A stretch of DNA of 64,000 nucleotides from the NCBI RefSeq assembly GCF_003918875.1, contig NW_025767356.1, positions 310,001-374,000 of the forward strand, in the 5' to 3' direction. This document shows positions 1 to 64,000 of the stretch, in pieces. The notes beneath the pieces are model-generated. The model ran no database searches, was not told where the DNA came from, and saw only the letters and a program-made list of their open reading frames with translations. Each line of letters starts with the position of its first letter. Within the stretch, counting starts at the first letter, position 1. The translations under genes were made by a program, and so were the position numbers. This DNA comes from Haliotis rubra. Taxonomy: Eukaryota.

Positions 1-680
1 TTGATAACTGTCTGGTGCTACTGCAGTCGGTAAGGGAATGGTCTTATTTGTGATGATTTTCTTAAACTGATATATACTTGACAAAAATAGTTACGGATAT
101 ATGTAAATTTTGAAATTATGAATTATGATCTATTTATTCATTTACACCCTGATAAAATATCAATCATAAAAATACTAATATACCTAACTTATTTTGTCCA
201 GTATATATGCACCATGCTGCTGAATTACAGGTAACGTTTTAGACCGGTGGGTTGTACATGGTACAAGAGTTCATAAAGAAACATTCTATGTGATTCAGGA
301 TCAGGAAACCCAAGCGTTATGCAGTGCGGGTTGAGAGTGCGATATACCACCGTCAACATCCTGATACAGACAAGGGAGGCAACAGAGCTGCTGATGTAAC
401 GGCTATAGATGACATCAACACAGACTCTGCTGCTATCAACCAGGAACAACGTAAAGGAGCAAATGGCGGCGATTATGACACATTGTGCAGGATGTGGTCA
501 ACAGAAGACAATGTAGTTAACCAGAGGTCCGACGTGGCGTCGGTGTACAGCCATTTGTCAGGAATTGACAATCTGGGTGGTTGGACCATCGAAAACCATT
601 ACGACAGCACCGCTGTACCCATGTATGACAGGAGACCTGTTGATAATTTATATGACAGAACACATGTCCCGGATATATAG
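1..680 (+). CDS. CTL-A: 3' end (TM-exon end + cytoplasmic exon) of a type-I receptor, paralog of CTL-C
   Basis: Exon ..1-29 (LITVWCYCSR, donor GTAAGG at 30, phase 2) splices in frame to exon 299-680 (acceptor TGATTCAG): RIRKPKRYAVRVESAIYH...GDYDTL...ASVYSHL...ENHYD...YDRRPVDNLYDRTHVPDI*. This aligns along its whole length with the last exon of CTL-C (25105-25477). The ectodomain lies outside the window. Confidence 0.8.
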
Positions 681-867
681 ACATAGATATACAGTCTTAA
701 TGACGTTTTACAGTTTGAATTCTTGTCCAAATGAAAGTGAGTTATGTGAAACGCCCTGTTGGATACTATTTTATTAATATTCAAAACGGACTTAGCATGG
801 AAATGGACGTTGCAGTATGATGACGAGGGCAGCCATATCCTACACATGTAGAACGAGCCACCAACCA

Positions 868-961
868 GGGCTCTGTTTCACAAAGCTATCGTAGCGCTCC
901 GACTGTCATAAATCTATGTTACAGTATCGTAACGCTACGATAGCTTTGTGAAACAGGGACC
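868..961. mobile_element. ~95-bp palindromic MITE (PIF/Harbinger-like)
   Basis: Inverted repeats GGCTCTGTTTCACAAAGCTATCGTAGCG ... CGCTACGATAGCTTTGTGAAACAGGGAC with CAG on both sides; related element at 38083-38200. Confidence 0.6.
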
Positions 962-2730
962 AGTCGCTCATGCAAGGTAATTGGAAAGCATTACTTTACT
1001 TAGATGAAAGTCTCCAAAGTCACCTGCTTTGCGTTTTCGACCCTTGGCGTGAGATTGTGCAGCAGGAGAATGCCTGACCAAACGCTAGGTGTGTAAACAT
1101 GGATTTCCAACTAAATCGGAACATTATTGTGCTTCTATGATCATCAATTTTGACAGACACAGTGGCTTTCTCCATGTAAAGAATGCTTTTACAGAGAAAT
1201 ATTATTTCAAATATAGACGTAATTATTTTCGCTCCTGCGTTTCTGTTAGGGAGTATATAATTATTGATAAAATATAGGTTGTTTAGTACAGCGCTAGGTA
1301 CAACCAGGGCTAATGGCAGCAATCCGTCTTGTAAGTGTGGGATGGGAGGTCGGTTATGTATTGTACTGATAGAGAGAAGACAGACACTTGGATTCCGTAC
1401 TGTACATATTGATCTGATAACCACCTCGTACATTTCATGAACTTCCGACTGAATCTTATCCCAAGACGTTTAAAGTAATTGTCTTGGTAATGTTTAAGCA
1501 AAAATCCAGCTCAGGCACATAGTTTAGTAAATGTACAACTAGAAAGATTTGGGATATTTGGGAAATCATATTGATTAGTATATATCAGAACAGAACATAT
1601 TATTCTATATATAGTATCTTAATAGAGTTAATTTTATGAGATGGATGTTTATACTGTTTCTCGTTTCTTCTTTTATTCTTTATGGTGTGTGTGGTGTGGT
1701 AATAAAAACGGTTCATTTTAAATACTTACTGTCCAGCATAACAAGGTAGCTGCCTGTAGTACAATGTCTCATTCTCCGTCACTCTGCCTGGAATGACCAG
1801 TGCAATTATTAACATAGAATATTTACCACAAAATGCTAATTGCGAAGGAACGGCACACATCCTATCGGTTAACTCTGTTTCCCTGTTTCCTTATCATAAG
1901 GTCTTAGTACACTGCTTCTGTATCAGACAAGCTCTTTGCTACTGACGGTTCTGTGATACACCTGCTGACTACGGCCTTCTCTCCCTCATCAATATGTGAC
2001 ACGGGCTGTAGGCCTGGGGTTACTTGAGTGCTGGTGAAGTGACATCCATACCGGATGTTCCTAGTGACACATCAGCATCATATATAGGCTGAGAGGAGGA
2101 AACACGTCATGCATCCGCTACCCTTGATATGATATGAGAGAGGAGTTTGGAATTTGGATGTCTCCAATATGTAAACGCTTTCAACATACGCAATCTGTAT
2201 CCATAGCAGATAAACCAAACGGGGGGAAATTGTTATATTTACGCACTGAAAGTTAAAATAGACACACCATTTCAGCATCGATATACCTCCAACGTTACAT
2301 TTACCTTAATAAATACACGCATACAGAAGTTGAACTACAAATATTCAACATCGATAGTCAACGGGAGGTTACTCTAAATTTGACGGTGATGTTATCGTAG
2401 TATGCTACTTATTGCATGTTTCTGTGTTAGACTTATCATCGAAATGTTTCGTACTTGTACAACAGGATGAATAATAAATTTGTTGATTTAGCTAGTGGCT
2501 CAAGCACGGTATTGTTTAAATGACGTTAGGACATTGAAAGCTTGCTTTTCAGAGTAAAGGGAGGTAATGATTGGTCTCAACTATGGAATTGTAGCAGCTT
2601 TAAATATGGTCGTTTAGGATCGATTTCTAAGGGATGATAAGTGTGTTCGATAAAGTTTAAACTTTCTTTTCATCTAATTCGTGTTTTAATATACCCACGG
2701 CGAGCAAATCGTGGCATTGCTGAAGCGTTG

Positions 2731-2902
2731 ACTGACTGATTGACTGAGATTGATTTTACGCCGCTCTTAGCAATATTCCAGCAACATCACGGCGGGGGAC
2801 ACCAGAAATGGGCTTCACACATTGTACCCATGTGGGGATTCGAACACGGGTCTTCGGCGTGACGAGCCAACGCTTTAACCATTAGGCTACCCCACCGCCC
2901 CC
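2731..2902 (-). mobile_element. tRNA-derived SINE, family 1
   Basis: Reverse complement of head GGGGCGGTGGGGTAGCCTAATGGTTAAAGCG (A box), GTTCGAATCC (B box), tail ...GCGGCGTAAAATC and (TCAG)n; AGCGTTGA occurs on both flanks (TSD-like). Confidence 0.85.
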
Positions 2903-3464
2903 TGGAGCGTTGAAAGTGAAACAACCTGTATTAATAAACCCCTGCTAGTCACACAGTCTGTCGCAGTGTGCTGATCATATACACAACAAACACGTGTGTG
3001 AGCTGTCTGGGCCGATACATCACGCAACCACCCAGTCACGCGGGCATTAATGTGCAAATTGTGATGTTCACCATTAAGGTTGGGCAGATGTCTTCATAGA
3101 TATGTGTTGAAAGATATAGTAGTTAAACTCTAAATAATGTAATATTTACTGATTTTAACAAATATATTATAGGTTATTTTCACACATCTCGTCCAGTAAT
3201 CTATATAAACAATCTTCTTTTGACGACCATTTAATAAAATGCAAAAGCATTTTTCTGCTTCATTAATGTGACGGGTGTAATATTGATTACCGTTCAATAA
3301 TCATCTTATCATGAATCATGTGTAACCTTGGGTGTTTCTCAGTACATGTTATCGTTGTGGAAAAAAACGCGCGTGTGTGGTATAAGAATGCAGTGAGTCA
3401 TACCATAATATATCATACTCTCCGTCACAATGTTGTTATGTTAGAGTGTTATTCATTGTGCTAA

Positions 3465-3695
3465 GGCAGTAGGGTAGCCTAATGGATAAAGCGTTCGCTA
3501 CTCACGCTGAAGACCCGGGTTCGATCCCCTACAATGTGTGAAGCCTATTTCTGGAGTCCACGTGTTATTGCTAACATATTGCTGAACGTTGCGTAAATCC
3601 ATACTCAGTCACTCACTCACTGTTAATTGTGTAACCCCGCCGTGATGTTGCTGGAATATTGCTAAAAGCGGCGTAAAACCAACCTCAGTCAGTCA
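3465..3695 (+). mobile_element. tRNA-derived SINE, family 1 (plus a second 3' fragment)
   Basis: A/B boxes (TAGCCTAATGG, GGTTCGATCCC), (ACTC)n tail; a second 3' end at ~3636-3695. Confidence 0.8.
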
Positions 3696-3713
3696 GAGTA
3701 TTTCAAGTTACAG

Positions 3714-3873
3714 TTGTTTTGGATAAGGAGCCCATTGCCTCCCCTGGAAGCCTGACCACGGTTGCAATACTGGTGACTATTATCAGCACGGTCTTCATAA
3801 TCAGTGCTGTAATCACAGCTTTGATATCATACTACTTCGATTTTGTACTGCAATTGGATTTTGTACTGGGAAG
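3714..3873 (+). pseudogene. Orphan transmembrane exon, probably from a decayed receptor gene
   Basis: Acceptor TTACAG, donor AG|GTATCG, phase 1 to phase 2 like every TM exon here. Reads VVLDKEPIASPGSLTTVAILVTIISTVFIISAVITALISYYFDFVLQLDFVLGR and contains an internal duplication (GATTTTGTACTG twice, 18 bp apart). No intact partner exons found. Confidence 0.5.
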
Positions 3874-3944
3874 GTATCGTTAAATTGCTAATGGAATTTC
3901 GATGCTCAGTTAAAAATGTCTTTGTTGTCCAAACCCCTCATCAT

Positions 3945-5472
3945 GTGTATGAGAGATATCGTGCAGCTGTGTATGAGAGATATCGTGCAGCTGTGTATGA
4001 GAGATATTGTGCAGCTGTGTATGAGAGATATCGTGCAGCTGTGTATGAGAGATATCATGCAGCTGTGTATGAGAGATATCGTGCAGCTGTGTATGAGAGA
4101 TATCGTGCAGCTGTGTGTGTATCGTGCAGAGAGATATCGTGCAGCTGTGTATGAGAGATATCATGCAGCTGTGTATGAGAGATATGCATGCATGCAGCAT
4201 GCAGCTGTGTATGAGAGATATCATGCAGCTGTGAATGAGATATCATGCAGCTGTGTATGAGAGATATCGTGCAGCTGTGTATGAGAGATATCATGCAGCT
4301 GTGTATGAGAGATATCATGCAGCTGTGAATGAGAGATATCATGCAGCTGTGTATGAGAGATATCATGCAGCTGTGTATGAGAGATATCATGCAGCTGTGT
4401 ATGAGAGATACCATGCAGCTGTGTATCATGAGAGTATATATCATGCAGCTGTGTATCATGAGAGATATCGTGCAGCTGTGAATGTGATATAATGCACATG
4501 TGTATGAGAGATATCATGCAGCTGTGAATGTGATATCATGCACCTGTGTATGAGAGATATCATGCAGCTGTGAATGAGATATCATGCAGCTGTGTATGAG
4601 AGATATCATGCAGCTGTGTATGAGAGATATCATGCAGCTGTGAATGAGATATCATGCAGCTGTGTATGAGAGATATCATGCAGCTGTGAATGTGATATCA
4701 TGCAGCTGTGTATGAGAGATATCGTGCAGCTGTGTATGAGAGATATCATGCAGCTGTGAGAGATATGATATAGCTGTGTATGAGAGATATCATGCAGCTC
4801 TGAATGAGAGATACCATGCAGCTGTGTATGAGAGATATCATGCAGCTGTGTATGAGAGATATCATGCAGCTGTGTATGAGAGATATCGTGCAGCTGTGTA
4901 TGAGAGATATCATGCAGCTGTGTATGAGATGATATCGAGAGATATCATGCAGCTGTGAATGAGATATCATGCAGCTGTGAATGTGATATCATGCAGCTGT
5001 GAATGTGATACCATGCAGCTGTGTATGAGAGATATCATGCAGCTGTGTATGAGAGATATCATGCAGCTGTGTATGAGAGATATCATGCAGCTGTGTATGA
5101 GAGATATCATGCAGCTGTGTATGAGAGATATCATGCAGCTGTGTATGAGAGATATCATGCACCTGTGTATGAGAGATATCATGCACCTGTGTATGAGAGA
5201 TATCGTGCAACTGTGTATGAGAGATATCATGCAGCTGTGAATGTGATATCATGCAGCTGTGTATGAGATAAATCATGCAGCTCTGAATGAGAGATATCAT
5301 GCAGCTGTGTATGATAGATATCATGTAGCTGTGAATGAGATATATCATGCAGCTCTGAATGAGAGATACCATGCAGCTGTGTATGAGAGATACCATGCAG
5401 CTGTGTATGAGAGATACCATGCAGCTGTGTATGAGAGATACCATGCAGCTGTGTATGAGAGATATCATGCAG
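3945..5472. repeat. 24-bp minisatellite (GTGTATGAGAGATATCATGCAGCT)n, ~60 copies
   Basis: Direct tandem periodicity; 8-aa repeats in the ORF track. Confidence 0.97.
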
Positions 5473-6034
5473 GTGTGGACATAAATACATTGCAGAGACT
5501 TCACGCACTTGAGAGCAGAGTCATCTGGCACCTGTGATTAGATGACTTTGGGATTTTGGGGGTTTGTTTTTTGTCCACCCACTCAGTAATTGTAACTGAC
5601 CCTGTTTTAAAATAGTTAGTGCTATCTTTTAGTAACAAGATGATTTATGCTGAATGTGACCGCAGACAAGTACGGGACCGAGGCTGGCCTTTGGATGTTC
5701 CTGTACTCGGAAGCAAGAACTGCTGAAGCCAGTCTGTTTCTATTGTTATTGCTGCTTGAAGGTCGGATTGTGCACATATATACATGTAACATCTGTTGAG
5801 GGTTTAGTAAATTTGAAAAAATATAACATCGCTGAAATATTTGGTTTTGAGTAACGTATGTTGTGACGTACACGCTCATCTTCTTACCTTACCGAACTAG
5901 CTCTATCAGGCGGGGTGTGAACCGTCATAGCGAGTCATTCAGTTGCGACAGGAAATTGAACCACGTTATAGGTGTGGTATTTCGCGAGTGTTGAGAAGGG
6001 GAAGTAGTGCTTTATTGTGGGAGGGGTGGCTGCA

Positions 6035-9000
6035 ATGTCTCGCTGTAACGTAAACCCTATACCGCTTGTCATGAGGGTACTGATACTCCTGGACGCCAGT
6101 CACATACAGGGTACTGTCAGCCATATTTCATCAGGTGAGTAAACAATACAGTTTTATGTGTTAATAGATTGACACGACTACCTTGTGAAACCGGAGATTA
6201 CATTTCCTCCAAACATTCATGTGTCAATGCACCTATGTTTATGGATATGCTATTCGTGTTGGTTAGTGGATACAAAGGCCATTACCCATCTACGGTATCA
6301 TTAAACGGATGGATCCCAATTCATACTTGTATTGACTACTGGAACTCATTCACAAGAAATACCCAATATGTAGTGTAATTCCTATACTCGTATGCAAGTA
6401 TCATATAGGTAGCTATAACACGAGGGGTTACACAGGGGATGCATTGATTCCACTGAATTTGTGTATTCGCTTTCTTTGTGTTAAGTATGAAGAAATACCA
6501 AACATGGTGTGGTTGTCATTATATATAATTATTGTCATTTCCTGAAACTAAGTAAATGTCATTGTGTCTCTTCCTCAGTTACATTTGAATCGTCCTGTGT
6601 TGCTCTCAATTGGTCGGCAGCAGAGACAGACTGCAGCAAAAAGAACGCCACTATATTCACTTTACTGGATTTAGCTGCACCCATCGGCGGGAAAGTATTA
6701 CTGAACGCCACAGCTGAACATACCAGAATATGGATAGAGATCAATGGTAAACCTGAAACTTAACTTTCATTGTTACAATGAACTACAGGTCTAGAATTCT
6801 GTTTCGTGCGCCACCAGGCTAGAACAGTAACCCTAGTTTGCTGTAAACTGACAGTGATCAACCATTGTTGAAAACGCAACATGTATATGGTTACAAACCA
6901 CCTTTATACATTCACCGAATAGTATATTTAAACCAACAGGTACCACATGCAAGACAGCTTCCAGTGAGTCATTCCTCCCGGCAAGCTGTAGTGACACCAA
7001 CTATTATGTCTGCAAAGGGAACACAAGTACCAGTAAGTATTTTGACAGAGAGAATCCAATCACAATTTACAGGAAATGGTGTGTTTTCATGGCAATGAAT
7101 ATAGTCAGTGCGACATGCTTGTTGAACAGGGAGGGGCTGAAAGTGTTCTTATATTTCAATCTACACTGAACTCACGTATGATGATAACCATGGCATCAAC
7201 TCTCATATCAATTACATACAGTCAGACTCGGCCGATGATATATGCGTTTATATATATAATTAACAACCCGGTTAATTATGGATATACATATGCTAACATC
7301 TACACCTAACCCAGGAGGTACCACCTACATGACAGCTCACAAGTTGTCCTTCCTCCGACGAAACTGTAGTCACACAATATGTAGTGTGACACTTACCCTG
7401 TTGAGAATGTTTTGGTAAACCTTTCACAGCAGGTTTAAGTAACCGTTTGCAAACTTTCACCGAAATTATCTCTATACTATCGGAAGCTCAGGCAGGTTTC
7501 CGAAATATTTATTCAACCAGTGATCACGTATTTACTTTACAAAACTTTCGGATTTTGAAAGCTAACTTCTACAGATGTAGAAATTATTTTGGCGTTTGTA
7601 GATTTTCAAAAACTATTAAAACTAGCATATCCTGAAAGGTTTTGAACGTCATTTATAATATGTACCAGGATAACAAATCAGATGTTTCCTGTAATAACAA
7701 TTAAACACGTTACTTTTCATGTAAATCTTGAGTTAGAAAAGGAGAAAAAACAATTGCCGCCTGTCTTGATTGGGATTTTCTTTAATGATCTCTAAATTTC
7801 TATTTTCTTTTACAGTAAACACAGCTATATAAGAACTAAAGTTAAACAATTTATATTCAAGATATCATTTTAATTCTCTCACGACAATAATTCGTTGAAA
7901 CAACGCCACTATAACTAAGACGCATTTACAATATGAAACTGCTAAACATTCACAGAATACTCACAAAAACTCATTACTGACGTGATCCGACAGCAGACAA
8001 AGCTCTTGTAGGTAACTAGTCAAGGCAGCGGGATATATCTTGTCCATGTCTACACCTCGGTAACGAGACTTTGGTCGAAACGGCACTGTCCAACCACATT
8101 ACAGTGTTTTGCATATAAGGCGAGATAACGACTAAAATGTCTGCAAATGGAACACAGATACCAGATAGGTATTATGACGGAGATATTGTATCACATATTG
8201 CGACATTTAAGCATGGGCTCAAAGCGGTGATGAATCTATGAAAGAATGAGATTTGTGAACTACGTATGAAATAGCCACTGAAAACACACTGAAAACCTAT
8301 GTTTATTCCGTTGGCTAACACAGCTCGATGTGACTAGTGATAAAATCATGTAACTCCCATGACATGCCTTCAGTGGATGCAGCATGATAAATAAGATACG
8401 ACAGAAGGTTCCTATTGTGTGTCATGTTTTATCCTATATTGACAGGTCCTGATCGGTACGTACCATGTCGGGAGGGATCCGCGGACACGTCTACACAAGG
8501 TACAGGCGTTGTACACAGTTGTACTTCTCAAAATACAAATGGTGTTATGTCCGCTATGTGGTATTCACGTTGACAGGCGAAAACGAATATGTTTGGGCGA
8601 TATTGACATACAAAAACAGACTTCCTGGCATGTGCTTCAAATATTGGTAAATGATGACAAATGCAAGGCATGGAAGAACATGTATCGACGATTTCTCTTG
8701 GATCATATTTTACTCACCTTTTCCTTGGCAACTGCAAAATTACCTACCTGTAAATAGTGGGATTTTGTAGTTTTACACACAGCGGTTTACATATCTTTAC
8801 CCGAGTAAGGGGTGTCACAGTATGTTGTGCATACGTGAAGTTGCCTCCCTTGGGCTCTTCCAGCAGCTTTCCGTAGGTTTCTATTACGGAAAGGAAGCGA
8901 AGGTGCGAATGAAAGTCATATGTAGATATTATGGTCATATATCTTTTCTTATTGTCTCCCAGGGCCTTGACTGTGCTACAATATGACAATCACAAAGACA

Positions 9001-10467
9001 GGCATTTGGACGCACCATATTTAGATATTATGGTCATATATCTTTTCATTTGTGTCCCAGGGCCTTGATTGTGCTACAATATGATAATCACAAAGACAGG
9101 CATTTGGACGCACCATAGTTGTTTATACGTTGTTTCAGGATCTTCAGGGTCGACAGCACTGAATTTGTCAACGACAACCCAAGGTTCAAACAGTAAAGGT
9201 ACTATTGATGACTGTAAAACTATCTGATAGTTAATTGTGCGTATGATCATCTTGTCGACCGAGTTTAGGTTTGTACAAAATTGTTTGTGTTATTAAGTTA
9301 TACGGAATTGACAAGGGTTTTACAGTCCCGTACACTCTTTCAAAACACCGTGTAACTAAATATTGTACAATCGACTCTGCTTTTAGCAGATATTTCATAT
9401 GGACGTGGAAAGGGTTTTGTAGCTTCTTTTTACTATTTTAATATTTCGGTGAATGGGTCACACTATGATGTATGTTAAGGAGAACACTATGTATTGACAA
9501 ATCTATGTCACATTGATACAAACGACGGTCAGATTAATCACTGGTTACCGTACACCAGATTTAGACACACTTCTCCAATAAAAGTATCCATAATGAAAGA
9601 ACCTCCTATTGGATAATTCCACTGTATAATAAAATAAGGCAATATTTTTCTGCAAGATGTTTAACACATGCATCGTTTCCCACAATGAATGTGGAAATAT
9701 TTATATTGATCGCATTTTATACGTTGTCTGAGGTTTATCACAAAGTGACTGTTTACACATACCTGTTCAAGAGATCCTTAGTTTGTATTCATGTGTTTCA
9801 GTTACAGTGATCTCTGTTGTCACATGTGGGATACTGGCGCTTGTTGCTGTCACCAGTGGCCTTGGCTGCTACTTCATCCAAAGGTAAGATACCGTAATTA
9901 CTGGATAACACATGTGCGTTATTCTCGGTTGGTGACTAAATTCACAAAAAACAACATTGCTGAGAGCTAAAGTATTGATCCAATTTAATTCGAAATGTCA
10001 TTGAAAGCAAAAGACTAAATAGTGATAACACTTATATGAATACATCACTGATAATCAGTGATAACACCAGGTGTTTGTGAAACCGGCAAGCTGCTATAAG
10101 AAACATTCAAACTGACCAAACTGGTCAGCGTCCTCCTCAAACTCTCCTCCTGGGATGATTTTATGTAAAGATTTGTTACGTGTCAACCTGTGCATCAACC
10201 TGTGCATATCTTAGTGTTGGCTTATTAATTATGTTATCGTCCACCAAATATTTAGATCGTTGCTCATCCTTACATTCTAAAGATTACATTTTCAGGAAAA
10301 AACCAGCACCACTAGGAAATCATCAGGTTGTTGCACGTGAAGGACAAGCTGAAGAGCATTACTTCAGTCATCTAGAAGCTGGAAATGCTTCAGAAACCAA
10401 CAATTATGCTACGCTTCATGACCCTGCAAATATCGGACGGATATCTGCAATCCAGTTGGATGATTGA
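6035..10467 (+). CDS. CTL-B: type-I membrane protein with compact C-type-lectin-like domain (~242 aa)
   Basis: Exons: 6035-6134 (leader); 6579-6746 (ESSCVALNWSAAETDCSKKNAT...IWIEIN); 6940-7032 (GTTCKT...ASCSDTNYYVCK); 8446-8499; 9139-9198 (S/T stalk); 9802-9883 (TM VISVVTCGILALVAVTSGLGCYFI); 10296-10467 (tail HYFSHL, NNYATL). All introns GT-AG, phases consistent, 729 nt open. Confidence 0.8.
7395..7800 (+). mobile_element. Degenerate LINE reverse-transcriptase fragment
   Basis: ILSEAQAGFRNIYSTSDHVFTL matches the non-LTR RT QxGFR...STxD motif; disrupted downstream. Confidence 0.75.
8922..9117. repeat. ~97-bp local tandem duplication in CTL-B intron 4
   Basis: AGATATTATGGTCATATATCTTTTC...GGACGCACCATA occurs twice; single copy in the paralogous CTL-C intron. 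Confidence 0.8.
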
Positions 10468-11596
10468 TAACATGAATCCTGAACATGTACTTGTAACCGT
10501 TGTGACAAAATCCATGGTTACACCAGCTGTGGATGTTATCACAGGATCTGCACATTTCCACTACTCTGTACATCTTAATCAAAATATTTCACCTAATCTC
10601 CTTGATCTCTGTACATCTCAAACTTTACTTCCTTCTCACTCGCCTCCTGTACGTACGTTATATGTTGCTTGTAAATCATATTCTGCCATTCATCCAATGA
10701 AGGGACAAGAAGTGACCCATAAATGTCGTGTTGTAAATCATAAAGACGTTGTAAATCCATACCAACCGTTGTTATGTTACCTTCCAACTTCTAAATACCC
10801 ACGAAGCATCTCACTGCTTTGTTCATTATTAATCACGTGTACATAATTATCATCATCACATCAAAGCTGACCCGTTACTGCAGGGTTACGTCATGTGTGT
10901 GCTTATTGTTATCTTGGTCTGAAGCTTATTCATTAAAATACTACCTTATAACTTCTTGTGATGTATTGTTTAATCAGTGTTTGCAATGTTAGATGGTGTA
11001 ACTCCGTGTCCCCACCTACACGTAATAGCGGGCAACAGAAACAAGGAAGAAGACACTATAATGTGCTAAAACTGACTGAGTGCATGAGTGCAGGTCACAC
11101 TAAGCTTCATATTTATGGATTCCTCTAAATTGCTAAACATTATTTCCTGTTTCAGTTTAATAATACTTTGCACGATGAGGATTAATGCGTAAAGAATAAA
11201 GCATTGTCTGGGTGTTATCATATACGGAAATAACTGCTGCACTGTCGAAAACACTATCTGTGCTCAGCGGGGCTGTGTTTGTAGACTGAGTGTGTATTCA
11301 TGCATGTTAATGGTGAGGAGAACATTGTTTTATTCTACACTTAAATGAGCCATTGCAGATACATTAAATCATCAACTAATGCAAAATGTTGTCTGACAAA
11401 AAGACGTGTTGTAGGTACAGTACGTGTAGGCACGTGTGTATTGTGGCAAATAATATATACTTGACAACCATTTTGAAATAAGAAGATGAAGTGATGAAAC
11501 CCGTTTTGATAATTAAATCACAATTACCCAGCTAACACACTACGGATTCACAACGTTGTAGTGATGTTGTAGTTTACGTTGTGGATTACGTTGTCG

Positions 11597-14500
11597 CAAC
11601 CTAGTTACTAAGTCGCTGTCTTACCTTATCTCACAACGTTGTAACAACCTAGTTACTAAGTCGCTGTCTTACCTTATCTCACAACGTAATAACAACCTAG
11701 TTACTAAGTCGCTGTCTTACCTTATCTCACAACGTAATAACAACCTATTTAATAAATCACTACAACGTAATAACAACTGTCTAAGTCGTTCTTACCTTAT
11801 CTCACAACGTAATAACAACCTAGTTACTAAGTCGCTGTCTTACCTTATCTCACAACGTAATAACAACCTAGTTACTAAGTCGCTGTCTTACCTTATCTCA
11901 CAACGTAATAACAACCTAGTTACTAAGTCGCTGTCTTACCTTATCTCACAACGTAATAACAACCTACTCACTAAGTCGCTGTCTACCTTATCTCACAACG
12001 TAATAGAAACCTAGTTACTAAGTCGCTGTCTTACCTTATCTCACAACGTAATAGCAACCTAGTTACTAAGTCGCTGTCTTACCTTATCTCACAACGTAAT
12101 AACAACCTAGTTACTAAGTCGCTGTCTTACCTTATCTCACAACGTAATAACAACCTAGTTACTAAGTCGCTGTCTTACCTTATCTCACAACGTAATAACA
12201 ACCTAGTCACTAAGTCGCTGTCTTACCTTATCTCACAACGTAATAGCAACCTAGTTACTAAGTCGCTGTCTTACCTTATCTCACAACGTAATAACAACCT
12301 ACTCACTAAGTCGCTGTCTTACCTTATCTCACAACGTAATAGCAACCTAGTCACTAAGTCGCTGTCTTACCTTATCTCACAACGTAATAACAACCTACTC
12401 ACTAAGTCGCTGTCTTACCTTATCTCACAACGTAATAACAACCTAGTTACTAAGTCGCTGTCTTACCTTATCTCACAACGTAATAACAACCTAGTTACTA
12501 AGTCGCTGTCTTACCTTATCTCACAACGTAATAACAACCTAGTTACTAAGTCGCTGTCTTACCTTATCTCACAACGTAATAACAACCTAGTCACTAAGTC
12601 GCTGTCTTACCTTATCTCACAACGTAATAACAACCTAGTTACTAAGTCGCTGTCTTACCTTATCTCACAACGTAATAACAACCTAGTTACTAAGTCGCTG
12701 TCTTACCTTATCTCACAACGTAATAACAACCTACTTACTAAGTCGCTGTCTTATCTCTTATCTCACAACGTAATAACAACCTAGTTACTAAGTCGCTGTC
12801 TTACCTTATCTCACAACGTAATAACAACCTAGTTACTAAGTCGCTGTCTTAACTTATCTCACAACGTAATAACAACCTAGTTACTAAGTCGCTGTCTTAC
12901 CTTATCTCACAACGTAATAACAACCTAGTCACTAAGTCGCTGTCTTACCTTATCTCACAACGTAATAACAACCTAGTTACTAAGTCGCTGTCTTACCTTA
13001 TCTCACAACGTAATAACAACCTACTTACTAAGTCGCTGTCTTACCTTATCTCACAACGTAATAACAACCTAGTTACTAAGTCGCTGTCTTACCTTATCTC
13101 ACAACGTAAAAACAACCTAGTTACTAAGTCGCTGTCTTACCTTATCTCACAAACGTAATAACAACCTAGTTACTAAGTCGCTGTCTTACCTTATCTCACA
13201 ACGTAATAACAACCTACTCACTAAGTCGCTGTCTTACCTTATCTCACAACGTAATAACAACCTAGTTACTAAGTCGCTGTCTTACCTTATCTCACAACGT
13301 AATAACAACCTAGTCACTAAGTCGCTGTCTTACCTTATCTCACAACGTAATAACAACCTAGTTACTAAGTCGCTGTCTTACCTTATCTCACAACGTAATA
13401 ACAACCTAGTTACTAAGTCGCTGTCTTACCTTATCTCACAACGTAATAACAACCTAGTTACTAAGTCGCTGTCTTACCTTATCTCACAAACGTAATAACA
13501 ACCTAGTTAGTTACTAAGTCGCTGTCTTACCTTATCTCACAACGTAATAACAACCTACTTTACTAAGTCGCTGTCTTACCTTATCTCACAACGTAATAAC
13601 AACCTAGTTACTAAGTCGCTGTCTTACCTTATCTCACAACGTAATAACAACCTAGTTACTAAGTCGCTGTCTTACCTTATCTCACAACGTAATAACAACC
13701 TAGTTACTAAGTCGCTGTCTTACCTTATCTCACAACGTAATAGAAACGTAATAACAACCTACTCTACTAAGTCGCTGTCTTTGTCTTACCTTATCTCACA
13801 ACGTAATAACAACCTAGTTACTAAGTCGCTGTCTTACCTTATCTCACAACGTAATAACAACCTAGTTACTAAGTCGCTGTCTTACCTTATCTCACAACGT
13901 AATAACAACCTAGTTACTAAGTCGCTGTCTTACCTTATCTCACAACGTAATAACAACCTACTCACTAAGTCGCTGTCTTACCTTATCTCACAACGTAATA
14001 ACAACCTAGTCACTAAGTCGCTGTCTTACCTTATCTCACAACGTAATAACAACCTAGTTACTAAGTCGCTGTCTTACCTTATCTCACAACGTAATAACAA
14101 CCTAGTTCACTAAGTCGCTGTCTTACCTTATCTCACAACGTAATAGACAACCTAGTTACTAAGTCGCTGTCTTACCTTATCTCACAACGTAATAACAACC
14201 TAGTTACTAAGTCGCTGTCTTACCTTATCTCACAACGTAATAACAACCTAGTTACTAAGTCGCTGTCTTACCTTATCTCACAACGTAATAACAACCTAGT
14301 TACTAAGTCGCTGTCTTACCTTATCTCACAACGTAATAACAACCTAGTTACTAAGTCGCTGTCTTACCTTATCTCACAACGTAATAACAACCTAGTTACT
14401 AAGTCGCTGTCTTAACTTATCTCACAACGTAATAACAACCTAGTTACTAAGTCGCTGTCTTAACTTATCTCACAACGTAATAACAACCTAGTTACTAAGT

Positions 14501-17373
14501 CGCTGTCTTAACTTATCTCACAACGTAAAAACAACCTAGTTACTAAGTCGCTGTCTTACCTTATCTCACAACGTAATAACAACCTAGTTACTAAGTCGCT
14601 GTCTTACCTTATCTCACAACGTAATAAAACAACCTACTCACTAAGTCGCTGTCTTACCTTATCTCACAACGTAATAACAACCTAGTTACTAAGTCGCTGT
14701 CTTACCTTATCTCACAACGTAATAACAACCTAGTTACTAAGTCGCTGTCTTACCTTATCTCACAACGTAATAACAACCTAGTCACTAAGTCGCTGTCTTA
14801 CCTTATCTCTCACAACGTAATAACAACCTAGTTACTAAGTCGCTGTCTTACCTTATCTCACAACGTAATAACAACCTAGTTACTAAGTCGCTGTCTTACC
14901 TTATCTCACAACGTAATAACAACCTAGTTACTAAGTCGCTGTCTTTACCTTATCTCACAACGTAATAACAACCTAGTTACTAAGTCGCTGTCTTACCTTA
15001 TCTCACAACGTAATAACAACCTACTCACTAAGTCGCTGTCTTACCTTATCTCACAACGTAATAACAACCTAGTTACTAAGTCGCTGTCTTACCTTATCTC
15101 ACAACGTAATAACAACCTAGTTACTAAGTCGCTGTCTTACCTTATCTCACAACGTAATAGAAACCTAGTTACTAAGTCGCTGTCTTACCTTATCTCACAA
15201 CGTAATAACAACCTAGTTACTAAGTCGCTGTCTTACCTTATCTCACAACGTAATAACAACCTACTCACTAAGTCGCTGTCTACCTTATCTCACAACGTAA
15301 TAGAAACCTACCTAGTTACTAAGTCGCTGTCTTACCTTATCTCACAACGTAATAGCAACCTAGTTACTAAGTCGCTGTCTTACCTTATCTCACAACGTAA
15401 TAACAACCTAGTTACTAAGTCGCTGTCTTTACCTTATCTCACAACGTAATAACAACCTAGTTACTAAGTCGCTGTCTTACCTTATCTCACAACGTAATAA
15501 CAACCTAGTTACTAAGTCGCTGTCTTACCTTATCTCACAACGTAATAACAACCTAATAGCAACCTACTAAGTCGCTGTCTTACCTTATCTCACAACGTAA
15601 TAACAACCTAGTTACTAAGTCGCTGTCTTACCTTATCTCACAACGTAAAAACAACCTAGTTACTAAGTCGCTGTCTTACCTTATCTCACAACGTAATAAC
15701 AACCTAGTTACTAAGTCGCTGTCTTACCTTATCTCACAACGTAATAACAACCTAGTTACTAAGTCGCTGTCTTACCTTATCTCACAACGTAATAACAACC
15801 TACTCACTAAGTCGCTGTCTTACCTTATCTCACAACGTAAAAACAACCTAGTTACTAAGTCGCTGTCTTAACTTATCTCACAACGTAATAACAACCTAGT
15901 TACTAAGTCGCTGTCTTACCTTATCTCACAACGTAATAACAACCTAGTTACTAAGTCGCTGTCTTACCTTATCTCACAACGTAATAACAACCTAGTTACT
16001 AAGTCGCTGTCTTACCTTATCTCACAAACGTAATAACAACCTAGTTACTAAGTCGCTGTCTTACCTTATCTCACAACGTAATAACAACCTAGTTACTAAG
16101 TCGCTGTCTTACCTTATCTCACAAAACGTAATAGCAACCTAGTTACTAAGTCGCTGTCTTACCTTATCTCACAACGTAATAACAACCTAGTTACTAAGTC
16201 GCTGTCTTACCTTATCTCACAACGTAATAACAACCTAGTTACTAAGTCGCTGTCTTACCTTATCTCACAACGTAATAACAACCTACTCACTAAGTCGCTG
16301 TCTTACCTTATCTCACAACGTAATAACAACCTAGTTACTAAGTCGCTGTCTTACCTTATCTCACAACGTAATAACAACCTAGTTACTAAGTCGCTGTCTT
16401 ACCTTATCTCACAACGTAATAACAACCTAGTTACTAAGTCGCTGTCTTACCTTATCTCACAACGTAATAACAACCTAGTCACTAAGTCGCTGTCTTACCT
16501 TATCTCACAACGTAATAACAACCCTGGAACCTAAGTCGCTCTTACTTATCTCACAACGTAATAACAACCTAGTAACTAAGTCTCTTACAAATCTCACAAC
16601 GTAATAACAACCTAGTTACTAAGTCGCTGTCTTAACTTATCTCACAACGTAAAAACAACCTAGTTACTAAGTCGCTGTCTTACCTTATCTCACAACGTAA
16701 TAACAACCTAGTTACTAAGTCGCTGTCTTAACTTATCTCACAACGTAAAACAACCTAGTTACTAAGTCGCTGTCTTAACTTATCTCACAACGTAAAAACA
16801 ACCTAGTTACTAAGTCGCTGTCTTAACTTATCTCACAACGTAAAAACAACCTAGTTACTAAGTCGCTGTCTTACCTTATCTCACAAACGTAATAACAACC
16901 TAGTTACTAAGTCGCTGTCTTACCTTATCTCACAACGTAATAACAACCTACTCACTAAGTCGCTGTCTTACCTTATCTCACAACGTAATAACAACCTAGT
17001 TACTAAGTCGCTGTCTTAACTTATCTCACAACGTAAAAACAACCTAGTTACTAAGTCGCTGTCTTAACTTATCTCACAACGTAAAAGCAACCTGAAACCT
17101 ATTTACTAAGTCGCTGTCTTACCTTATCTCACAACGTAATAACAACCTAGTTACCTTTTACTTCACAAGTCGCTGTCTTACCTTATCTCACAACGTAAAA
17201 ACAACCTAGTTACTAAGTCGCTGTCTTATCCTTATCTCATCAACGTAATAACAACCTACTTACTAAGTCGCTGTCTTACCTTATCTCACAACGTAATAAA
17301 ACCCTAGTTACTAAGTCGCTGTCTTACCTTATCTCACAACGTAATAACAACCTAGTTACTAAGTCGCTGTCTT
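11597..17373. repeat. 48-bp satellite (AACCTAGTTACTAAGTCGCTGTCTTACCTTATCTCACAACGTAATAAC)n, ~120 copies
   Basis: Highly homogeneous head-to-tail array with no unique spacers; 16-aa repeat in the ORF track. Confidence 0.98.
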
Positions 17374-17980
17374 ATGCTGCAATTCCTTTCCTCTTAAGTT
17401 CAACATATGCATTAACGCATGTTGCAGTGTTTGGTCCTTCAGTATTGCAATATGTAGTGTGTTTCTATCGGCGGTTGACGTTTCGTTGACAGATTCTATT
17501 GATATCCATTTTGATAGTTTTTATGTTTCGCCTTTTTAACATACATCAAAGGATAAGTTGAACTGAAGTTAATTTGGCACAGGCATTTGAAGAGGGAAGG
17601 CGATGTGATACTGAATACATGTTGTGTTAACGATCTGTTTGTGTGTGAGCGTGTGACGATCATCCTGGTCCACTGATCCTACAAAGCTGTGGCTAATGCT
17701 CCAGTAAACAACCACGTTATCAATATCCACTGACTCAAAAAAGATTACTGGTCCCTTCAGAAACAAATCGGAACTGTAAAACAATAAGTGGACTGTAGGC
17801 CTTGCCTTTCTGTATGAATTATTCGTCATAATTAATTTCATTTATATCAAATCGCTATGACAAGAATTGTGAACCGAGCATACGGATAATGTGTTAATAT
17901 GGGAAGTATGTCACCCTTCTGTGTTAAACAGACAGCATTGATCCGTAACCTGGAACTTTAAAATCATATTTGTATTTCGG

Positions 17981-18182
17981 TGCAAGGTGACACCACTACA
18001 TAGAGAGGTCCATGTTGGACCACTTGAAGGGTGGGGTTGGGGACAGAATGCAAGGTGACTGGACCACTTTCAGTATAGAGGAGTGGGGTTGGGGACAGTA
18101 TGCAAGGTGACTGGACCACTTTCAGTATAGAGGAGTGGGGTTGGGGGCAGTATGCAAGGTGACTGGACCACTTTCAGTATAG
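17981..18182. repeat. ~52-bp minisatellite, 3-4 copies
   Basis: TGCAAGGTGACTGGACCACTTTCAGTATAGAGGAGTGGGGTTGGGGACAGTA repeated. Confidence 0.85.
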
Positions 18183-18802
18183 AATCTCCGGCCATTCACG
18201 ACCATGATACGTTAACAACAGACAGATAAGAAGGGTGATGTCTGCGGAGGTCTTTCAGCCTAGACGTGGAAAGCATACCTGTGGTTTTGTTTGTTATTTA
18301 ACTTGTTCAATAAGCAATCCTCTTGAACCACACGGATTCATGTAATGATGCGTGATCCGTATGTGTTCACCAACAACAGAATGAAAACAGAATGATAGCA
18401 AACATATTTACATGTTTAGGCTGTGTTTAAACAAACAAACAAACAAACCAAGACATGTACATGATATTGTCGCGATTGTAAAATCGTCTTTACAGATGTT
18501 TCTTCTGGATTGTGGAAAGGGGTTTGTGTGTTGTATTAAGGTTATTAATGTTATTTAAATCATGTTGTAACACTCAGATGACATGTACCAATCCTCTGTT
18601 TGTAAATCAAATACATGAGGGCATATTGTTTCCTCTTAGATAAGGCACTTTTATCAGATTGCCCTGCACAATGTAGCCGTATCAGCTGAAACAGTCATGG
18701 CGAGTCATTTAATTGCTACGAAGCAGGAAGCTGAGTCACACTGCATGTACCGTGTACGCGAGTTGTTGACAGTCAGTATTTACAAAGCGGCCTGTGTGAA
18801 GG

Positions 18803-21800
18803 ATGGCGTCAGTGTCCATCTCCCGTCTAAAACCTGTATTGACAGTATTGATACTGATGATAGCGTGGCACACAGACAGTACTACCAGCAACAATACTAC
18901 AGGTGAGTGGACAGTAATGTTTTAGTCACGTGTATTGAGGCTCTCTCGCTGGGACACAAGTACAGGTGGAAGTGCAGGTGTTTTGGTGATATTATAATTA
19001 GATTTCCTGCTTAGATTTAGCAAGTTGATCTGAGTTTTATTGGAGTAATTGTAGATATCGATAACTGACACTGAATAAAAGAATTGATTAACCATGAATG
19101 TTTATAACAACCAGAATATCAGAAAAACTATTGATATCGCATCTACAAGCATCACTTTCTACAGTTCATAGTTATGGAAATTAACGTCAGTTGATAAGTT
19201 CGCTTGACCAGTAAAGCCCTAAAGGTTATAATACGAAAGAGTCAACGAGTTAGGTGTTAATGACAACAGATACTTGGTGATGAACTATGTACGAACCAGC
19301 ATCAACTGCTTCCTGATTCGACATTAAGTAACACATGCTTCTGTAGTATAGGACATAGATATTTCGGAATATAATTCTTGTTTCGTCAACACTATTACCT
19401 TGTAAATCATCCGTACGTCGTGTCAGCGGTAACGAGTACACAAAGTTATTTGGTTCACAACATGCGAAGGGCTGAACAAAAACGTATACCTCACTATTAA
19501 CAGTTATGCACTAGATACAGAATACTACAATAATACATCACATAGACGGTTTGGTAACATCCAAGTCTACAAAAGATGATCACAGAATACACGATAACAA
19601 GTCCAGATGTAATGGCGGTAAAACTTCACCCCAGCATATTCACTGTTTACAGTTATTTATTAGATATCAAATAAAACAAAACAAATACAATTTTGTGGAT
19701 TTATTTCAGAATCTTCATCAAATATTACAGAGTTCATGACGACAAGTTCAAATAGCAATAACGGTAAAACTGTCACCACACCATACTCACTATTTACAGT
19801 TATGTACTAGATAGGGGCGGTGGGGTAGCCTAGTGGTTAAAGCGTTGGCTCGTCACGCCGAAGACCCGGGTTCGATTCCCCACATGGGTACAATGTGAGA
19901 AGCCCATTTCTGGTGTCCATGATATTGCTGGAATATTGCTATAAGTGGCGTAAAACCCAAATCACTCACTCACTATGTACTAGATATCTAATATATATAC
20001 GAGTTCAATATCACTGTATATCATCCACATATTCACCGTGAAAGGTAATCTATTTGATAATAAAGCATCACATATCACAGTACAGCTTCAGCATATATTT
20101 GTAGCTGGTCATTAGATATCCAATAAATCAAGAGTCACCTATCACGACGTATCTCCCGCATATTCACTATTTGCAGTTGTGCATTAGATATTTAATAAAA
20201 CAGCACCTATCACGATGTATCTTCAGCATATTCACTATTTGCAGTTGTGCATTAGATATTTAATAAAACAGCACCTATCACGACGTATCTTCAGCATATT
20301 CACTATTTGCAGTTGGGCATTAGATATTTAATAAAAGTTATTGCATTAGATATTTAATGCAACAGCAGCCATCTGACGATGTCAGCACATATCACGCAGT
20401 TGTGCATTAGATATCAGCCATATCACGATGTATCTTCATATTCACTATTTGCAGTTGTGCATTAGATATCTAATAAAACAGCATATCACGACGTATCTTC
20501 AGCATATTCACTATTTGCAGTTGTGCATTAGATATTTAATAAAATAGCACATATCACGACGTATCTTCAGCATATTCACTATTTGCAGTTGTGCATTAGA
20601 TATCTAATAAAACAGCACCTATCACGACGTATCTTCAGCATATTCACTATTTGCAGTTGTGCATTAGATATCTAATAAAACAGCACCTATCACGACGTAT
20701 CTTCAGCATATTCACTATTTGCAGTTGTGCATTAGATAATATCTAATAAAACAACACATATCTGGCGGTATATCTTCAGCATTTTTACTACTTGCAAATG
20801 TGTATTATATATAATAGAAAACATCACATAAACAGTTTTAATATATTTCAGAATCTCCAACAAACTCCACGTCAAGTCTCAAGAGCAGCAATGGTCAACC
20901 TGTCACCATCAATTGTACGAAACTATTTTGTTATTTTCTTCATGTATATTACATTTGGTAATAACTTTCCTGTGTATTCTACTAGTAAACACTTCTACTT
21001 TGTGAATGCATTGAGCCTTGAACATGACTAATATCATGTGTTGGTATGATTTAATACAATATACGAGTTTTTTTGTGAGAATGAGTTGAGTGGTGAACAG
21101 CATCCAATCATGTTGACGATATCTTACCCAGCGTCCACTTCTAGATTGAATCTGGGAATTGTCTTGTGTGTGATCCTCGGTCTGTGAGCTCTGTTCCCAA
21201 GTTCATGTAATATCCAAACTGAATTATATTAATCAACAGATAACTCCCTACCGAAAAGACTGAATTATATAGTTTTCGCCGCTCAACAGATAACTTACTT
21301 CCTATCATGGGGGAATCAACCCGGGTCTTCGGCGTGACGAGCCAACGCTTTAACCACTGACGGACTCCCCTCCTTTGGTGTTCATGTCTAATATACGACT
21401 CTTTGGTGTTAGTTAGAATAGGACGGTGAGTAAAGCAGCCTGGGTCGAGCCCTGTGTTTTCGATGGGGTGTTCGCCATAACTACTAGTTAAAATCAAATG
21501 AGATAAGTACAAATGATCCGAGGAGTTTGACAACAGATACACAGATTTCACTGAAATTTACTTACACACTTTCTTTGTGTTCCCTACAGAGAAATACCCG
21601 ACATGGTGTGACGTATGTGCTGAAACTAAGTAAATGTCATTGTGTCTCTTCCTCAGGTTACATTACATATGAATCCTCCTGTGTTGCTCTCAATTGGTCG
21701 GCAGCAGAGACAGACTGCATCAACAAGAACGCCACTATATTCACTTTACTGGATTTAGCTACAACCATCGGCGGGAAGTATTACTGAAAGCCAGAGCTGA

Positions 21801-24800
21801 ACATACCACCATATGGATAGGGAACAATGGTAAACCTGAAACTTAACTTTCATTGATATAAAGCTGTTACAATGAACTACAGGTCTAGAATTCTGTTTCG
21901 TGCGCCACCAGGCTAGAACAGTAAAACTAGTTTGCTGTAAACTGACAGTGATCAACCATTGTTGAAAACGCAACATGTATATGGTTACAAACCACCTTTA
22001 TACATTCACCGAATAGTATGTTTAAACCAACAGGAACCACCTGCAAGACATCTGTCAATGACTCATTCCTCCCGGCAAACTGTAGTGACACCAACTATTA
22101 TGTCTGCAAAGGGAACACAAGTACCAGTAAGTATTTTGACAGAGAGAATCCTATCACAATTTACAGGAAATGATGCATTTTCTTGGCTTAGAATATACTC
22201 AGTTCGACATGCTGGTAGAGCAGCCTTCCAAGGGATGAAAGTGTTCTTAATACCATATACCCTGAACTCAGGTGTGATGAGGACAAGCATCAACATATTT
22301 ATAATTTACTGTCGGAGACGGTCACTGATATATGCACCTATGCATATGATGATAAACCATATTCAGTGTGGAAACACTTCCTATATATTGTACTAAACAA
22401 GCATGTACGACCTGCCATACAGCGCACGGGGAGCCATTCCTCCAGGCAAACTGTAGTCACACAATAAGAGGGAGCCTTATCACGAGGGTATACGGTCTCA
22501 TCTACCCTCTGTGTTGCCGTGCACCAGGGCGACCATGTTTGTTTGATTATTGGGTAAACTTGGGTAAACACAGCTATATGCAAACTACAGTTAGCAATTC
22601 ATATTCAAGATATTGTTCTCTCACGACAACGAAAACTGCTAACAATTAAAGCAAACAAGCAACAACAACAAAAACAGAGAAAAAGTCTCACAAAGGTCTG
22701 TACCGTGTGACCTCTGAAGCAGCTGATAGAAAACTGATTTTCCAAATGACTGTGTCTGGCTCATCCCACAGGAGGAAGTAATTTTCTAACAATAACAATG
22801 ACGTTCTGAACGTTACAATTCTAAGGAACAATCAGATATTTGGACTGTCGCCCGAATAGAGGGGTTCATTGTAGGATCGAAAACTCGCGAAATACGTCAT
22901 CCAGATCGAGCTCGGTTTCTCCCTGCTGGCGTGGTCCAGCAACAGGCAGTTGATTTTGTGTATGACATGCATGGGGGCACTTATTTTGTACATATATTTT
23001 TTCTCTGGGGGGCAATTAACATTGTACATGCTTCTCCATAAAAAGCATCATCACACACCCTAGCCATAAATTATGAACGGTCCCTAAACGTGATTGCATA
23101 TAAGATATACACCAAACTAACATATTTTGAGGACAGGGCCAATGGTAGATGCACCTATAAAAACATGTGAAGTATGTAACAGTACTCACTGACAACACGT
23201 TGAAAAACTGACTAAGTTCCTTCCGTTGGCTAACACAGCTCGAAGTGACGAGTTACAAAATTATGTAACTCATATGACATGCCTTCAGTGGATGCAGCAT
23301 GATAAATAGTATACGACAGAAGGTTCCTATTGTGTGTCATGTTTATCCTATATTGACAGGTCCTGATTGGTACGTACCATGTCGGGAGGGATCCACGGAC
23401 ACATCTACACAAGGTACAAGTGTTGTACACAGTTGTACTTCTCAAAATACAAATGGTGTTGTGTCCGCTATGTGGTATTCACATTGATAGGCGAAAACGA
23501 ATATGTTTTGACAGACAGACAGACAATTTATTTCGAGTATTCAAGGCCATGGCCCATATTACAAAAGGGTTTTAACAGGTGTATTCATGCTGGTCATATT
23601 ACAGGTATCGTGTCATCGGACGAGACAAGCAAACAAAAAGCTCTGGTAAAATAACAGAGATGCTAACTAAACTATCACACAATATTTCAGCATATGTACT
23701 GAAGATCTAATTATAATTTGTTGTATTTCTTATCCTAAAGGCTTTATATAAAAACCTTGCCAAACTTAATATCACAATCTTATCAGTGCTTGACATAATT
23801 CTAACAAAATTGTCTATAGAAGGGCTATTTCTTATGCTATTAAGAAGACATTCTCTTCTTTCGGCTTCATAACGCTGACAGATCATCAAGACATGAAATT
23901 CATCTTCAACAAGAAATATTTTTATTATGACAATATAAGCAAAATCTTTCACTAGCAGTTAAATTGCAATGCCTTCCTGTTTCAATTGCTAGCCTGAAAT
24001 TATTACACCTGAAATTACAGATAACAGTTCTTAAATGCTGTGGAATGACAATTGAAAGATAAGACTCAACATGTAGCATTGTTTTAAATTGACAATAAGT
24101 TTGGGCAATATGGACAAACAAAACAGGGCGATATTGACAAAAAAGACTTCTCGATTTGTGCTTCACATATTCAGTTTGGTAATGATGACAAATGCAAGGC
24201 ATGTAAGAATGTATCGACGATTCTCTTGCATCACAGTTTACCCACTTTTTCCTTGACAAGTGCAAATTTACCTTCCTGTAGATAATGGGATTTTGTAGTT
24301 TTACAGACAACGGTTGGTATACTTTTACCCGAGTAAGGGGTATCACAGTATGTTGTGCATGCATTTAGTTGCCTCCCTTGGACTTTCCAGGAACTTGTGG
24401 TCGTAGGTTTCTATTTCGGTAAGGGCACAAAGTTGCATATGAAAGTCATATATAGATATTATGGTCATGTATCTTGCGTCACTTATTGGTTCCCAGGGCC
24501 ATGATTGTGCTACTGTATGATAATCACAAAGACAGGAAGTTGGACGCACCTTAGTTGTTTGTGTGTTGTTCCAGGATCTTCAGGATCGACAGCACTGAAT
24601 TTGGCAACGACAACCCAAGGTTCAAACAGTAAAGGTACTATTGATGACTGTAAAACCATCTAATGTTACATTGTCGTTTGATCATCTTTTTCTTCAAAAT
24701 TGATTGTGTTATTAAGTGGGTAAAGTAATTAATATCACAAGATTAAGTTCGAGCTGCAAATGTTCAGTCACCCCTTTTCTATATAATGGTGTTTCACATT

Positions 24801-25477
24801 TAATTTATAAAATTTAACAGTGACCGTACATGAGCTCATACAAAATATCCATTTTCATATTTGTTCTTGGTTACAGTCATCGCTTCTGCGACCTGTGTTA
24901 TAGTGGCTCTCGTTGCTGTGTTCATCCTCTCAGGCATCTGCATCATTAAACGGTACGATTTATGTTTTTTGTAAATGAGTCAATACGTCTGTAAATATAA
25001 GTAGGTATCTATTAGATAAAAACAAAAATCTCTATTACCTTCACCCAACAACCTCTCATCTGTCCATTTGACCCTTCTCTGCATGCCCTGTTGTCTTCCT
25101 TCAGCAACAAGAAACCCATCAAGTATGCCGTGAGGGCTGAGAGCGCCATGTATCACAAACAACACCCGGATCCTGCTCAAGTAGAAGAACCAAAACTGGC
25201 AGATGTACAGATGGTTGTTAGTTCGACAGAAGCCGGCATTGGGAACGGTGGCATTGACGGAAGACCGGACGGAGAATATGACATTCTGTGTGGTGTAATG
25301 GGCAGTGAGGGGAAAGCTGCCACGTCGGATACCACGACCGTGTACAGTCATCTACGTGGAAATATCGCAGCAGATGATTCTAAGGAAGAAAACCATTATG
25401 ACACCGCAACGCTGCCACAATATGACAGGAGACCTGTAGACAAGATATATGACAGACTACATGTACCTGACCAGTAG
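18803..25477 (+). CDS. CTL-C: compact C-type-lectin-like type-I receptor with ITSM-like tail (~309 aa if a 1-nt deletion is corrected; otherwise a pseudogene)
   Basis: Exons: 18803-18902 (signal MASVSISRLKPVLTVLILMIAWHTDS); 21657-21829 (173 nt, versus 174 needed; AA at 21776-77 where CTL-B has AAA, giving TGA at 21785; corrected frame gives TIWIGNN); 22034-22126; 23360-23413; 24575-24634; 24877-24952 (TM); 25105-25477 (GEYDIL, TTVYSHL, ENHYD, YDRRPVDKIYD). Confidence 0.8.
19814..19973 (+). mobile_element. tRNA-derived SINE, family 1, with 13-bp TSD
   Basis: A/B boxes, (ACTC)n tail, flanked by TATGTACTAGATA on both sides. Confidence 0.9.
20090..20790. repeat. 68-bp minisatellite in CTL-C intron 1
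   Basis: Unit ATTTGCAGTTGTGCATTAGATATCTAATAAAACAGCACCTATCACGACGTATCTTCAGCATATTCACT, ~10 copies; diverged copies extend further on both sides. Confidence 0.9.
23510..24095 (-). mobile_element. LINE 3' fragment inserted in CTL-C intron 4
   Basis: Minus-strand FRCNNFRLAIETGRH...RFCLYC...VEDEFHVLMICQRY is a non-LTR ORF2 C-terminal Cys/His motif; (TGTC)n tail; absent from the aligned CTL-B intron. Confidence 0.85.
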
Positions 25478-25668
25478 AATACTCATATTTAGTAACAAGG
25501 ATATATAAAATACATATTACTGGTGTACTAGACAGTGCTTGTAAGCTGAATTGAGAATTGTGTTGATAGGGACAAGAATTGGTTCCCACTTTACAGCTAT
25601 CGTAAAGACTTCAGTAAACACTCCATCTCCCCGGTTCAAGATGTATTAGAAAGCTTCATAAGGCTGTA

Positions 25669-26051
25669 CAGTCCGTTTGAGACAAAATGATACCGATGAA
25701 TTGCAATCTAACACTAAAACAAATAGACATAAAAGAATCAAACCAACGCGGAGTGCAATAAAAACAACAGACCAACTCTAGAAAAAAAATAGAGAATTTT
25801 TGTCACAAAAATATATAAGTTGTCTCGCTTTTCGTGCGGTTCCTTTAGTTGCCACCGCGCCCTTGTAACCAACTGGGAAGACGCACAAATAAATGATGAC
25901 AGTGTTTTAAACAACTTTTGTATTTTTGCGATTTTTTTCTAGAGTTGGTCTGTTGTTTTTATTGCAGTCCGCGTTGGTTTGATTCTTTTATGTCTATTTG
26001 TTTTTGTGTTAGATTGCAATTCATCGGTACCATTTTGTCTCAAACGAACTG
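25669..26051. mobile_element. Tc1/mariner-type MITE with ~125-bp TIRs
   Basis: TA|CAGTCCGTTTGAGACAAAATG ... CATTTTGTCTCAAACGAACTG|TA; long near-perfect inverted repeats and TA target duplication. Confidence 0.9.
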
Positions 26052-26510
26052 TAGTTCTTTGTAGAACCTGCCTGACGTCTGTTTTTTCACACCACTGACT
26101 CTCACTGATCATACACATGTGCAATGTATTACACTAGGATCATTCTTACACCGACAGTGCCACATAAACAATTTTCCCTTCTAGTTCGTGTTGCAGTGTG
26201 ACTGATGACTTGCCGATGTATTACATCTTTGACATGCTGGCCACACGCTGCCGGCTTAGCAATGCGTGCATTGTATGGGCCCCATTGTATGTAGTTCCGT
26301 CTTATAACAAAACGCCTTCTATATATAGCAGTCTGGATGTAAGTGATTGTGTTCAAAATTGTTAAACACAATCGAGCGTGATCATAGGAAATAACCGGAA
26401 CTCTTCTATATCATTTTTGTAACAGATTCATAGCTGACTGAAAATAAATTACATTTTTTAGAATTAGGTCATGCATATGACAGTAGACAAGGTATGTATA
26501 TATAAAGTGT

Positions 26511-26517
26511 GTATGTA

Positions 26518-26548
<31 letters not shown>

Positions 26549-26570
26549 TTGTATGTGTGTGCGTGTGGGT
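26511..26570. repeat. (GT)n microsatellite
   Basis: Seen directly. Confidence 0.9.
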
Positions 26571-28165
26571 GTTAATCAGGCGTAACTACACAACATTTGT
26601 TTGTATTTTTACAGTTCTCTGTACCCTATAGATTAGTGCACACTGAATGAATGTAGCTATATCATATGCATGTCCATGTTGTTAAAGCACACAAGTAATA
26701 GGATATCAACACCGGTTCTCACTAGGAAGCAATAGGAAACGTGTGTATTTGTATATAAGAAATGCAACTAGGTGTCGCGAAATGATATGGGACATTCATG
26801 TAAACGTAACTCAAACTGAGTGTTTGAATTTTTTTTGCTAAGCCTGAAAACTGGATGATATGTGTATCATGTATGTGCCTTGTTCACTGTTTTGTCATCA
26901 AAATCGTTTAGACTACTTCAAATTCCCATATTTTATGTTAGTTATGTTTTCCTTGTTTGAGGGCATATGCAATGTAATGTTGGAAGAAGTGAGCGCACAT
27001 GTTTATGACTCAAACTGCGTAAAAATAGTAAGATTTTTGTTGATTTACAATACGTTTGTGAAATATTTCCGCATGATTCACACAGTGGAAATACAACTGT
27101 CACAACGTACCAGTGGGGCAAATTGTAGAATTGTTCAGAACGTCCCAGCATAATATACATCTCGCGGTCAGTTTGCAGTACAATATATACTGATTAACAT
27201 TTCTTCGTGAAAGCTGACCTTAATGTCAGACACAAAACTGGTTGGACGTTTTGACGTGAAACTAACTACTACTTCCTGACAGGTGACCCTCGCTGAGATA
27301 GAGTCCCTGGGTTAGTTCACCCAACAAACCACTAGCACCCACGTATTTCCACTGTACAAGTTTTTAACGTGAATCTTGTTCAGATGACACCTGGCCGTGT
27401 CAATACAGAAAATACAGAATTTGTCACACATATTTCCTGGACACGTGAGAATGAAGGGAGGTTGTTCAGTGATGATATGTCCCTGATTTATGGTGTTTCT
27501 GTACATATTGAAGTTACTTTGTCTTTTTCAAAGAGAAATCTGGTCAATTAGATCAACTATGCCGTTTAAAAAAGATTAGGTCTTTCAGGGTGTTTATTTA
27601 TCTTCATTTCTTTGTTTTGATTATTCTTTTCAAGTGATACACAGTGCCGTCATGGATATGGTTATGATGTTTGTGTAATTTCAGACACGAAGAATGTGTA
27701 GTCCATGGCAATGTGGCTTCAATTAAATAATAAAGCTTTATTTGTTGATCATAACTGATGTTATCGTGTGAGTGATATCTTAATATTTTGCTGCTTACTC
27801 TTTGTTCGCAGTATCGATTACTGAATGGTGGGTTAGTCATATGGTTTGTACTTTGTTCAATGTATTTATTTATACAATGTTTCGCATATATCATCAGAAG
27901 GCTTCCGCACATTCCTTAAAGGACATGTTTGACAAGGGACAAGAGACGGCTCTATTTACTGGGGATATGTTTACTTAAGTGTCTCTGTACGTCACAAGGA
28001 CGTCGTGTATCAGTAGTAACATATAGGACAGCGCTTCCGTCCTGCCTGTAATCTCCTTGTGACTGGATGCCACACCGGATACAACTTGGCTTCCTTTGAA
28101 TATACCGACTGAGAAGGGTTCCCCTTTTTACAACATTATTTTAGCATATCACAAGTGCCAGAGTA

Positions 28166-28508
28166 GGGACTGTTCATAATTTATGGCAAGGGTGTGTGTG
28201 TGTGTGATGATGATGATGATGATGATGATTTTTATGCAGAAGCATGTACAATGTGAATGACCCCCCCCCCCGGAAAATTTACATACAAAGTAAGTAACCC
28301 CCCTTGCATATCATGTACAAAATCAATGACTCCCTCCCCTTCCTATAACATCTGAGCATATCTTTTTAATACTTTTATGAACAAAATTGCTGACCCCTCT
28401 TGTACATGTGTACAAAATTGCTGATCCCCCCTAACTCCCCAGAACAAAATAGGTGACCCTCCCTTAAAATCATCATCACCCAACTAGCCATAAATTATGA
28501 ACGGTCCC
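28166..28508. mobile_element. MITE with ~22-bp TIRs and TA flanks
   Basis: TA|GGGACTGTTCATAATTTATGGC ... GCCATAAATTATGAACGGTCCC|TA; a lone right end of the same family lies at ~22975-23086. Confidence 0.8.
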
Positions 28509-28865
28509 TAACATGCCGGGATGCGTACGTAGGTCGTGAACTATAATGCCATATTTACACTTCACGCTCCTAGATTGCCAGTCAACTGAACTTGAGTTTC
28601 TACAAAATAAGACGAATTTCGATTTCAAACCCATAGTAAGACGATCCTGTCTCAAGTAAGGGACATAACTCTTACACGACTAGTCCATGCCGACTACTTA
28701 TTCATTCAGTGTCACGCTGGCCATGGCTGACCCCCTTCCACATCATGATGTTTCCAGCAGTGTTTCGCACGTGTCAGGTTACCGTGGTTATCTCCTAAAT
28801 GACAGACACACAATTGACATACAGTCGATTGACAGACACTGAACTTGATGGTTAATTAGGGTATA

Positions 28866-29111
28866 CCCGTGAAGGTCCAGGTTAGAATGTTGTTCTTCAG
28901 TAACCCATGCTTGTCGTAAGAGGCGACTAACGGGATCGAGTGGTCAGGCTCGCTGACTTGGTTGATACATGTCATCGGTTCCCAAATGCGCAGATCGATA
29001 CTCATGTTGTTGATCACTGGATTGTCTGATCCAGACTCGATTATTTACAGACCGCCGCCATATAGCTGGAATATTGCTGAGTGTGGCGTAAAACTAAACT
29101 CACTCACTCAC
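28866..29111 (+). mobile_element. SINE family 2 (Nin/Deu-like central domain)
   Basis: Core AACCCATGCTTGTCGTAAGAGGCGACTAA; same 3' tail as family 1 (GCTGGAATATTGCT..GGCGTAAAACTAAACTCACTC); TSD TAATTAGGGTA. Domain assignment is from recall. Confidence 0.85.
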
Positions 29112-30081
29112 TAATTAGGGTAACACCTACGGGTATAATGGAACAGTCCACTGTCGAGTGAGAAGATTAGAGTGAGCCTGAAACAGGTTCGTTAGTGACA
29201 TGTTTGATTGTGTGTAAATACAACTTTGTTGTGATTCAATGATAATCTGTCTTCTCTACTCAAAGTTGTTTTGCCCTGTAATATAAGATTAATACCAATC
29301 AGTTTTTTTATTTGTAACAATATTTCTAAAGATTTAACAGTTTATGTCTTTGAATAGTATTAAATGGACATTCAAGGAAGTAATGAAAAACATTCTCACA
29401 TCCAAGGACACATTGACATGATGTGTCGCTTTTTACATGTATTCTAAATAAATCATTATAATTACGTGTACTCGTCATATATTTTAATCTTGTGAGCTAA
29501 ACATTTAACTTCCTCCATTTAACTTCCTCCATACAACGAACTGGAAGATGCATGTCTTGGAAGACCAGTGACTATTCTAGCTGCTTCAAGGTTAAGTTTT
29601 TCTAATCTATTGGCTTGTTCAATCAAACATCTATCCTTTGGATGCCAACTCCAGTTAGACGAGAAGGTTAAACCCTAATGTTTATGAAAATCAACTGTTT
29701 TCATATTGCAACAATCAAAATTCAAATTAATGTCTTTTCGGCCACCTTTCAAAGTAAATAATATAGCTTCAGTTGTTTTTCTTGTGCATATATTTGGACT
29801 TTTCTATTATAATGTGTAGGTAACAGGTAGTAGGTAATGTGGTCATTGAACCGGAAATGTTGTTGTTTTAAGTTGTCTGCGAACTGCCTGTCTGCGTAAT
29901 GGGAGGATGCCATTACGGTCATATGTCTCATTATACAACCCAGGAAGCTGAAACAAGTGACGGTTTATGGATATGTTGCTCCATGTAAATGCAACACAAA
30001 AGCGACTAAAACATAAAAATAATTTGCCATTTCATCTAATGCAAGGTAAAGTTTCTTATGCGAACAGTGTGATATCACAGG

Positions 30082-30237
30082 AGTGAGTGAGTGAGTTGGG
30101 TTTGACGCCGCTTTTAGTAATATCACGGCGGGGGACACCAGAAATGGGCTTCACATATTGTACCCATGTGGGGATCAAACCCAGACCTTCGGCGTGACGA
30201 GCGAGCGCTTTAACCACTGGGCTACCCCCACCGCCCC
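30082..30237 (-). mobile_element. tRNA-derived SINE, family 1
   Basis: Reverse-complement match to the other copies. Confidence 0.85.
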
Positions 30238-30397
30238 ACATCACGTGACATTTTAAAGGATAAAGTATGGATGTTAGACACGCCACTCACGTAATCACCA
30301 AACATTGTACTGACAAGGAAATATTTCTCCTGCCCTGTTTAATTTGACCCATGTACATATCGGTATCTGTTTCTTTATACTGATAAAGAGTTCGGCA

Positions 30398-32301
30398 ATG
30401 AACTCCACTTGGTCTGTCGACTGGTTGCTTGCTGTGAGCACGGCTAACACGGAGCTAGTCCGCACAGGTGAGACAAACAGTATGTGCGTATTGCTGAATA
30501 ACCAGTGTAATACTTTAGGACCTTTTAAATGTGTACTGTCCTTCAGCGGCTGTAGGGAGTGAACACATATGACAAAAGGCAATTTAATTGAGATTAAATT
30601 ATTTGAATCCTTTAAAGAAGTTAAAACAGGCACAGCAGTGGTAATACAACGCTACAACCGTCTGACGTTCAGGGGTAACCTAGGTCCAACGCTGTACTGA
30701 ATGCTGAGCCATGGATGTATAGTAATTCTATCCTTCAAAGAGGCAAGTCTAGATAAGCGGATAGTACAGATGCCAGTCTGTTAATTATACTTTTTCATAA
30801 ATTTTCATTTAAACTTATTGAGACTTGGGCAAGTCTAGTTCAGGGGTATCAGAATAGAATACAGTAGACCCGGCGATCTATATGTTCTACATAAAACCTG
30901 CCATTCACGCAGTGATAGGATTGTCTTGATAACAGAAAGCACGGACTGACTGTATCGCGACCACTGTGTTACCAACAACAGGTAAATGTACTTGACACGG
31001 CGGAGCTCCTGGCAGTAATAATTCACTCGCAGAGTAAGGACGATTAAGCTATTTGGATTTGAAAAAAAGTCAGCGATAGATTTAAAGAAAACATATTTTT
31101 GAAACTGTTCTTTCAATTTGAAGCCAACATTCGATCACATATGTATGGCTGTATTACCTTATATTACCCGTTTGTCAGGATTTCCATCAGTCCCTTTACT
31201 GAAACTTACCACACTTTCTACATTATGTTTACAAAAAAACATGAACTACTCTCTATAGCGTACTTCATACTTGATAATTTGCAGGATACGTAGCTTATCA
31301 ACTGATCTTTGTTCGTAGCCTCTTACGTAGCGCTGGCAGGGGTTATCTCCCTTCTCCTATGCCTGCTCCTGCTCGCCAGTATCAACACGTGCATCACCTG
31401 CAGGTACACGTTCGGTTATTACCTGCTTCTTACTTTGTAATAGTTTTCTGAGGTTGTTGTAGAGTGTGTGTCCCAGTAGACACATGTTGTACAGAGTTTC
31501 ATGGGATTGCTGACATACGAACTAGTGAGGACTGAAACATAGTCTTATCTTAAATGTTTTTAAAAGTGTACATATCTACATCCATAACACTAAACGATTT
31601 AAATAACTCTGTCTGTACATATCTATACCCTTTGTCTGCCTCTTGTTGAACTTTTTTGTAATATACACTTGTAACTATGTGGAGAGGGCTTATTTAAGGT
31701 TGGATCACTTGTGCCCAATCCGTTTCTTAATTGAATAAAATATGTTTCAATCAATCAATCTGACTATAACGTCTTGGCATGTCTCAGTGTAATTAATGGT
31801 AGCTTATAATGTATGTTGTACCCGACGGTTAAACCTGGAGTATTTTCAAATAATTTCTTCTATTAATATTTTCATCTCATTCAAAATGTAAATTATAACT
31901 GATTATGTATGTACAGTCCGGAAGAATGTTCACATTATTGAAATATGTCTCCTTATCGTTTAAGAAATCCAGGCAGAACAGAAACACCTCCATGCCTTGA
32001 CTCCATAGCAGAATTCAGCAGAGTGGCGGATCTATGTTCACCATATCATACGACTCACTTACATCCAGCATGTCACAGTTCTTCCAAACCTGGACGGAAA
32101 TCGTCTGGAAGTGATGGGTACGCCAAACCCTTCCACCCTGGACGAGGGGTCAGCTTGAGCGAACACTATGTGTCTGTAGACATGGAGCGTAATGACGGGC
32201 ACAGTCCTGTACTGACAACAGGTGCGAGTCATCGAGGCAGCACATGGTACGATACGGACATTGTTGTACGAGGGAATCCTCAAAGCTCGTGCACGACATA
32301 A
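30398..32301 (+). CDS. TMA-1: small type-III transmembrane adaptor-like protein (~163 aa)
   Basis: Exons: 30398-30467 (MNSTWSVDWLLAVSTANTELVRT, donor GTGAGA); 31319-31403 (TM YVALAGVISLLLCLLLLASI followed by CITC); 31965-32301 (tail DGYAKP, EHYVSV, WYDT; AAG acceptor). Phases are consistent; extra small exons cannot be excluded. Confidence 0.6.
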
Positions 32302-32414
32302 CGTGGACCCTACCCGAACAACGTACGTGACACCTGAGGTCATAAACCCATTGGATTCCCTGGTTCTATTGAACTTTTAGTGATCAGACACTGACATTCT
32401 TCATGTATCATTTG

Positions 32415-32539
32415 GTGCGGTGGGGTAGCCCTGTGGTTAAAGCATTCACTCGTCACGCCAATGGTCCAGGTTCGACTCCCCACATGGGTATAATGTGTGA
32501 AGACCAAGTGGCGTAAAACTCAAATCACTCACTCACTCA
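32415..32539 (+). mobile_element. Internally deleted SINE, family 1
   Basis: Head with A/B boxes joined directly to the tail. Confidence 0.8.
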
Positions 32540-33228
32540 TTCCCCCTGTATCAATTCTGATTTTCCAGAGCACATACTGATGAACTGAAAATGAATATTG
32601 TAAACATATACAGCTTACGTCGGGTATCCGGAATAAAACGTGAAAATTGCATAACCTTTCTTTTATTGTATACATTCCAACTGGTGAGCTGGAACACTAC
32701 AAATCTACTTCAGATATACATCTACTGATAGCGAAAGATGTGTTGAGAAAAATATGCCACACTCATTGTCCTGAACATACCTTCTTGTACGTGTCTTACT
32801 TTCACAATCTTTTCTTTTAAATCCAGCGTAATATGTTTCGTCAGATAACTCAGACGGATTATTTTCTGGGTGTGATTATTTATGTTAAATATCGTCAGTT
32901 GTCGAGTACTGGGCAATGCTTCAACCTATCAAACAGCGACTTGTTTCAACGTCTTCTGTCGATGTTTTTGTTAAATTTCAAAGGAGTTTATTAGTCATGT
33001 ACTATTTCCTTATTATTCATGTTGAATTACGTTTCGATTTCCAGTCAGTCATTTGACGGGTCCATGACCATGGAAACATTTAATATATTAAGTCAAAGAG
33101 GACGTGTTCATGTAAACAGTTTTTATTAAATCAGGAAACAGTTACCGCACTTTGTTTTACAGCCTCCAAAGCAATGACGTATTGACTGTGTTTCTGGTTT
33201 AAATAATTATATTATACTACAGTAAAAG

Positions 33229-34479
33229 ATGTCGGACATAAGTATGTATGTAGGAACATCTGCCGTGTTGTTGGTCTGCATGGCTCTGATCATCGTTATC
33301 CTGCTACGAAGGTGGGTCCAACTCGACGTAATATGCCCTTGTGCTTATTTTACCGCTTCGTTCACCCGCAATGCTTGTTACGGATCCAATTAATGGAACA
33401 CGTGAGACAGCGGACAAATGTATTGTTTGTGTATATCTAACTCTGTTAAAATATCTGCACAGAGCTTTACTCATTCTTTCACAAGATGGCAGCCATTAGT
33501 CATATTAATCAAACACAGTTAAAATCACTTACTTCCTTGTCCAGCTGTGACGCAGAGCCCCGGTCCGCATCTTCTTCCTCGTGTACATATGGTTGAGCCA
33601 GAAGAGTAGTTTCAGTGAGCAGGGATTTCCGTTATTAGATATATTGTCGTAATATTAATACTCGTTCACGATCACACTCTAGACTGAACCTATCCCTTTA
33701 TCCGTTACCAACATAGACATCTGTCTATATTTCATGTCAGTGGTTCCAAGGGGATGTTAAGTCTATTCCTCAATACATATCTTAATATAATACCACATTA
33801 GTGCGCCTTGTGGCTGCAAGCGTTGTATGATCCCCAGGAAGTTGAGAATGATCATACGAAGTGCCGTTAAGACTGACATCCTATGATCGAAGGAAAAACA
33901 AAGCGCCTGTGAGCAGCCTATATAAATAGATTATAATTATAAAATAATAAACAAGAATCCCATACCATAGGCACTTTTCTTCACATGTAAACATAAGCGA
34001 CAAAACCCTTCGACATCCATAACAAATCCGATGTGATGCAATATATTATTACAACTTTCGGGAAATCTGAGGCAGAAGATGAGGTGGCAGGGTCCTGGCA
34101 AAATACACCCTGCCCAAACAATTGCTCTCCGGTTGACATTCCACTTTAAAAACGTGTATATTTCACTTTGTCATCAGCATTTGATTATCACGTTTGATGA
34201 TACTTCAGATACCACCGACTCCTACAAGCCACACTGCTGACAGAACTGTCCCGGTTCCTGTATCAAGACAGTGGACCTAGCAATGTTCAAACAGCCCAGT
34301 CAAGCCAGGTCAAGTCTGGAGATGCAAAACGGTCGCACTCCTTCAACCGTGGAATGTGCACTGGCTGCCTGACAAGGGGAAACTACAGTCGGATTGATGT
34401 AGACAATCTGTCAGACACATCTCATGATGACGTAATTATGACTTACAACGAATATGGTTGCAGCTCTGTGACAGTGTAA
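33229..34479 (+). CDS. TMA-2: small type-III transmembrane protein (~117 aa)
   Basis: Exon 33229-33311 MSDISMYVGTSAVLLVCMALIIVILLRR (in-frame TAA just upstream of the ATG; donor AG|GTGGGT, phase 2) joins 34209-34479, a stop-free 89-codon frame (YHRLL...GNYSRI...TYNEYGCSSVTV*). AATAAA at 34635. Missed by the ORF track. Confidence 0.6.
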
Positions 34480-35687
34480 TGTTCAACAACAGTGTATTGA
34501 CAACATCAGATGGATAAGTACCCCACTACAAAACGATCTGAGAATAAGAGGATAAGTAAAACGAAACACGGAAAGAGTTGACACACTGAATTTAACGTTT
34601 ATATGTACGTTTAACAAAGTACATACATGGCTTGAATAAACAATGTACAAAATGTGAGAGGTTTTTGTTTTGTTCTCAGTGGTAGTTGCATTGATCTCGG
34701 TACGTCCCTGAAAAAGACAATGTGCCTGCTATACCGGTAGACTCACATCTTTCAGCAGTGACATACTTGCAAATTGTAAGCTAAAACGACAACCTTGCAG
34801 TTTAAACATAGCTCTTATCTACCTTTTTGTGATACATTACTGTTATATATGACACATTCCTATAATGATTACATATGACAAATAACGACGACAAAGTCGA
34901 TTGTACTGTTGGGACTATATCACGAGCATGTGTTATGAAACGCTATCAGGCAGTGATGATATCAGGTGCTAAATGTAATTCATACAATTTAATGTACTTT
35001 TATATCTACGCGCAGATATATAAGTAAAGTATATTAAGCATTAGAATAATGGAGTTGGTAAAACGTCCGTCAGTATCGTAGCTACATAGCTAAGTGTCAG
35101 TAATCACTGAGAGTATCTCCACATTACACTGGACTGGTATGAATGTCAGTATACGCTGTGCATGTATACGAATATCATGAAAATGTACAAATGTCCCTGC
35201 GATTCTTCAAAACGCCAACACAGGTTAGGTTCCAACGAATGTGATATCGCACATGATTATGAACACTGTCTTTGTGACACAATTGTATGTTATGAGTAGT
35301 GTCCCAACAATAAATCGAACAACATGCAAAAACAACAATTTCATTTTGAAGTTTTATTTACAGTAGTTTATAATTACAGTGTTGTTTACATGGTCACCGC
35401 TGACAACCTGCGTGAATATAGTCAATAAATAAGAACAATAATTCTTATCAACATCTCAGTAAACATATTTACATTACAAATTAAACCGGATCACACAAGT
35501 CATGTTTAAACATGGAAGGTAATCTTGGGGCAATCTTGTTTCTGTGTGTGGATATGCTTACCCATTGCGAATGTGTGTGTGTCACGTATAAAACCGTTAG
35601 GATTCAGCAGCTTCCCCGGAAGAGAAGAAGTTACAACTGGTCATCAACAAAAGGATCAGGGGATGTATGAGATCATCTCCAAATTGC

Positions 35688-36352
35688 ATAGGTAGGTAGG
35701 TGAGTAGGTGGTTGGTTGGTTGGGTGGGTGGGTGGGTGGGTGGGTGGGTGGTGGGTGGGTAGGTGCTAGGTGAGTGGGTAGGGTGGGTGGGTAGGTAGGT
35801 AGGTAGGTAGGTAGGTAGGTGGGTGGGTGGGTGGGTAGGTGGTTGGGTAGGTGAGTAGGTGAGTGGGTGGGTAGGTAAGTAGGTAGGTAGGTACAAATGA
35901 ATGTTGATCGGTGGGTGGGTGGTTAGGTAGGTAGGTAGGTCGGTACAAATGTAGGTTGATCGGTGGGTGGGTGGGTAGGTAGGTAGGTAGGTCGGTACAA
36001 ATGTAGGTTGATCGGTGGGTGGGTAGGTAGGTAGGTAGGTACAAATGCAGGTTAGGTAGGTAGGTAGGTGGGGGGGGTTGGATGGGTAGTTAGGTAGGTA
36101 GGTACAAAAGTAGATGGGTGGGTGGGTAGGTAGGTAGGTAGGTGGGTGGGTGAGTAGGTAGGTAGGTAGGTACAAATGTAGGTGGGTTTAGGTAGGTAGG
36201 TAGGTGGGTGGGTGGGTGGATGGGCAGGTAGTTATGTAGGTGGGTGGGTGGGTAGGTAGTTCGATAGGTAGGTAGGTAGTTCGATAGGTAGGTACGTGAA
36301 TAGATAGTCGGTGGGTGGGTGGATGTACGGTTTCTCAGGTAGGTAGATAGGT
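35688..36352. repeat. Compound (GGTA)n/(GGGT)n microsatellite
   Basis: Seen directly; G-rich on the + strand. Confidence 0.95.
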
Positions 36353-36619
36353 GGTTGCTTTTGCATTACACCCATGTCATGGAAACAATGTACTCTTCAT
36401 TGCGTGCTCAGCCGTGTGTTTTGGCCACACATAATTCATAAGACATTACAGCCAGTCCACGTAGATAATTAAATATATACATGATTAAGAGCTTACTTCC
36501 GTCATTCCTCTTACGTAAGGAATCACTCTGGAACTAAATATTCCACATGAATCTAAGGTCAAAGACAAATACTCCTGCAGGAAATGGCACTAATACGTTG
36601 TCACATGTCCTGCGAGGCA

Positions 36620-39600
36620 TCATCTTCCTCGCACTCTCCTTCCCCGTCTACACGTATCAACGGTCGTTCCTCCATACCACCCGCCACGTGATCCGCCTGT
36701 CCATCCCGACACGGGTTGTCCCCCTGGTGGTTCCTGTCTGTCTTTCCCTGCAGCTTCAACAATCGGTTCCACATTTGTCGTGTAACTTGGTTGTATGTCT
36801 TCCCGACCCTGCTGGTCGGTGTACGCAGCATTCATGGCTTGAATTAAATCACTGCTTGACGACCAAGGCTCACAATACGTGCCTTTAAACAGCTGTTGAT
36901 CCTTCGGCTTTAACATTTTAGCAGATCCAGAATTGTGCGAGTCAATTGTGTTATCTTTCGTGGAACTGTTCTGTCTTCCAATGATCACATGTGTTTCCGA
37001 TGTGAGTCTTCGACTCCTACGACGCATGCGCATATGGTCTAAAGTCAGTTCCTGCTGGATGATCCTCCGCGTCATCTTCTGTATCCTGCAGGAATAGATG
37101 CAGATGTACAGGCCATGCAAGTAAACTCAGATGTACGGGTCATGCAAGTAAACTTAGATGTACGGGTCATGCAAGTAAACTTAGATGTACGGGTCATGCA
37201 AGTAAACTTAAATATACGGGTCATGCAAGTAAACTTAGATGTACGGGTCATGCAAGTAAACTTAGATGTACGGGTCATGCAAGTAAACTTAGATATACGG
37301 GTCATGCAAGTAAACTTAGATGTACGGGTCATGCAAGTAAACTTAGATGTACGGGTCATGCAAGTAAACTTAGATGTACGGGTCATGCAAATACACTTTT
37401 CTTATGGGTAGAGTCTGCATGCTGTGCCAATTTCATGTAGAATGTATCAAATTAACAAAAATAAAAATAAATTAGTGCCACTTAGCATTACTGCCACCAC
37501 TCCCTTCAAAAGACAATATTTCCTTTCCACATCCAACCGTGTTATTGTGTTCACATTACAAAACTACGGGTCCATTTAATTGATATCACACAGGCGTATA
37601 ACCTGCCAACATTTAACTATTTGATGACACTCTACACAAGTGCCTGTCCTCGCTCAAATTGATATTGACTACCCACTGCAAGATTTCCCGTCCACATCCA
37701 CCTATTTCTTTGACTTCCCAGTGAATTATTGCCTGTCAACATCCAACACTGTCATTAAATACCCACTACCTGTCCACAATCGTACTGACTACCCAAGGCA
37801 ATAAAACCTGTGCACACCCAACAATGTTATCGACTGCATACTTCAGTATTACCTGTCCACCAAGAAACATCCACTGGCTAGTCCTACAAACAAAACAAAG
37901 CCGCAAACGCCAATGCTTGTCCCCAGAATCAAACGGTCTGCAATTTGAAATAAGAAGAAAACTGTATAATATTTTTCAACATTTCAGAAAATTAAGCTTC
38001 ATAGCTTATTACAGCATAAAACGTCAGTGTGAAAGATCAACAAGTCTGCCGACACAGATCAAGAAATATAACGAAGACACCTGGGGCTCCTTTCACGAAG
38101 CAACCTTTACTACAGTTAAACTTAACTACCATTCTTTAACGTTGCACTAAGGTTACCTTAGTGACTTACGATCACCATAGTGCTTTGTGAAATGAGGCCG
38201 TGGTGTTGACAAAAAGAGCACGGATGTCCAGCTAATGCCACTTTACCAAACACTACACTGCCGTTAAGGTACCAACATTTATTCTTACCCCAACACTACA
38301 CTGCCTTTAAGGTACCAACATTTACTCTTACCCAAACACTACACTGCCGTTAAGGTATCAACATTTATTCTTACCCCAACACTACACTGCCGTTAAAGTA
38401 CCAACATTTACACTTACCCCAACACTACACTGCCGTTAAGGTACCAACATTTACACTTACCCAAACACTACACTGCCGTTAAGGTACCAACATTTATTCT
38501 TACCCCAACACTACACTGCCGTTAAGGTACCAACATTTATTCTTACCCCAACACTACACTGCCGTTAAGGTACCAACATTTATTCTTACCCCAACACTAC
38601 ACTGCCGTTAAGGTTCCAACTTTTACTCTTACCCAAACACTACACTGCCGTTAAGGTACCAACATTTATTCTTACCCCAACACTACACTGCCGTTAAGGT
38701 ACCAACATTTATTCTTACCCCAACACTACACTGCCGTTAAGGTACCAACATTTATTCTTACCCCAACACTACACTGCCGTTAAGGTACCAACTTTTACTC
38801 TTACCCAAACACTACACTGCCGTTAAGGTACCAACATTTACTCTTACCCCAACACTACACTGCCGTTAAGGTACCAACATTTATTCTTACCCCAACACTA
38901 CACTGCCGTTAAGGTACCAACATTTACTCTTACCCCAACACTACACTGCCGTTAAGGTACCAACATTTATTCTTTACCCAAACACTACACTGCCGTTAAG
39001 GTACCAACATTTACTCTTACCCAAACACTACATTGCCGTTAAAGGTACTAAAATGTATTCTTACCCCAGCTTTGCCCTGGTTTAGCTTTATGGACAGCCG
39101 CAAGTTTAGGAACACCATTGGTCCCAATGACATCCGATGAGTCTGAAACTGTCACAGAGCAATGTCAATCAAATATTTACTGTTATTCGTGGAAATGCTG
39201 AACATTATACCCATATGTCGATGATAATTCTGCTTTTAATGTGGTTTATATGGTTAACTTTGTATACTTTCCTTTTAAATGTAAACAAGTATTTCATAAA
39301 ATATTTATTTAAACGCTGACACTTTATTTGACAGTTACAATCACTACCATGGCGACGACACAACATCTAGCGAAACATTAACCAGATGGACGCTTCTACT
39401 TAAAATGTAATAACATGAAAATCTGCTTATGTGTTTCTAAATGATTCAGTATTTATCAAACCTGTTCTACAGATGGATGTGTTGTTTCCACATATATCGT
39501 TTGTTACATTGGAGTGGCTGTCATGTCGCTGTGTCGTGGTGGTCTGAGTAGAAGTGGTAGTATGCCGTGGCGGGGGGTATCCTGTAACAGTACAATGGGA

Positions 39601-42600
39601 ATGTCAATGAGTGAGTGAATGGGTGGGTGAGTGGGTGAAGGAGTGGCCGTAAGGATAGATAAAAGTGTCCAAACCCTGTCGGTTACGACCACACCCAAGT
39701 AGCTGAGTCAGATTCAGAACATTCTGAACACCTGGATCTAGATTCCTATCTCACTACTCAAACCTTGGTGATTTAAATGTGCCATTGTACAGTATGTCCC
39801 ATATCTTCTAAATAATGTTATAAATGTTGTTTTATTCGCGGCTTGATTGTGGTAATATGGAATTGAATGGAATGACCTTTTGTGTTGGACCAAGATCCGG
39901 TGCTCTGTACCAATTCGTTTGATTTGAGGCTGCTCGATCAACGACTCCATGGTACCAACTGCCTAATATTATTGTAATTTCCATGTCGGGTGCTCGGAAT
40001 TAAGGACAACGAAATAACTTTCAGTCATTGTGCCACCATAACCCTTCTCAGAAATCATCACTATGTACACTATGTAAGCGGCACAAACATCAAGCAGGAA
40101 CCGCCACGCCTCACCATAGGTTACCTTTACGAGATGAAAAGCAGGAAGTTAGTGTACAAACCTTTTCTGGACAACCCAACCGTACTTGAGAGTATAGGGT
40201 CTGTGTTGACAAGACACGTGAATGTGCCAAAATCATTTTTATTGACATTTGTTATCTTCAGTGTCCAGTTTCTCCTGTGTCCCCTGGAACTGACTGTGTA
40301 CCGTTTCCTGAGACTCCGTGACCCGAATGTGACCACACGATTGCTGGGGTCAAGCCACAGAACCTGCAAAATACGTCTCCTATACAGAACATGTCATAGA
40401 ATGTGTCAGAGTGGTTGCCGTTCAGGAAATATAATTATACTAGAAACTGACGTTTGTGAGTGAGTGAGTGAATGAGTTTAGTTTTACGCCGCACTCTGCA
40501 ATATTCCAGCTATATGGCGGCGGTCCGTATATAGTCGAGTCTGGACCAGACGATCCAGTGATCAACATCATGAGCATGGATCTGCCCATTTGGGAACCGA
40601 TGACATGTGTCAACCAAGTCAGCGAGCCTGACCACCCGATCCCGTTAGTCGCCTCTTACGACAAGCATGGGTTACTAAAGGTTCATTCTAACCCGACCCT
40701 TCACGGGTCCTGACGTTTGTCAATCGATGAAGTGACTGAGTTGGTATTACGTCGTTTTCAGTAACAGTCAAACATCTGAGGGGTTAGTACATGTAATGCA
40801 TAATACATTGGATAGGTATTGCACTATTTTTGAATGCTAACAGGCATGAGGGACGAACGTTGTAACGCCACGCTAAACAAGATGGAACTGAAACCAATAC
40901 CTTATTACCACTGAATAAAAGCTGACCAGACAAATTCATTACATGTGTAACACACGATTTTTGAATTGTATGTTTTTTTTGTGTCAAATGAGCTTTAATA
41001 GTCGTTGTCCTGGTAACAATATCCTGGTCTTTAATAACCACTTATTAAACGTTTGTTTTCCTGAGCAGATTCGTCTACGGATCTATCTCATCACGAACCG
41101 GAGATAAGGTGATTATATTTAGCCAGTCTCTACAGCCATTCTATCAAACAATATATGAACAGGCCATCCAGTGGTGATTTTCCCATACTGTGTTAACCTT
41201 GTACAAGTCAGTTGCATGTGCTAGGCGAATCACGAACATCACCTCAACAGTGTAACCTTTGCCCGACTATACTGAAGAGGCGGAAATATGACAAGCGTAA
41301 TTGACCATGGACGACGAACATGACCGCCTGTTGAAATCACGACATTGCTTGATAGGAAACTGTCAATTAACGATTACTATACTATGCCTCGGCCTAGTAT
41401 CTAATAATGACAAAATAGTTAATAATGGTGTTATTTGTCTTCCTATTAAGTGTTTTTTATGTGTATTTTAAAATATTGCTTGAAGCTTCAATAGCTTTCA
41501 GTAGCTTTCAATAGCTGCAATAGCTTCTTACCATTCATAGTGATGCACAGCCAGAACCAAATATGCTACACTCAACAGTATTCTGTTCTAACCTTATACT
41601 TATGCTTTCGTTGGACAATACAGGGAAGTTCGACATCATCGCCTATAGAAGCCTTTACTGTCTTTTCTGAAGTTCGAATGAGTGTGAAATGTTTATCTGC
41701 AAGTAGAAAAACATAAGTAACATTTTACGGATATATGGTATAGAACTATCAATTAGAGCGAGTGAGTGAGTGATTATGGTTTTACGTCGCTTTTAGCAAT
41801 ATTACAGCAATATCGCAGGTATCACCAGAAATGGGCTTCACACATGGTACCCATGTGGGGAATTGAACCCGGGTCTTCAGCGTGACGAGCGAATGCTTTC
41901 ACTATTAGACTACCCCACCGCAACTATTGATAAAATCGAAATAATTGTTAAAACGTACGATGTACACGAGTATCTCATTTACAGTGACATGCGAGGTTAC
42001 ATTAAAAAATAAATGCGTAAATGTAGCCTATAAACACAAGCGAAGACAATCCTCAAGTATGCTGTGCACTTCGGGAACAGATCTAGAGGGGTAATGGAGT
42101 TCTTTGGGGATGAGGGTAGATTGGTGAAGAATAGAGCAATAACGGTTTATTCATTACTTTCTCTTCTAAAGCATATTTGCACCTTACACGAAACAAGTAA
42201 GATAGACCACCAAACAGTTAAGTACATGGCACATTGACAGCATCATGTTCACCTTTTCTGACCAGCGTGAACTTTGTCGAGTTCACCACCGTCCTGTTCA
42301 GCAACCAATAACAGGTGTAGTACCCCGCGTCCGTCACCCTGGTAGCATCAATGATGAGACTGGACCAGCCTTGCTTTGTGTCTTCCTCGATCTGGTACTT
42401 GTCGGGGTGAGAAATCACCCTACCGCTGACGGCGATGGGAATCTGTAACCCCGTCTTTCTCCACATTACCTGGTGAATTACCGCACCATTCATGCTTACT
42501 ATGTTGACATCGACTGTCAAGCTTGCAGCAGATATTATAAATTATCATTATCATGAACATGTCATTATAACAATATGCTTATTTCCTACAGTGATACAAT

Positions 42601-43941
42601 TTAACTTCCAACAAACTAGAACTGCAATAATGGTCATCAGCTTGAAGCTGTTTCTTGTTATGTGTTGTCATTGAAAAGGAATAGGATAAATATCGCATCG
42701 TGAGCATTGCCAGTCTAAGAGTAGTGAAAGTCTTACTGTTACATCGTCACTTGAAGGGAAGCTACAAGTGAGGTTCACGCTTCTGTTTTTCTGGTACTGC
42801 ACACGTGTAAAGGGCTCCCAAGTCTTCCAGAGGTGCACCTGTGTTAGAAATCGCAAACTGAGAAATCGCAGACATTTAATAGGGTCCGAATGCCCCAGTG
42901 TTCCCCAGGTATGCCAGTTGCTCAGTCAGGAAGCTAGTGAATTTGACAACAGTGGTTAATATGTAAGGCCAGGGTGATTTGTCCAGCATCCTCCGATTTT
43001 AAGCTGACACGTTCAAAACCTGTCATTGCCAAGTAGCATTAAGCCAAAGTATCCTAACTGCGGTTAATGTTTGGTCATTATCAAACCGTGGTGGAGCGTG
43101 GCTTGACACTTGTGATTGAAACTGACACGTTCAAAGTAAGTACTAAACACATACAAACAGACTAAATTCTTCAATATAAAATCGCCAACCATCCCTACTC
43201 TCCACGTTATCACTTAATCCGAGTTGAATGCGCTATGCATTGCCTCATTTATTAGACAGCAACGACGTCAATATATTGTTGTTACATTACATGATCAAAG
43301 CGAGTGTTGCCTAATTTTCACAACATCAATGGCTTTTGTATGCATAGGGGAGACGTCTCACTGTCAACTCGCGTGAGCTGAGGGGAAATGAGGTTTGGAC
43401 AAGCGTTCATTATACTTGGTGCGACTGTGAACAAATGTCTAATTTTCTCTTTGTGTATATGCTCAATGAACAGCTTCATACAGCAAACCCGTTCGTACAA
43501 GCACAAGAATGGAGTTGAAAGGATGTGGATCACAACAAAGGCAATTCAATGATATGAAACCATGGTCTGCTGATAGCTCAACTGGGGCTACGACATACAC
43601 AGATAAAGATCATCTTAAAGAACAAATTATTGCTTCACAGTACATGTTTAGTAAACAATAACAATCAACAGCTTGTACCTTTTAACTTCATGTCTCTTCA
43701 GCTACTCATTAAAAAAGAATAATATACTAATTATTCTATAATAAGTAATTTAATATATTTCTTTAATTTTGTGAGAAATTGATATTTTTATAAGTCAAAA
43801 TGTATGAAAAAGTAAATGATGCTTCATATATGATTCTGCTCGCCAAGTAATAAAATCAGGTGATTACCTACCTTTCCCTGCAGATTGTTGGAGAACTGCG
43901 GCGCACACGAGACACACGTGCAGGTACACTACGAGTATCAT
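36620..43941 (-). CDS. Ig-1: type-I receptor with two Ig domains (~480 aa if a 1-nt insertion is corrected)
   Basis: Exons: 43941-43872 (signal MILVVYLHVCLVCAAVLQQSAG); 42838-42737 (SVNLTC; one base too long); 42469-42253 (VMWRK...DAGYYTC); 41696-41593 (DVELPC); 40363-40162 (VLWLD...DFGTFTC); 39581-39462 and 39142-39065 (stalk); 37937-37853 (TM LILGTSIGVCGFVLFVGLASGCFLV); 37085-36620 (tail with TYCEPW). Confidence 0.8.
37100..37390. repeat. 27-bp minisatellite (CATGCAAGTAAACTTAGATGTACGGGT)n, ~10 copies
   Basis: Direct periodicity; abuts the last acceptor of Ig-1. Confidence 0.95.
38083..38200. mobile_element. Short palindromic MITE related to 868-961
   Basis: GGGCTCCTTTCACGAAGC ... GCTTTGTGAAATGAGGCC imperfect TIRs. 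Confidence 0.5.
38243..39068. repeat. 43-bp minisatellite, ~19 copies
   Basis: Unit AACACTACACTGCCGTTAAGGTACCAACATTTATTCTTACCCC. Confidence 0.95.
40458..40709 (-). mobile_element. SINE family 2 with TSD
   Basis: Reverse complement of 28866-29111; flanked by CTGACGTTTGT. Confidence 0.9.
41758..41920 (-). mobile_element. tRNA-derived SINE, family 1
   Basis: Reverse-complement match to the other copies. Confidence 0.85.
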
Positions 43942-45380
43942 GATACATGGTACAGATTCACAGAGCAGTCACGTTTTGTCACAGTCTGAGCGTCCAAACT
44001 TCGACATATGTAACATACAAACACAGCGCACTCAGTCCACTTACTGTAAGTGTCCTGTCAATCACATGACCACCACTGACTCACTTTCCTCTATACGGTC
44101 TTTATGTTACAATAACAACAATTCTCATGTTTCCTCACGGAGGGTAACGGGTATTGCCAATGCGTACATGCATGTACAGTCATTGTCTGGACAGTCAGAC
44201 ATCGTCCATGGTTCAACTGTGCTTGTCACCAGATCTTCAAAGTGAGGCGTAAATGAAGCGTAAAGCCATAAAGAATGAATTGCAACTAACACGAAAGCTA
44301 TTATATATGTATAAGGCTTTAAATTATAATTGTTTTTGAACACAACAAGGCCAAGGTCTTTGGATTCGTGTTTCCCCTGTTTAAAAAAAGGTTGTTGTGT
44401 ACAACGGCATCCGGGAAAGGGTTTTATGACTTTCATTATTATCAGTTATTTTTCAGGGGGATGGTGGGGCACACCCAAGGAGGCCCAAGTCTGGGTATTT
44501 TATTCACCAAGGTCTTGTGTTGTGTGTGGTTTGCTATACTGGTACCTCTTTCCAAGCGAGTTAATTCCCTAACAGTAGCGTTTTGATAATGTGTATGGAA
44601 GGTGTCCAGACTGTGTCAAGATGGAGAGTGCCGTCATACCCCGCTAGCTGACATTATACATATATCGATAATATTATCTATAATGTTCTAAGAAGGGACG
44701 TCATTGATGTTTCAGGTACTTTAGGTACTTGCCCAGGACAGGATGACACCACTTCCATATATTGTACCCTGTCAGATATGTTCCAGCTCATTAATGTGTA
44801 TGTCAAACGTATTCTCAGGTCAGCGTGTCTCGTTAATACACATGCTAGACTATTTATCACATATAAAGCTAAACTATTTGTAACATAAATAATCATAGGA
44901 TGGTTGTCTGGTAATGAGTCTGACTTTTTTACTTATACCACTTCACTTATTTCACAACCATGCATAACCCATCTCGATATGGAGAGTCTTGTTAATCCGA
45001 ATTACAACGGGTTTTCAGTCACCTATGCATGCTTGTCGAAACTGGTGCTCATCGTGTCTATCACTGGCTTATCTGGTATAGACTTGTACCCATGTGGGGA
45101 CCGGTTACTTGTAAACTGTCGCCATACAACTGTGTTATTGTGTGTGTGGTGATAAATAGATGCACAAAGCAAATTGAAAAGCCGGCGATGATGTTGAAAC
45201 TGAACACTGGATTCAACAATAGGTGGCTTTAAAAGTGGATCAAGATATTTTCTGTGTTCCGTCACTCTGCTCTCATTTGATGATCAGGCAATTTTGGATG
45301 CATATGCATGTTGTGGAAATAGAAGGAAGAGGTTGAAGCATGCGTTTCGCTTTCATTTGAGCTCTCGATATTAACTTGAC

Positions 45381-48300
45381 ATGTCGGGCGGCTGTTTGTT
45401 CATAGTTATCTTTCTACTAGCAGACATCCAATCCACATATCACGAACTAGGTAAGTTGTACTCAATACTACGTATATATAAAGAGGTTAATGTTACATGG
45501 ATCGTTGGAATTGTAAGTATCCTTACAAGTTTGTATACTACTTCTGCTTCCGGGCAGAATGAGAGGATTAGCCAGCACTGTTTTGATTGACGTGAGCTTA
45601 GAATATTATAGCATGAATTTCATAATTAGGAAAGCATGGGCGTGCCCTGAAGTAGCACAACATATACAGAAATGTTTAAATGCAAGCTTCACACTGAAAC
45701 GAAATATCGATTTGTGCACATAATGTTGCATATATAGAGGGCTTATATTTTACAAAAGACGGTTGAGGAACATGCGGGTAAAATTGTATTTAGATGAAAC
45801 TTATTTCGCTTGAAACCATTAATAATGACTATCTTGGGGTACTATCTTGCCTCTCAAAGAAGTTATCTTGGGGGTAAACTGTACGGCCAGCCAGCTCCGG
45901 TTGTAGAGAAATAACCGTTTCCATTTGATGATGACGTCACCGTTCCCTGCTAAGCATTTTCACCCAAACTATATCTGCCGTTGAACCCATTCTGTGGATA
46001 CCCGTTTTACTACATGATGAATGATATTTACAACATTGCAGTTTCAACAACTCAGATCACATTCGACAGGGGAGACAACGTCACCTTGACATGCAATATC
46101 CCGTGTAACAGGAAGGTGTGTATAAATAGCCAGGGATGTTTTACCATTGTATACGTCACACAAGTTGTTTATTTTACTAATCTGCAAACTGTTGCCTGTT
46201 TCACGACTAATTTCATCTGTTAAGCTGTAAGTAACTGTACATTGTTGTCGTCAGCTTTCAGACTGAGCGAGGGTGGGTGGGGTAGCCTAGTGGTTAAAGC
46301 GTTGGCTCGTCACGTCGAAGACCCGGGTTCGAATCCCCACATGAGTACAATGTGTGAAGCCCATTTCTGGTGTCCCCTGCCGTGATGTAGCTGGAATATT
46401 GCTAAAAGCGGCGTAAAACCAAACTCAGTCAGTCAGTCAGTCAGACTGAGCGTATCAACATCGTGTCTTGCGATGTGGACACGTGACTCTCAACAACTGA
46501 ACGTGTCGTGTTAAAATAGTTCATTTAAACAAAAGATAATGAAAGAGTCATGTATGATCAAAATGTTTGATAGTTTTTAGTAACGCAATAATATCACAAG
46601 ATGTCAAAATGTCGGTTAACAATAAAGAGTTATTTCGAATGAGCTTACTTTCATCTTGATGCGGCAACAACCTCTCTCGAGGAAATGAGTTCAGGTTTTC
46701 TTTTATCGGGCATACGGGTATTGTGTAGAACACAGAATGAAACTGTAATCTAATCAGAAAAGTAAAATTTTGAACTCTGGTCATATAAATATTTGTACTT
46801 ATTCAACAAACATTTTTGTTGCAAAACAAATCTGTTTCCAAACCGTTTGTCTTCACTTGCAAGCAGCGAAATCTGTAACATTCTACACAACAGTCGATCA
46901 CCTGAGTGTCTGGTTTGTGTACAGGCCGCGTGACAGGAGGACATTGTTCAGGCAAATTGTGCAGGTGGCAGGAGCTACCGGTCAGGGCAAAACATTCTTA
47001 CCCTTTACGGGAACACCTGGTGTCATCACTGATTTTCAGTGATCCGTTTTTCTCATTCTTACGGTATTTCGCTCTTTACACCAAATGGAAGCTGTATCTG
47101 ATGATAGTCAAAACCCTGGCTATCCCTTTGCACTGACCTCGTGTATTTCCTGGACAAAAAATTGTTTGAGATTGATCATGCCTGACTCGATTGAATATCA
47201 TGTATGTTATTGTATCAACTGTCCCTCCGCCGCAGATCGGAGACACTACAGACCTACGTGTAGGTTATACACATCTGACTCTTACTTTTACCCCTTGGAT
47301 TTATTCACTATTATACTAATCATGTTTGGCATGAATTGACTTCGAAGCATTAATGCTGATATATATAACATAATTTCTCACCAATGAAGGTATTGTGGAA
47401 GCGATGGTACAACCCGGTCCCAATAGCTGTCGGCAAGAGGCTGTTCGTGAATACTCAGAAATATGCATTACAAGAGAACCACGGTGATTTTCAACTGACC
47501 GTCATATCTGCACGTCGTCCAGATGCAGGGATCTATGACTGTGTCTACAAGAACGCTAGCAGGAAGCTTGTACAGCGGTTTGAATTAACGCTCAAAGGTG
47601 ACTACGATTTGTTGTTGAATGGTGTCTTGGTCAACCTTCTTTGTCAACATGCTCTTCAATGCATATCGTCCTGTCTCTCTTGTGCAATCTAAAGCTCCTG
47701 AAGTAAAGCACTGGATTGTGTGAACCATACTCGATTATTCACAGATCGACGATTGCGATGCCATGCAGACAACTGTTTGTTTCTATTAATAGCAGGTGGT
47801 AGGGATTCTTCAAGTAGAGAAAATAAACAATTGCACAGCTTTCGTAGAGTAAAGTATGTACGCCATATTATCAAGCGTCCCTTTATTTTGCCCAGAAAGA
47901 TTGTAAACCAGCACGTTGAAGTTCACATGCTGGTCGCTGCATTCAGGAACGGTATGAGCTCAACACAGTTTATCTATCGTACTCGTTACAGGTGAAGACG
48001 CTTCTAATGAAAGCATATCAGGCATATCTGTTGCCGCAGCGTGTGGCAGAACAGCCAAACTACACTGTACCGTCAAAGTTCGCAAGCCATCCAAGGTAGG
48101 TCCTCCCTGGACAAGTACTTACTAACTATTCCCCCAACAGCATCTGGCATTATGACATTGTCAACATTTGTTTTACAGGTTATATGGATGGACAACCGGG
48201 GACTGCTTGTATCTGTTGGCAAAACAAGCTTCAGATCTAGATACAGGAGCTCTTATGACAACATAAGCAATTCCTGGCAGTTGAGGATCAGGCCCGTGAC

Positions 48301-50193
48301 CAAACACGACTTTGGACATTTTACCTGCATGGTAAAGGGTGATACCGTCATGGCTGTTGATGTGACCTTGAAAAGAAAAGGTACGTTGAATCCGTTTGGA
48401 CAAGATCTTTTAATATAATTTAAAAGTAAATAAAAACAGTGCCACACGATGGTGTTTTCTTGTTTGCATTATATAAACCGTAATTCACCGACAAACACAT
48501 GTCAATTTAACCGTCTATGTGATGTGGTGCTTATGACATATACCTGAGTTAAGGGTAGTAAATTATTTGGAAATTAAGTTAGCCTCATTTCGTATTTCCA
48601 GGAAACTCGACCTTGTGCCTCTCAAGCCCTGGGGATCACACAGAAAACAGGACTTCTCCAGCCAATGCAACACAGGCCAGTGATGAAGGTGCTATTATAT
48701 CTCATTGACATACCTCATGACTTGATAAAGTTGGTACAAGCATGAACGTGTACGGTTAATTAAATGTATGTACATTTAAATTTAAATTTAAATTTACATT
48801 TAAACACTAAATTGTGTTATGTTAACAGATACAACTCTTTCCTGGGGGGACCTTCACGCCACAGAGAAATACGACGACACAAGACAACCAGGACCTGCTG
48901 AAACTTCTCTACTTCTTCAACTCCGAACAGGTGATATATTAAATACATATTGTCACACTCTGGAGATAATCAGTGTTTAGCTTTGTCGTTTTAGGGGATT
49001 TGTTTGTGCGTTTGTTGTTCCATAATACAGGTCGCCACTAAATAGATATAACCTGGACAAACAATCAAGTGGTTGATATTATGATGAACGATCCACGGCT
49101 CCGGTCTACGAAGTAGCAGATCTGCTAAATCCGACGATAAGTATAAGAACCTGTCCTCTATTCCAACATGTTCACGTAATCCAGACATATTTATCATAGA
49201 GCTGACACAAGCATTTTGTGTCATGGATCAACGTGTCGGAAGCTAAAACTTTCCGTCGCCACTGATATTATACAAGTGATGTACAAGGTAGTAGGTAGAA
49301 CATAATATGTGTAAATGTTTAGTTGTTATATCATTGTTACACGTGGATAGTCAGTAGGTGCTTCTCATATTAATATATATATAAACGGAAATCGTATTAG
49401 TAAGCAAATCATATATATGTATATTATGGAACGTTACAACATATGTGTTAAATCTACAATAACTTGTATTTTCCCAGGTCTGGTCATTCTCGGTGTTGGG
49501 TATGCGGTGTTGTGTCAGCAGTGATCTGTGTCGTCGCTCTCTGTACTGTCAGAAGGTGTGTTGTTATTAGCATGCACTCTCTCTAACTGTCATCACTGTG
49601 TCTGAACACATTCATGAATGTCTGTCTTTATCAACAAATGGCTCATTCGCAGTTAATTTACTGGATTGCGTAAATCATATTTTGAACAAAATTTCACAAC
49701 AAAGAACGGGACAGCTAAATGCTGGAGGTCGATGTTTTACGCTGAAGGACGTAGTTTCATGTTATCTGTGCCAATTCGTCAAAATCGCTCTTATGTTGAC
49801 GAGAAGTACAATTTGATAATGGTCCGTGTCTCATGCTCCTGTGACAGAATCACCCACCTGACCAGCACTGCCCGGGGACCGGAGACCGAGAGGGAGCCCC
49901 CTCGGACTGAGGAAACATCACTGTCGAGCTCGAGGTGGCACTACAGCTTGTCTACTCCGTATGAGTCGAGATCCAGCGTGGCGCCACCTGCAACCAGGAT
50001 CAGGAACTATTGCCGTAGCAGTAGTATGGGTGCTACGACCGGCGTCCATCCCAGCGGGTGCATGTTCTCCTCCTACCCCTCCTCCGCCCCTCACCCCCTG
50101 CTTGTCCCGGGGGGCCAACACGCACCTCACGTCTCTCCACAACAGTCTGATGACGACGAAGAAGAAGAAGTGTCGGATGCAATTGCCGTGTAG
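45381..50193 (+). CDS. Ig-2: type-I receptor with two Ig domains (~423 aa if a 1-nt deletion in the TM exon is corrected)
   Basis: Exons: 45381-45450 (signal); 46042-46115 (GDNVTLTC); 47390-47597 (VLWKR...DAGIYDC); 47992-48095 (TAKLHC); 48179-48380 (VIWMD...DFGHFTC); 48602-48688; 48829-48930; 49478-49555 (TM, frameshift at GGG 49498-49500); 49848-50193 (Ser/Pro-rich tail with acidic end). Exon sizes 70/104/202 are identical to Ig-1. Confidence 0.82.
46270..46445 (+). mobile_element. tRNA-derived SINE, family 1, with TSD
   Basis: A/B boxes, (AGTC)n tail, CAGACTGAGCG on both flanks. Confidence 0.9.
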
Positions 50194-51559
50194 ATAATCT
50201 AGTGTAGAGGATCAGGATGGCAGTCGCTCAATGCTATCATCTACATGTACGTTTGGGCGAGGATAAATTGAGGTCTAACATCCCGCTCAAGATTACACTT
50301 ACACAGTCACGTCCATTCCCGTGTTTGTGCGCGGGTGTCAGTTTGTGCGCGTGTGTGTGTTTGATGCTTGTTCGAGCCACTGTCTGTGTTCGAGTGCTTG
50401 CTTGCTAATACACTATTCCGCAGTTCTAACATGGTCGCCTTACTTAGCTACCTGTAGTATGCTGACTCCGATCCAACCTGTCCTTATTTCATGCCCTTAA
50501 TACCGAGCGCCAGACATGGCAACAACAAGTACCTTCTTACTGACGTGTTGTGATAAGACAAAGCCGGGACTGACACTGTATACCAGCCCATGGTGTACTT
50601 GCTATATAGCAGTACTTGAAACACTACTACCACAACTTGAAACACTATATACCGTATGGCTGCATTCAGATACAGGACTATGTATGGATGCCTTGAGGGG
50701 GCATATTGTCGTGTTTTCTAAAGACGTGTTAATACGTTGTTAAGTATTCACATTGTCACATGCAATTAGCTCAACAGTAAATTACAACAATTTGAGGTAT
50801 GACCAATATTTTCAAGTGTGCGGGTTCTAGTCCATTATGTGGACCCTCAAAATACATGCTGACACTTAAATGCTATGTAAGACTTTTATAGACCAATGGG
50901 TCAGCATGCATGTAGTCAACTACTGTAAATCATGAAATTGATGCGTCTCGAATTTAATGCGAGTGCGAGGGTCTAATCTAAAATATCACGAAATTAATGC
51001 GAGCTCAGGAATCATTATTGTTGATGATAAAATGTGACACCCTGAATCTTTGATGTTGTTCATTTTCTGTTCACACTTGTTATTTACCAAATAAACTGAA
51101 TTGAGCTTGAATTGAATTGAATAAAATGTTCACATTAATTTCATGATTTACAGTATATGTATTCCATCGGCATCTGGTTTGAAAAGACGAAATTAATCAT
51201 ACACGTCAAACTATTCCAGCTGATCTTGTTGCGGAAACCCAGGTACACAACCATTGTTTCACTGTAATGTGTGTATGTATTTGGTTATAGATTAAATAAA
51301 GGCTTGATACGATACAGACATGTTGTGTTATCAGTGCATTGTGAACCTCTATTAGTTTTACGAACATATGTTTTAATCATGACACCGTATGACCTACTAG
51401 TATTAAAAATGTAAAATGTAACATTGCTATGGACCGGAAATAGACAGGTTTCGGCCTCCGTGTCGTGCCTGTCAGCATCTGAAGTGGGGAATAATGGGAG
51501 TAGAATAGTGTCATATCTGTTGCGATATTTGTGTGGCAACAACACTTCCTTGTACGTTA

Positions 51560-51720
51560 GTGAGTGAATTTAGTTTTATGCCGTTTATGACAATATTCCA
51601 ACAATGTCACGTTGGGGGGACAGGAAATGGGCTTCACGTATTGTACCCATGTGGGGAATCGAACCCGGGCCTTTGGGGGCACGAGCGAACGCTTTATCCA
51701 CTAGGCAACCACACTGACCC
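51560..51720 (-). mobile_element. Diverged SINE, family 1
   Basis: Reverse-complement similarity (ATTGTACCCATGTGGGGAATCGAACCCGGG). Confidence 0.75.
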
Positions 51721-53146
51721 GACCTTCTTGAAATTCGTAACAACATTATTTATCAAAATTAATTAGAATGCTGTGAAGTTTGACAAGCAAATTCGCACAA
51801 CTGGTCGAAATGAAGGCGTTGTACGGAGCTGTTTCCCTCGGGCACACCTATCACTGTGGGTTCGAATCCAGGTCCGCTCACCTTGTGTGTAAAGGTTTAT
51901 CAGGACCCATACCTGTACTCGCAGGTTTCACCACCGTGACTGACAAACGTCTGAGACTTTTATCACTTGGGACTGTTTTACACATTGAGCTGAGATGGTG
52001 TGATATCACAGAAACCGAACTCTCTCACCAGCGTTTCGTGTCATTTAGTCAAACATATGTGTTTTCACAAATGCCCGTTAAATCATGTCAATAACAAGTG
52101 TTGGGAAGATAAATTCGAGGAAGAAAATCAAATCAAGTTTCTGAAATGTTACAGAAAGCAACATCACTTGACGGAAATAATTAGTTGTTATGTAATCTCA
52201 AAATGGTCTTGTGAATATTGCACGCGTGTCTGTGCATGTTTAGACAAAACGTCCCCATGATCCAACGATAAATGACCTCATTGAATGTAAATGTTCGCAA
52301 ATGACAATCAAATGTCTGAATACAAATCACGCATGGTTAAAATGTGAAATTTCAATTGCAGAGTCATTCAGAGAAAATATTAAAACAATAGGAGTTACGT
52401 CTCTTTTGAACAAAAGGAAACTGTGATCGTTGTCTGGAATGTCGGTTCCCCAGGTTAGGTTGTATAGCCTTACCAATACTATTGCCTTAATAGATCCGGC
52501 GACTTTATGGGTAACAACTTCGCCTGAAAGCACGAAAACGGAGTAAGAATCTACATGTCGTCCTATGCAATAAACAAACAATTGTTATCCATAAAGTCGT
52601 ATACTTTATGGTTAACTCAGACTTTCTAGAAAGCCTATCAAACAATTAGCACTACATTCTTGCTGGTGGGTTTCGACGCCGTGTTGAACCTCGGGAAGTC
52701 CTCCAAGCGGACACACCGTCATAGAATATTGTGAAACTCAGTTACTCTTTCCATGCACTCGCTCAATCAGTGTTTTATTAACAACCAGTGTTAGCTAGGA
52801 AACGTTATGACATTTAATGGACATGTATGGGTCGGGTTACTAAAAGCGTGACTCGACAGTACAACGTTCACCTATTTGGTTTCGATACAAATCCTTCCCT
52901 GTGTCCCGGATGCAGATTGCAGGTTGATCCACGTGCCCCCATACAAAAGTTATTCAGCAAGTGGCCATTGACTAAACATAGCTACTATATCACTTAATGA
53001 ATCATGCAGGAGAATGAATCTCAAGGAAAACCATCTGAAATTATAGATACAGGGATACGTTTCCAGCCGGAAATAGCAAACTTACTCAACAAAAAGTTTC
53101 TTAGCTATTACGCAGGGTTTTTTCAAAATAACACACGCTCTTCTCA

Positions 53147-56100
53147 ATGGCTCGTGGGAGTATCGTTTTGCTTCTATGTGTTCTAGTTCACTGCGTTTCC
53201 ATGGTGATGATGTCAAAGATTGGTAAGTACCATTGCTGCTTAAATTAAACCTGACTCGCTGTTTGTAATGAGAAGATAATCCATGGCATATATAACATTG
53301 TTATAACATAACGATCGATGGATATATGTTTTGTAACCACGACGAATCCCGGTATAATTTTATTGTGATCCGCTGTATGTCAGCAACATCGTGATCTTGG
53401 GTTATACACAGCCAACGATCATTCTGTTTTTATTCAGCAGACCATATCCGCAACTGAAGTACTTGAGACTTCATAATATCATGATTGTGCTTTCACAATT
53501 TCGTTAAAACGTATTACTTATAACCGACATAGGCTAGTGTTATACATAACTGAACATTTTGCAGGCTCATCGTTTATCAATGTTATGCATGTACACTTTA
53601 GCAGTTAAGAACCACCCGCTTCTATCACAATACTGCATTTAATCTTCCGCACCAGGAGTATGAACGTACAGTGCAGAATGACAGATACATGTCAGGTTTT
53701 CTTACTAAAAAACTTAGGGACTAAAGGTTGATGATTCATTGAAGGCGGAAGCTGAATCTCAAACGTAAACCATTCAGAATGTGAACAATTATGTCAGAAT
53801 GTGTATGGGTGCTCTTTTACCCCAATTGACGGATTTTAACTGTCCAGCAATCTTGGTATGGTATATATATATATACGTATCCTATGAAACGTTATGTCAG
53901 AGATGGGAACTCTTTAAGAACCGCTGAATACTCAGTAACCACGTGACATTGCTTCAGTTTGTGCAACTTGTCACGTGTTCTGGAGTCTTGGTCTGAAACT
54001 TAATTGACCTTATCGTACAATGTTCTGAGACAAAATATGACAAAAGCAATTTTCATATTCCTGTAATAAGGTTTAATTTTTTACACTAGTTAATAACCCT
54101 AAATATTGTGTTCGTTGCATACATTGACTGCTATTTCTGAACGTCTGACGGAACGAATATCTGAAAACTATAGTTCCCATCAAGTAAGAACTAAGATACA
54201 GTAGAAATGACAATATGATGGATAATCAGCTCCATTATTTTCACAAAAGCGACGTTTCGGTATAGATATGTCTAACCTTGCTTGGAAACGGTATAAGATA
54301 CCGAAACGTCCCTATGTTGAAAATGAAGAAGTCGATCATCCATAAAGTTGTCATCTCTATACCACCAACTTCTAGAATGCCACTCAAACAAAATAGGATA
54401 CAGTAAGAGACATGTGCAGTACGTATCTAATATCCATGGTGATTTCCTAACATCATTATAGAGCATCCAGTTGTCATCACTTGAAATGAAATGAAACCAT
54501 TTTCCAATGACTGCCTTTTACCTATCAATAGAAATCGCGTCATCCAGCTTCCAACTGTCACGGACCAGGGCGAACATGTCCGTGGCAGAACTAGATTGTC
54601 AAACCAGGAACGGCACCTCGATACACCTTACAGACCTGAGACAGTCAACATTTCAGACATCCTTCCTGCTTGTAGCCAAACAGCTTGGCAAGGCAGTATG
54701 GCTAGGCAGAAATGGCACCAAACTTGAAGGTAAAGATGGAACTTGGTGTAAACCCTTTGTTAAAGGAGTTAAATGTTTCCACGAATTGGACTAGGATGAC
54801 AAAGTACACGACAGCATTGACTTGCAGTACATTATAATCCGATTACGTACAATACATGGTCATAACATTCAAATGAAAATGAAAGCGATCAATCCATACT
54901 ACAGTATTCATTTTACACCATCCACAGCTGGTGGTCAATGCTCCGCCTAGTACCCTGACACCCTGACACATAAAATGAAAAGTGAGTTAACCATTCTACA
55001 ATTCGTATTGTTTCACTATTCACAGCCGAAGGTCGATGCTCGGTATTATACCCGAACACTCCCGACGTTGCCAGCATAAACTCATCAGACTGTGGAGAGC
55101 TGCATCACTACATATGCTTCCAGAGCACTAACGCCAATGGTAAGTGTCTATGACCACACTGTTTTAACTGAAACGCTTAATCTTTCAATAACTGATAGAA
55201 TTCATCTGCTTAGTTGGTTTTATTTTCATTATCAAATAATCTGGTTTGGTAAATAAGTAAAACTTTGCTTGTATCACTACATCACCAGTACATATATCAT
55301 ATAAACAATATACACAAGAACTGGATACACAAAACACACAAATCAAATCATATAAAATCATGTGCCTTGAACGAATTTATGAACCTTGAGCTTGCAGTTA
55401 GATTTCATTAATTGTGTACATATATTGGTCTGGAATAATTTATCAACTCGTTTAGTCTTAAAGATGTATTGATGCAGGTACTCTATTATGTTCGTATTGA
55501 CTTTGTTGGTAGCTGGAGGTATTTCACATAACACAGTTTGGAGCCTGTGGCCATTCACATATAAATATTTTCTAACAGTAGTACTGGTGTTACTGTGTAT
55601 AACTTACATGTAAAAAGATATCGAACGATATCTTCATTGTGGTATCCACAAGCGCATTCAGAGTTGTTATAAATCTGCTTAGTTATTATCATACGGCAGA
55701 TACTAAGTACAAATGAAGTAAGGACAACAAGTAACAAATGATTGTTGAGAATGTTTTCGGACAACGCACTCGGTAAAAGCATTCACTCAAAATCACGTAG
55801 ACTGAAAAATGTCAGACACCGGAAATATGGCGCAAATCTCCAACATAACTGAAACCGAAACAACATTCGACAACGATGCGGTCGACATGACCCTGACAGT
55901 GGTCTATATATTCCCTTTACGTCAAATGAGTTTGAACAAGATCATATTGTGAGTGATTTAACAGGACAAGCAACCAACACGGTTTATGACATAATACATA
56001 AGGTAAAACATCATCTCATTTCTTAAAAGTGAAATATCCGTCCATAAACGTTTATATGAAATTCCCCCAATCAGAGCCGTCACTGATATTACTTTGTGCC

Positions 56101-59100
56101 GGAAGAGATGTGTCAATTTCGCAAAACGTTCGCCGTTCTCTGTGTAAATCTTTGCTGTGTCGATTATGGTGTGAAACAGACAGCAAGAGACACAGGGGCA
56201 CTTGGTCGATGAAGGTATACTACATATGATGCAATTACATTGTAAACTTACCATTTTTCCTTGAAGTAGTTCAATTATGCAGAACACTCGCGAATAAAGG
56301 CAAAACATTATGTTCCTTTGGGGCATGTATTACAACTGATTGATGTGTGAAATGCTGTAGCGTGACGTCCGGTTATATATGCATAGAGTACGTACCGTAC
56401 GTACATGACTCGATGTAAGTGTACAACCACGGCACACACATAGAAATGTTTGAAATAGTATGGGCCAACATGACTGTTCCTACTTCTCGTTCGATGATTG
56501 ACGTGTATGTATATAACATGTGTGCATAAGTTTATTCGTATATTTGACAGATAAAACAATGACGACAATCGTTACCGGTATCTCCAATTCCTGTGAGTAT
56601 ATTAGCTTATTCACCACCGCACGTTATCACTATCCACTTCCAATCAACACCGACACGTTCTTCATCACTATCCACCACGTCAGCCTTCATCAACACACAT
56701 CGCATCACTCCCAATCACCACCGACACCTTCTTCATCACTATCCACCACGTCAGCCTTCATCAACACACATCGCATCACTCCCAATCACCACCGACACCT
56801 TCTTCATCACTATCCACCACGTCAGCCTTCATCAACACACATCGCATCACTCCCAATCACCACCGACACCTTCTTCATCACTATCCACCACGTCAGCCTT
56901 CATCAACACACATCGCATCACTCCCAATCACCACCGACACGTTCTTCATCACTATCCACCACGTCAGCCTTCATCAACACACATCGCATCACTCCCAATC
57001 ACCACCGACACCCTCTTCATCACTATCCACCACGTCAGCCTTCATCAACACACATCGCATCACTCCCAATCACCACCGACACCCTCTTCATCACTATCCA
57101 CCACGTCAGCCTTCATCGACACACATCGCATCACTCCCAATCACCACCGACACCCTCTTCATCACTATCCACCACGTCAGCCTTCATCGACACACATCGC
57201 ATCACTCCCAATCACCACCGACACGTTCGTTATCACTATCCACCCCGGCAGATACTTCCCCTCCAGTGGCATTTGCTTACACTGCGTTCCCGTTGATGGC
57301 GTCTCCTGCATGCACATCCACACCCATCCCACTCTTACTTCATTTACCACTCCATCCCCTCCACCCCCAACCCCCAAAAGCCTTCAAACAGTTAGGTTAT
57401 GGTTCATCTGCATCTGTGTTCTGCCTGGCAATAGTGAATTTGCAGAGAGTCGTGTTTAAAGGGAGATAACTCTTTGAAATAGCTTGTGAGTTGAAGTGGC
57501 GTTATACGCTCGCTCCCATAAGACAGCAAGCTCAATGCTGATGCAATGCCTGTGTGCTATACATTGCATCTGACCTAGATCTATGACAGTTTCAATAACA
57601 CTCGCACTTGCAACATATGTCCTTGTTTGTGTGGCTTGCATTGGCCAGCATTGCTTACTTGTGACAGTTCCCCGAGAACACTGAACCCCGAGAACACGTG
57701 CCTGAACGGAACATGAAACGCTGGAGATTTAAAATGTTTGGCAGTGTTGCAGGACTTTAGGTCATCATTACTGACAAAAGTTCAATGTGTGCGTGCGTGC
57801 GTGCTCGCATGTGTGTGTTTGTGCGTGCGTGCGTGCGTGTTTTGTCTAGATTTTTATAAATTTGTAACAACAAATTCTCTTTTCTACAGCTGCTAGTTCA
57901 AGTGGACATGACTCAATAAGTAAGTTGCAGAATTATCTGACAAACATCGGGGCAATCACTGTTATCACGTGGTACTCGAACGACAGTTTCAGTCATGGCG
58001 GCTAAAATATACTGAACCTGTTGTAGTGAAACATAGTCTATTGTGCCCAATGATCTTTTCATATTTATGTTTTTTACAATATATTTTACAAGATCAAGCA
58101 GCGTATTGGTTATAAACACATCCGAGCAGGCTTCAGTATTCCTGGGATGAACGAGATCCGGACGACGAAGGCGGGATAATTCGCTTTGCAGCGAAATTAG
58201 GTGTAATGCTGCCTTAAACAGACAGACCGACAGACAGACAGATTTTATTAAATAAAGAGGCCTTGGGCCCATGATACATACTTTCTTGGTGATATATAAT
58301 AGCTGAGTAAGAATATATAGCAGTTTAGTAGGCACAGGTATGAAATTTGTAATACAATATTATATAAACAACAAATTGCATTTATTAATTGTTGGTTTTA
58401 AATGATGAGCCTTACTGTGTACCAGTGATAACTGAAGGGTTAAGTGCTTTGGGTTAATAGTGTTGGGTCTCAGTTTCCATACTTTATATAAATACAGACG
58501 TATACTATGTAGGGTAGAGACATCACAGTGTACCAGTAATAACTGCAAGACTGAGTGCTTTTAGATTAATATCCAACACTATTAAACAAACGTCCCTCAA
58601 CTCAACCATGCCTTTTTCAAAGTTTCATGTCGAGTGATTTTGTTGTGCCTTCCACTGTTCATTGTTTATGTCTATGTTACAGCGCCAGCTCACGTCATCG
58701 TCATTATATACGTCGTATGTGTCGTCATTGTCCTCGCTGTTGGTGTCGCAGTTGTCAAGTTCAGGTTAGAACGTTCCCATGATGAGAATCTGTCATGACA
58801 AAACAGAATGAAATTCAGCGACCAAGCAAAATCCTGCTCCACTAAACCCTGTTTGTTGCCGGCTTGACGTCATCAGTATGGGATTAGAGGTTCACATTCC
58901 CATACGCTTTGATGCTTCTTGATAGATGGGCGGTCGGGTAGCCGAGTGATTAAAGCGTTCGCTCGTAACGCCGAAGACAGGGGTTCGATTCCCCACATGG
59001 GTGCAATGTGTGAAGCCATTTCTGGTGTTCCCGCCGTGGGGATGGATATTGATATTGATGGAATATTACTAAAAGCGGCGTAAAGCCATACTCACTCACT

Positions 59101-59957
59101 CACTCTTGATAGAATTACAACAAAGGTCGACTGGGCACGGGTCCAGTCACATCCCCGCAACCTGACATGCGTCAATATATAAAATATCATCTTGGTTCTG
59201 ACTCAGGTTATTTCCAGATTAAACTAAAAATATATTATGTAGAGAAAGACAATGATGATAAAAGGTTAGTCCAAGTACCCCTGACACCCACCCACCCACC
59301 CTCCCCAGTACTCCTCCAACGGCGTGAACGTTGGTCATAATATCGGTCTGTGGATTGTTTGCTCTAGACTCGAGTATAAAATGGAAACAGCCATTCCAGG
59401 GTTCGGCGATAAACAACAGCGAACACTGTCTCTACAAACTCAGCGTTTAAACAGAAAATCTCAGGAATAAATATACCCCTCAATGTTTCAGGAAACATCC
59501 CATGACGTCGATGATGGTCCCCTATCGTTCGCCACCCCCTAGTCTCCCTCTCATCTATGGCGTTCAACACTCGCGCATCAGACCCCCTTTCCACAGGCGC
59601 CTCACACCACAGGTCCGAAAGTTGTCGGAGGTGAGTGAAGGGGCGGAGAATAGCCCGGGAAGTATGCTTCTCTACAACGAAGGGGCGGCCCGATCTCACG
59701 TGGGCGCTGTTGACGACATCATGTACGAGCAATACAACTTCAGCCCCGAGATAAGGGGGAACGACTGTCCGATGACGCCGGATTCGGAAACGTACACACC
59801 TCTTTTGAATCCCCCAACTGATGATGGCGACGTCACTAGTACAATCATTTTCTTTGGGCCGAACGCTCCCGTACCGACAGGTCTAACGTCACTCAATACC
59901 GATGCAGTTCTAGAGAACCCTGTCTATGAATCCTATGTTGGTAGTACGTATGTCTAG
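53147..59957 (+). CDS. CTL-D: compact C-type-lectin-like type-I receptor with NPxY/PDZ tail (~335 aa, intact)
   Basis: Exons: 53147-53222 (signal MARGSIVLLLCVLVHCVS); 54532-54729 (AELDCQTRNGTSIHLTDL...AVWLGRN); 55026-55139 (GRCSVL...DCGELHHYICF); 56551-56592; 57890-57919; 58683-58764 (TM VIVIIYVVCVVIVLAVGVAVV); 59492-59957 (YTPL, ENPVY, C-terminal STYV). 1008 nt open. Confidence 0.8.
55400..55770 (-). mobile_element. Degenerate LINE 3' fragment
   Basis: SECACGYHNEDIVRYLFTCKLY resembles a non-LTR ORF2 C-terminal Cys motif. Confidence 0.55.
56620..57245. repeat. 71-bp minisatellite, ~9 copies, intronic in CTL-D
   Basis: Direct periodicity of 71 bp (not a multiple of 3). Confidence 0.95.
58927..59105 (+). 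mobile_element. tRNA-derived SINE, family 1
   Basis: A/B boxes, (ACTC)n tail, CTTGATAGA on both flanks. Confidence 0.88.
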
Positions 59958-61275
59958 GGAGTCAGATTGAGCTATACGGATGCGACAGCTTCCAGTAGCT
60001 TGACGGTAACTCACTTACACGCGGTGTGAAAGCATGTGTCCTTGCTTGTTCAGACTTACGTTGGTTTTGTATTGCTACTTAGAAACCACGACAAGAACTG
60101 TTTTGGTTGTGGACGGACACCCGGCACAGATGTAACAATTCAAACCTACCTGTCCTTGTTTTCAACCTTATCACACGGCTCCAGACAGGATACTCATCCG
60201 ACATTAACGTAATGTGGATCGGTTGTTTGGTTGTTTTCGGCCAGGTCGACCATCCAATTAAACCAACTGCAACTTGTAAGGCAGCCTGATCAATATTGCA
60301 ATCAGCTACCTTAGCTCCGTGTCTGTATATAGCGAGTACCACAGACGAGAGCGTCAGTAAAACCACTTTTGTGTACAGTTTACACATGTTTTAAAGTCCT
60401 GTTCTGGCTGTCACAATTATATTGCTCACATGTTATATTAGCAACTGTTTTTCATTCTGTCTTCCATGATTAAAATCATGTTTGTACAAACAAATCTTAA
60501 AAGGAATACATTGTTATTTCTGTTATGCAGTTAAAATATCGTGCAAAATTCCCATGCTGCATCTTGCGGTCGGAAGCACTGTGATTCTGGGGATGAAGAA
60601 TGATTTTACGCCACTTCCAGCAATTCTCTTTGCGCATCCGTACATCACTGGACTTAACATTTTTGTGTGCAAATTGTACAATGAAGAATCGGCTTTCGCA
60701 CTTTGTGGGTTCGTGTCCTCCCACTATGAGTTGCAAGTACAGGTCTAAATACAGATCCGTCTTTACTCTGGGAGTTATATATTCCAATATAGAGTGAATG
60801 TCAATTCTTGTAATCACCGTTATAACTCGTGGGAAGTACACAAAATTTCATTTTGCATGCTTTACTATATGCTAATACTGACAGCCCCACAACAACCTGC
60901 TATTTCGCTGAGTATGAACGATAGCTCCACTAGTGCCATGAGTGTACGTGCTGCCCAAGTCCTTCCAATGGTAAACTGTTTCGTACTTGCAATAGACGTA
61001 TTTAGACAATACCATTGGATAGTTAGAGAAATGTTCGAACTGCCCCAGTCAGTCAGTAAAAGAACTATTGTCACAGCGATGTAAAACTTCCACGAGGCGT
61101 ACAGGACCTCAACATGACCAAAACAATTTCGTAAGATGTTCAAAAAGCCGTGGCTGTTTCCTGGTGTTATTTATCTATTTCTCTGATTGTCGCGAAAGAC
61201 ATTTATATAGATGTGTCAGACAGATACTGAGGTAAATTGTTTGACGAATATTATTACTAACAGTCTAGAGATGGA

Positions 61276-61394
61276 TCGAGTGGATAGTGTTGATAGTGTC
61301 TCGAGTGGATAGTGTTGATAGTGTCTCGAGTGGATAGTGCTGATGGTGTCTCGAGTGGATAGTGTTGATAGTGTCTCGAGTGGATAGTGTTGAT
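61276..61394. repeat. 25-bp minisatellite, ~5 copies
   Basis: TCGAGTGGATAGTGTTGATAGTGTC repeated. Confidence 0.9.
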
Positions 61395-62125
61395 TGGCGA
61401 TTCTTCCTTTTGTTTACTGGAATTGGTCGTTGAGAAGTTATTCCTGCACAGGCTCGCTGTCACACTCAAGCTGCTGAGACTTTCTCGAAGCACAATAAAA
61501 ACGTGAAGTTTAAGATCAAACTGTCTAAATGGCAAGAAACAACGCTTCTGTATGTATTCCAGCAAAGTAATTCCCAAGTGTGACCCCAGGAATATTGAAG
61601 TTACTGTAATATCTGTCAGTATTGACGTCATTTCAAGAATACAGTCCCTTAAAAAATATGCACATCAGTATGTATGTTTCATAAACAGGCTAAAAAACGT
61701 CAGGGTGATGAGCGGTTTATGCAGGATGCACGAAATGTAAACTCACAAATCGATAGCTCAAACACTATCCTGTCCGTATAAATCCGTCGCTGTAGAAGCG
61801 GTCCCTGAAGACTACTACCACACTGCTTGTCTCGAAACTGGGATGACCCAATCGAAGTGAATGTCATCATGTGCATAGAATGTCTAGAAACTGGTTATAT
61901 TACCCACATACTTGTACTGACCTTAAGGACATACCATTTAATATGTCATTTATTATTAAACAGGTTGAATGATGCTGCGTGTGAGTGCCCTGCTTGTAGG
62001 TATCAAAAGGATAGAACAAGGATTATCTGGCGCAATGTGGTTATAACTGCATGGCTTTTGCCCAAATTTTGACTGTTAGTTGACACAGAGACTAACACGG
62101 ACACTGACATACACTCACAAACACA

Positions 62126-62366
62126 GTGAGTGAGTGGGTGAATTTAGTTTTACGCCGCACTCAGCAATATTCCAGCTATATGGCGGCGGTCTGTAAATAA
62201 TCGACTCTGGACCAAACAATTCAAGGATCAACAGCATGAACATCGATCTACGCAATTGGGAACCGATGACATGTGTCAACCCAGGCAACGAACCTGACCA
62301 CCCGATCCCGTTAGTCGCCTCATACGGGTTGTTGAAGGCCAATTCTAACCCGGATCTTCACGGGTA
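62126..62366 (-). mobile_element. SINE family 2
   Basis: Reverse-complement match to 28866-29111; a further 3' fragment at ~62873-62930. Confidence 0.88.
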
Positions 62367-62397
62367 CACAAACACTGGCACACATGCACGCACACAC

Positions 62398-62662
62398 NNN
62401 NNNNNNNNNNNNNNNNNNNNNNNNNNNNNNNNNNNNNNNNNNNNNNNNNNNNNNNNNNNNNNNNNNNNNNNNNNNNNNNNNNNNNNNNNNNNNNNNNNNN
62501 NNNNNNNNNNNNNNNNNNNNNNNNNNNNNNNNNNNNNNNNNNNNNNNNNNNNNNNNNNNNNNNNNNNNNNNNNNNNNNNNNNNNNNNNNNNNNNNNNNNN
62601 NNNNNNNNNNNNNNNNNNNNNNNNNNNNNNNNNNNNNNNNNNNNNNNNNNNNNNNNNNNNNN
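62398..62662. other. Assembly gap (N run) flanked by (CA)n and (CATC)n
   Basis: Run of N. Confidence 0.99.
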
Positions 62663-64000
62663 CATCCATCCATCCATGCGTGCAGAGAGTTCCATATACG
62701 TCAACGTAAATATGTTTGACCCCATCGGTCCATGTCACTTTTCCCCACCTCCAGTAATCGGTCCGGAGTAGACACGGCATGATGCGACGGGCACGGTGAT
62801 CAACAGTTGCTGACATCAAACATCTTCATCTACGCGAGCATCGTGATCAACCTCTCTCTCAATTTCTTCGGTGAATGAATGAATGAGTTTAGTTTTACGC
62901 CGCAACATTCCAGCTATATGGCGGCGGTGAATTATCAGAAGATAACAAAGAATGTAGTTGACGCAGTTGATGTGGTACTTCCTGAACTGAGACAATCATC
63001 AGAAATAGCATACAGTCAGATCATTTTTGGAAAAACCCGGCATGCTGCTTTACAAGCCTGACTGTGTCAACAATTAACGTTCTTTCTTCTCACGTCTCCT
63101 GCATAACCACTGCACCCCAGTGCAAACATGCATACTTGTATTCCTTCTGTACTTGAAGACTCGTGTCTCAACCTTGAGTGTAAAGGACAGATTACTTAAA
63201 ACTTCTAACTGAAATTGATGTACAAAATGTACATAAAAATGTGAAAATGTCATTCCAAATGAAAATGTGAGGTATGATGTGTATACGTCATGATGCATAT
63301 GCGATGTTACTTTACGCTAAGACGACATGAGTCCAGTATTCATATGCCCGCTGGGAAACAGAACAGCAGCGACGATGTTATTGACAGGTGCTGATTGATG
63401 GCCTCCCTGTAACCCTGTGATGTACTGATACAGGTTACCTGTGCATGACACGAAACTCCCCGGCATGTCACGACAAGGCAGGGCGGACGTGTGGCCTGCA
63501 AGCATGACGTGAGCCGGAGCCACGGAGTGTATCAGTCTTACTGAAGACGAAATTCCCAGCATTCCGTTGACAGCCATCATATGTCGGTCATATGCAGCAT
63601 TGTTTTTATTGTAAGTCATCAAGCCCTGACACTGCGGGCCTAACACAATAAGGCCACACGTTTGTCTGGTCCAGTTTGTGTTTGCTGCCAGCGGTTCTTC
63701 ACTCACCCAGGCACTTCACAGACAGCCGTTACGTTCACAACATGTAGACAACAGTAAACCTTAAGATGCGTACCAAAACACATACAGGTAAACCAATGAA
63801 CATATTTAACGCCAAAATTATTACACATCACTGCATTTATTTTAAGGTGAGTTTGGTCCTAGAGAAGTAATTAGTGATGTGCCATGATGAACGCAAATCA
63901 CCCTCCACCAAATCGCAATCATAATTTTAATAATCATAACCATTGTGATGGTCAAGAACCTAACAGGTGATACCTATTGAGTGAGTGAGTGAGTTTAATT

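What the first reader, a model, noticed from the sequence alone, without database searches (positions are those of the whole stretch)
1..59957. Mixed lectin / Ig / adaptor immune-receptor complex in an invertebrate genome
Seen: all eight gene models I could build in 60 kb encode single-pass membrane proteins with tyrosine-containing, non-catalytic tails: four lectin-family members, two two-Ig receptors and two near-ectodomain-less TM proteins, plus relics. I found no housekeeping gene among them. Established: vertebrates cluster C-type-lectin receptors (natural killer complex) and Ig receptors (leukocyte receptor complex) that signal via ITIM/ITSM motifs and TM adaptors. Inference: this is a lineage-specific, birth-and-death receptor complex combining both ectodomain classes with candidate adaptors, possibly for haemocyte recognition or allorecognition.
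Basis: partly seen in the sequence, partly recalled or inferred. Interest (0 to 1): 0.9.

Follow-up and report, generated by a model that had tools for sequence, protein, structure and literature searches.

The report
Abalone lectin-like and Ig receptor gene cluster
This stretch of blacklip abalone DNA is part of a long tandem array of abalone-only cell-surface proteins (small lectin-fold receptors with tyrosine-rich tails, two Ig-domain genes and two tiny membrane proteins); the cluster is real, but nothing yet shows that it works in immunity.

Summary
The window is Haliotis rubra contig QXJH01000649.1, 310001-374000.

- **Lectin-like genes.** Genes A (only its last exon lies in the window), B, C and D belong to one family found only in Haliotis. 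They are type I membrane proteins with a compact C-type-lectin-like domain (CTLD). A family profile hits only CTLDs in PDB, and an AF2 model (pLDDT 86.6) matches NKR-P1, CD69 and MBP. The long loop that carries the Ca2+/sugar site is deleted.
- **RNA support.** RNA contigs confirm gene C's splice junctions.
- **Small membrane proteins.** Two short proteins with almost no ectodomain (167 and 117 aa) are RefSeq genes.
- **Ig genes.** The minus-strand two-Ig gene is a RefSeq gene of 424 aa. The plus-strand two-Ig gene has four good Ig exons, but its membrane exon does not join in frame.
- **Gene C.** Its exon 2 has a 1-base deletion in the reference. RefSeq merges B and C into one locus with chimeric isoforms.
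- **Extent.** The CTLD array continues at least 50 kb upstream.

The vertebrate analogy is weak. There is one strict ITIM, and it is not conserved. There is no ITAM and no charged transmembrane residue. The receptors are type I, and the Ig domains are split across exons as in adhesion molecules. Immune function was not tested. The closest mollusc analogues are the Biomphalaria GRC/PTC2 clusters. The scan has noted several similar lectin-plus-tyrosine-tail clusters elsewhere in this genome.

The parts
297..680 (+). Last (tail) exon of gene A, a 311-aa RefSeq gene spanning window -2890..680. It encodes the 127-aa tail with seven tyrosines, including SVYSHL.
   Evidence: Gene call. 44% identical to the gene C tail. 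Seven invariant Tyr in the family alignment. Gene A's CTLD exons lie at contig 307.6k and 309.0k.
6035..10467 (+). Gene B, which is LOC124257045 isoform X7 (242 aa). Exons: 6035-6134 leader, 6579-6746 and 6940-7032 compact CTLD, 8446-8499 and 9139-9198 stalk, 9802-9883 TM, 10296-10467 short 55-aa tail.
   Evidence: Exact, unique GT-AG mapping of P0004. AF2 model of residues 26-135 with pLDDT 86.6. Foldseek hits are all CTLDs.
18803..25477 (+). Gene C. Exons: leader 18803-18904, exon 2 21657-21829 (1-nt deletion near 21776 in the reference), exon 3 22034-22126, 23360-23413/19, 24575-24634, TM 24871-24952 (GG acceptor in the reference), tail 25105-25477 (124 aa, seven Tyr).
   Evidence: RefSeq isoforms X1-X6 mapped. 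RNA contig joints. Frameshift seen in the B/C alignment.
30398..32301 (+). LOC124257048 (167/163 aa). It has a ~23-aa N-terminal ectodomain, a TM segment, a juxtamembrane CITCR motif and a ~115-aa tail with four Tyr. Exons: 30398-30479(67), 31319-31403, 31965-32301.
   Evidence: Exact mapping of P0038 and P0035. Orthologues in H. asinina and H. cracherodii at 59-72% identity. Gene call.
33229..34479 (+). A 117-aa RefSeq gene. It has a ~7-aa ectodomain, a TM segment and a ~90-aa tail with five Tyr. Exons: 33229-33311 and 34209-34479.
   Evidence: Gene call. Only one two-exon GT-AG solution gives 117 aa.
36620..42857 (-). Ig(-) gene (RefSeq, 424 aa). My reading of the exons: Ig1 first half ends 42737, Ig1 second half 42469-42253, Ig2 first half starts 41666, Ig2 second half ~40364-40165, Thr-rich stalk 39581-39492, TM 37937-37853, tail 37085-36620. 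The leader exon was not located.
   Evidence: Gene call with Ig_3, I-set and V-set. Pfam hits on the exon pieces. Splice phases. Profile hits to Ig-superfamily chains.
46000..50193 (+). Ig(+) gene, paralogue of Ig(-). Exons: Ig1 first half ends 46115, Ig1 second half 47390-47597, Ig2 first half 47992-48095, Ig2 second half 48179-48380, candidate stalk 48602-48688. The 3' end is unresolved: a hydrophobic exon at 49478-49555 and an ORF at 49657-50190.
   Evidence: Splice phases are consistent through the Ig exons. 33-41% identical to the Ig(-) exons. A stop appears if the hydrophobic exon is entered in phase 1. I could not retrieve any annotation for this gene.
53147..59957 (+). Gene D, a divergent compact-CTLD receptor. 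Exons: leader 53147-53222, CTLD 54532-54729 and 55026-55139, TM 58683-58764, tail 59492-59957 (154 aa, nine Tyr, with NPVY and YTPL). Stalk exons were not located. A 71-mer satellite lies in an intron.
   Evidence: Family HMM hits. Splice sites share the phases of B and C, and the TM exon is 82 nt as in B and C. Motifs.

Best explanation
The window is the distal part of a tandem array of at least 110 kb in Haliotis rubra. The genes are abalone-specific and encode single-pass surface proteins.

**The core family.** It is a type I receptor built from a signal peptide, one (sometimes two) compact C-type-lectin-like domain without the long Ca2+/sugar-binding loop, a Ser/Thr-rich stalk and a transmembrane segment encoded by an 82-nt exon. 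One of several unrelated cytoplasmic tails follows.
- Genes A and C carry a conserved ~125-aa tail with seven invariant tyrosines, mostly in 'YD' contexts.
- Gene B has a short tail.
- Gene D has a third kind of tail, with NPxY and YxxL.

**Other genes in the array.** These are two small membrane proteins that are almost all tail, and a divergently oriented pair of two-Ig genes.

**Most likely working (inferred, not shown).** The compact CTLDs bind protein or glycan ligands through their surface, as non-sugar-binding CTLDs do. The tails, once tyrosine-phosphorylated, dock SH2/PTB proteins. The array grows and decays by tandem duplication, tail swapping and loss. Which cells use it, and for what kind of recognition (pathogen, self, or other), is unknown.
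For: - **Identity and annotation:**
- **Exact exon maps:**
- **RNA splice joints for gene C:**
- **CTLD fold.** All 37 profile hits in PDB are CTLDs, best E 2.4e-5, with a ~30-residue gap at the long loop. The AF2 model has pLDDT 86.6 and pTM 0.78. The top 50 PDB and top 30 Swiss-Prot Foldseek hits are all CTLDs, TM 0.54-0.64. Atlas features agree.
- **Restricted to Haliotis:**
- **Array continues upstream:**
- **Gene D belongs to the family:**
- **Seven invariant Tyr** across paralogues and four species, at 44% overall identity.
- **Ig exons:**
- **Tandem duplication of B and C:**
- **Chance (inference).** Four unrelated families, all single-pass, side by side. If about 11% of gastropod genes are single-pass (PMC7494358), the chance is about 0.11^4.
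Against: - No ligand, expression pattern or phosphorylation was tested, and the tissue origin of the RNA runs is hidden.
- Pfam Lectin_C is below its cut-off in every member.
- The tails match no known family.
- Motif content is thin: one non-conserved ITIM, no ITAM, no YxN.
- Gene C is frameshifted in the reference, and the 3' end of Ig(+) does not close in frame, so part of the array may be decaying.
- The Ig genes and the small membrane proteins may be unrelated neighbours rather than working partners. Nothing links them to the CTLD genes except position.
Confidence: 0.65

Rival explanations
1. The cluster is an immune receptor complex in the strict sense proposed by the reader. On this reading, haemocyte receptors act as inhibitory/activating pairs through ITIM/ITSM tails and transmembrane adaptors, like the NKC and LRC. 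A related version is a pathogen-interaction cluster like the Biomphalaria GRC/PTC2.
For: - B and C have near-identical ectodomains but different tails.
- Gene A's tail has a strict ITIM, SVYSHL.
- LOC124257048 has the build of LAT-type adaptors: a short ectodomain, a conserved juxtamembrane CxxC and a Tyr-bearing tail. Atlas features place it near LIME1 (0.93) and SCIMP (0.90).
- The closest structural matches of the CTLD are NK-cell receptors.
- Gastropod clusters of single-pass genes control parasite resistance (PMC7494358).
- Many differences from the reference appear in DNA and RNA contigs, including an in-frame 3-nt deletion in the gene C tail exon.
Against: - The ITIM is not conserved (PVYGHS in H. 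cracherodii, AVYSHL in H. asinina).
- There is no strict ITSM, no ITAM, and no charged TM residue for adaptor pairing.
- The orientation is type I.
- The Atlas neighbours of LOC124257048 are mixed (SMIM33, TMIE, opalin, stannin), and the tool itself warns that the family is probably wrong.
- There are no expression or challenge data.
- The likeness to NK receptors is expected for any CTLD that lacks the Ca2+ loops.
Confidence: 0.25
2. These are cell-adhesion or developmental recognition molecules with no immune role, for example in neurons, epithelia, gametes or larval settlement. The Ig pair would be IgCAM-like, and the CTLD receptors would resemble layilin or chondrolectin, which are type I CTLD proteins.
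For: - The best PDB matches of the Ig profile are titin, DSCAM, Robo, contactins and DIP/Dpr.
- Each Ig domain is split over two exons, as in NCAM-type genes (the NCAM comparison is from my own knowledge).
- If read in the only frame that joins, Ig(+) ends in a short hydrophobic C-terminus, as GPI-anchored IgCAMs do.
- Type I orientation with NPxY/YxxL tails is also typical of adhesion and engulfment receptors.
Against: - Restriction to Haliotis, rapid tail turnover and tandem copy-number change are unusual for core adhesion molecules, which are normally conserved across phyla.
- No expression data point either way.
Confidence: 0.25
3. The array is mostly decaying: young, taxon-restricted genes drifting toward pseudogenes, transcribed but with little function.
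For: - Frameshift in C exon 2.
- GG instead of AG at the acceptor of the C transmembrane exon.
- Ig(+) does not close in frame.
- Between B and C exons 2-3, 16 of 19 substitutions change the protein (my count). That is close to what no constraint would give.
Against: - The seven tail tyrosines and the CTLD cysteines are invariant across four species and across paralogues.
- LOC124257048 is 59-72% conserved across species.
- Gene C is spliced and expressed, and the X2 transcript carries one more letter than the reference within exon 2.
- Exons are more alike than most introns between B and C.
Confidence: 0.1

Closest known systems
Biomphalaria glabrata GRC (PTC1) and PTC2 clusters of polymorphic single-pass transmembrane genes (Tennessen et al. 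2020, PMC7494358)
   Same: Both are gastropod clusters made almost only of lineage-specific single-pass membrane genes of about 120-530 codons, with no recognisable catalytic domain. The Biomphalaria clusters are proposed to act as cell-surface recognition molecules.
   Different: I did not test sequence homology. In the snail, hyperdivergent haplotypes and a resistance phenotype define the clusters, and neither is shown here. The paper's main text nowhere uses the word 'lectin' and uses 'immunoglobulin' only once, in a general remark.
Vertebrate natural killer gene complex receptors (group V CTLDs: NKR-P1/KLRB1, CD69, CLEC5A)
   Same: They are the best structural matches (TM 0.57-0.62). They also have a CTLD without a Ca2+/sugar site, clustered paralogues, and ectodomains paired with different tails.
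   Different: NKC receptors are type II, with the tail at the N-terminus, and keep a ~120-residue CTLD. The abalone domain is about 90 residues with the long loop deleted, and it sits in a type I protein. Sequence identity is only 15-22%. There is no conserved ITIM and no charged TM residue. This is convergent architecture, not orthology.
Type I CTLD membrane proteins (layilin, chondrolectin, CD302)
   Same: They have the same order of parts: signal peptide, single CTLD, transmembrane segment and a short tyrosine-bearing tail. This comparison rests on my own knowledge and was not tested here.
   Different: Those are conserved single-copy vertebrate genes with full-length CTLDs. None appears among the best fold hits.
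Transmembrane adaptor proteins of the LAT/LIME/SCIMP type
   Same: LOC124257048 and the 117-aa protein have a very short ectodomain, one TM segment and a tyrosine-bearing tail. LOC124257048 also has a juxtamembrane CxxC.
   Different: There is no sequence homology (no Pfam hit) and no YxN or other defining docking motif. Protein-language-model neighbours are mixed. The resemblance is in build only.
IgCAM-type two-Ig proteins (DIP/Dpr, IgLON, JAM-like)
   Same: They have I-set/V-set domains with the DxGxYxC signature, domains split over two exons, and strong profile matches.
   Different: Ig(-) has a 154-aa cytoplasmic tail with no match to any family. No orthologue was identified.

Membership tests
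C-type lectin-like domain (CTLD) superfamily | CTLD fold (two helices plus beta sheets, N- and C-termini adjacent) | tested here: met
   AF2 model of P0004:26-135 has pLDDT 86.6 and pTM 0.78. The top 50 PDB and top 30 Swiss-Prot Foldseek hits are all CTLDs, probability 1.00, TM 0.54-0.64.
C-type lectin-like domain (CTLD) superfamily | Sequence signature: conserved cysteines C1-C4 and a WIGL-like strand | tested here: met
   The family alignment keeps W..A...C, IWI, G.C, F....C and HY.C. The family profile hits only CTLD chains in PDB (37 of 37, best E 2.4e-5).
C-type lectin-like domain (CTLD) superfamily | Pfam Lectin_C (PF00059) above its gathering score | tested here: not met
   No hit for P0001 even at E<=10. 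Six of 15 members hit weakly, best E 7.9e-4, so none passes as a called domain.
Ca2+-dependent carbohydrate-binding C-type lectins | Long-loop region carrying EPN/QPD and WND motifs | tested here: not met
   The HMM alignments to DEC-205 CTLDs show a ~30-residue deletion exactly between the WIGL strand and the C3 cysteine. The domain is about 90 residues.
NK gene complex (group V) receptors | Type II orientation with an N-terminal cytoplasmic tail | tested here: not met
   The order in P0004 and P0025 is N-terminal leader, CTLD, stalk, TM, C-terminal tail.
ITIM-bearing inhibitory receptors | Conserved [S/I/V/L]xYxx[I/V/L] in the tail | tested here: inconclusive
   There is one strict match (gene A, SVYSHL). 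Gene C has TVYSHL, H. asinina AVYSHL and H. cracherodii PVYGHS, so only V-Y-x-H is invariant. SHP binding was not tested.
ITAM / DAP12-FcRgamma type adaptor pairing | YxxL/I-x6-12-YxxL/I in the adaptor, and opposite charges in the TM segments | tested here: not met
   No ITAM pattern in any tail. No charged residue inside any of the six TM segments read.
LAT-type transmembrane adaptors | Short ectodomain, juxtamembrane CxxC, and multiple docking tyrosines (YxN and others) | tested here: inconclusive
   LOC124257048 has a ~23-aa ectodomain, a CITCR/CLICR motif conserved in three species, and invariant Tyr in SPYH, GYAKPF and WYDTD. It has no YxN and no Pfam hit. Atlas neighbours are mixed.
Immunoglobulin superfamily | Ig domain signature (C...W...DxGxYxC) and HMM matches | tested here: met
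   Four exon pieces hit V-set, I-set and ig with E 1e-4 to 1e-2. Their profile hits more than 3000 Ig-superfamily chains, down to E 3e-15. RefSeq Ig(-) has Ig_3 on record.
Leukocyte receptor complex type Ig receptors | One exon per Ig domain, and ITIM tails or a charged TM residue | tested here: not met
   Each domain is split by a phase-0 intron before the V-x-W strand. The Ig(-) tail has no Yxx[LIV] at all.
Gastropod polymorphic TM1 clusters (GRC/PTC2) | A run of single-pass genes with hyperdivergent haplotypes linked to a resistance phenotype | not testable with these tools
   The run of single-pass genes is present. Contigs of other runs differ from the reference by about 1-6% locally. Haplotype structure and phenotype cannot be assessed here.

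The most novel reading that the evidence does not exclude
B and C may not simply be two genes. They may form one transcription unit in which alternative ectodomain cassettes are spliced onto a shared downstream transmembrane-plus-seven-tyrosine-tail cassette. RefSeq isoforms X3 and X5 join B exons 1-5 to the C transmembrane and tail exons. X1, X2 and X4 join B exon 2 to C exon 3. X7 keeps B's own short tail. One promoter would then yield the same recognition domain with either a short tail or a long signalling tail. This would be a 'paired receptor' made by splicing across tandem paralogues, in the manner of protocadherin or UGT1 variable and constant exons.
Probability: 0.2. Interest if true: 0.75.

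Novelty: new variant of a known kind. Interest (0 to 1): 0.45.

Why it matters
Molluscs lack the vertebrate receptor families, and how their cells recognise pathogens, self or partners is largely unknown. In snails, clusters of anonymous single-pass membrane genes are the strongest known resistance loci. This abalone locus gives such a cluster a recognisable anatomy: a minimal CTLD on a type I stalk, a conserved seven-tyrosine tail, and neighbouring Ig and tail-only genes. It also offers concrete reagents to test, namely the ectodomains for ligand screens and the tails for SH2/PTB pull-downs. Abalone are farmed and suffer from herpesvirus and Vibrio disease, so a link to resistance would be useful. 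Without expression or polymorphism data, it remains one well-documented example of a gene-family pattern that appears to be common in this genome.

Tried and rejected
- **Pfam on single exons.** This gave nothing for the lectin or tail exons. The fold had to be reached through a RefSeq homologue, a family profile and AF2.
- **A longer CTLD exon.** I first thought the open frame at 6858-7032 (reading ...ENATCIWLQ...) was a longer CTLD exon. It cannot be joined in frame to exon 2. Both the RefSeq proteins and the RNA joint 21829>22036 use the downstream acceptor (6940 in B, 22034 in C), so I rejected it.
- **RNA runs as stray DNA.** I suspected the 'RNA?' runs were low-coverage DNA because they held 6-12% of the words in two regions. 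The depth profile (exons only) and the GT..AG joints show they are RNA.
- **Retrieving the Ig(+) and D proteins.** This was not possible. The length window of the word-indexed search excludes them, and the spliced products have no reference.
- **Closing the Ig(+) frame.** Searching for a phase 1-to-2 stalk exon gave no credible candidate. Aligning the Ig(+) and Ig(-) transmembrane exons was uninformative.
- **The look-up of encoding contigs with isoform X7.** This failed because only the longest isoform is indexed. X1 worked.
- **tRNA scan.** It found nothing, so the 165-bp SINE-like repeat is not a recognisable tRNA.

Full report
**Where the window comes from**

An exon search returned Haliotis proteins. 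One of them, P0004 (XP_046546981.1, LOC124257045 isoform X7, Haliotis rubra), maps to the window at 100% identity with a single GT-AG solution. Looking up its longest isoform placed the window on contig QXJH01000649.1 of assembly GCA_003918875.1. Window position 1 is contig position 310001.

The window has about 40% G+C and one N gap at 62398-62662, which I left alone. It holds several satellites and two short interspersed repeats.

**The lectin-like genes**

*Gene B.* It has seven exons: leader 6035-6134, CTLD 6579-6746 and 6940-7032, stalk 8446-8499 and 9139-9198, transmembrane 9802-9883, and tail 10296-10467.

*Gene C.* It is a tandem copy. The two copies share 80-91% DNA identity over 6421-9298 and 21519-24717. 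C has its own leader at 18803-18904 and a different, long tail. That tail is 44% identical to the tail exon of gene A at 297-680.

*Gene D (53147-59957).* I saw no annotation for it. It has a leader, two CTLD exons, an 82-nt transmembrane exon and a tail exon, with the same intron phases as B and C. An HMM built from the family hits its two CTLD exons at E 4.6e-7 and 2e-4 among 1963 open pieces of the window. Nothing else in the window scores apart from B and C.

*Gene A.* It is a 311-aa RefSeq gene whose last exon alone lies in the window.

**Is the domain a lectin domain?**

Single exons and whole proteins stay below Pfam's Lectin_C cut-off. Lectin_C is nonetheless the family that most members touch: 6 of 15, best E 7.9e-4.

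- A profile of 15 ectodomains hits 37 PDB sequences at E<=10, and all are CTLDs. They include DEC-205, mannose receptor, NKR-P1B, PLA2R, REG4, snaclecs, tetranectin, CD94 and CD69. The best E is 2.4e-5.
- The printed alignments show a gap of about 30 residues exactly where the long loop sits, which carries the Ca2+ and sugar site.
- AlphaFold2 on the same alignment gives a confident model (pLDDT 86.6, pTM 0.78).
- Its 50 best PDB matches and 30 best Swiss-Prot matches are all CTLDs, led by NKR-P1, CD69, CLEC5A and MBP, with TM 0.54-0.64.
- Protein-language-model neighbours agree.

So the fold is a CTLD, in a compact form of about 90 residues. Sugar binding of the classical kind is excluded. 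The receptors are type I.

**How restricted the family is, and how far the array runs**

An exhaustive HMMER scan of 1.84 billion cluster representatives found 16 proteins at E<=0.001. Every one that was looked up is from Haliotis: H. rubra, H. rufescens, H. asinina or H. cracherodii.

Upstream of the window on the same contig and strand, family-HMM hits mark six more compact-CTLD exon pairs, at contig 261k, 272.7k, 281k, 293.3k, 300.7k and 307.6k. They lie inside RefSeq genes of 475, 161, 301, 312 (two domains) and 311 aa. With B, C and D, that makes nine domains over about 105 kb.

The H. rufescens members looked up are nearly all on one 6.19-Mb contig, so the cluster predates the species split.

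**RNA evidence**

I laid two small runs on 21000-25900. They cover only the gene C exons, not the introns, and show these joints:
- 22126>23360 (GT..AG)
- 23411>24573 (GT..AG)
- 24951>25104 (GT..AG)
- 24633>24870 (the skipped stretch does not end in AG on the reference)
- 21829>22036 (exon 2 to exon 3)

In the reference, that exon lacks one A in the run near 21776 compared with B. This breaks the frame.

The X2 contig has 135 letters over the 134 reference letters 21696-21829 (table 8). Its other differences are not the B/C differences. So it is a C allele with one extra letter. I could not see where the letter lies. If it is in the A-run, the reference carries a null allele or an assembly slip. 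This step is inferred.

All four runs, DNA and RNA, also differ from the reference by an in-frame 3-nt deletion at 25214 and by several substitutions in the tail exon.

**What RefSeq does with B and C**

RefSeq calls one locus with seven isoforms:
- X7 is B alone.
- X6 is the C leader joined to C exon 3, skipping the broken exon 2.
- X1, X2 and X4 join B exons 1-2 to C exons 3-7.
- X3 and X5 join B exons 1-5 to the C transmembrane and tail exons.

The small variants are confirmed or suggested by RNA. The alternative acceptor at 24871, which is GG in the reference, is the one my RNA contig uses. So the models rest on reads.

Whether the B-to-C junctions are real cannot be decided here. B and C exon 5 differ at only 2 of 60 positions, and the exon 2 ends are alike. 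Reads could therefore have been placed on the wrong paralogue. My single read-laying run could not span 15 kb. I keep this as the novel case.

**The tails**

The A/C-type tail is conserved across paralogues and four species, with seven invariant tyrosines. The motif contexts are:
- KYAVR
- YH.QHPD
- G[DE]YD.LC
- VY.H
- EN.YD
- P.YDR[RK]PVD
- [IL]YDR.H

Only gene A has a strict ITIM (SVYSHL). At the same site the other sequences read TVYSHL, AVYSHL and PVYGHS, so the ITIM is not the conserved feature. No tail in the window has an ITAM or YxN.

Gene D has NPVY and YTPL. Gene B has a 55-aa tail with one YxxL. No transmembrane segment holds a charged residue. The tails hit no Pfam family.

The tails therefore look like phosphotyrosine docking modules of an undescribed kind. 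That they are phosphorylated is inference.

**The two small proteins**

*LOC124257048.* It is 167/163 aa, with exons 30398-30479(67), 31319-31403 and 31965-32301. It has a ~23-residue N-terminus outside the membrane, one transmembrane segment, a juxtamembrane CITCR and a 115-aa tail. H. asinina and H. cracherodii have orthologues at 72% and 59% identity. These keep the CxxC and the tyrosines in SPYH, GYAKPF and WYDTD.

*The 117-aa gene.* It has one possible two-exon structure, 33229-33311 plus 34209-34479.

Both have the build of LAT-type adaptors. Atlas puts LOC124257048 near LIME1 and SCIMP, but equally near SMIM33, TMIE, opalin and stannin, and the tool flags the family as probably wrong. 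Nothing ties them functionally to their neighbours.

**The Ig genes**

Four exon pieces hit V-set, I-set and ig below threshold. Aligned together, they share V.W, Y, L.I, D.G.Y.C and a terminal KG. Their profile hits more than 3000 Ig-superfamily chains, led by titin, DSCAM, CEACAM, Robo, contactins and DIP/Dpr.

In both genes each Ig domain is split by a phase-0 intron just before the V-x-W strand and ends in phase 1.

*Ig(-).* It is a RefSeq gene of 424 aa with Ig_3, I-set and V-set on record. I read a Thr-rich stalk exon, an 85-nt transmembrane exon (37937-37853) and a 154-aa tail (37085-36620).

*Ig(+).* It is sound through its four Ig exons. Its hydrophobic exon (49478-49555, 78 nt) ends in a stop after 15 residues when entered in phase 1. 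The frame that gives a transmembrane segment plus the 49657-50190 tail needs phase 2, and I found no exon that supplies it. Three readings remain open:
- the gene encodes a short, possibly lipid-anchored form;
- the exon is frameshifted in this assembly;
- an exon that I missed corrects the phase.

**Other content**

I scanned twenty further open pieces. They included the largest non-satellite ORFs, the first-half Ig exons, the Ig(-) tail exon, the Ig(+) tail ORF, the tail exons of the two small genes, and D's second CTLD exon. None gave a Pfam domain. No Pfam family is on record for any of the RefSeq-called genes I saw between contig 247k and 352k, other than the Ig families on Ig(-). No housekeeping gene is apparent.

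**Judgement**

The cluster is more than chance: four unrelated families side by side, all single-pass.

The mapping onto NKC/LRC signalling is not. The defining features I could test were type II orientation, conserved ITIM/ITSM, ITAM adaptors, charged transmembrane pairing and one-exon Ig domains. They are either absent or not conserved.

The nearest known thing in molluscs is the Biomphalaria GRC/PTC2 type of single-pass gene cluster (PMC7494358). It is defined by haplotype hyperdiversity and a resistance phenotype, and neither can be assessed here. An adhesion or developmental role is equally open.

Earlier notes of this scan list several other lectin-plus-tyrosine-tail clusters elsewhere in this genome. 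This locus is therefore one instance of a recurrent pattern rather than a singular complex.

Noticed in passing
window 11597-17374: A 5.6-kb satellite of a 48-bp unit (about 116 copies, 94% alike) with strong negative GC skew. It lies between gene B and the gene C leader, inside the 15-kb 'intron' of the chimeric RefSeq isoforms.
   Followed up: no
window 6747-6939 vs 21830-22033: Intron 2 of B and C is only 1.6% diverged (3 of 189). The two CTLD exons beside it differ by 7.2% and 8.6%, almost all protein-changing, and other introns differ by 5-21%. Possible causes are a gene-conversion tract, a conserved element, or selection on the exons. This is unexplained.
   Followed up: partly
window 24869-24871: The acceptor of the C transmembrane exon is GG in the reference (AG in gene B). 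The RNA contig of run X2 and RefSeq isoforms X1-X3 still start the exon there. A canonical AG six bases downstream is used by X4 and X5.
   Followed up: partly
window 9802-9883, 24871-24952, 58683-58764: The transmembrane exons of B, C and D are all exactly 82 nt. Each is entered in phase 1 and left in phase 2, right after the basic stop-transfer residue, even though the tails that follow are unrelated. This layout makes tail swapping by exon shuffling easy.
   Followed up: partly
window 2734, 3465, 19814, 30081, 41760, 46276, 51561, 58930 (about 165 bp each); 28861, 40459, 62125 (about 250 bp each): Two families of short interspersed repeats, 75-94% alike, sit in the introns and spacers of the cluster. 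ARAGORN finds no tRNA in the window.
   Followed up: partly
window 25667-26053: A ~390-bp stretch just after the end of gene C matches its own reverse complement at 80%. Word depth there is very high in the DNA runs. It is probably a hairpin-forming mobile element (MITE-like).
   Followed up: no
window 56635-57251: A 71-bp tandem repeat (8.7 copies, 97% alike) inside an intron of gene D creates long open frames of 258-288 aa that are almost certainly not coding.
   Followed up: no
window 3677-3880 and 3944-5477: A transmembrane-like open frame (…VAILVTIISTVFIISAVITALI…) sits directly before a 1.5-kb 24-mer satellite, between genes A and B, with no RefSeq gene call. It may be a relic exon.
   Followed up: no
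window 25214 and 25235-25419: All four runs laid (two RNA, two DNA) lack 3 nt at 25214 and carry four substitutions in the exon that encodes the gene C tail. The reference allele of the tail is therefore not the one seen in these data.
   Followed up: no

Follow-up and report, generated by a model that had tools for sequence, protein, structure and literature searches.

CTL-B and CTL-C are two real genes of Haliotis rubra, arranged in tandem on one strand with about 8 kb between them, the four ectodomain exons and neighbouring introns of which are 83-98% identical in DNA, whereas identity falls to 47-65% in the leader, transmembrane (TM) and tail regions. We consider it likely that they are separate transcribed genes representing two old tail lineages, the ectodomains of which were repeatedly overwritten by gene conversion that spared the TM segments and tails. 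Judging from the sequences, this ectodomain-limited conversion ('merohomogenization') appears to have operated in two lineages, H. rubra and H. cracherodii, leaving a clear evolutionary signature in an apparently abalone-specific gene family, labelled merely 'uncharacterized protein' in databases.

The genes occupy positions 6035-10467 (CTL-B) and 18803-25477 (CTL-C) of the window, i.e. the whole stretch of 64,000 nucleotides that was analysed (Table 1). The reading frames of both are complete, 242 aa long in CTL-B and 311 aa in CTL-C, and encode type-I membrane proteins with the same plan: a leader, a compact C-type-lectin-like domain (CTLD) encoded in two exons, a stalk in two further short exons, and one exon each for the TM segment and the tail. 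They are closely linked paralogous membrane-receptor genes, as are paired opposing receptors. The CTL-B model is identical to RefSeq XP_046546981 (P0012, isoform X7), and CTL-C is identical to P0009 from its second CTLD exon through the stop. A preliminary description of this DNA had sought the leader exons near 6440 and 21540, away from their true places. The acceptor of the CTL-C TM exon depends on a G/A polymorphism at 24869 (24869 G>A: X1, 75.2/137.2; X2, 35.1/35.1); the alternative acceptor moves the start to 24877, and the RefSeq isoforms X4 and X5 lack the corresponding 'VT'.

Table 1. Features of the CTL-A, CTL-B and CTL-C genes, and of the tracts shared by CTL-B (B) and CTL-C (C), in window coordinates.
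Feature	Position	Strand	Evidence or remark
CTL-A, remainder of gene	leader at -2890; CTLD exon 1 at -2384		Upstream of the window
CTL-A tail exon	324..680	+	ORF; tblastn with C tail, 43% aa; matches H. rubra LOC124257074 (P0022)
CTL-B leader exon	6035..6134	+	33 codons + 1 base, donor CAG|GTGAGT; signal-peptide and donor scan; identical to P0012 N-terminus
CTL-B CTLD exon 1	6579..6746	+	Phase 1-1; alignment, splice sites; model = P0012
CTL-B CTLD exon 2	6940..7032	+	Homologous joint in C present in RNA contigs
CTL-B exon 3	8446..8499	+	Cys-containing stalk piece; alignment, splice sites
CTL-B exon 4	9139..9198	+	Ser/Thr-rich stalk; alignment, splice sites
CTL-B TM exon	9802..9883	+	No charged residue
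CTL-B tail exon	10296..10467	+	57 aa; HYFSHL, ten residues, NNYATL; B-type orthologues P0013, P0014, P0015
CTL-C leader exon	18803..18902	+	In RefSeq isoform X6 (P0016); aligns with B leader region at 61%
CTL-C CTLD exon 1	21657..21829	+	Assembly one base short near 21775-21777, frame shifted
CTL-C CTLD exon 2	22034..22126	+	Joints 21831>22036, 22126>23361 (run X7); matches P0009
CTL-C exon 3	23360..23413	+	Joints 22126>23361, 23411>24573
CTL-C exon 4	24575..24634	+	Joint 23411>24573 (runs X7, X12); splice sites
CTL-C TM exon	24871..24952	+	X7 record 28 on 24870-24951, then 25104-25600
CTL-C tail exon	25105..25477	+	124 aa, seven tyrosines; orthologues P0001, P0010, P0011
Homogenized tract 1	B 6529-7207 = C 21612-22297
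Homogenized tract 2	B 8288-9237 = C 23199-24673 (23199-23508 + 24126-24673)
C-private insertion, 617 nt	23509-24125		Intron 3; retroelement-like ORF fragments on minus strand; interrupts tract 2
B-private 98-nt tandem duplication	8917-9117		Interrupts tract 2

The frameshift of CTL-C is an assembly error: every contig of run X1 that crosses the site inserts one base relative to the assembly, and in-frame versions of CTLD exon 1 occur in RNA-like contigs. The preliminary description had overlooked it. As a consequence of this error RefSeq fuses CTL-B and CTL-C into one gene, LOC124257045, with chimeric isoforms among X1-X7, and expression studies relying on the current H. rubra annotation will mis-assign reads, owing to both the frameshift and the merged locus. 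Taken at face value, the RefSeq locus would be a single gene with alternative 3' cassettes, the B leader and ectodomain being followed in some transcripts by the B TM and tail and in others, owing to read-through, by the C exons with the C TM and tail, so that the pair would be a product of splicing. Isoforms X3 and X5 indeed put the entire B ectodomain on the C TM and tail, and X1, X2 and X4 put the B leader and CTLD exon 1 on C from CTLD exon 2 onwards. We nevertheless find this reading improbable, for the following reasons. First, CTL-C has its own leader exon, which isoform X6 uses, and shares homology with CTL-B in the 5' region. Second, the frameshift forbids an intact all-C model and would bias an annotator towards chimeras, while the near-identity of the B and C exon ends lets junction reads map to both. 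Third, contig depth in the RNA-like runs is zero at 20850-21167 and 21486-21644. Fourth, the annotation of H. rufescens keeps B-type and C-type genes apart, as distinct loci.

Transcription of two separate genes is also suggested by the RNA-like runs themselves, which are guessed to be RNA, bear a different organism label and supply contigs only, silent on expression level, tissue and full-length B versus C transcripts. These contigs are confined to exons, with GT..AG joints; one joins the TM exon of CTL-C to its tail exon, another continues from the ectodomain exons into 320 nt that do not fit CTL-C and is therefore B-type, and a single run, X7, contains both B-like and C-like spliced contigs.

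Comparison of CTL-B with CTL-C by self-BLAST and MAFFT windows yielded two colinear blocks of high identity. In tract 1, identity is 91% over the last 50 nt of intron 0, 92.8% in CTLD exon 1, 98.4% in intron 1, 91.4% in CTLD exon 2 and 81-97% in the next 175 nt; in tract 2, it is 90% over the last 158 nt of intron 2, 94% in exon 3, 83-95% in intron 3 and 97% in exon 4. Outside these tracts the windows gave 57.5% for the 5' flank and leader exon (61% in the BLAST HSP), 65% for the TM exon and 47% for the tail exon, in line with the far greater divergence noticed earlier for these parts, and the 3' halves of the tails still align significantly at the nucleotide level (local alignment, z=6.2; 0/300 shuffles). 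The positions 6770-7080 and 21866-22175, described as matching 'almost base for base', are about 96% identical. At the protein level, identity reaches 106/125 residues (85%) in the ectodomain, with a further 2-residue indel, versus 15/28 in the TM and 14/55 in the tail. The extracellular part is therefore much more alike than the TM and cytoplasmic parts, as in paired receptors, although 'near-identical', the earlier wording, overstates a similarity that leaves 19 of the 125 aligned residues different.

Conservation between the two genes is concentrated in the ectodomain exons, as would follow from purifying selection on the binding domain, acting with no sequence exchange. Yet homogenization has reached the introns to at least the same degree as the exons, and coding constraint thus fails to explain the similarity. 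When non-coding sites only were considered, the maximum chi-square interval (6546-7076) held 4 mismatches in 270 sites versus 147/455 outside, and 0/200 shuffles were as extreme, which refutes this explanation; we regard it as highly improbable. It is likewise at odds with a dN/dS of about 1 (pN = pS = 0.072 for the two ectodomains) and with the orthologous ectodomains of other species, which share just 63-69% of their residues, the CTLD blocks of H. rubra and H. cracherodii being about 65% identical in DNA. Furthermore, the CTLD exons of the youngest tract have diverged further (about 92% identity) than intron 1 has (98.4%; Fisher p=0.0005). Together with the dN/dS value, this indicates that the ectodomains are not being kept identical, which weakens the earlier suggestion that both receptors bind the same ligand.

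A single recent event of exon shuffling, by partial duplication or unequal crossover, that set an ectodomain copy before a pre-existing TM and tail would need no recurrent conversion and would likewise leave exons and introns highly identical up to abrupt limits, such as the sharp drop at about 9238. Such an event is unlikely to account for the locus, since the flanks of the tracts are homologous but much older (about 70% identity over 6430-6528 and 65% over 7208-7400, besides the leader region and the TM exon), the ages of the tracts differ widely (98%, 90-95% and 81-83% identity), and the gene order A-B-C is common to H. rubra and H. cracherodii, where homogenization was separate and far more recent. 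In the latter species, CTL-B and CTL-C share 96-99.6% of their nucleotides, in introns as well as exons, over the stretch from the 5' flank to exon 4.

Recurrent conversion is further supported by the comparison of orthologues from four annotated Haliotis species, of which one, H. asinina, yielded no B-type gene. In the ectodomain tree, the H. rubra B and C sequences are sisters (93/90) within a clade containing the C sequence of H. asinina (98/99), and the B-type is not monophyletic. In the TM and tail tree, the B-type genes form a clade (100/99) and the C sequences of H. rubra and H. asinina group together (98/96). AU tests, in which the groups were named after the pattern already seen by eye, rejected both a B-type clade forced on the ectodomain (p=0.0004) and an H. 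rubra B + C group forced on the TM and tail (p=0.0019). Ectodomains cluster by species and TM segments and tails by type, the pattern of post-speciation homogenization. The preliminary description had proposed comparing ectodomain and tail exon trees, and their incongruence, the homogenized introns and the recurrence in H. cracherodii all agree with the ectodomain-limited gene conversion that it put forward.

The two blocks could in principle be haplotypes of one gene assembled side by side: the assembly has indel errors and contains a 22-kb contig, C1852, that follows the B locus colinearly and shares about 90% identity with it. For B versus C such an artefact is refuted, and we give it hardly any credence, as the leaders, TM exons and tails differ between the two genes, orthologues of either tail type exist in other species, short-read contigs from two samples span the diverged C parts with 0-4 differences each, and the A-B-C order recurs in H. 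cracherodii.

From these data, we propose that the two tail lineages predate the split of H. rubra from the lineage of H. rufescens and H. cracherodii, the B-type having a short tail and the C-type a long seven-tyrosine tail related to that of CTL-A. Non-allelic gene conversion would repeatedly copy the ectodomain exons and introns between the genes, in some species along with the leader and 5' flank, while the TM and tail exons would escape it. Each species would thereby end up with a single current version of the ectodomain attached to two dissimilar cytoplasmic tails, and the difference between the tails may be maintained by selection as the ligand-facing parts change together.

As previously noticed, the CTL-C tail matches that of CTL-A (43% aa identity, E 1e-24 to 1e-28); its tyrosines lie in KYAV, MYHKQ, EYDIL, VYSHL, HYDT, QYDRRPV and IYDRLHV. 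In H. rufescens and H. cracherodii, the B-type tails carry DYY(S/C)(H/Q)L, ten residues and then NNYA(T/A)L, a spacing between the two YxxL motifs that falls outside the 6-8 of a strict ITAM. Phenylalanine at the first of these motifs (HYFSHL, correctly set against TVYSHL of CTL-C in the preliminary description) is specific to H. rubra, where it recurs in a second assembled copy, contig C1852. All B-type TM segments examined lack a charged residue, as was said of CTL-B. With ITIM defined as (I/L/V/S)xYxx(L/V) and ITSM as TxYxx(V/I) (PMC2832619), no B- or C-type tail fits a strict ITIM, ITSM or ITAM, and CTL-A alone (SVYSHL) fits the ITIM. The ITSM label formerly given to TVYSHL must be dropped, all the more because the orthologues from H. 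rufescens, H. cracherodii and H. asinina have Ala at position -2 (AVYSHL). Nor is a 'decoy or decayed tail' supported for the B-type TM and tail, the lineage of which is conserved across H. rufescens and H. cracherodii. The B-type and C-type tails may signal differently, via phosphotyrosine docking.

Modelling predicts for the ectodomain a CTLD-like fold with four core cysteines. In Foldseek searches with the AlphaFold2 model (pLDDT 84), the best 50 of at least 500 matches were all CTLDs (probability 1.00, TM-score 0.56-0.70), NKR-P1A/B coming first among the matches listed (TM-score 0.62-0.67). A profile search of PDB sequences also returned CTLDs only, with NKR-P1B as the best (E=2.9e-4), and paired all four core Cys positions with it, about 29 residues of the long-loop region being missing from the alignment. 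Pfam Lectin_C (PF00059) scored 13.7-17.5 bits, below its gathering cut-off of 22.6, and matched by just the N-terminal half of the profile. Having no long loop, and no EPN/QPD or WND sugar- and Ca2+-binding motif in its 87 residues, the domain is not that of a classical Ca2+-dependent C-type lectin.

Ectodomain-limited concerted evolution with different tails counts as a distinguishing mark of the leukocyte receptor complexes of vertebrates (KLR, KIR/LILR, Siglec and CEACAM), and in the literature searched we found no description of it for tandem receptors of a mollusc. We tentatively raise the possibility of an abalone paired-receptor system of independent origin, in which the CTLD might track a fast-changing ligand (a pathogen surface or self marker) and be synchronised by conversion on a short ITAM-like or endocytic tail and a long seven-tyrosine tail, the short tail of H. 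rubra being perhaps partly disabled by the Tyr to Phe change. If true, this would be a case of convergent 'merohomogenized' opposing receptors in a lophotrochozoan. The locus offers comparative immunologists a concrete place to ask whether receptor pairs with opposing signals exist beyond vertebrates.

Three known systems invite comparison. Siglec-5/14 and Siglec-11/16 (PMC4042635, PMC5701461) are likewise tandem pairs with different tails and gene conversion restricted to the exons of the extracellular part, but their activating partners combine a short tail with a charged TM residue and DAP12, and their ectodomains are, in the wording of these papers, nearly identical, as compared with 85% protein identity in the abalone pair. 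The rodent and primate KLR paired receptors (KLRB/NKR-P1, KLRC/NKG2, KLRA/Ly49), for which 'merohomogenization' was described (Fossum et al. 2011, PMC3210942), differ in being type-II proteins with an N-terminal tail, unlike the type-I abalone proteins with their signal peptide; in their long-loop region, which the abalone CTLD lacks; in having activating partners with a charged TM residue and adaptor and inhibitory ones with a strict ITIM, neither of which occurs in the abalone pair; and in a kinship limited to the fold (12-23% sequence identity). They resemble the abalone genes as clustered paralogues with a CTLD ectodomain, homogenized after speciation in the ligand-binding part only, with signalling parts distinct by type, and NKR-P1A/B are the best structural matches noted above. 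CEACAM1 and its CEACAM3-type partners (Kammerer and Zimmermann 2010, PMC2832619) have an Ig-V domain instead of a CTLD, a CEACAM1 tail with a defined ITIM and ITSM, and pathogen-receptor and decoy roles shown experimentally. Similarly to the abalone pair, however, they are type-I proteins in which a long tyrosine-motif tail is paired with a short one lacking a charged TM residue, gene conversion and recombination maintain the similarity of the exon for the ligand-binding domain, and the short tail has its own YxxL-based ITAM-like motif, to which the abalone B-type tail can be likened.

Using self-BLAST and pairwise alignments, we found that the tandem C-type-lectin-like receptor genes CTL-B and CTL-C of Haliotis rubra (hereafter B and C) share two colinear blocks, which bears out the preliminary description of near-identical ectodomains (83-98% identity) joined to diverged leaders, TM segments and tails (47-65%). 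The second block is interrupted by a 98-nt tandem duplication present only in B and by a 617-nt insertion present only in C, the latter lying in intron 3 and carrying minus-strand ORF fragments that resemble the 3' end of a retroelement. The contrast in identity between segments is real and is no by-product of coding constraint, because it is visible at the non-coding sites alone: 4 mismatches in 270 such sites within 6546-7076 versus 147 in 455 outside, with a maximum-chi-square value as high in none of 200 shuffles. Furthermore, the H. rubra tracts are of unlike age (identities of 98%, 90-95% and 81-83%) and their flanks are older homologous sequence (61-70% identity), so that repeated conversion fits the data better than one partial duplication.

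Features of genes B and C (window positions) and identity between the two genes
Feature	B	C	B vs C identity
Block 1	6529-7207	21612-22297	
Block 2	8288-9237	23199-23508 + 24126-24673	
C-private 617-nt insertion, intron 3		23509-24125	
Leader exon	6035-6134	18803-18902	
5' flank + leader			57.5%
Intron 0, last 50 nt			91%
CTLD exon 1			92.8%
Intron 1			98.4%
CTLD exon 2			91.4%
Intron 2, last 158 nt			90%
Exon 3			94%
Intron 3			83-95%
Exon 4			97%
TM exon			65%
Tail exon			47%
Extra CTLD exon 2 copies, intron 2	7307-7375, 8124-8195	22394-22462	
Minisatellites on both sides of B	3944-5477, 11597-17374		

The degenerate extra copies of CTLD exon 2 in intron 2 of both genes (53-63% amino-acid identity to the real exon, one or other Cys missing, B and C versions diverged) are possibly pseudo-exons, or else old alternative exons. 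One of the two minisatellites flanking B has a 24-nt unit in about 64 copies (31.6 when counted as a doubled unit of 48 nt), and the other a 48-nt unit in about 116 copies over 5.8 kb, with a strong GC skew.

An orthologue search covering four Haliotis species (HMMER with the C tail, then with full-length proteins) recovered genes with the long C-type tail in H. rufescens, H. cracherodii and H. asinina, genes with the short B-type tail in H. rufescens (two) and H. cracherodii, and likewise the CTL-A-like (A-type) genes; no B-type gene is present in the annotation of H. asinina. From this sampling and the following lines of evidence, we conclude that these genes are a textbook case of concerted evolution, confined to their 5' and ectodomain part and occurring repeatedly, in two lineages, in line with the gene conversion restricted to the ectodomain that had been suggested earlier. 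First, the introns of the H. rubra pair are homogenized along with the exons. Second, the maximum-likelihood trees of separate partitions conflict. The ectodomain partition places rubra B as sister to rubra C (93/90), nests the two in a clade with asinina C (98/99) and leaves the B-type genes scattered over the tree. With TM plus tail, all four B-type genes fall into one clade (100/99), and asinina C groups with rubra C (98/96). Comparing ectodomain and tail trees had been one of the checks put forward in the preliminary description, and their incongruence is significant: AU tests reject both monophyly of the B-type genes in the ectodomain (p = 0.0004) and monophyly of rubra B+C in the TM plus tail (p = 0.0019). 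Third, the gene order A-B-C is common to H. cracherodii and H. rubra, and B and C of H. cracherodii are 96-99.6% identical in DNA from the 5' flank (here included in the homogenized part) through exon 4, introns included; between rubra and cracherodii, each of the four comparisons of the CTLD blocks gives only about 65% identity.

The possibility that B and C represent a haplotype mis-assembly was considered, and no sign of it was found. Another H. rubra assembly contig, C1852 (22,023 bases), is colinear over its whole length with 5318-17374 of the window at about 90% identity, a match that covers gene B and both flanking minisatellites. Its copy of B has frame-breaking indels in five of the seven exons and two spoiled acceptors, and C1852 is possibly a haplotig that was neither collapsed nor well polished, or else a pseudogene copy.

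At H. cracherodii L016:10001-15700, the B-type leader exon and the small exon following it are repeated at a spacing of about 2.1 kb (three leader copies, two small-exon copies); this small exon encodes a Ser/Thr-rich piece of about 18 aa and has no counterpart in H. rubra, and the C-type gene at the same locus has no exon 3. In H. rufescens (JALGQA010000031.1, 3.46-3.54 Mb; loci L012, L010 and L011), the family is expanded and reordered: an A gene, the truncated C-type gene LOC124136740, whose tail ends before EYDIL, two B-type genes 90% identical along their whole length, and a further copy cut by the locus end. This region is too rearranged to serve as a clean replicate of the homogenization.

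Splice sites, phases and a leader scan gave seven exons for each H. rubra gene and placed the leader exons elsewhere than first read (see the table). The B protein, of 242 aa, matches RefSeq XP_046546981 (P0012) without a single difference; the C protein has 311 aa after the addition of one base in CTLD exon 1, where the assembly reads GGGAAG at 21775-21777 versus GGGAAAG in B, which shifts the frame and leads to a premature stop. We placed the contigs of four public short-read runs on 20850-25600. In run X1, the best of these runs for DNA, two contigs account for the whole depth over the site, one B-derived and the other C-derived; both have one added base (A or G), and the C-derived contig reads GGK-VLL in frame. 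In-frame versions of C CTLD exon 1 also occur in the RNA-like runs (their RNA nature is our guess). Because the X1 and RNA-like contigs are in frame, we attribute the C frameshift to an error in the assembly or, at most, to a rare allele; the missing base is likely an error of the homopolymer type. The assembled contigs of X7 and X12, which belong to these RNA-like runs, have depth on exons only, with joints at 21831>22036, 22126>23361 and 23411>24573. Among the RNA-like contigs, one joins the C TM exon to the C tail exon, and another runs from ectodomain exons into 320 nt that do not match C, as expected of a B-type 3' end. The acceptor of the C TM exon depends on a G/A polymorphism at 24869: A makes the AG, and G, the assembly allele, removes it. 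Use of the next AG, 6 nt downstream, yields an in-frame product 2 aa shorter, which accounts for RefSeq having both forms that contain 'VT' and forms that lack it.

RefSeq merges B and C (6035-25477) as LOC124257045, with seven isoforms. Isoform X7 is B; isoform X6 uses the leader of C and leaves out the frameshifted exon. The other five are chimeric models that bridge a 15-kb 'intron': X1, X2 and X4 take their leader and CTLD1 from B and everything from CTLD2 on from C, and in X3 and X5 a complete B ectodomain is followed by the TM and tail of C. Taken at face value, these five models would represent genuine read-through splicing from B into C, which we regard as very improbable; given the assembly error and the near-identity of the B and C exon ends, the chimeras are probably artefacts.

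As regards the cytoplasmic parts, all seven tyrosines of the C-type tail are kept in four species. Its VYSHL motif, preceded at -2 by Thr in H. rubra only and by Ala elsewhere and with Leu at +3, had been called an ITSM, a label that fails under the strict definition of the ITSM, as does that of the ITIM (both taken from PMC2832619). The B-type tail of H. rufescens and H. cracherodii reads DYY(S/C)(H/Q)L, ten residues, NNYA(T/A)L, a YxxL pair ITAM-like in order and non-canonical in spacing. With these motifs conserved in the two species, the B-type tail is not debris, and the earlier suggestion of a decoy is not supported. In H. rubra B, the HYFSHL reading, in which the first tyrosine is lost, recurs in a second assembled copy, and the absence of a charged residue from the B TM holds for every B-type TM. 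At the DNA level, the B and C tail exons can still be aligned over their 3' halves (z = 6.2), and in a multiple alignment the B-type tail corresponds to a C-type tail that has two internal deletions and a different end. No match between the B and A tails was detectable in nucleotide or protein comparisons, and a tblastn search of the 124-kb region for a second B-type tail gave chance-level hits only, apart from the C1852 copy.

A Pfam scan of six family members returned only Lectin_C below threshold plus noise. A profile of 14 family ectodomains compared with PDB sequences matched CTLDs only (best, NKR-P1B, E = 2.9e-4) and aligned with about 29 residues of the long loop absent relative to NKR-P1B. 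AlphaFold2 modelled the ectodomain alone with a pLDDT of 84, and the structural matches listed for this model are exclusively CTLDs, NKR-P1A/B coming first (TM-score 0.62-0.67); a model of full-length B from a 10-row alignment was unusable (pLDDT 42). The domain has a compact CTLD-like fold devoid of the sugar- and calcium-binding loop, and 'lectin' here names a fold and implies no activity.

Of 125 aligned ectodomain residues, 19 differ between H. rubra B and C, and a two-residue indel brings the differing alignment columns to 21; pN = pS = 0.072, and a dN/dS above 1 between the two ectodomains was not found (0.99, Fisher p = 1). At 6579-7032, which lies inside the youngest conversion tract, the CTLD exons (about 92% identity, 20 substitutions) are more diverged than the intervening intron 1 (3 substitutions; Fisher p = 0.0005), and synonymous sites are elevated too. 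Either short later conversions restricted to the intron, or selection removing conversions that erase coding differences, would account for this excess. Derived changes number 8 in B and 5 in C, with 8 not assignable, and show no asymmetry between the genes (p = 0.58). Of the 17 CTLD substitutions, eight lie within model residues 51-73, a stretch comprising the last part of strand 2, the strand 3/4 hairpin and the loop that follows strand 4, which is the face NK-type CTLDs usually bind with; the enrichment is only suggestive. Judged from their sequences, the ectodomain differences do not appear to fit a simple story of same ligand and opposite signal; the 19 substitutions might instead have divided the binding specificity.

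We searched the literature and found no such paired system described in molluscs. Since the abalone pair shows the evolutionary hallmarks of paired receptors but falls outside the strict ITIM definition, we propose to file B/C as a paired-receptor-like locus in its evolution, an assignment of which activating and inhibitory roles are not part. The closest known phenomenon is the 'merohomogenization' described for the KLR and PIR paired receptors (Fossum et al. 2011, PMC3210942), and the closest architecture is that of the CEACAM1/CEACAM3-type pairs, whose short-tailed member has an ITAM-like motif of its own (PMC2832619).

What the first reader, a model, noticed from the sequence alone, without database searches (positions are those of the whole stretch)
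30398..32301. LAT/PAG-like transmembrane adaptor candidate
Seen: no obvious signal peptide; a ~25-aa ectodomain starting MNST (sequon); a TM followed by CITC; a Ser/Pro-rich tail with YAKP, YVSV and YDTD. Established: vertebrate raft adaptors (LAT, LAT2/NTAL, PAG, LIME) have this layout with a juxtamembrane CxxC palmitoylation motif. Inference: a convergent or deeply diverged adaptor encoded among the receptors it may serve.
Basis: partly seen in the sequence, partly recalled or inferred. Interest (0 to 1): 0.7.

Follow-up and report, generated by a model that had tools for sequence, protein, structure and literature searches.

The report
Abalone small membrane protein, adaptor-like layout
This is a real, spliced and conserved abalone gene for a small one-pass membrane protein that is built like the vertebrate immune "raft adaptors" (LAT, PAG, LIME) but shows no detectable kinship with them, so the adaptor role is a reasonable, untested hypothesis.

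Summary
Isoform X1 uses a donor 12 nt further on (167 aa).

Evidence that the gene is real:
- Orthologs with the same exon structure and gene neighbours occur in H. asinina, H. cracherodii and H. rufescens.
- dN/dS is 0.35-0.52.
- Exons 2 and 3 are better conserved than the introns.
- Two RNA-like runs of a sister species hold contigs that break at the exon-3 acceptor.

No upstream signal or ectodomain exon was seen.

The layout is:
- a poorly conserved stub of about 23 aa with no signal-peptide core;
- a highly conserved membrane helix;
- an invariant C-x-x-C-R;
- a tail of about 110 aa predicted disordered, with three invariant Tyr-centred islands (SPYH, GYAKPFHPGRGVSLS, STWYDTD).

YVSV and the MNST sequon are not conserved.

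A Pfam scan, a PDB profile search and a profile search of 1.84 billion proteins found no relatives outside Haliotis. Language-model features place it nearest LIME1, SCIMP, GAPT and PAG, but only as a whole layout; the tail alone gives no hit.

Verdict: a lineage-restricted small membrane protein with a raft-adaptor-like layout. The adaptor function is plausible and unproven. Homology to LAT/PAG is not supported.

The parts
30398..30467 (+). Exon 1 coding part (isoform X2): start codon and the 23-aa N-terminal extracellular stub MNSTWSVDWLLAVSTANTELVRT, ending in phase 1
   Evidence: Sequence. Exact reconstruction of P0001 with GT-AG introns. No in-frame upstream ATG, and an in-frame stop 28 codons upstream. 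No signal-peptide core. Weakly conserved: 61-84% nt identity, about the same as the 300 nt upstream.
30468..30479 (+). Extension of exon 1 used by isoform X1 (alternative donor A|GTATGT at 30479/30480), which adds GETN and gives 167 aa
   Evidence: P0004 (XP_046546983.1) sequence compared with the DNA.
31319..31403 (+). Exon 2: membrane helix (about residues 25-47, 31321-31389) and the juxtamembrane CITC (residues 48-51, 31390-31401), ending in phase 2
   Evidence: KD19 maximum 2.83. AF2 helix 5-52, with block-mean pLDDT 85 and 92 over residues 21-40. dN/dS 0.16-0.37. C38, C48, C51 and R52 are invariant in four species. 11 codon columns show only synonymous change.
31965..32301 (+). Exon 3: cytoplasmic tail of about 111 aa and the TAA stop
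   Evidence: dN/dS 0.36-0.45, with bootstrap intervals below 1. AF2 pLDDT <50 for residues 56-163. RNA-like contigs of runs X16 and X9 start to match at 31963, while genomic DNA of the same species matches from 31905.
32035..32064 (+). Conserved tail island 1: C-S-P-Y79-H-(T/M)-T-H-L-H
   Evidence: Invariant columns in A1. Synonymous-only variation within it.
32107..32181 (+). Conserved tail island 2: G-S-x-G-Y104-A-K-P-F-H-P-G-R-G-V-S-L-S-x-H-(Y120/N)-V-x-V-D
   Evidence: Residues 103-117 are invariant in four species. 10 codon columns show only synonymous change. Y120 is Asn in H. asinina.
32239..32259 (+). Conserved tail island 3: S-T-W-Y147-D-T-D
   Evidence: Invariant columns and synonymous variation.
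32302..32655 (+). Probable 3' UTR; it contains a dispersed repeat at about 32413-32518 and an AATAAA at 32632-32637
   Evidence: The RNA-like contig of X9 runs to 32591 and that of X16 to 32443. AATAAA on the + strand. Repeat family D10. The end point is inferred.

Best explanation
LOC124257048 is a genuine, expressed, single-copy abalone gene.

Shown:
- Three coding exons encode a 163/167-aa protein.
- The protein has one strongly hydrophobic, strongly conserved helix.
- There is no signal peptide.
- A C-x-x-C-R motif is invariant at the inner end of the helix.
- The tail is about 110 aa, is predicted disordered, and evolves under purifying selection. Its constraint is concentrated in three short islands, each centred on an invariant tyrosine.

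Inferred:
- The helix acts as a signal anchor, with the short N-terminus outside and the tail in the cytoplasm.
- The two juxtamembrane cysteines are S-palmitoylated.
- The tail is a docking strip. Its Tyr residues (Y79, Y104, Y147, and Y120 in most species), and possibly Ser115 in the RGVS context, are phosphorylated and recruit cytoplasmic SH2-type or other partners to the membrane.

On this reading it works like a vertebrate palmitoylated transmembrane adaptor (LAT, NTAL, PAG, LIME, SCIMP) but arose independently. It is not a detectable member of any of those families.

My confidence that it is a real gene with this layout is about 0.9. The 0.4 given here is for the adaptor mechanism.
For: Gene model:
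- It is identical to RefSeq XP_046546984.1/XP_046546983.1.
- Orthologs have identical splice phases and GT-AG sites in H. asinina, H. cracherodii and H. rufescens.
- Neighbours are the same in all four species: a gene of about 328 aa upstream, a small gene downstream, and an Ig gene on the opposite strand.

Selection:
- dN/dS is 0.35-0.52 overall, 0.16-0.37 for the membrane exon and 0.36-0.45 for the tail. Bootstrap upper limits are below 1 for the tail and for the whole gene.
- Exons 2 and 3 are 74-89% identical, against 46-76% for the introns.
- Only synonymous changes occur inside the invariant amino-acid islands.

Transcription and splicing:
- Runs X16 and X9 cover the exon parts and the repeats, plus two small contigs inside intron 1 in X9. 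They have zero depth over 32744-33728, where the whole-genome runs X13 and X4 are even.
- Their contigs (599 and 728 nt) match from 31963 only, leaving 103 and 85 unmatched 5' letters.
- Genomic DNA of the same species (X4) matches back to 31905.
- The depth of 0.73 in the exon-1 bin equals 20 nt of the X16 contig.

Layout:
- No signal-peptide core.
- AF2 gives a helix over residues 5-52 and a tail with pLDDT <50.
- C48, C51 and R52 are invariant.

Likeness to adaptors:
- Atlas feature search of two orthologs that are 61% identical gives LIME1 0.94/0.93 and SCIMP 0.91/0.91 for both. For P0003 alone it also gives GAPT 0.87 and PAG 0.87.
[quoted passage not shown] PAG has two palmitoyl sites just after its membrane helix (PMC3492796).
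Against: - No sequence or profile similarity to any adaptor family.
- The feature-search scores are in a range that shuffled proteins reach 4-10% of the time, and the shared-feature counts (164-165) are below the 170 typical of true family members.
- The tail alone gives no hit, so the likeness is carried by the generic 'short stub, membrane helix, disordered tail' layout. Non-adaptors such as SMIM33, TMIE, opalin, FAM163 and stannin share that layout.
- Only 3 tyrosines are invariant, and none sits in a YxN, YxxM, ITAM or ITIM context.
- The invariant island around Y104 is 15 residues long, longer than an SH2 motif needs.
- The tail is charge-neutral (D+E 11, K+R 11).
- Juxtamembrane cysteines also occur in the neighbouring receptors, so they are not specific.
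- Palmitoylation, phosphorylation, partners and tissue of expression are all untested.
- The sister species carries P78S and G100E at positions that are otherwise invariant.
Confidence: 0.4

Rival explanations
1. It is a real small single-pass membrane protein, but not a phosphotyrosine adaptor. The conserved tail islands would bind something else: an accessory or regulatory subunit of a channel, transporter or receptor, a sorting or trafficking tag, or a Cys/His metal-binding clasp in CSPYHTTHLH. The CxxC would be acylated or structural, without any raft-scaffold role.
For: - The nearest feature-space neighbours also include non-adaptor small membrane proteins: SMIM33, TMIE, opalin, FAM163, TMEM210 and stannin.
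- The conserved islands are longer than SH2 motifs and rich in His, Gly and Pro.
- There are no canonical SH2 docking motifs, and Y120 is lost in H. asinina.
- The tail is not acidic.
Against: - Every conserved island is centred on a tyrosine.
- The layout plus CxxC matches palmitoylated adaptors best among named clusters, for two orthologs queried separately.
- The gene lies in a receptor cluster next to a second small membrane protein that carries a YxN motif.
Confidence: 0.4
2. The membrane and tail exons are, or recently were, alternative 3' exons of the upstream receptor gene (which ends at 25477), or a beheaded receptor remnant. In that case the MNST exon is not the main first exon.
For: - Exon 1 ends in phase 1, like a leader exon of immunoglobulin-superfamily genes (that comparison is recalled, not tested), so exon 2 could accept other phase-1 exons.
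- Exon 1 is no better conserved than its upstream flank.
- H. rufescens has an alternative first exon.
- The upstream genes are described in an earlier scan note as paired receptors with different tails (not tested here).
Against: - Gene models in four species all start at the same conserved ATG (MN...ELVRT).
- The exon-1 bin depth in X16 fits a contig that joins exon 1 to exon 2 (inferred).
- The H. rufescens alternative isoform also gives only a 17-aa stub.
- There is a 4.9-kb gap after the upstream stop codon.
- No paralogous tail or membrane exon exists elsewhere in the window.
- Purifying selection excludes a decaying remnant.
Confidence: 0.07
3. It is a true but extremely diverged ortholog of a vertebrate adaptor family (LAT, LAT2, PAG, LIME1 or SCIMP), inherited from the bilaterian ancestor.
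For: The layout and CxxC are shared, and LIME1 and SCIMP are the top named feature hits.
Against: - No Pfam hit at E<=10.
- No hit beyond Haliotis in 1.84 billion representatives with a four-sequence profile.
- The tail alone gives no feature hit.
- The protein already falls to about 61% identity within one genus, so the signal could not be traced even if homology existed. The claim is therefore unsupported rather than disproved.
Confidence: 0.05
4. It is not a gene: a chance chain of open frames turned into a model by automated annotation.
For: - There are no characterised homologs or domains.
- The RNA status of runs X16 and X9 is a guess by the tool.
Against: - The frame is intact, splice sites are identical and dN/dS is well below 1 in four species at dS up to 0.9.
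- Exons are conserved more than introns.
- Contigs break at the acceptor in runs that lack intergenic coverage.
- The sister species' 15-nt length difference over 31963-32443 is a multiple of three. Its position, in the coding part or the 3' UTR, was not shown.
Confidence: 0.03

Closest known systems
LAT / LAT2 (NTAL, LAB): vertebrate palmitoylated transmembrane adaptors
   Same: - No signal peptide and a very short extracellular N-terminus.
- One membrane helix followed directly by Cys-X-X-Cys, which is the palmitoylation site in LAT and LAB (PMC7655920).
- A disordered cytoplasmic tail whose conserved points are tyrosines.
   Different: - No sequence or profile similarity.
- No YxN (Grb2-type) or YLxV (PLC-gamma-type) motifs.
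- Only 3-4 tail tyrosines, against about 9-10 in LAT (from memory).
- The tail is charge-neutral rather than acidic (the LAT comparison is from memory).
- The stub is longer (about 23 aa).
- The family is restricted to Haliotis as far as searches can see.
LIME1 and SCIMP (Lck-interacting and SLP/Csk-interacting membrane adaptors)
   Same: - They are the nearest named clusters in protein-language-model feature space for two orthologs (0.94/0.93 and 0.91/0.91).
- They are small type III proteins with juxtamembrane palmitoylated cysteines and a few tail tyrosines (SCIMP: Cys-X-Cys, PMC7655920).
   Different: - The feature scores are in the range of occasional chance hits, and the shared-feature count is below that of true members.
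- The tail alone gives no hit.
- No Pfam PF15332 or PF15050 match.
- YAKP and YVSV only loosely resemble the Csk-SH2 sites (Y-[S/A]-S-V type, recalled from memory).
PAG1/Cbp (Csk-binding raft adaptor)
   Same: - One N-terminal membrane helix with two palmitoyl sites just after it (PMC3492796).
- A short extracellular stub of comparable length (about 16 aa in PAG, from memory).
- A PAG cluster appears at 0.87 for the ortholog P0003.
   Different: - The PAG tail is about 380 aa with 10 tyrosines and a PDZ-binding end (from memory). This tail is about 110 aa with a non-conserved C-terminus.
- No PF15347 match.
Generic small type III membrane proteins (SMIM33, opalin, TMIE, FAM163, stannin)
   Same: They have the same overall layout and similar feature-space scores (0.87-0.90).
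   Different: There is no sequence similarity to these either. They are not known as phosphotyrosine scaffolds, which is why the layout alone cannot decide the function.

Membership tests
LAT/LAT2/PAG/LIME1/SCIMP as homologous families (Pfam PF15234, PF15703, PF15347, PF15332, PF15050) | Significant sequence or profile similarity to the family model | tested here: not met
   hmmscan of all four orthologs against Pfam-A at E<=10 gave no adaptor family. A profile search of 1.84 billion representatives found only the protein itself plus one spurious repeat ORF. The word-index search found nothing outside Haliotis.
Palmitoylated transmembrane adaptor proteins (TRAPs) as a functional class | Type III topology: no cleavable signal peptide, a short extracellular N-terminus and a single membrane helix | tested here: met
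   Hydropathy: N-terminal 9-residue maximum 1.3-1.5, against a membrane 19-residue window of 2.8-2.9. AF2 gives a single helix over residues 5-52. No upstream in-frame ATG. The N-out orientation is inferred only from R52/R56 after the helix.
Palmitoylated transmembrane adaptor proteins (TRAPs) as a functional class | Juxtamembrane cytoplasmic CxxC (or CxC) motif, conserved | tested here: met
   C48 and C51 (CITC, CITC, CLIC, CLIC) followed by R52 are invariant in four species.
Palmitoylated transmembrane adaptor proteins (TRAPs) as a functional class | The cysteines are actually S-palmitoylated and direct membrane-domain localisation | not testable with these tools
   Needs acyl-biotin exchange or acyl-RAC with Cys-to-Ser mutants.
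Palmitoylated transmembrane adaptor proteins (TRAPs) as a functional class | Disordered cytoplasmic tail without enzymatic or folded domains | tested here: met
   AF2 pLDDT <50 for residues 56-163. No Pfam domain. No PDB relative.
Palmitoylated transmembrane adaptor proteins (TRAPs) as a functional class | Multiple conserved tyrosines in recognised SH2-docking contexts (YxN, YxxM, YxxL/V, Y[SA]xV) | tested here: inconclusive
   Three tail tyrosines are invariant (YHTT/YHMT, YAKP, YDTD). A fourth (YVSV/YVTV) is lost in H. asinina. None is YxN or YxxM, and there is no ITAM or ITIM.
Palmitoylated transmembrane adaptor proteins (TRAPs) as a functional class | Inducible Tyr phosphorylation and recruitment of SH2 proteins | not testable with these tools
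   Needs phosphorylation and pull-down experiments.
DAP12/DAP10/FcR-gamma type signalling chains (considered) | Charged residue inside the membrane helix for pairing with a receptor, and an ITAM or YxxM in a short tail | tested here: not met
   The helix SYVALAGVISLLLCLLLLASINT has no D, E, K or R. There is no ITAM or YxxM. The neighbouring receptors' helices also lack charges.

The most novel reading that the evidence does not exclude
Molluscs evolved their own palmitoylated transmembrane adaptor independently of vertebrates. On this reading LOC124257048 is a haemocyte raft scaffold that couples the surrounding Ig and lectin-like receptors to Src/Csk/SH2 signalling. The neighbouring 117-aa protein, with its invariant C-terminal TYNEYGCxSVTV (YxN plus a PDZ-type end), may work with it. 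That would make this locus an invertebrate counterpart of a receptor-plus-adaptor immune gene complex.
Probability: 0.25. Interest if true: 0.65.

Novelty: new variant of a known kind. Interest (0 to 1): 0.35.

Why it matters
As far as I know, transmembrane adaptors of the LAT/PAG/LIME type are described only in vertebrates (from memory; my literature searches found no invertebrate example, and one Csk review only notes that Csk and Src kinases are conserved down to choanoflagellates).

If an abalone protein with the same layout were shown to be palmitoylated and Tyr-phosphorylated, two things would follow. First, the 'lipid-anchored disordered docking strip' solution arose more than once. Second, there would be a handle on how molluscan Ig and lectin-like receptors with Tyr-motif tails signal.

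As it stands, the firm result is modest. A gene already annotated as 'uncharacterized' is shown to be real, spliced, conserved within Haliotis, restricted to that lineage as far as searches can see, and adaptor-like in layout only.

Tried and rejected
1. Acceptor at ccag|G (31967/31968) for exon 3. It is out of frame and runs into a stop. The working acceptor is ttaag|A at 31965.
2. P0006 (a Logan protein, 156 aa) as transcript evidence. It is only a genomic read-through ORF of intron 2 plus exon 3.
3. Runs X16-X23 as RAD tags, because all share 0.35 of the words. Laying them showed exon-plus-repeat coverage typical of RNA assemblies, so this idea was dropped.
4. Paralogy with the tails or membrane exons of the neighbouring receptors, or with the adjacent small gene. 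tblastn found nothing below E about 0.1, and hhalign gave probability 0.4%.
5. P0007 (431 aa, E 2.4e-4). It is a tandem-repeat ORF repeating PFHPGLCVSLSR. I treat it as a low-complexity coincidence with PFHPGRGVSLSE.
6. A hidden signal peptide in the hydrophobic in-frame stretch just 5' of the ATG (IGICFFILIKSSA). It has no ATG, there is a stop 17-29 codons upstream in all species, and T-rich DNA translates as hydrophobic residues.
7. Structure search. It was not run because the model's tail has pLDDT <50, so matches would be meaningless. The Atlas's own structural hits for P0003 (TM 0.33-0.40, bacterial histidine kinases) are noise from one long helix.
8. Pfam, PDB profile and Atlas tail-only searches gave no result.
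9. The scan's earlier notes hold nothing on adaptors.
10. The splice joints themselves could not be read, because the joint table was filled by repeat-derived joints and only one read-laying run is allowed.
Full report
**Source and setting**

The window is Haliotis rubra (blacklip abalone) contig QXJH01000649.1; window position equals contig position minus 300000. It is animal DNA with about 39-41% G+C, many tandem repeats and tRNA-derived SINE copies. One SINE copy lies at 30116-30237, just upstream of the finding.

Pfam confirms immunoglobulin-domain exons at 42218-42517 (-), 47384-47689 (+) and 48041-48415 (+). Several long open frames are Tyr-rich receptor tails. Earlier notes of this scan describe lectin-like and Ig receptor genes on both sides. 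I did not re-test the lectin-like reading.

**Observation**

- The ATG is at 30398, followed by MNSTWSVDWLLAVSTANTELVRT, and a donor G|GTGAGA after 30467.
- An acceptor tag|CC at 31319 opens an 85-nt exon that encodes ASYVALAGVISLLLCLLLLASINTCITC, with a donor CAG|GTAC after 31403.
- An acceptor ttaag|A at 31965 opens the tail exon, which ends with TAA at 32299-32301.

Only this combination of GT-AG sites reproduces the database protein. The nearby ccag acceptor is out of frame.

A word-index protein search with the tail exon returned a 100% match. Isoform X1 (167 aa) uses a donor 12 nt further on and inserts GETN. Neither isoform has any ectodomain exon.

**Is it a real gene?**

Orthologs exist in H. 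asinina (175 aa, 75% identical), H. cracherodii (181 aa, 61%) and H. rufescens (181 aa, 61%).

In all four genomes the gene has the same three coding exons, the same splice phases (1, then 2) and canonical splice sites. It also has the same neighbours: a gene of about 309-329 aa upstream on the same strand, a small gene downstream, and a 424-491-aa Ig gene on the opposite strand.

Selection:

| Measure | Value |
|---|---|
| dS, pairwise Nei-Gojobori (three more distant lineages) | 0.27-0.89 |
| dN/dS, whole gene | 0.35-0.52 |
| dN/dS, membrane/CxxC exon | 0.16-0.37 |
| dN/dS, tail | 0.36-0.45 |
| dN/dS, N-terminal stub | 0.3-1.6, wide intervals |

Bootstrap 95% intervals are below 1 for the whole gene and for the tail.

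Against H. cracherodii, exons 2 and 3 are 80% and 75% identical, while the introns are 46-57% and the 3' flank 45%. Exon 1 (63%) is no better than its upstream flank (61%).

Inside the invariant amino-acid islands many codons differ only synonymously: 11 of 29 columns in the membrane exon and 10 of 27 around Y104. The constraint therefore acts on the protein, not on the DNA.

**Transcription**

No run is on record as RNA, but runs X16 and X9 of a sister species behave as RNA assemblies. They cover the exon parts and the repeats, plus two small contigs in X9 inside intron 1 (see "Other observations"). They have zero depth over 32744-33728, where the whole-genome runs X13 and X4 have an even 9-20x.

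The key contigs are:
- X16: 599 nt, matching the window only from its letter 104, at 31963-32443.
- X9: 728 nt, matching only from its letter 86, at 31963-32591.

Genomic DNA of the same species (X4) matches continuously back to 31905. So the break at 31963 is a splice, not divergence. It falls two bases before the acceptor, and those two bases (AG) are also the last two of exon 2.

The unmatched 5' parts fit exon 2 (85 nt) plus about 20 nt of exon 1. The X16 depth of 0.73 in the bin that holds exon 1 equals 20 x 7.23 / 197. The X9 depth in the bin that holds the start of exon 2 (3.45) fits the expected 3.34. This last step is inferred from coordinates and depths. The joint table was swamped by repeat joints, and I could not lay the reads a second time.

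An AATAAA at 32632 fits a 3' UTR of about 350 nt.

The sister species differs from H. rubra in exon 3 by 5 non-synonymous and 4 synonymous changes. It also has 15 more letters than H. rubra over 31963-32443 (a multiple of three; where the difference lies was not shown). Three of the five replacements restore the residue seen in the other species.

**Anatomy of the protein**

- **N-terminus.** The 23 residues have no signal-peptide-like core: the best 9-residue hydropathy is 1.3-1.5, against 2.8-2.9 for the 19-residue membrane window. No in-frame ATG lies upstream, and a stop follows within 17-29 codons in all four species. H. rufescens has an alternative mini first exon (MLETK) that can join an acceptor inside exon 1 and give a 173-aa form, again with a short stub.
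- **Fold.** AlphaFold2 on the four-sequence alignment gives one helix (residues 5-52) and a tail with pLDDT <50 from residue 56 to the end.
- **Invariant residues** include most of the helix (ALAGVI.LLLCLLLLA), N46, C48, C51 and R52. They also include three tail islands: C76-S-P-Y79-H-x-T-H-L-H85, G103-Y104-A-K-P-F-H-P-G-R-G-V-S-L-S117 (continuing as H119, V121, V123, D124), and S144-T-W-Y147-D-T-D150.
- **Not conserved.** Y120 (YVSV/YVTV) is Asn in H. asinina. The N2-S-T sequon is missing there too. The C-terminus varies, and H. rubra has an early stop beyond which homology continues.
- **Composition.** The tail is 15% Ser and 9% Pro, has 7% His, and is charge-neutral.

**Relatives**

None was found beyond Haliotis.
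- The word-index search with the tail and with the four-sequence profile found only the three Haliotis clusters.
- An exhaustive HMMER profile search of 1.84 billion representatives found the protein itself and one repeat-derived ORF (PFHPGLCVSLSR repeated eight times, E 2.4e-4), which I take as coincidence.
- Pfam at E<=10 and a PDB profile search gave nothing meaningful.
- No paralog exists in the window. The adjacent small gene is unrelated (hhalign probability 0.4%).

Because identity is already down to about 61% within one genus, orthologs in other gastropod families would probably be undetectable. Absence of hits therefore means 'lineage-restricted as far as sequence can see'. It does not prove a recent origin.

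**How it most likely works**

Shown: a conserved signal-anchor-type helix, an invariant C-x-x-C-R at its cytoplasmic end, and a disordered tail under purifying selection that is focused on three Tyr-centred islands.

Established knowledge:
- Juxtamembrane Cys-X-X-Cys is the palmitoylation site of LAT and LAB/NTAL.
- SCIMP has a Cys-X-Cys site (PMC7655920).
- PAG/Cbp has two palmitoyl sites just after its N-terminal helix (PMC3492796).

Inference: the abalone protein is S-acylated at C48/C51, and its tail is a docking strip regulated by phosphorylation of Y79, Y104 and Y147 (and Y120 where present).

Some independent but weak support comes from protein-language-model features. Nearest named clusters:

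| Query | LIME1 | SCIMP | SMIM33 | GAPT | PAG |
|---|---|---|---|---|---|
| P0001 | 0.94 | 0.91 | 0.89 | - | - |
| P0003 (61% identical ortholog) | 0.93 | 0.91 | 0.90 | 0.87 | 0.87 |

The tool's own calibration says such scores arise by chance in 4-10% of shuffled proteins. The shared-feature counts (164-165) are below those typical of true family members. The tail alone gives no hit. Non-adaptor small membrane proteins score nearly as high. I therefore read this as 'same layout class', not as homology.

Points against the adaptor reading:
- None of the conserved tyrosines sits in a YxN, YxxM, ITAM or ITIM context.
- There are only three or four of them.
- The Y104 island is longer than an SH2 site needs.
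- The tail is not acidic.

I put the adaptor mechanism at about 0.4. An unrelated role as a small membrane protein is also about 0.4. The remaining rivals (alternative or beheaded receptor exons, true deep homolog, non-gene) together are about 0.15.

**Link to the neighbouring receptors**

This is untested. The helix has no charged residue, and neither do the membrane helices of the flanking receptor genes, so DAP12-style pairing is not indicated. Conserved gene order across four abalones is expected for such close genomes and carries little weight.

**Other observations**

- The next gene (33229-33311 plus 34209-34479, 117 aa) is a second small type III membrane protein. It has a 7-aa stub, a membrane helix, then RR-Y/F-HR, and an invariant C-terminus TYNEYGCxSVTV (a YxN motif plus a PDZ-type end). 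It is conserved in all four species, including an unannotated H. asinina copy, and is covered by the RNA-like runs.
- X9 also has small contigs inside intron 1 (30874-31205).

The N run near 62400-62650 was left untouched.

**Verdict**

- The gene model is already in RefSeq as an uncharacterised protein.
- What is new here is the evidence that it is real, conserved and lineage-restricted, and that its architecture matches palmitoylated transmembrane adaptors.
- Interest is moderate to low (0.35). If the adaptor role were shown, it would be a convergent invertebrate counterpart of that class.

Noticed in passing
window 33229-33311 and 34209-34479 (+): A second small type III membrane protein gene lies right next door (117 aa; annotated in H. 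rubra, 152 aa in H. cracherodii and H. rufescens, unannotated but present in H. asinina at L003:14157-14390). It has a 7-aa stub, a membrane helix and RR(Y/F)HR. Its C-terminus TYNEYGCxSVTV is invariant (a YxN Grb2-type motif plus a class-I PDZ-like end). A GMCTGCL motif is lost in H. asinina. It is not homologous to the candidate. RNA-like contigs cover its exon 2.
   Followed up: partly
window 30116-30237 (also 2780-2902, 21310-21377, 41803-41925, 51599-51721): There are copies of a tRNA-derived SINE, often followed or preceded by a (TGAG/TGAC)n plus 'TTTACGCCGC...AGCAATATTCCAGC' module. One copy sits 160 nt upstream of the candidate's start codon. It attracts huge contig depth in all runs.
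   Followed up: no
window 30874-31205 (intron 1 of the candidate): The RNA-like run X9 has two small low-depth contigs inside intron 1 (30874-31053 and 31038-31205). They could be pre-mRNA, an unannotated exon or an antisense transcript. The region is not conserved between species.
   Followed up: no
window 31553-31758 (intron 2): A dispersed repeat sits inside intron 2, with very high depth in the whole-genome runs. In the more distant species (X13) the contig spans 31551-31944 with only 181 letters, so part of this stretch is an insertion in H. rubra or a deletion there.
   Followed up: no
window 32299-32331: The H. rubra stop codon is lineage-specific. Orthologs read on for 12-18 more residues, and tblastn homology continues past the stop to 32331.
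   Followed up: partly
L005:10001-10015 and 10339 (H. rufescens): An alternative first coding exon (MLETK, donor AAG|GTGAGT) can join an acceptor inside exon 1 and give a 173-aa isoform with a 17-aa stub. This explains why the annotated gene range starts 299 nt before the main ATG.
   Followed up: partly
window 6771-9238 versus 21865-24674: A segmental duplication with a period of about 15 kb (89-96% identical blocks) covers the upstream receptor genes. Their tail exons (10180-10467 and 25091-25477) differ, in line with the earlier 'paired receptor' note.
   Followed up: no
P0007 (431-aa database protein, no locus): A repeat-derived ORF that repeats QPFHPGLCVSLSR eight times matches the candidate's most conserved island KPFHPGRGVSLSE (E 2.4e-4). 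I take it as coincidence; its origin is unknown.
   Followed up: no
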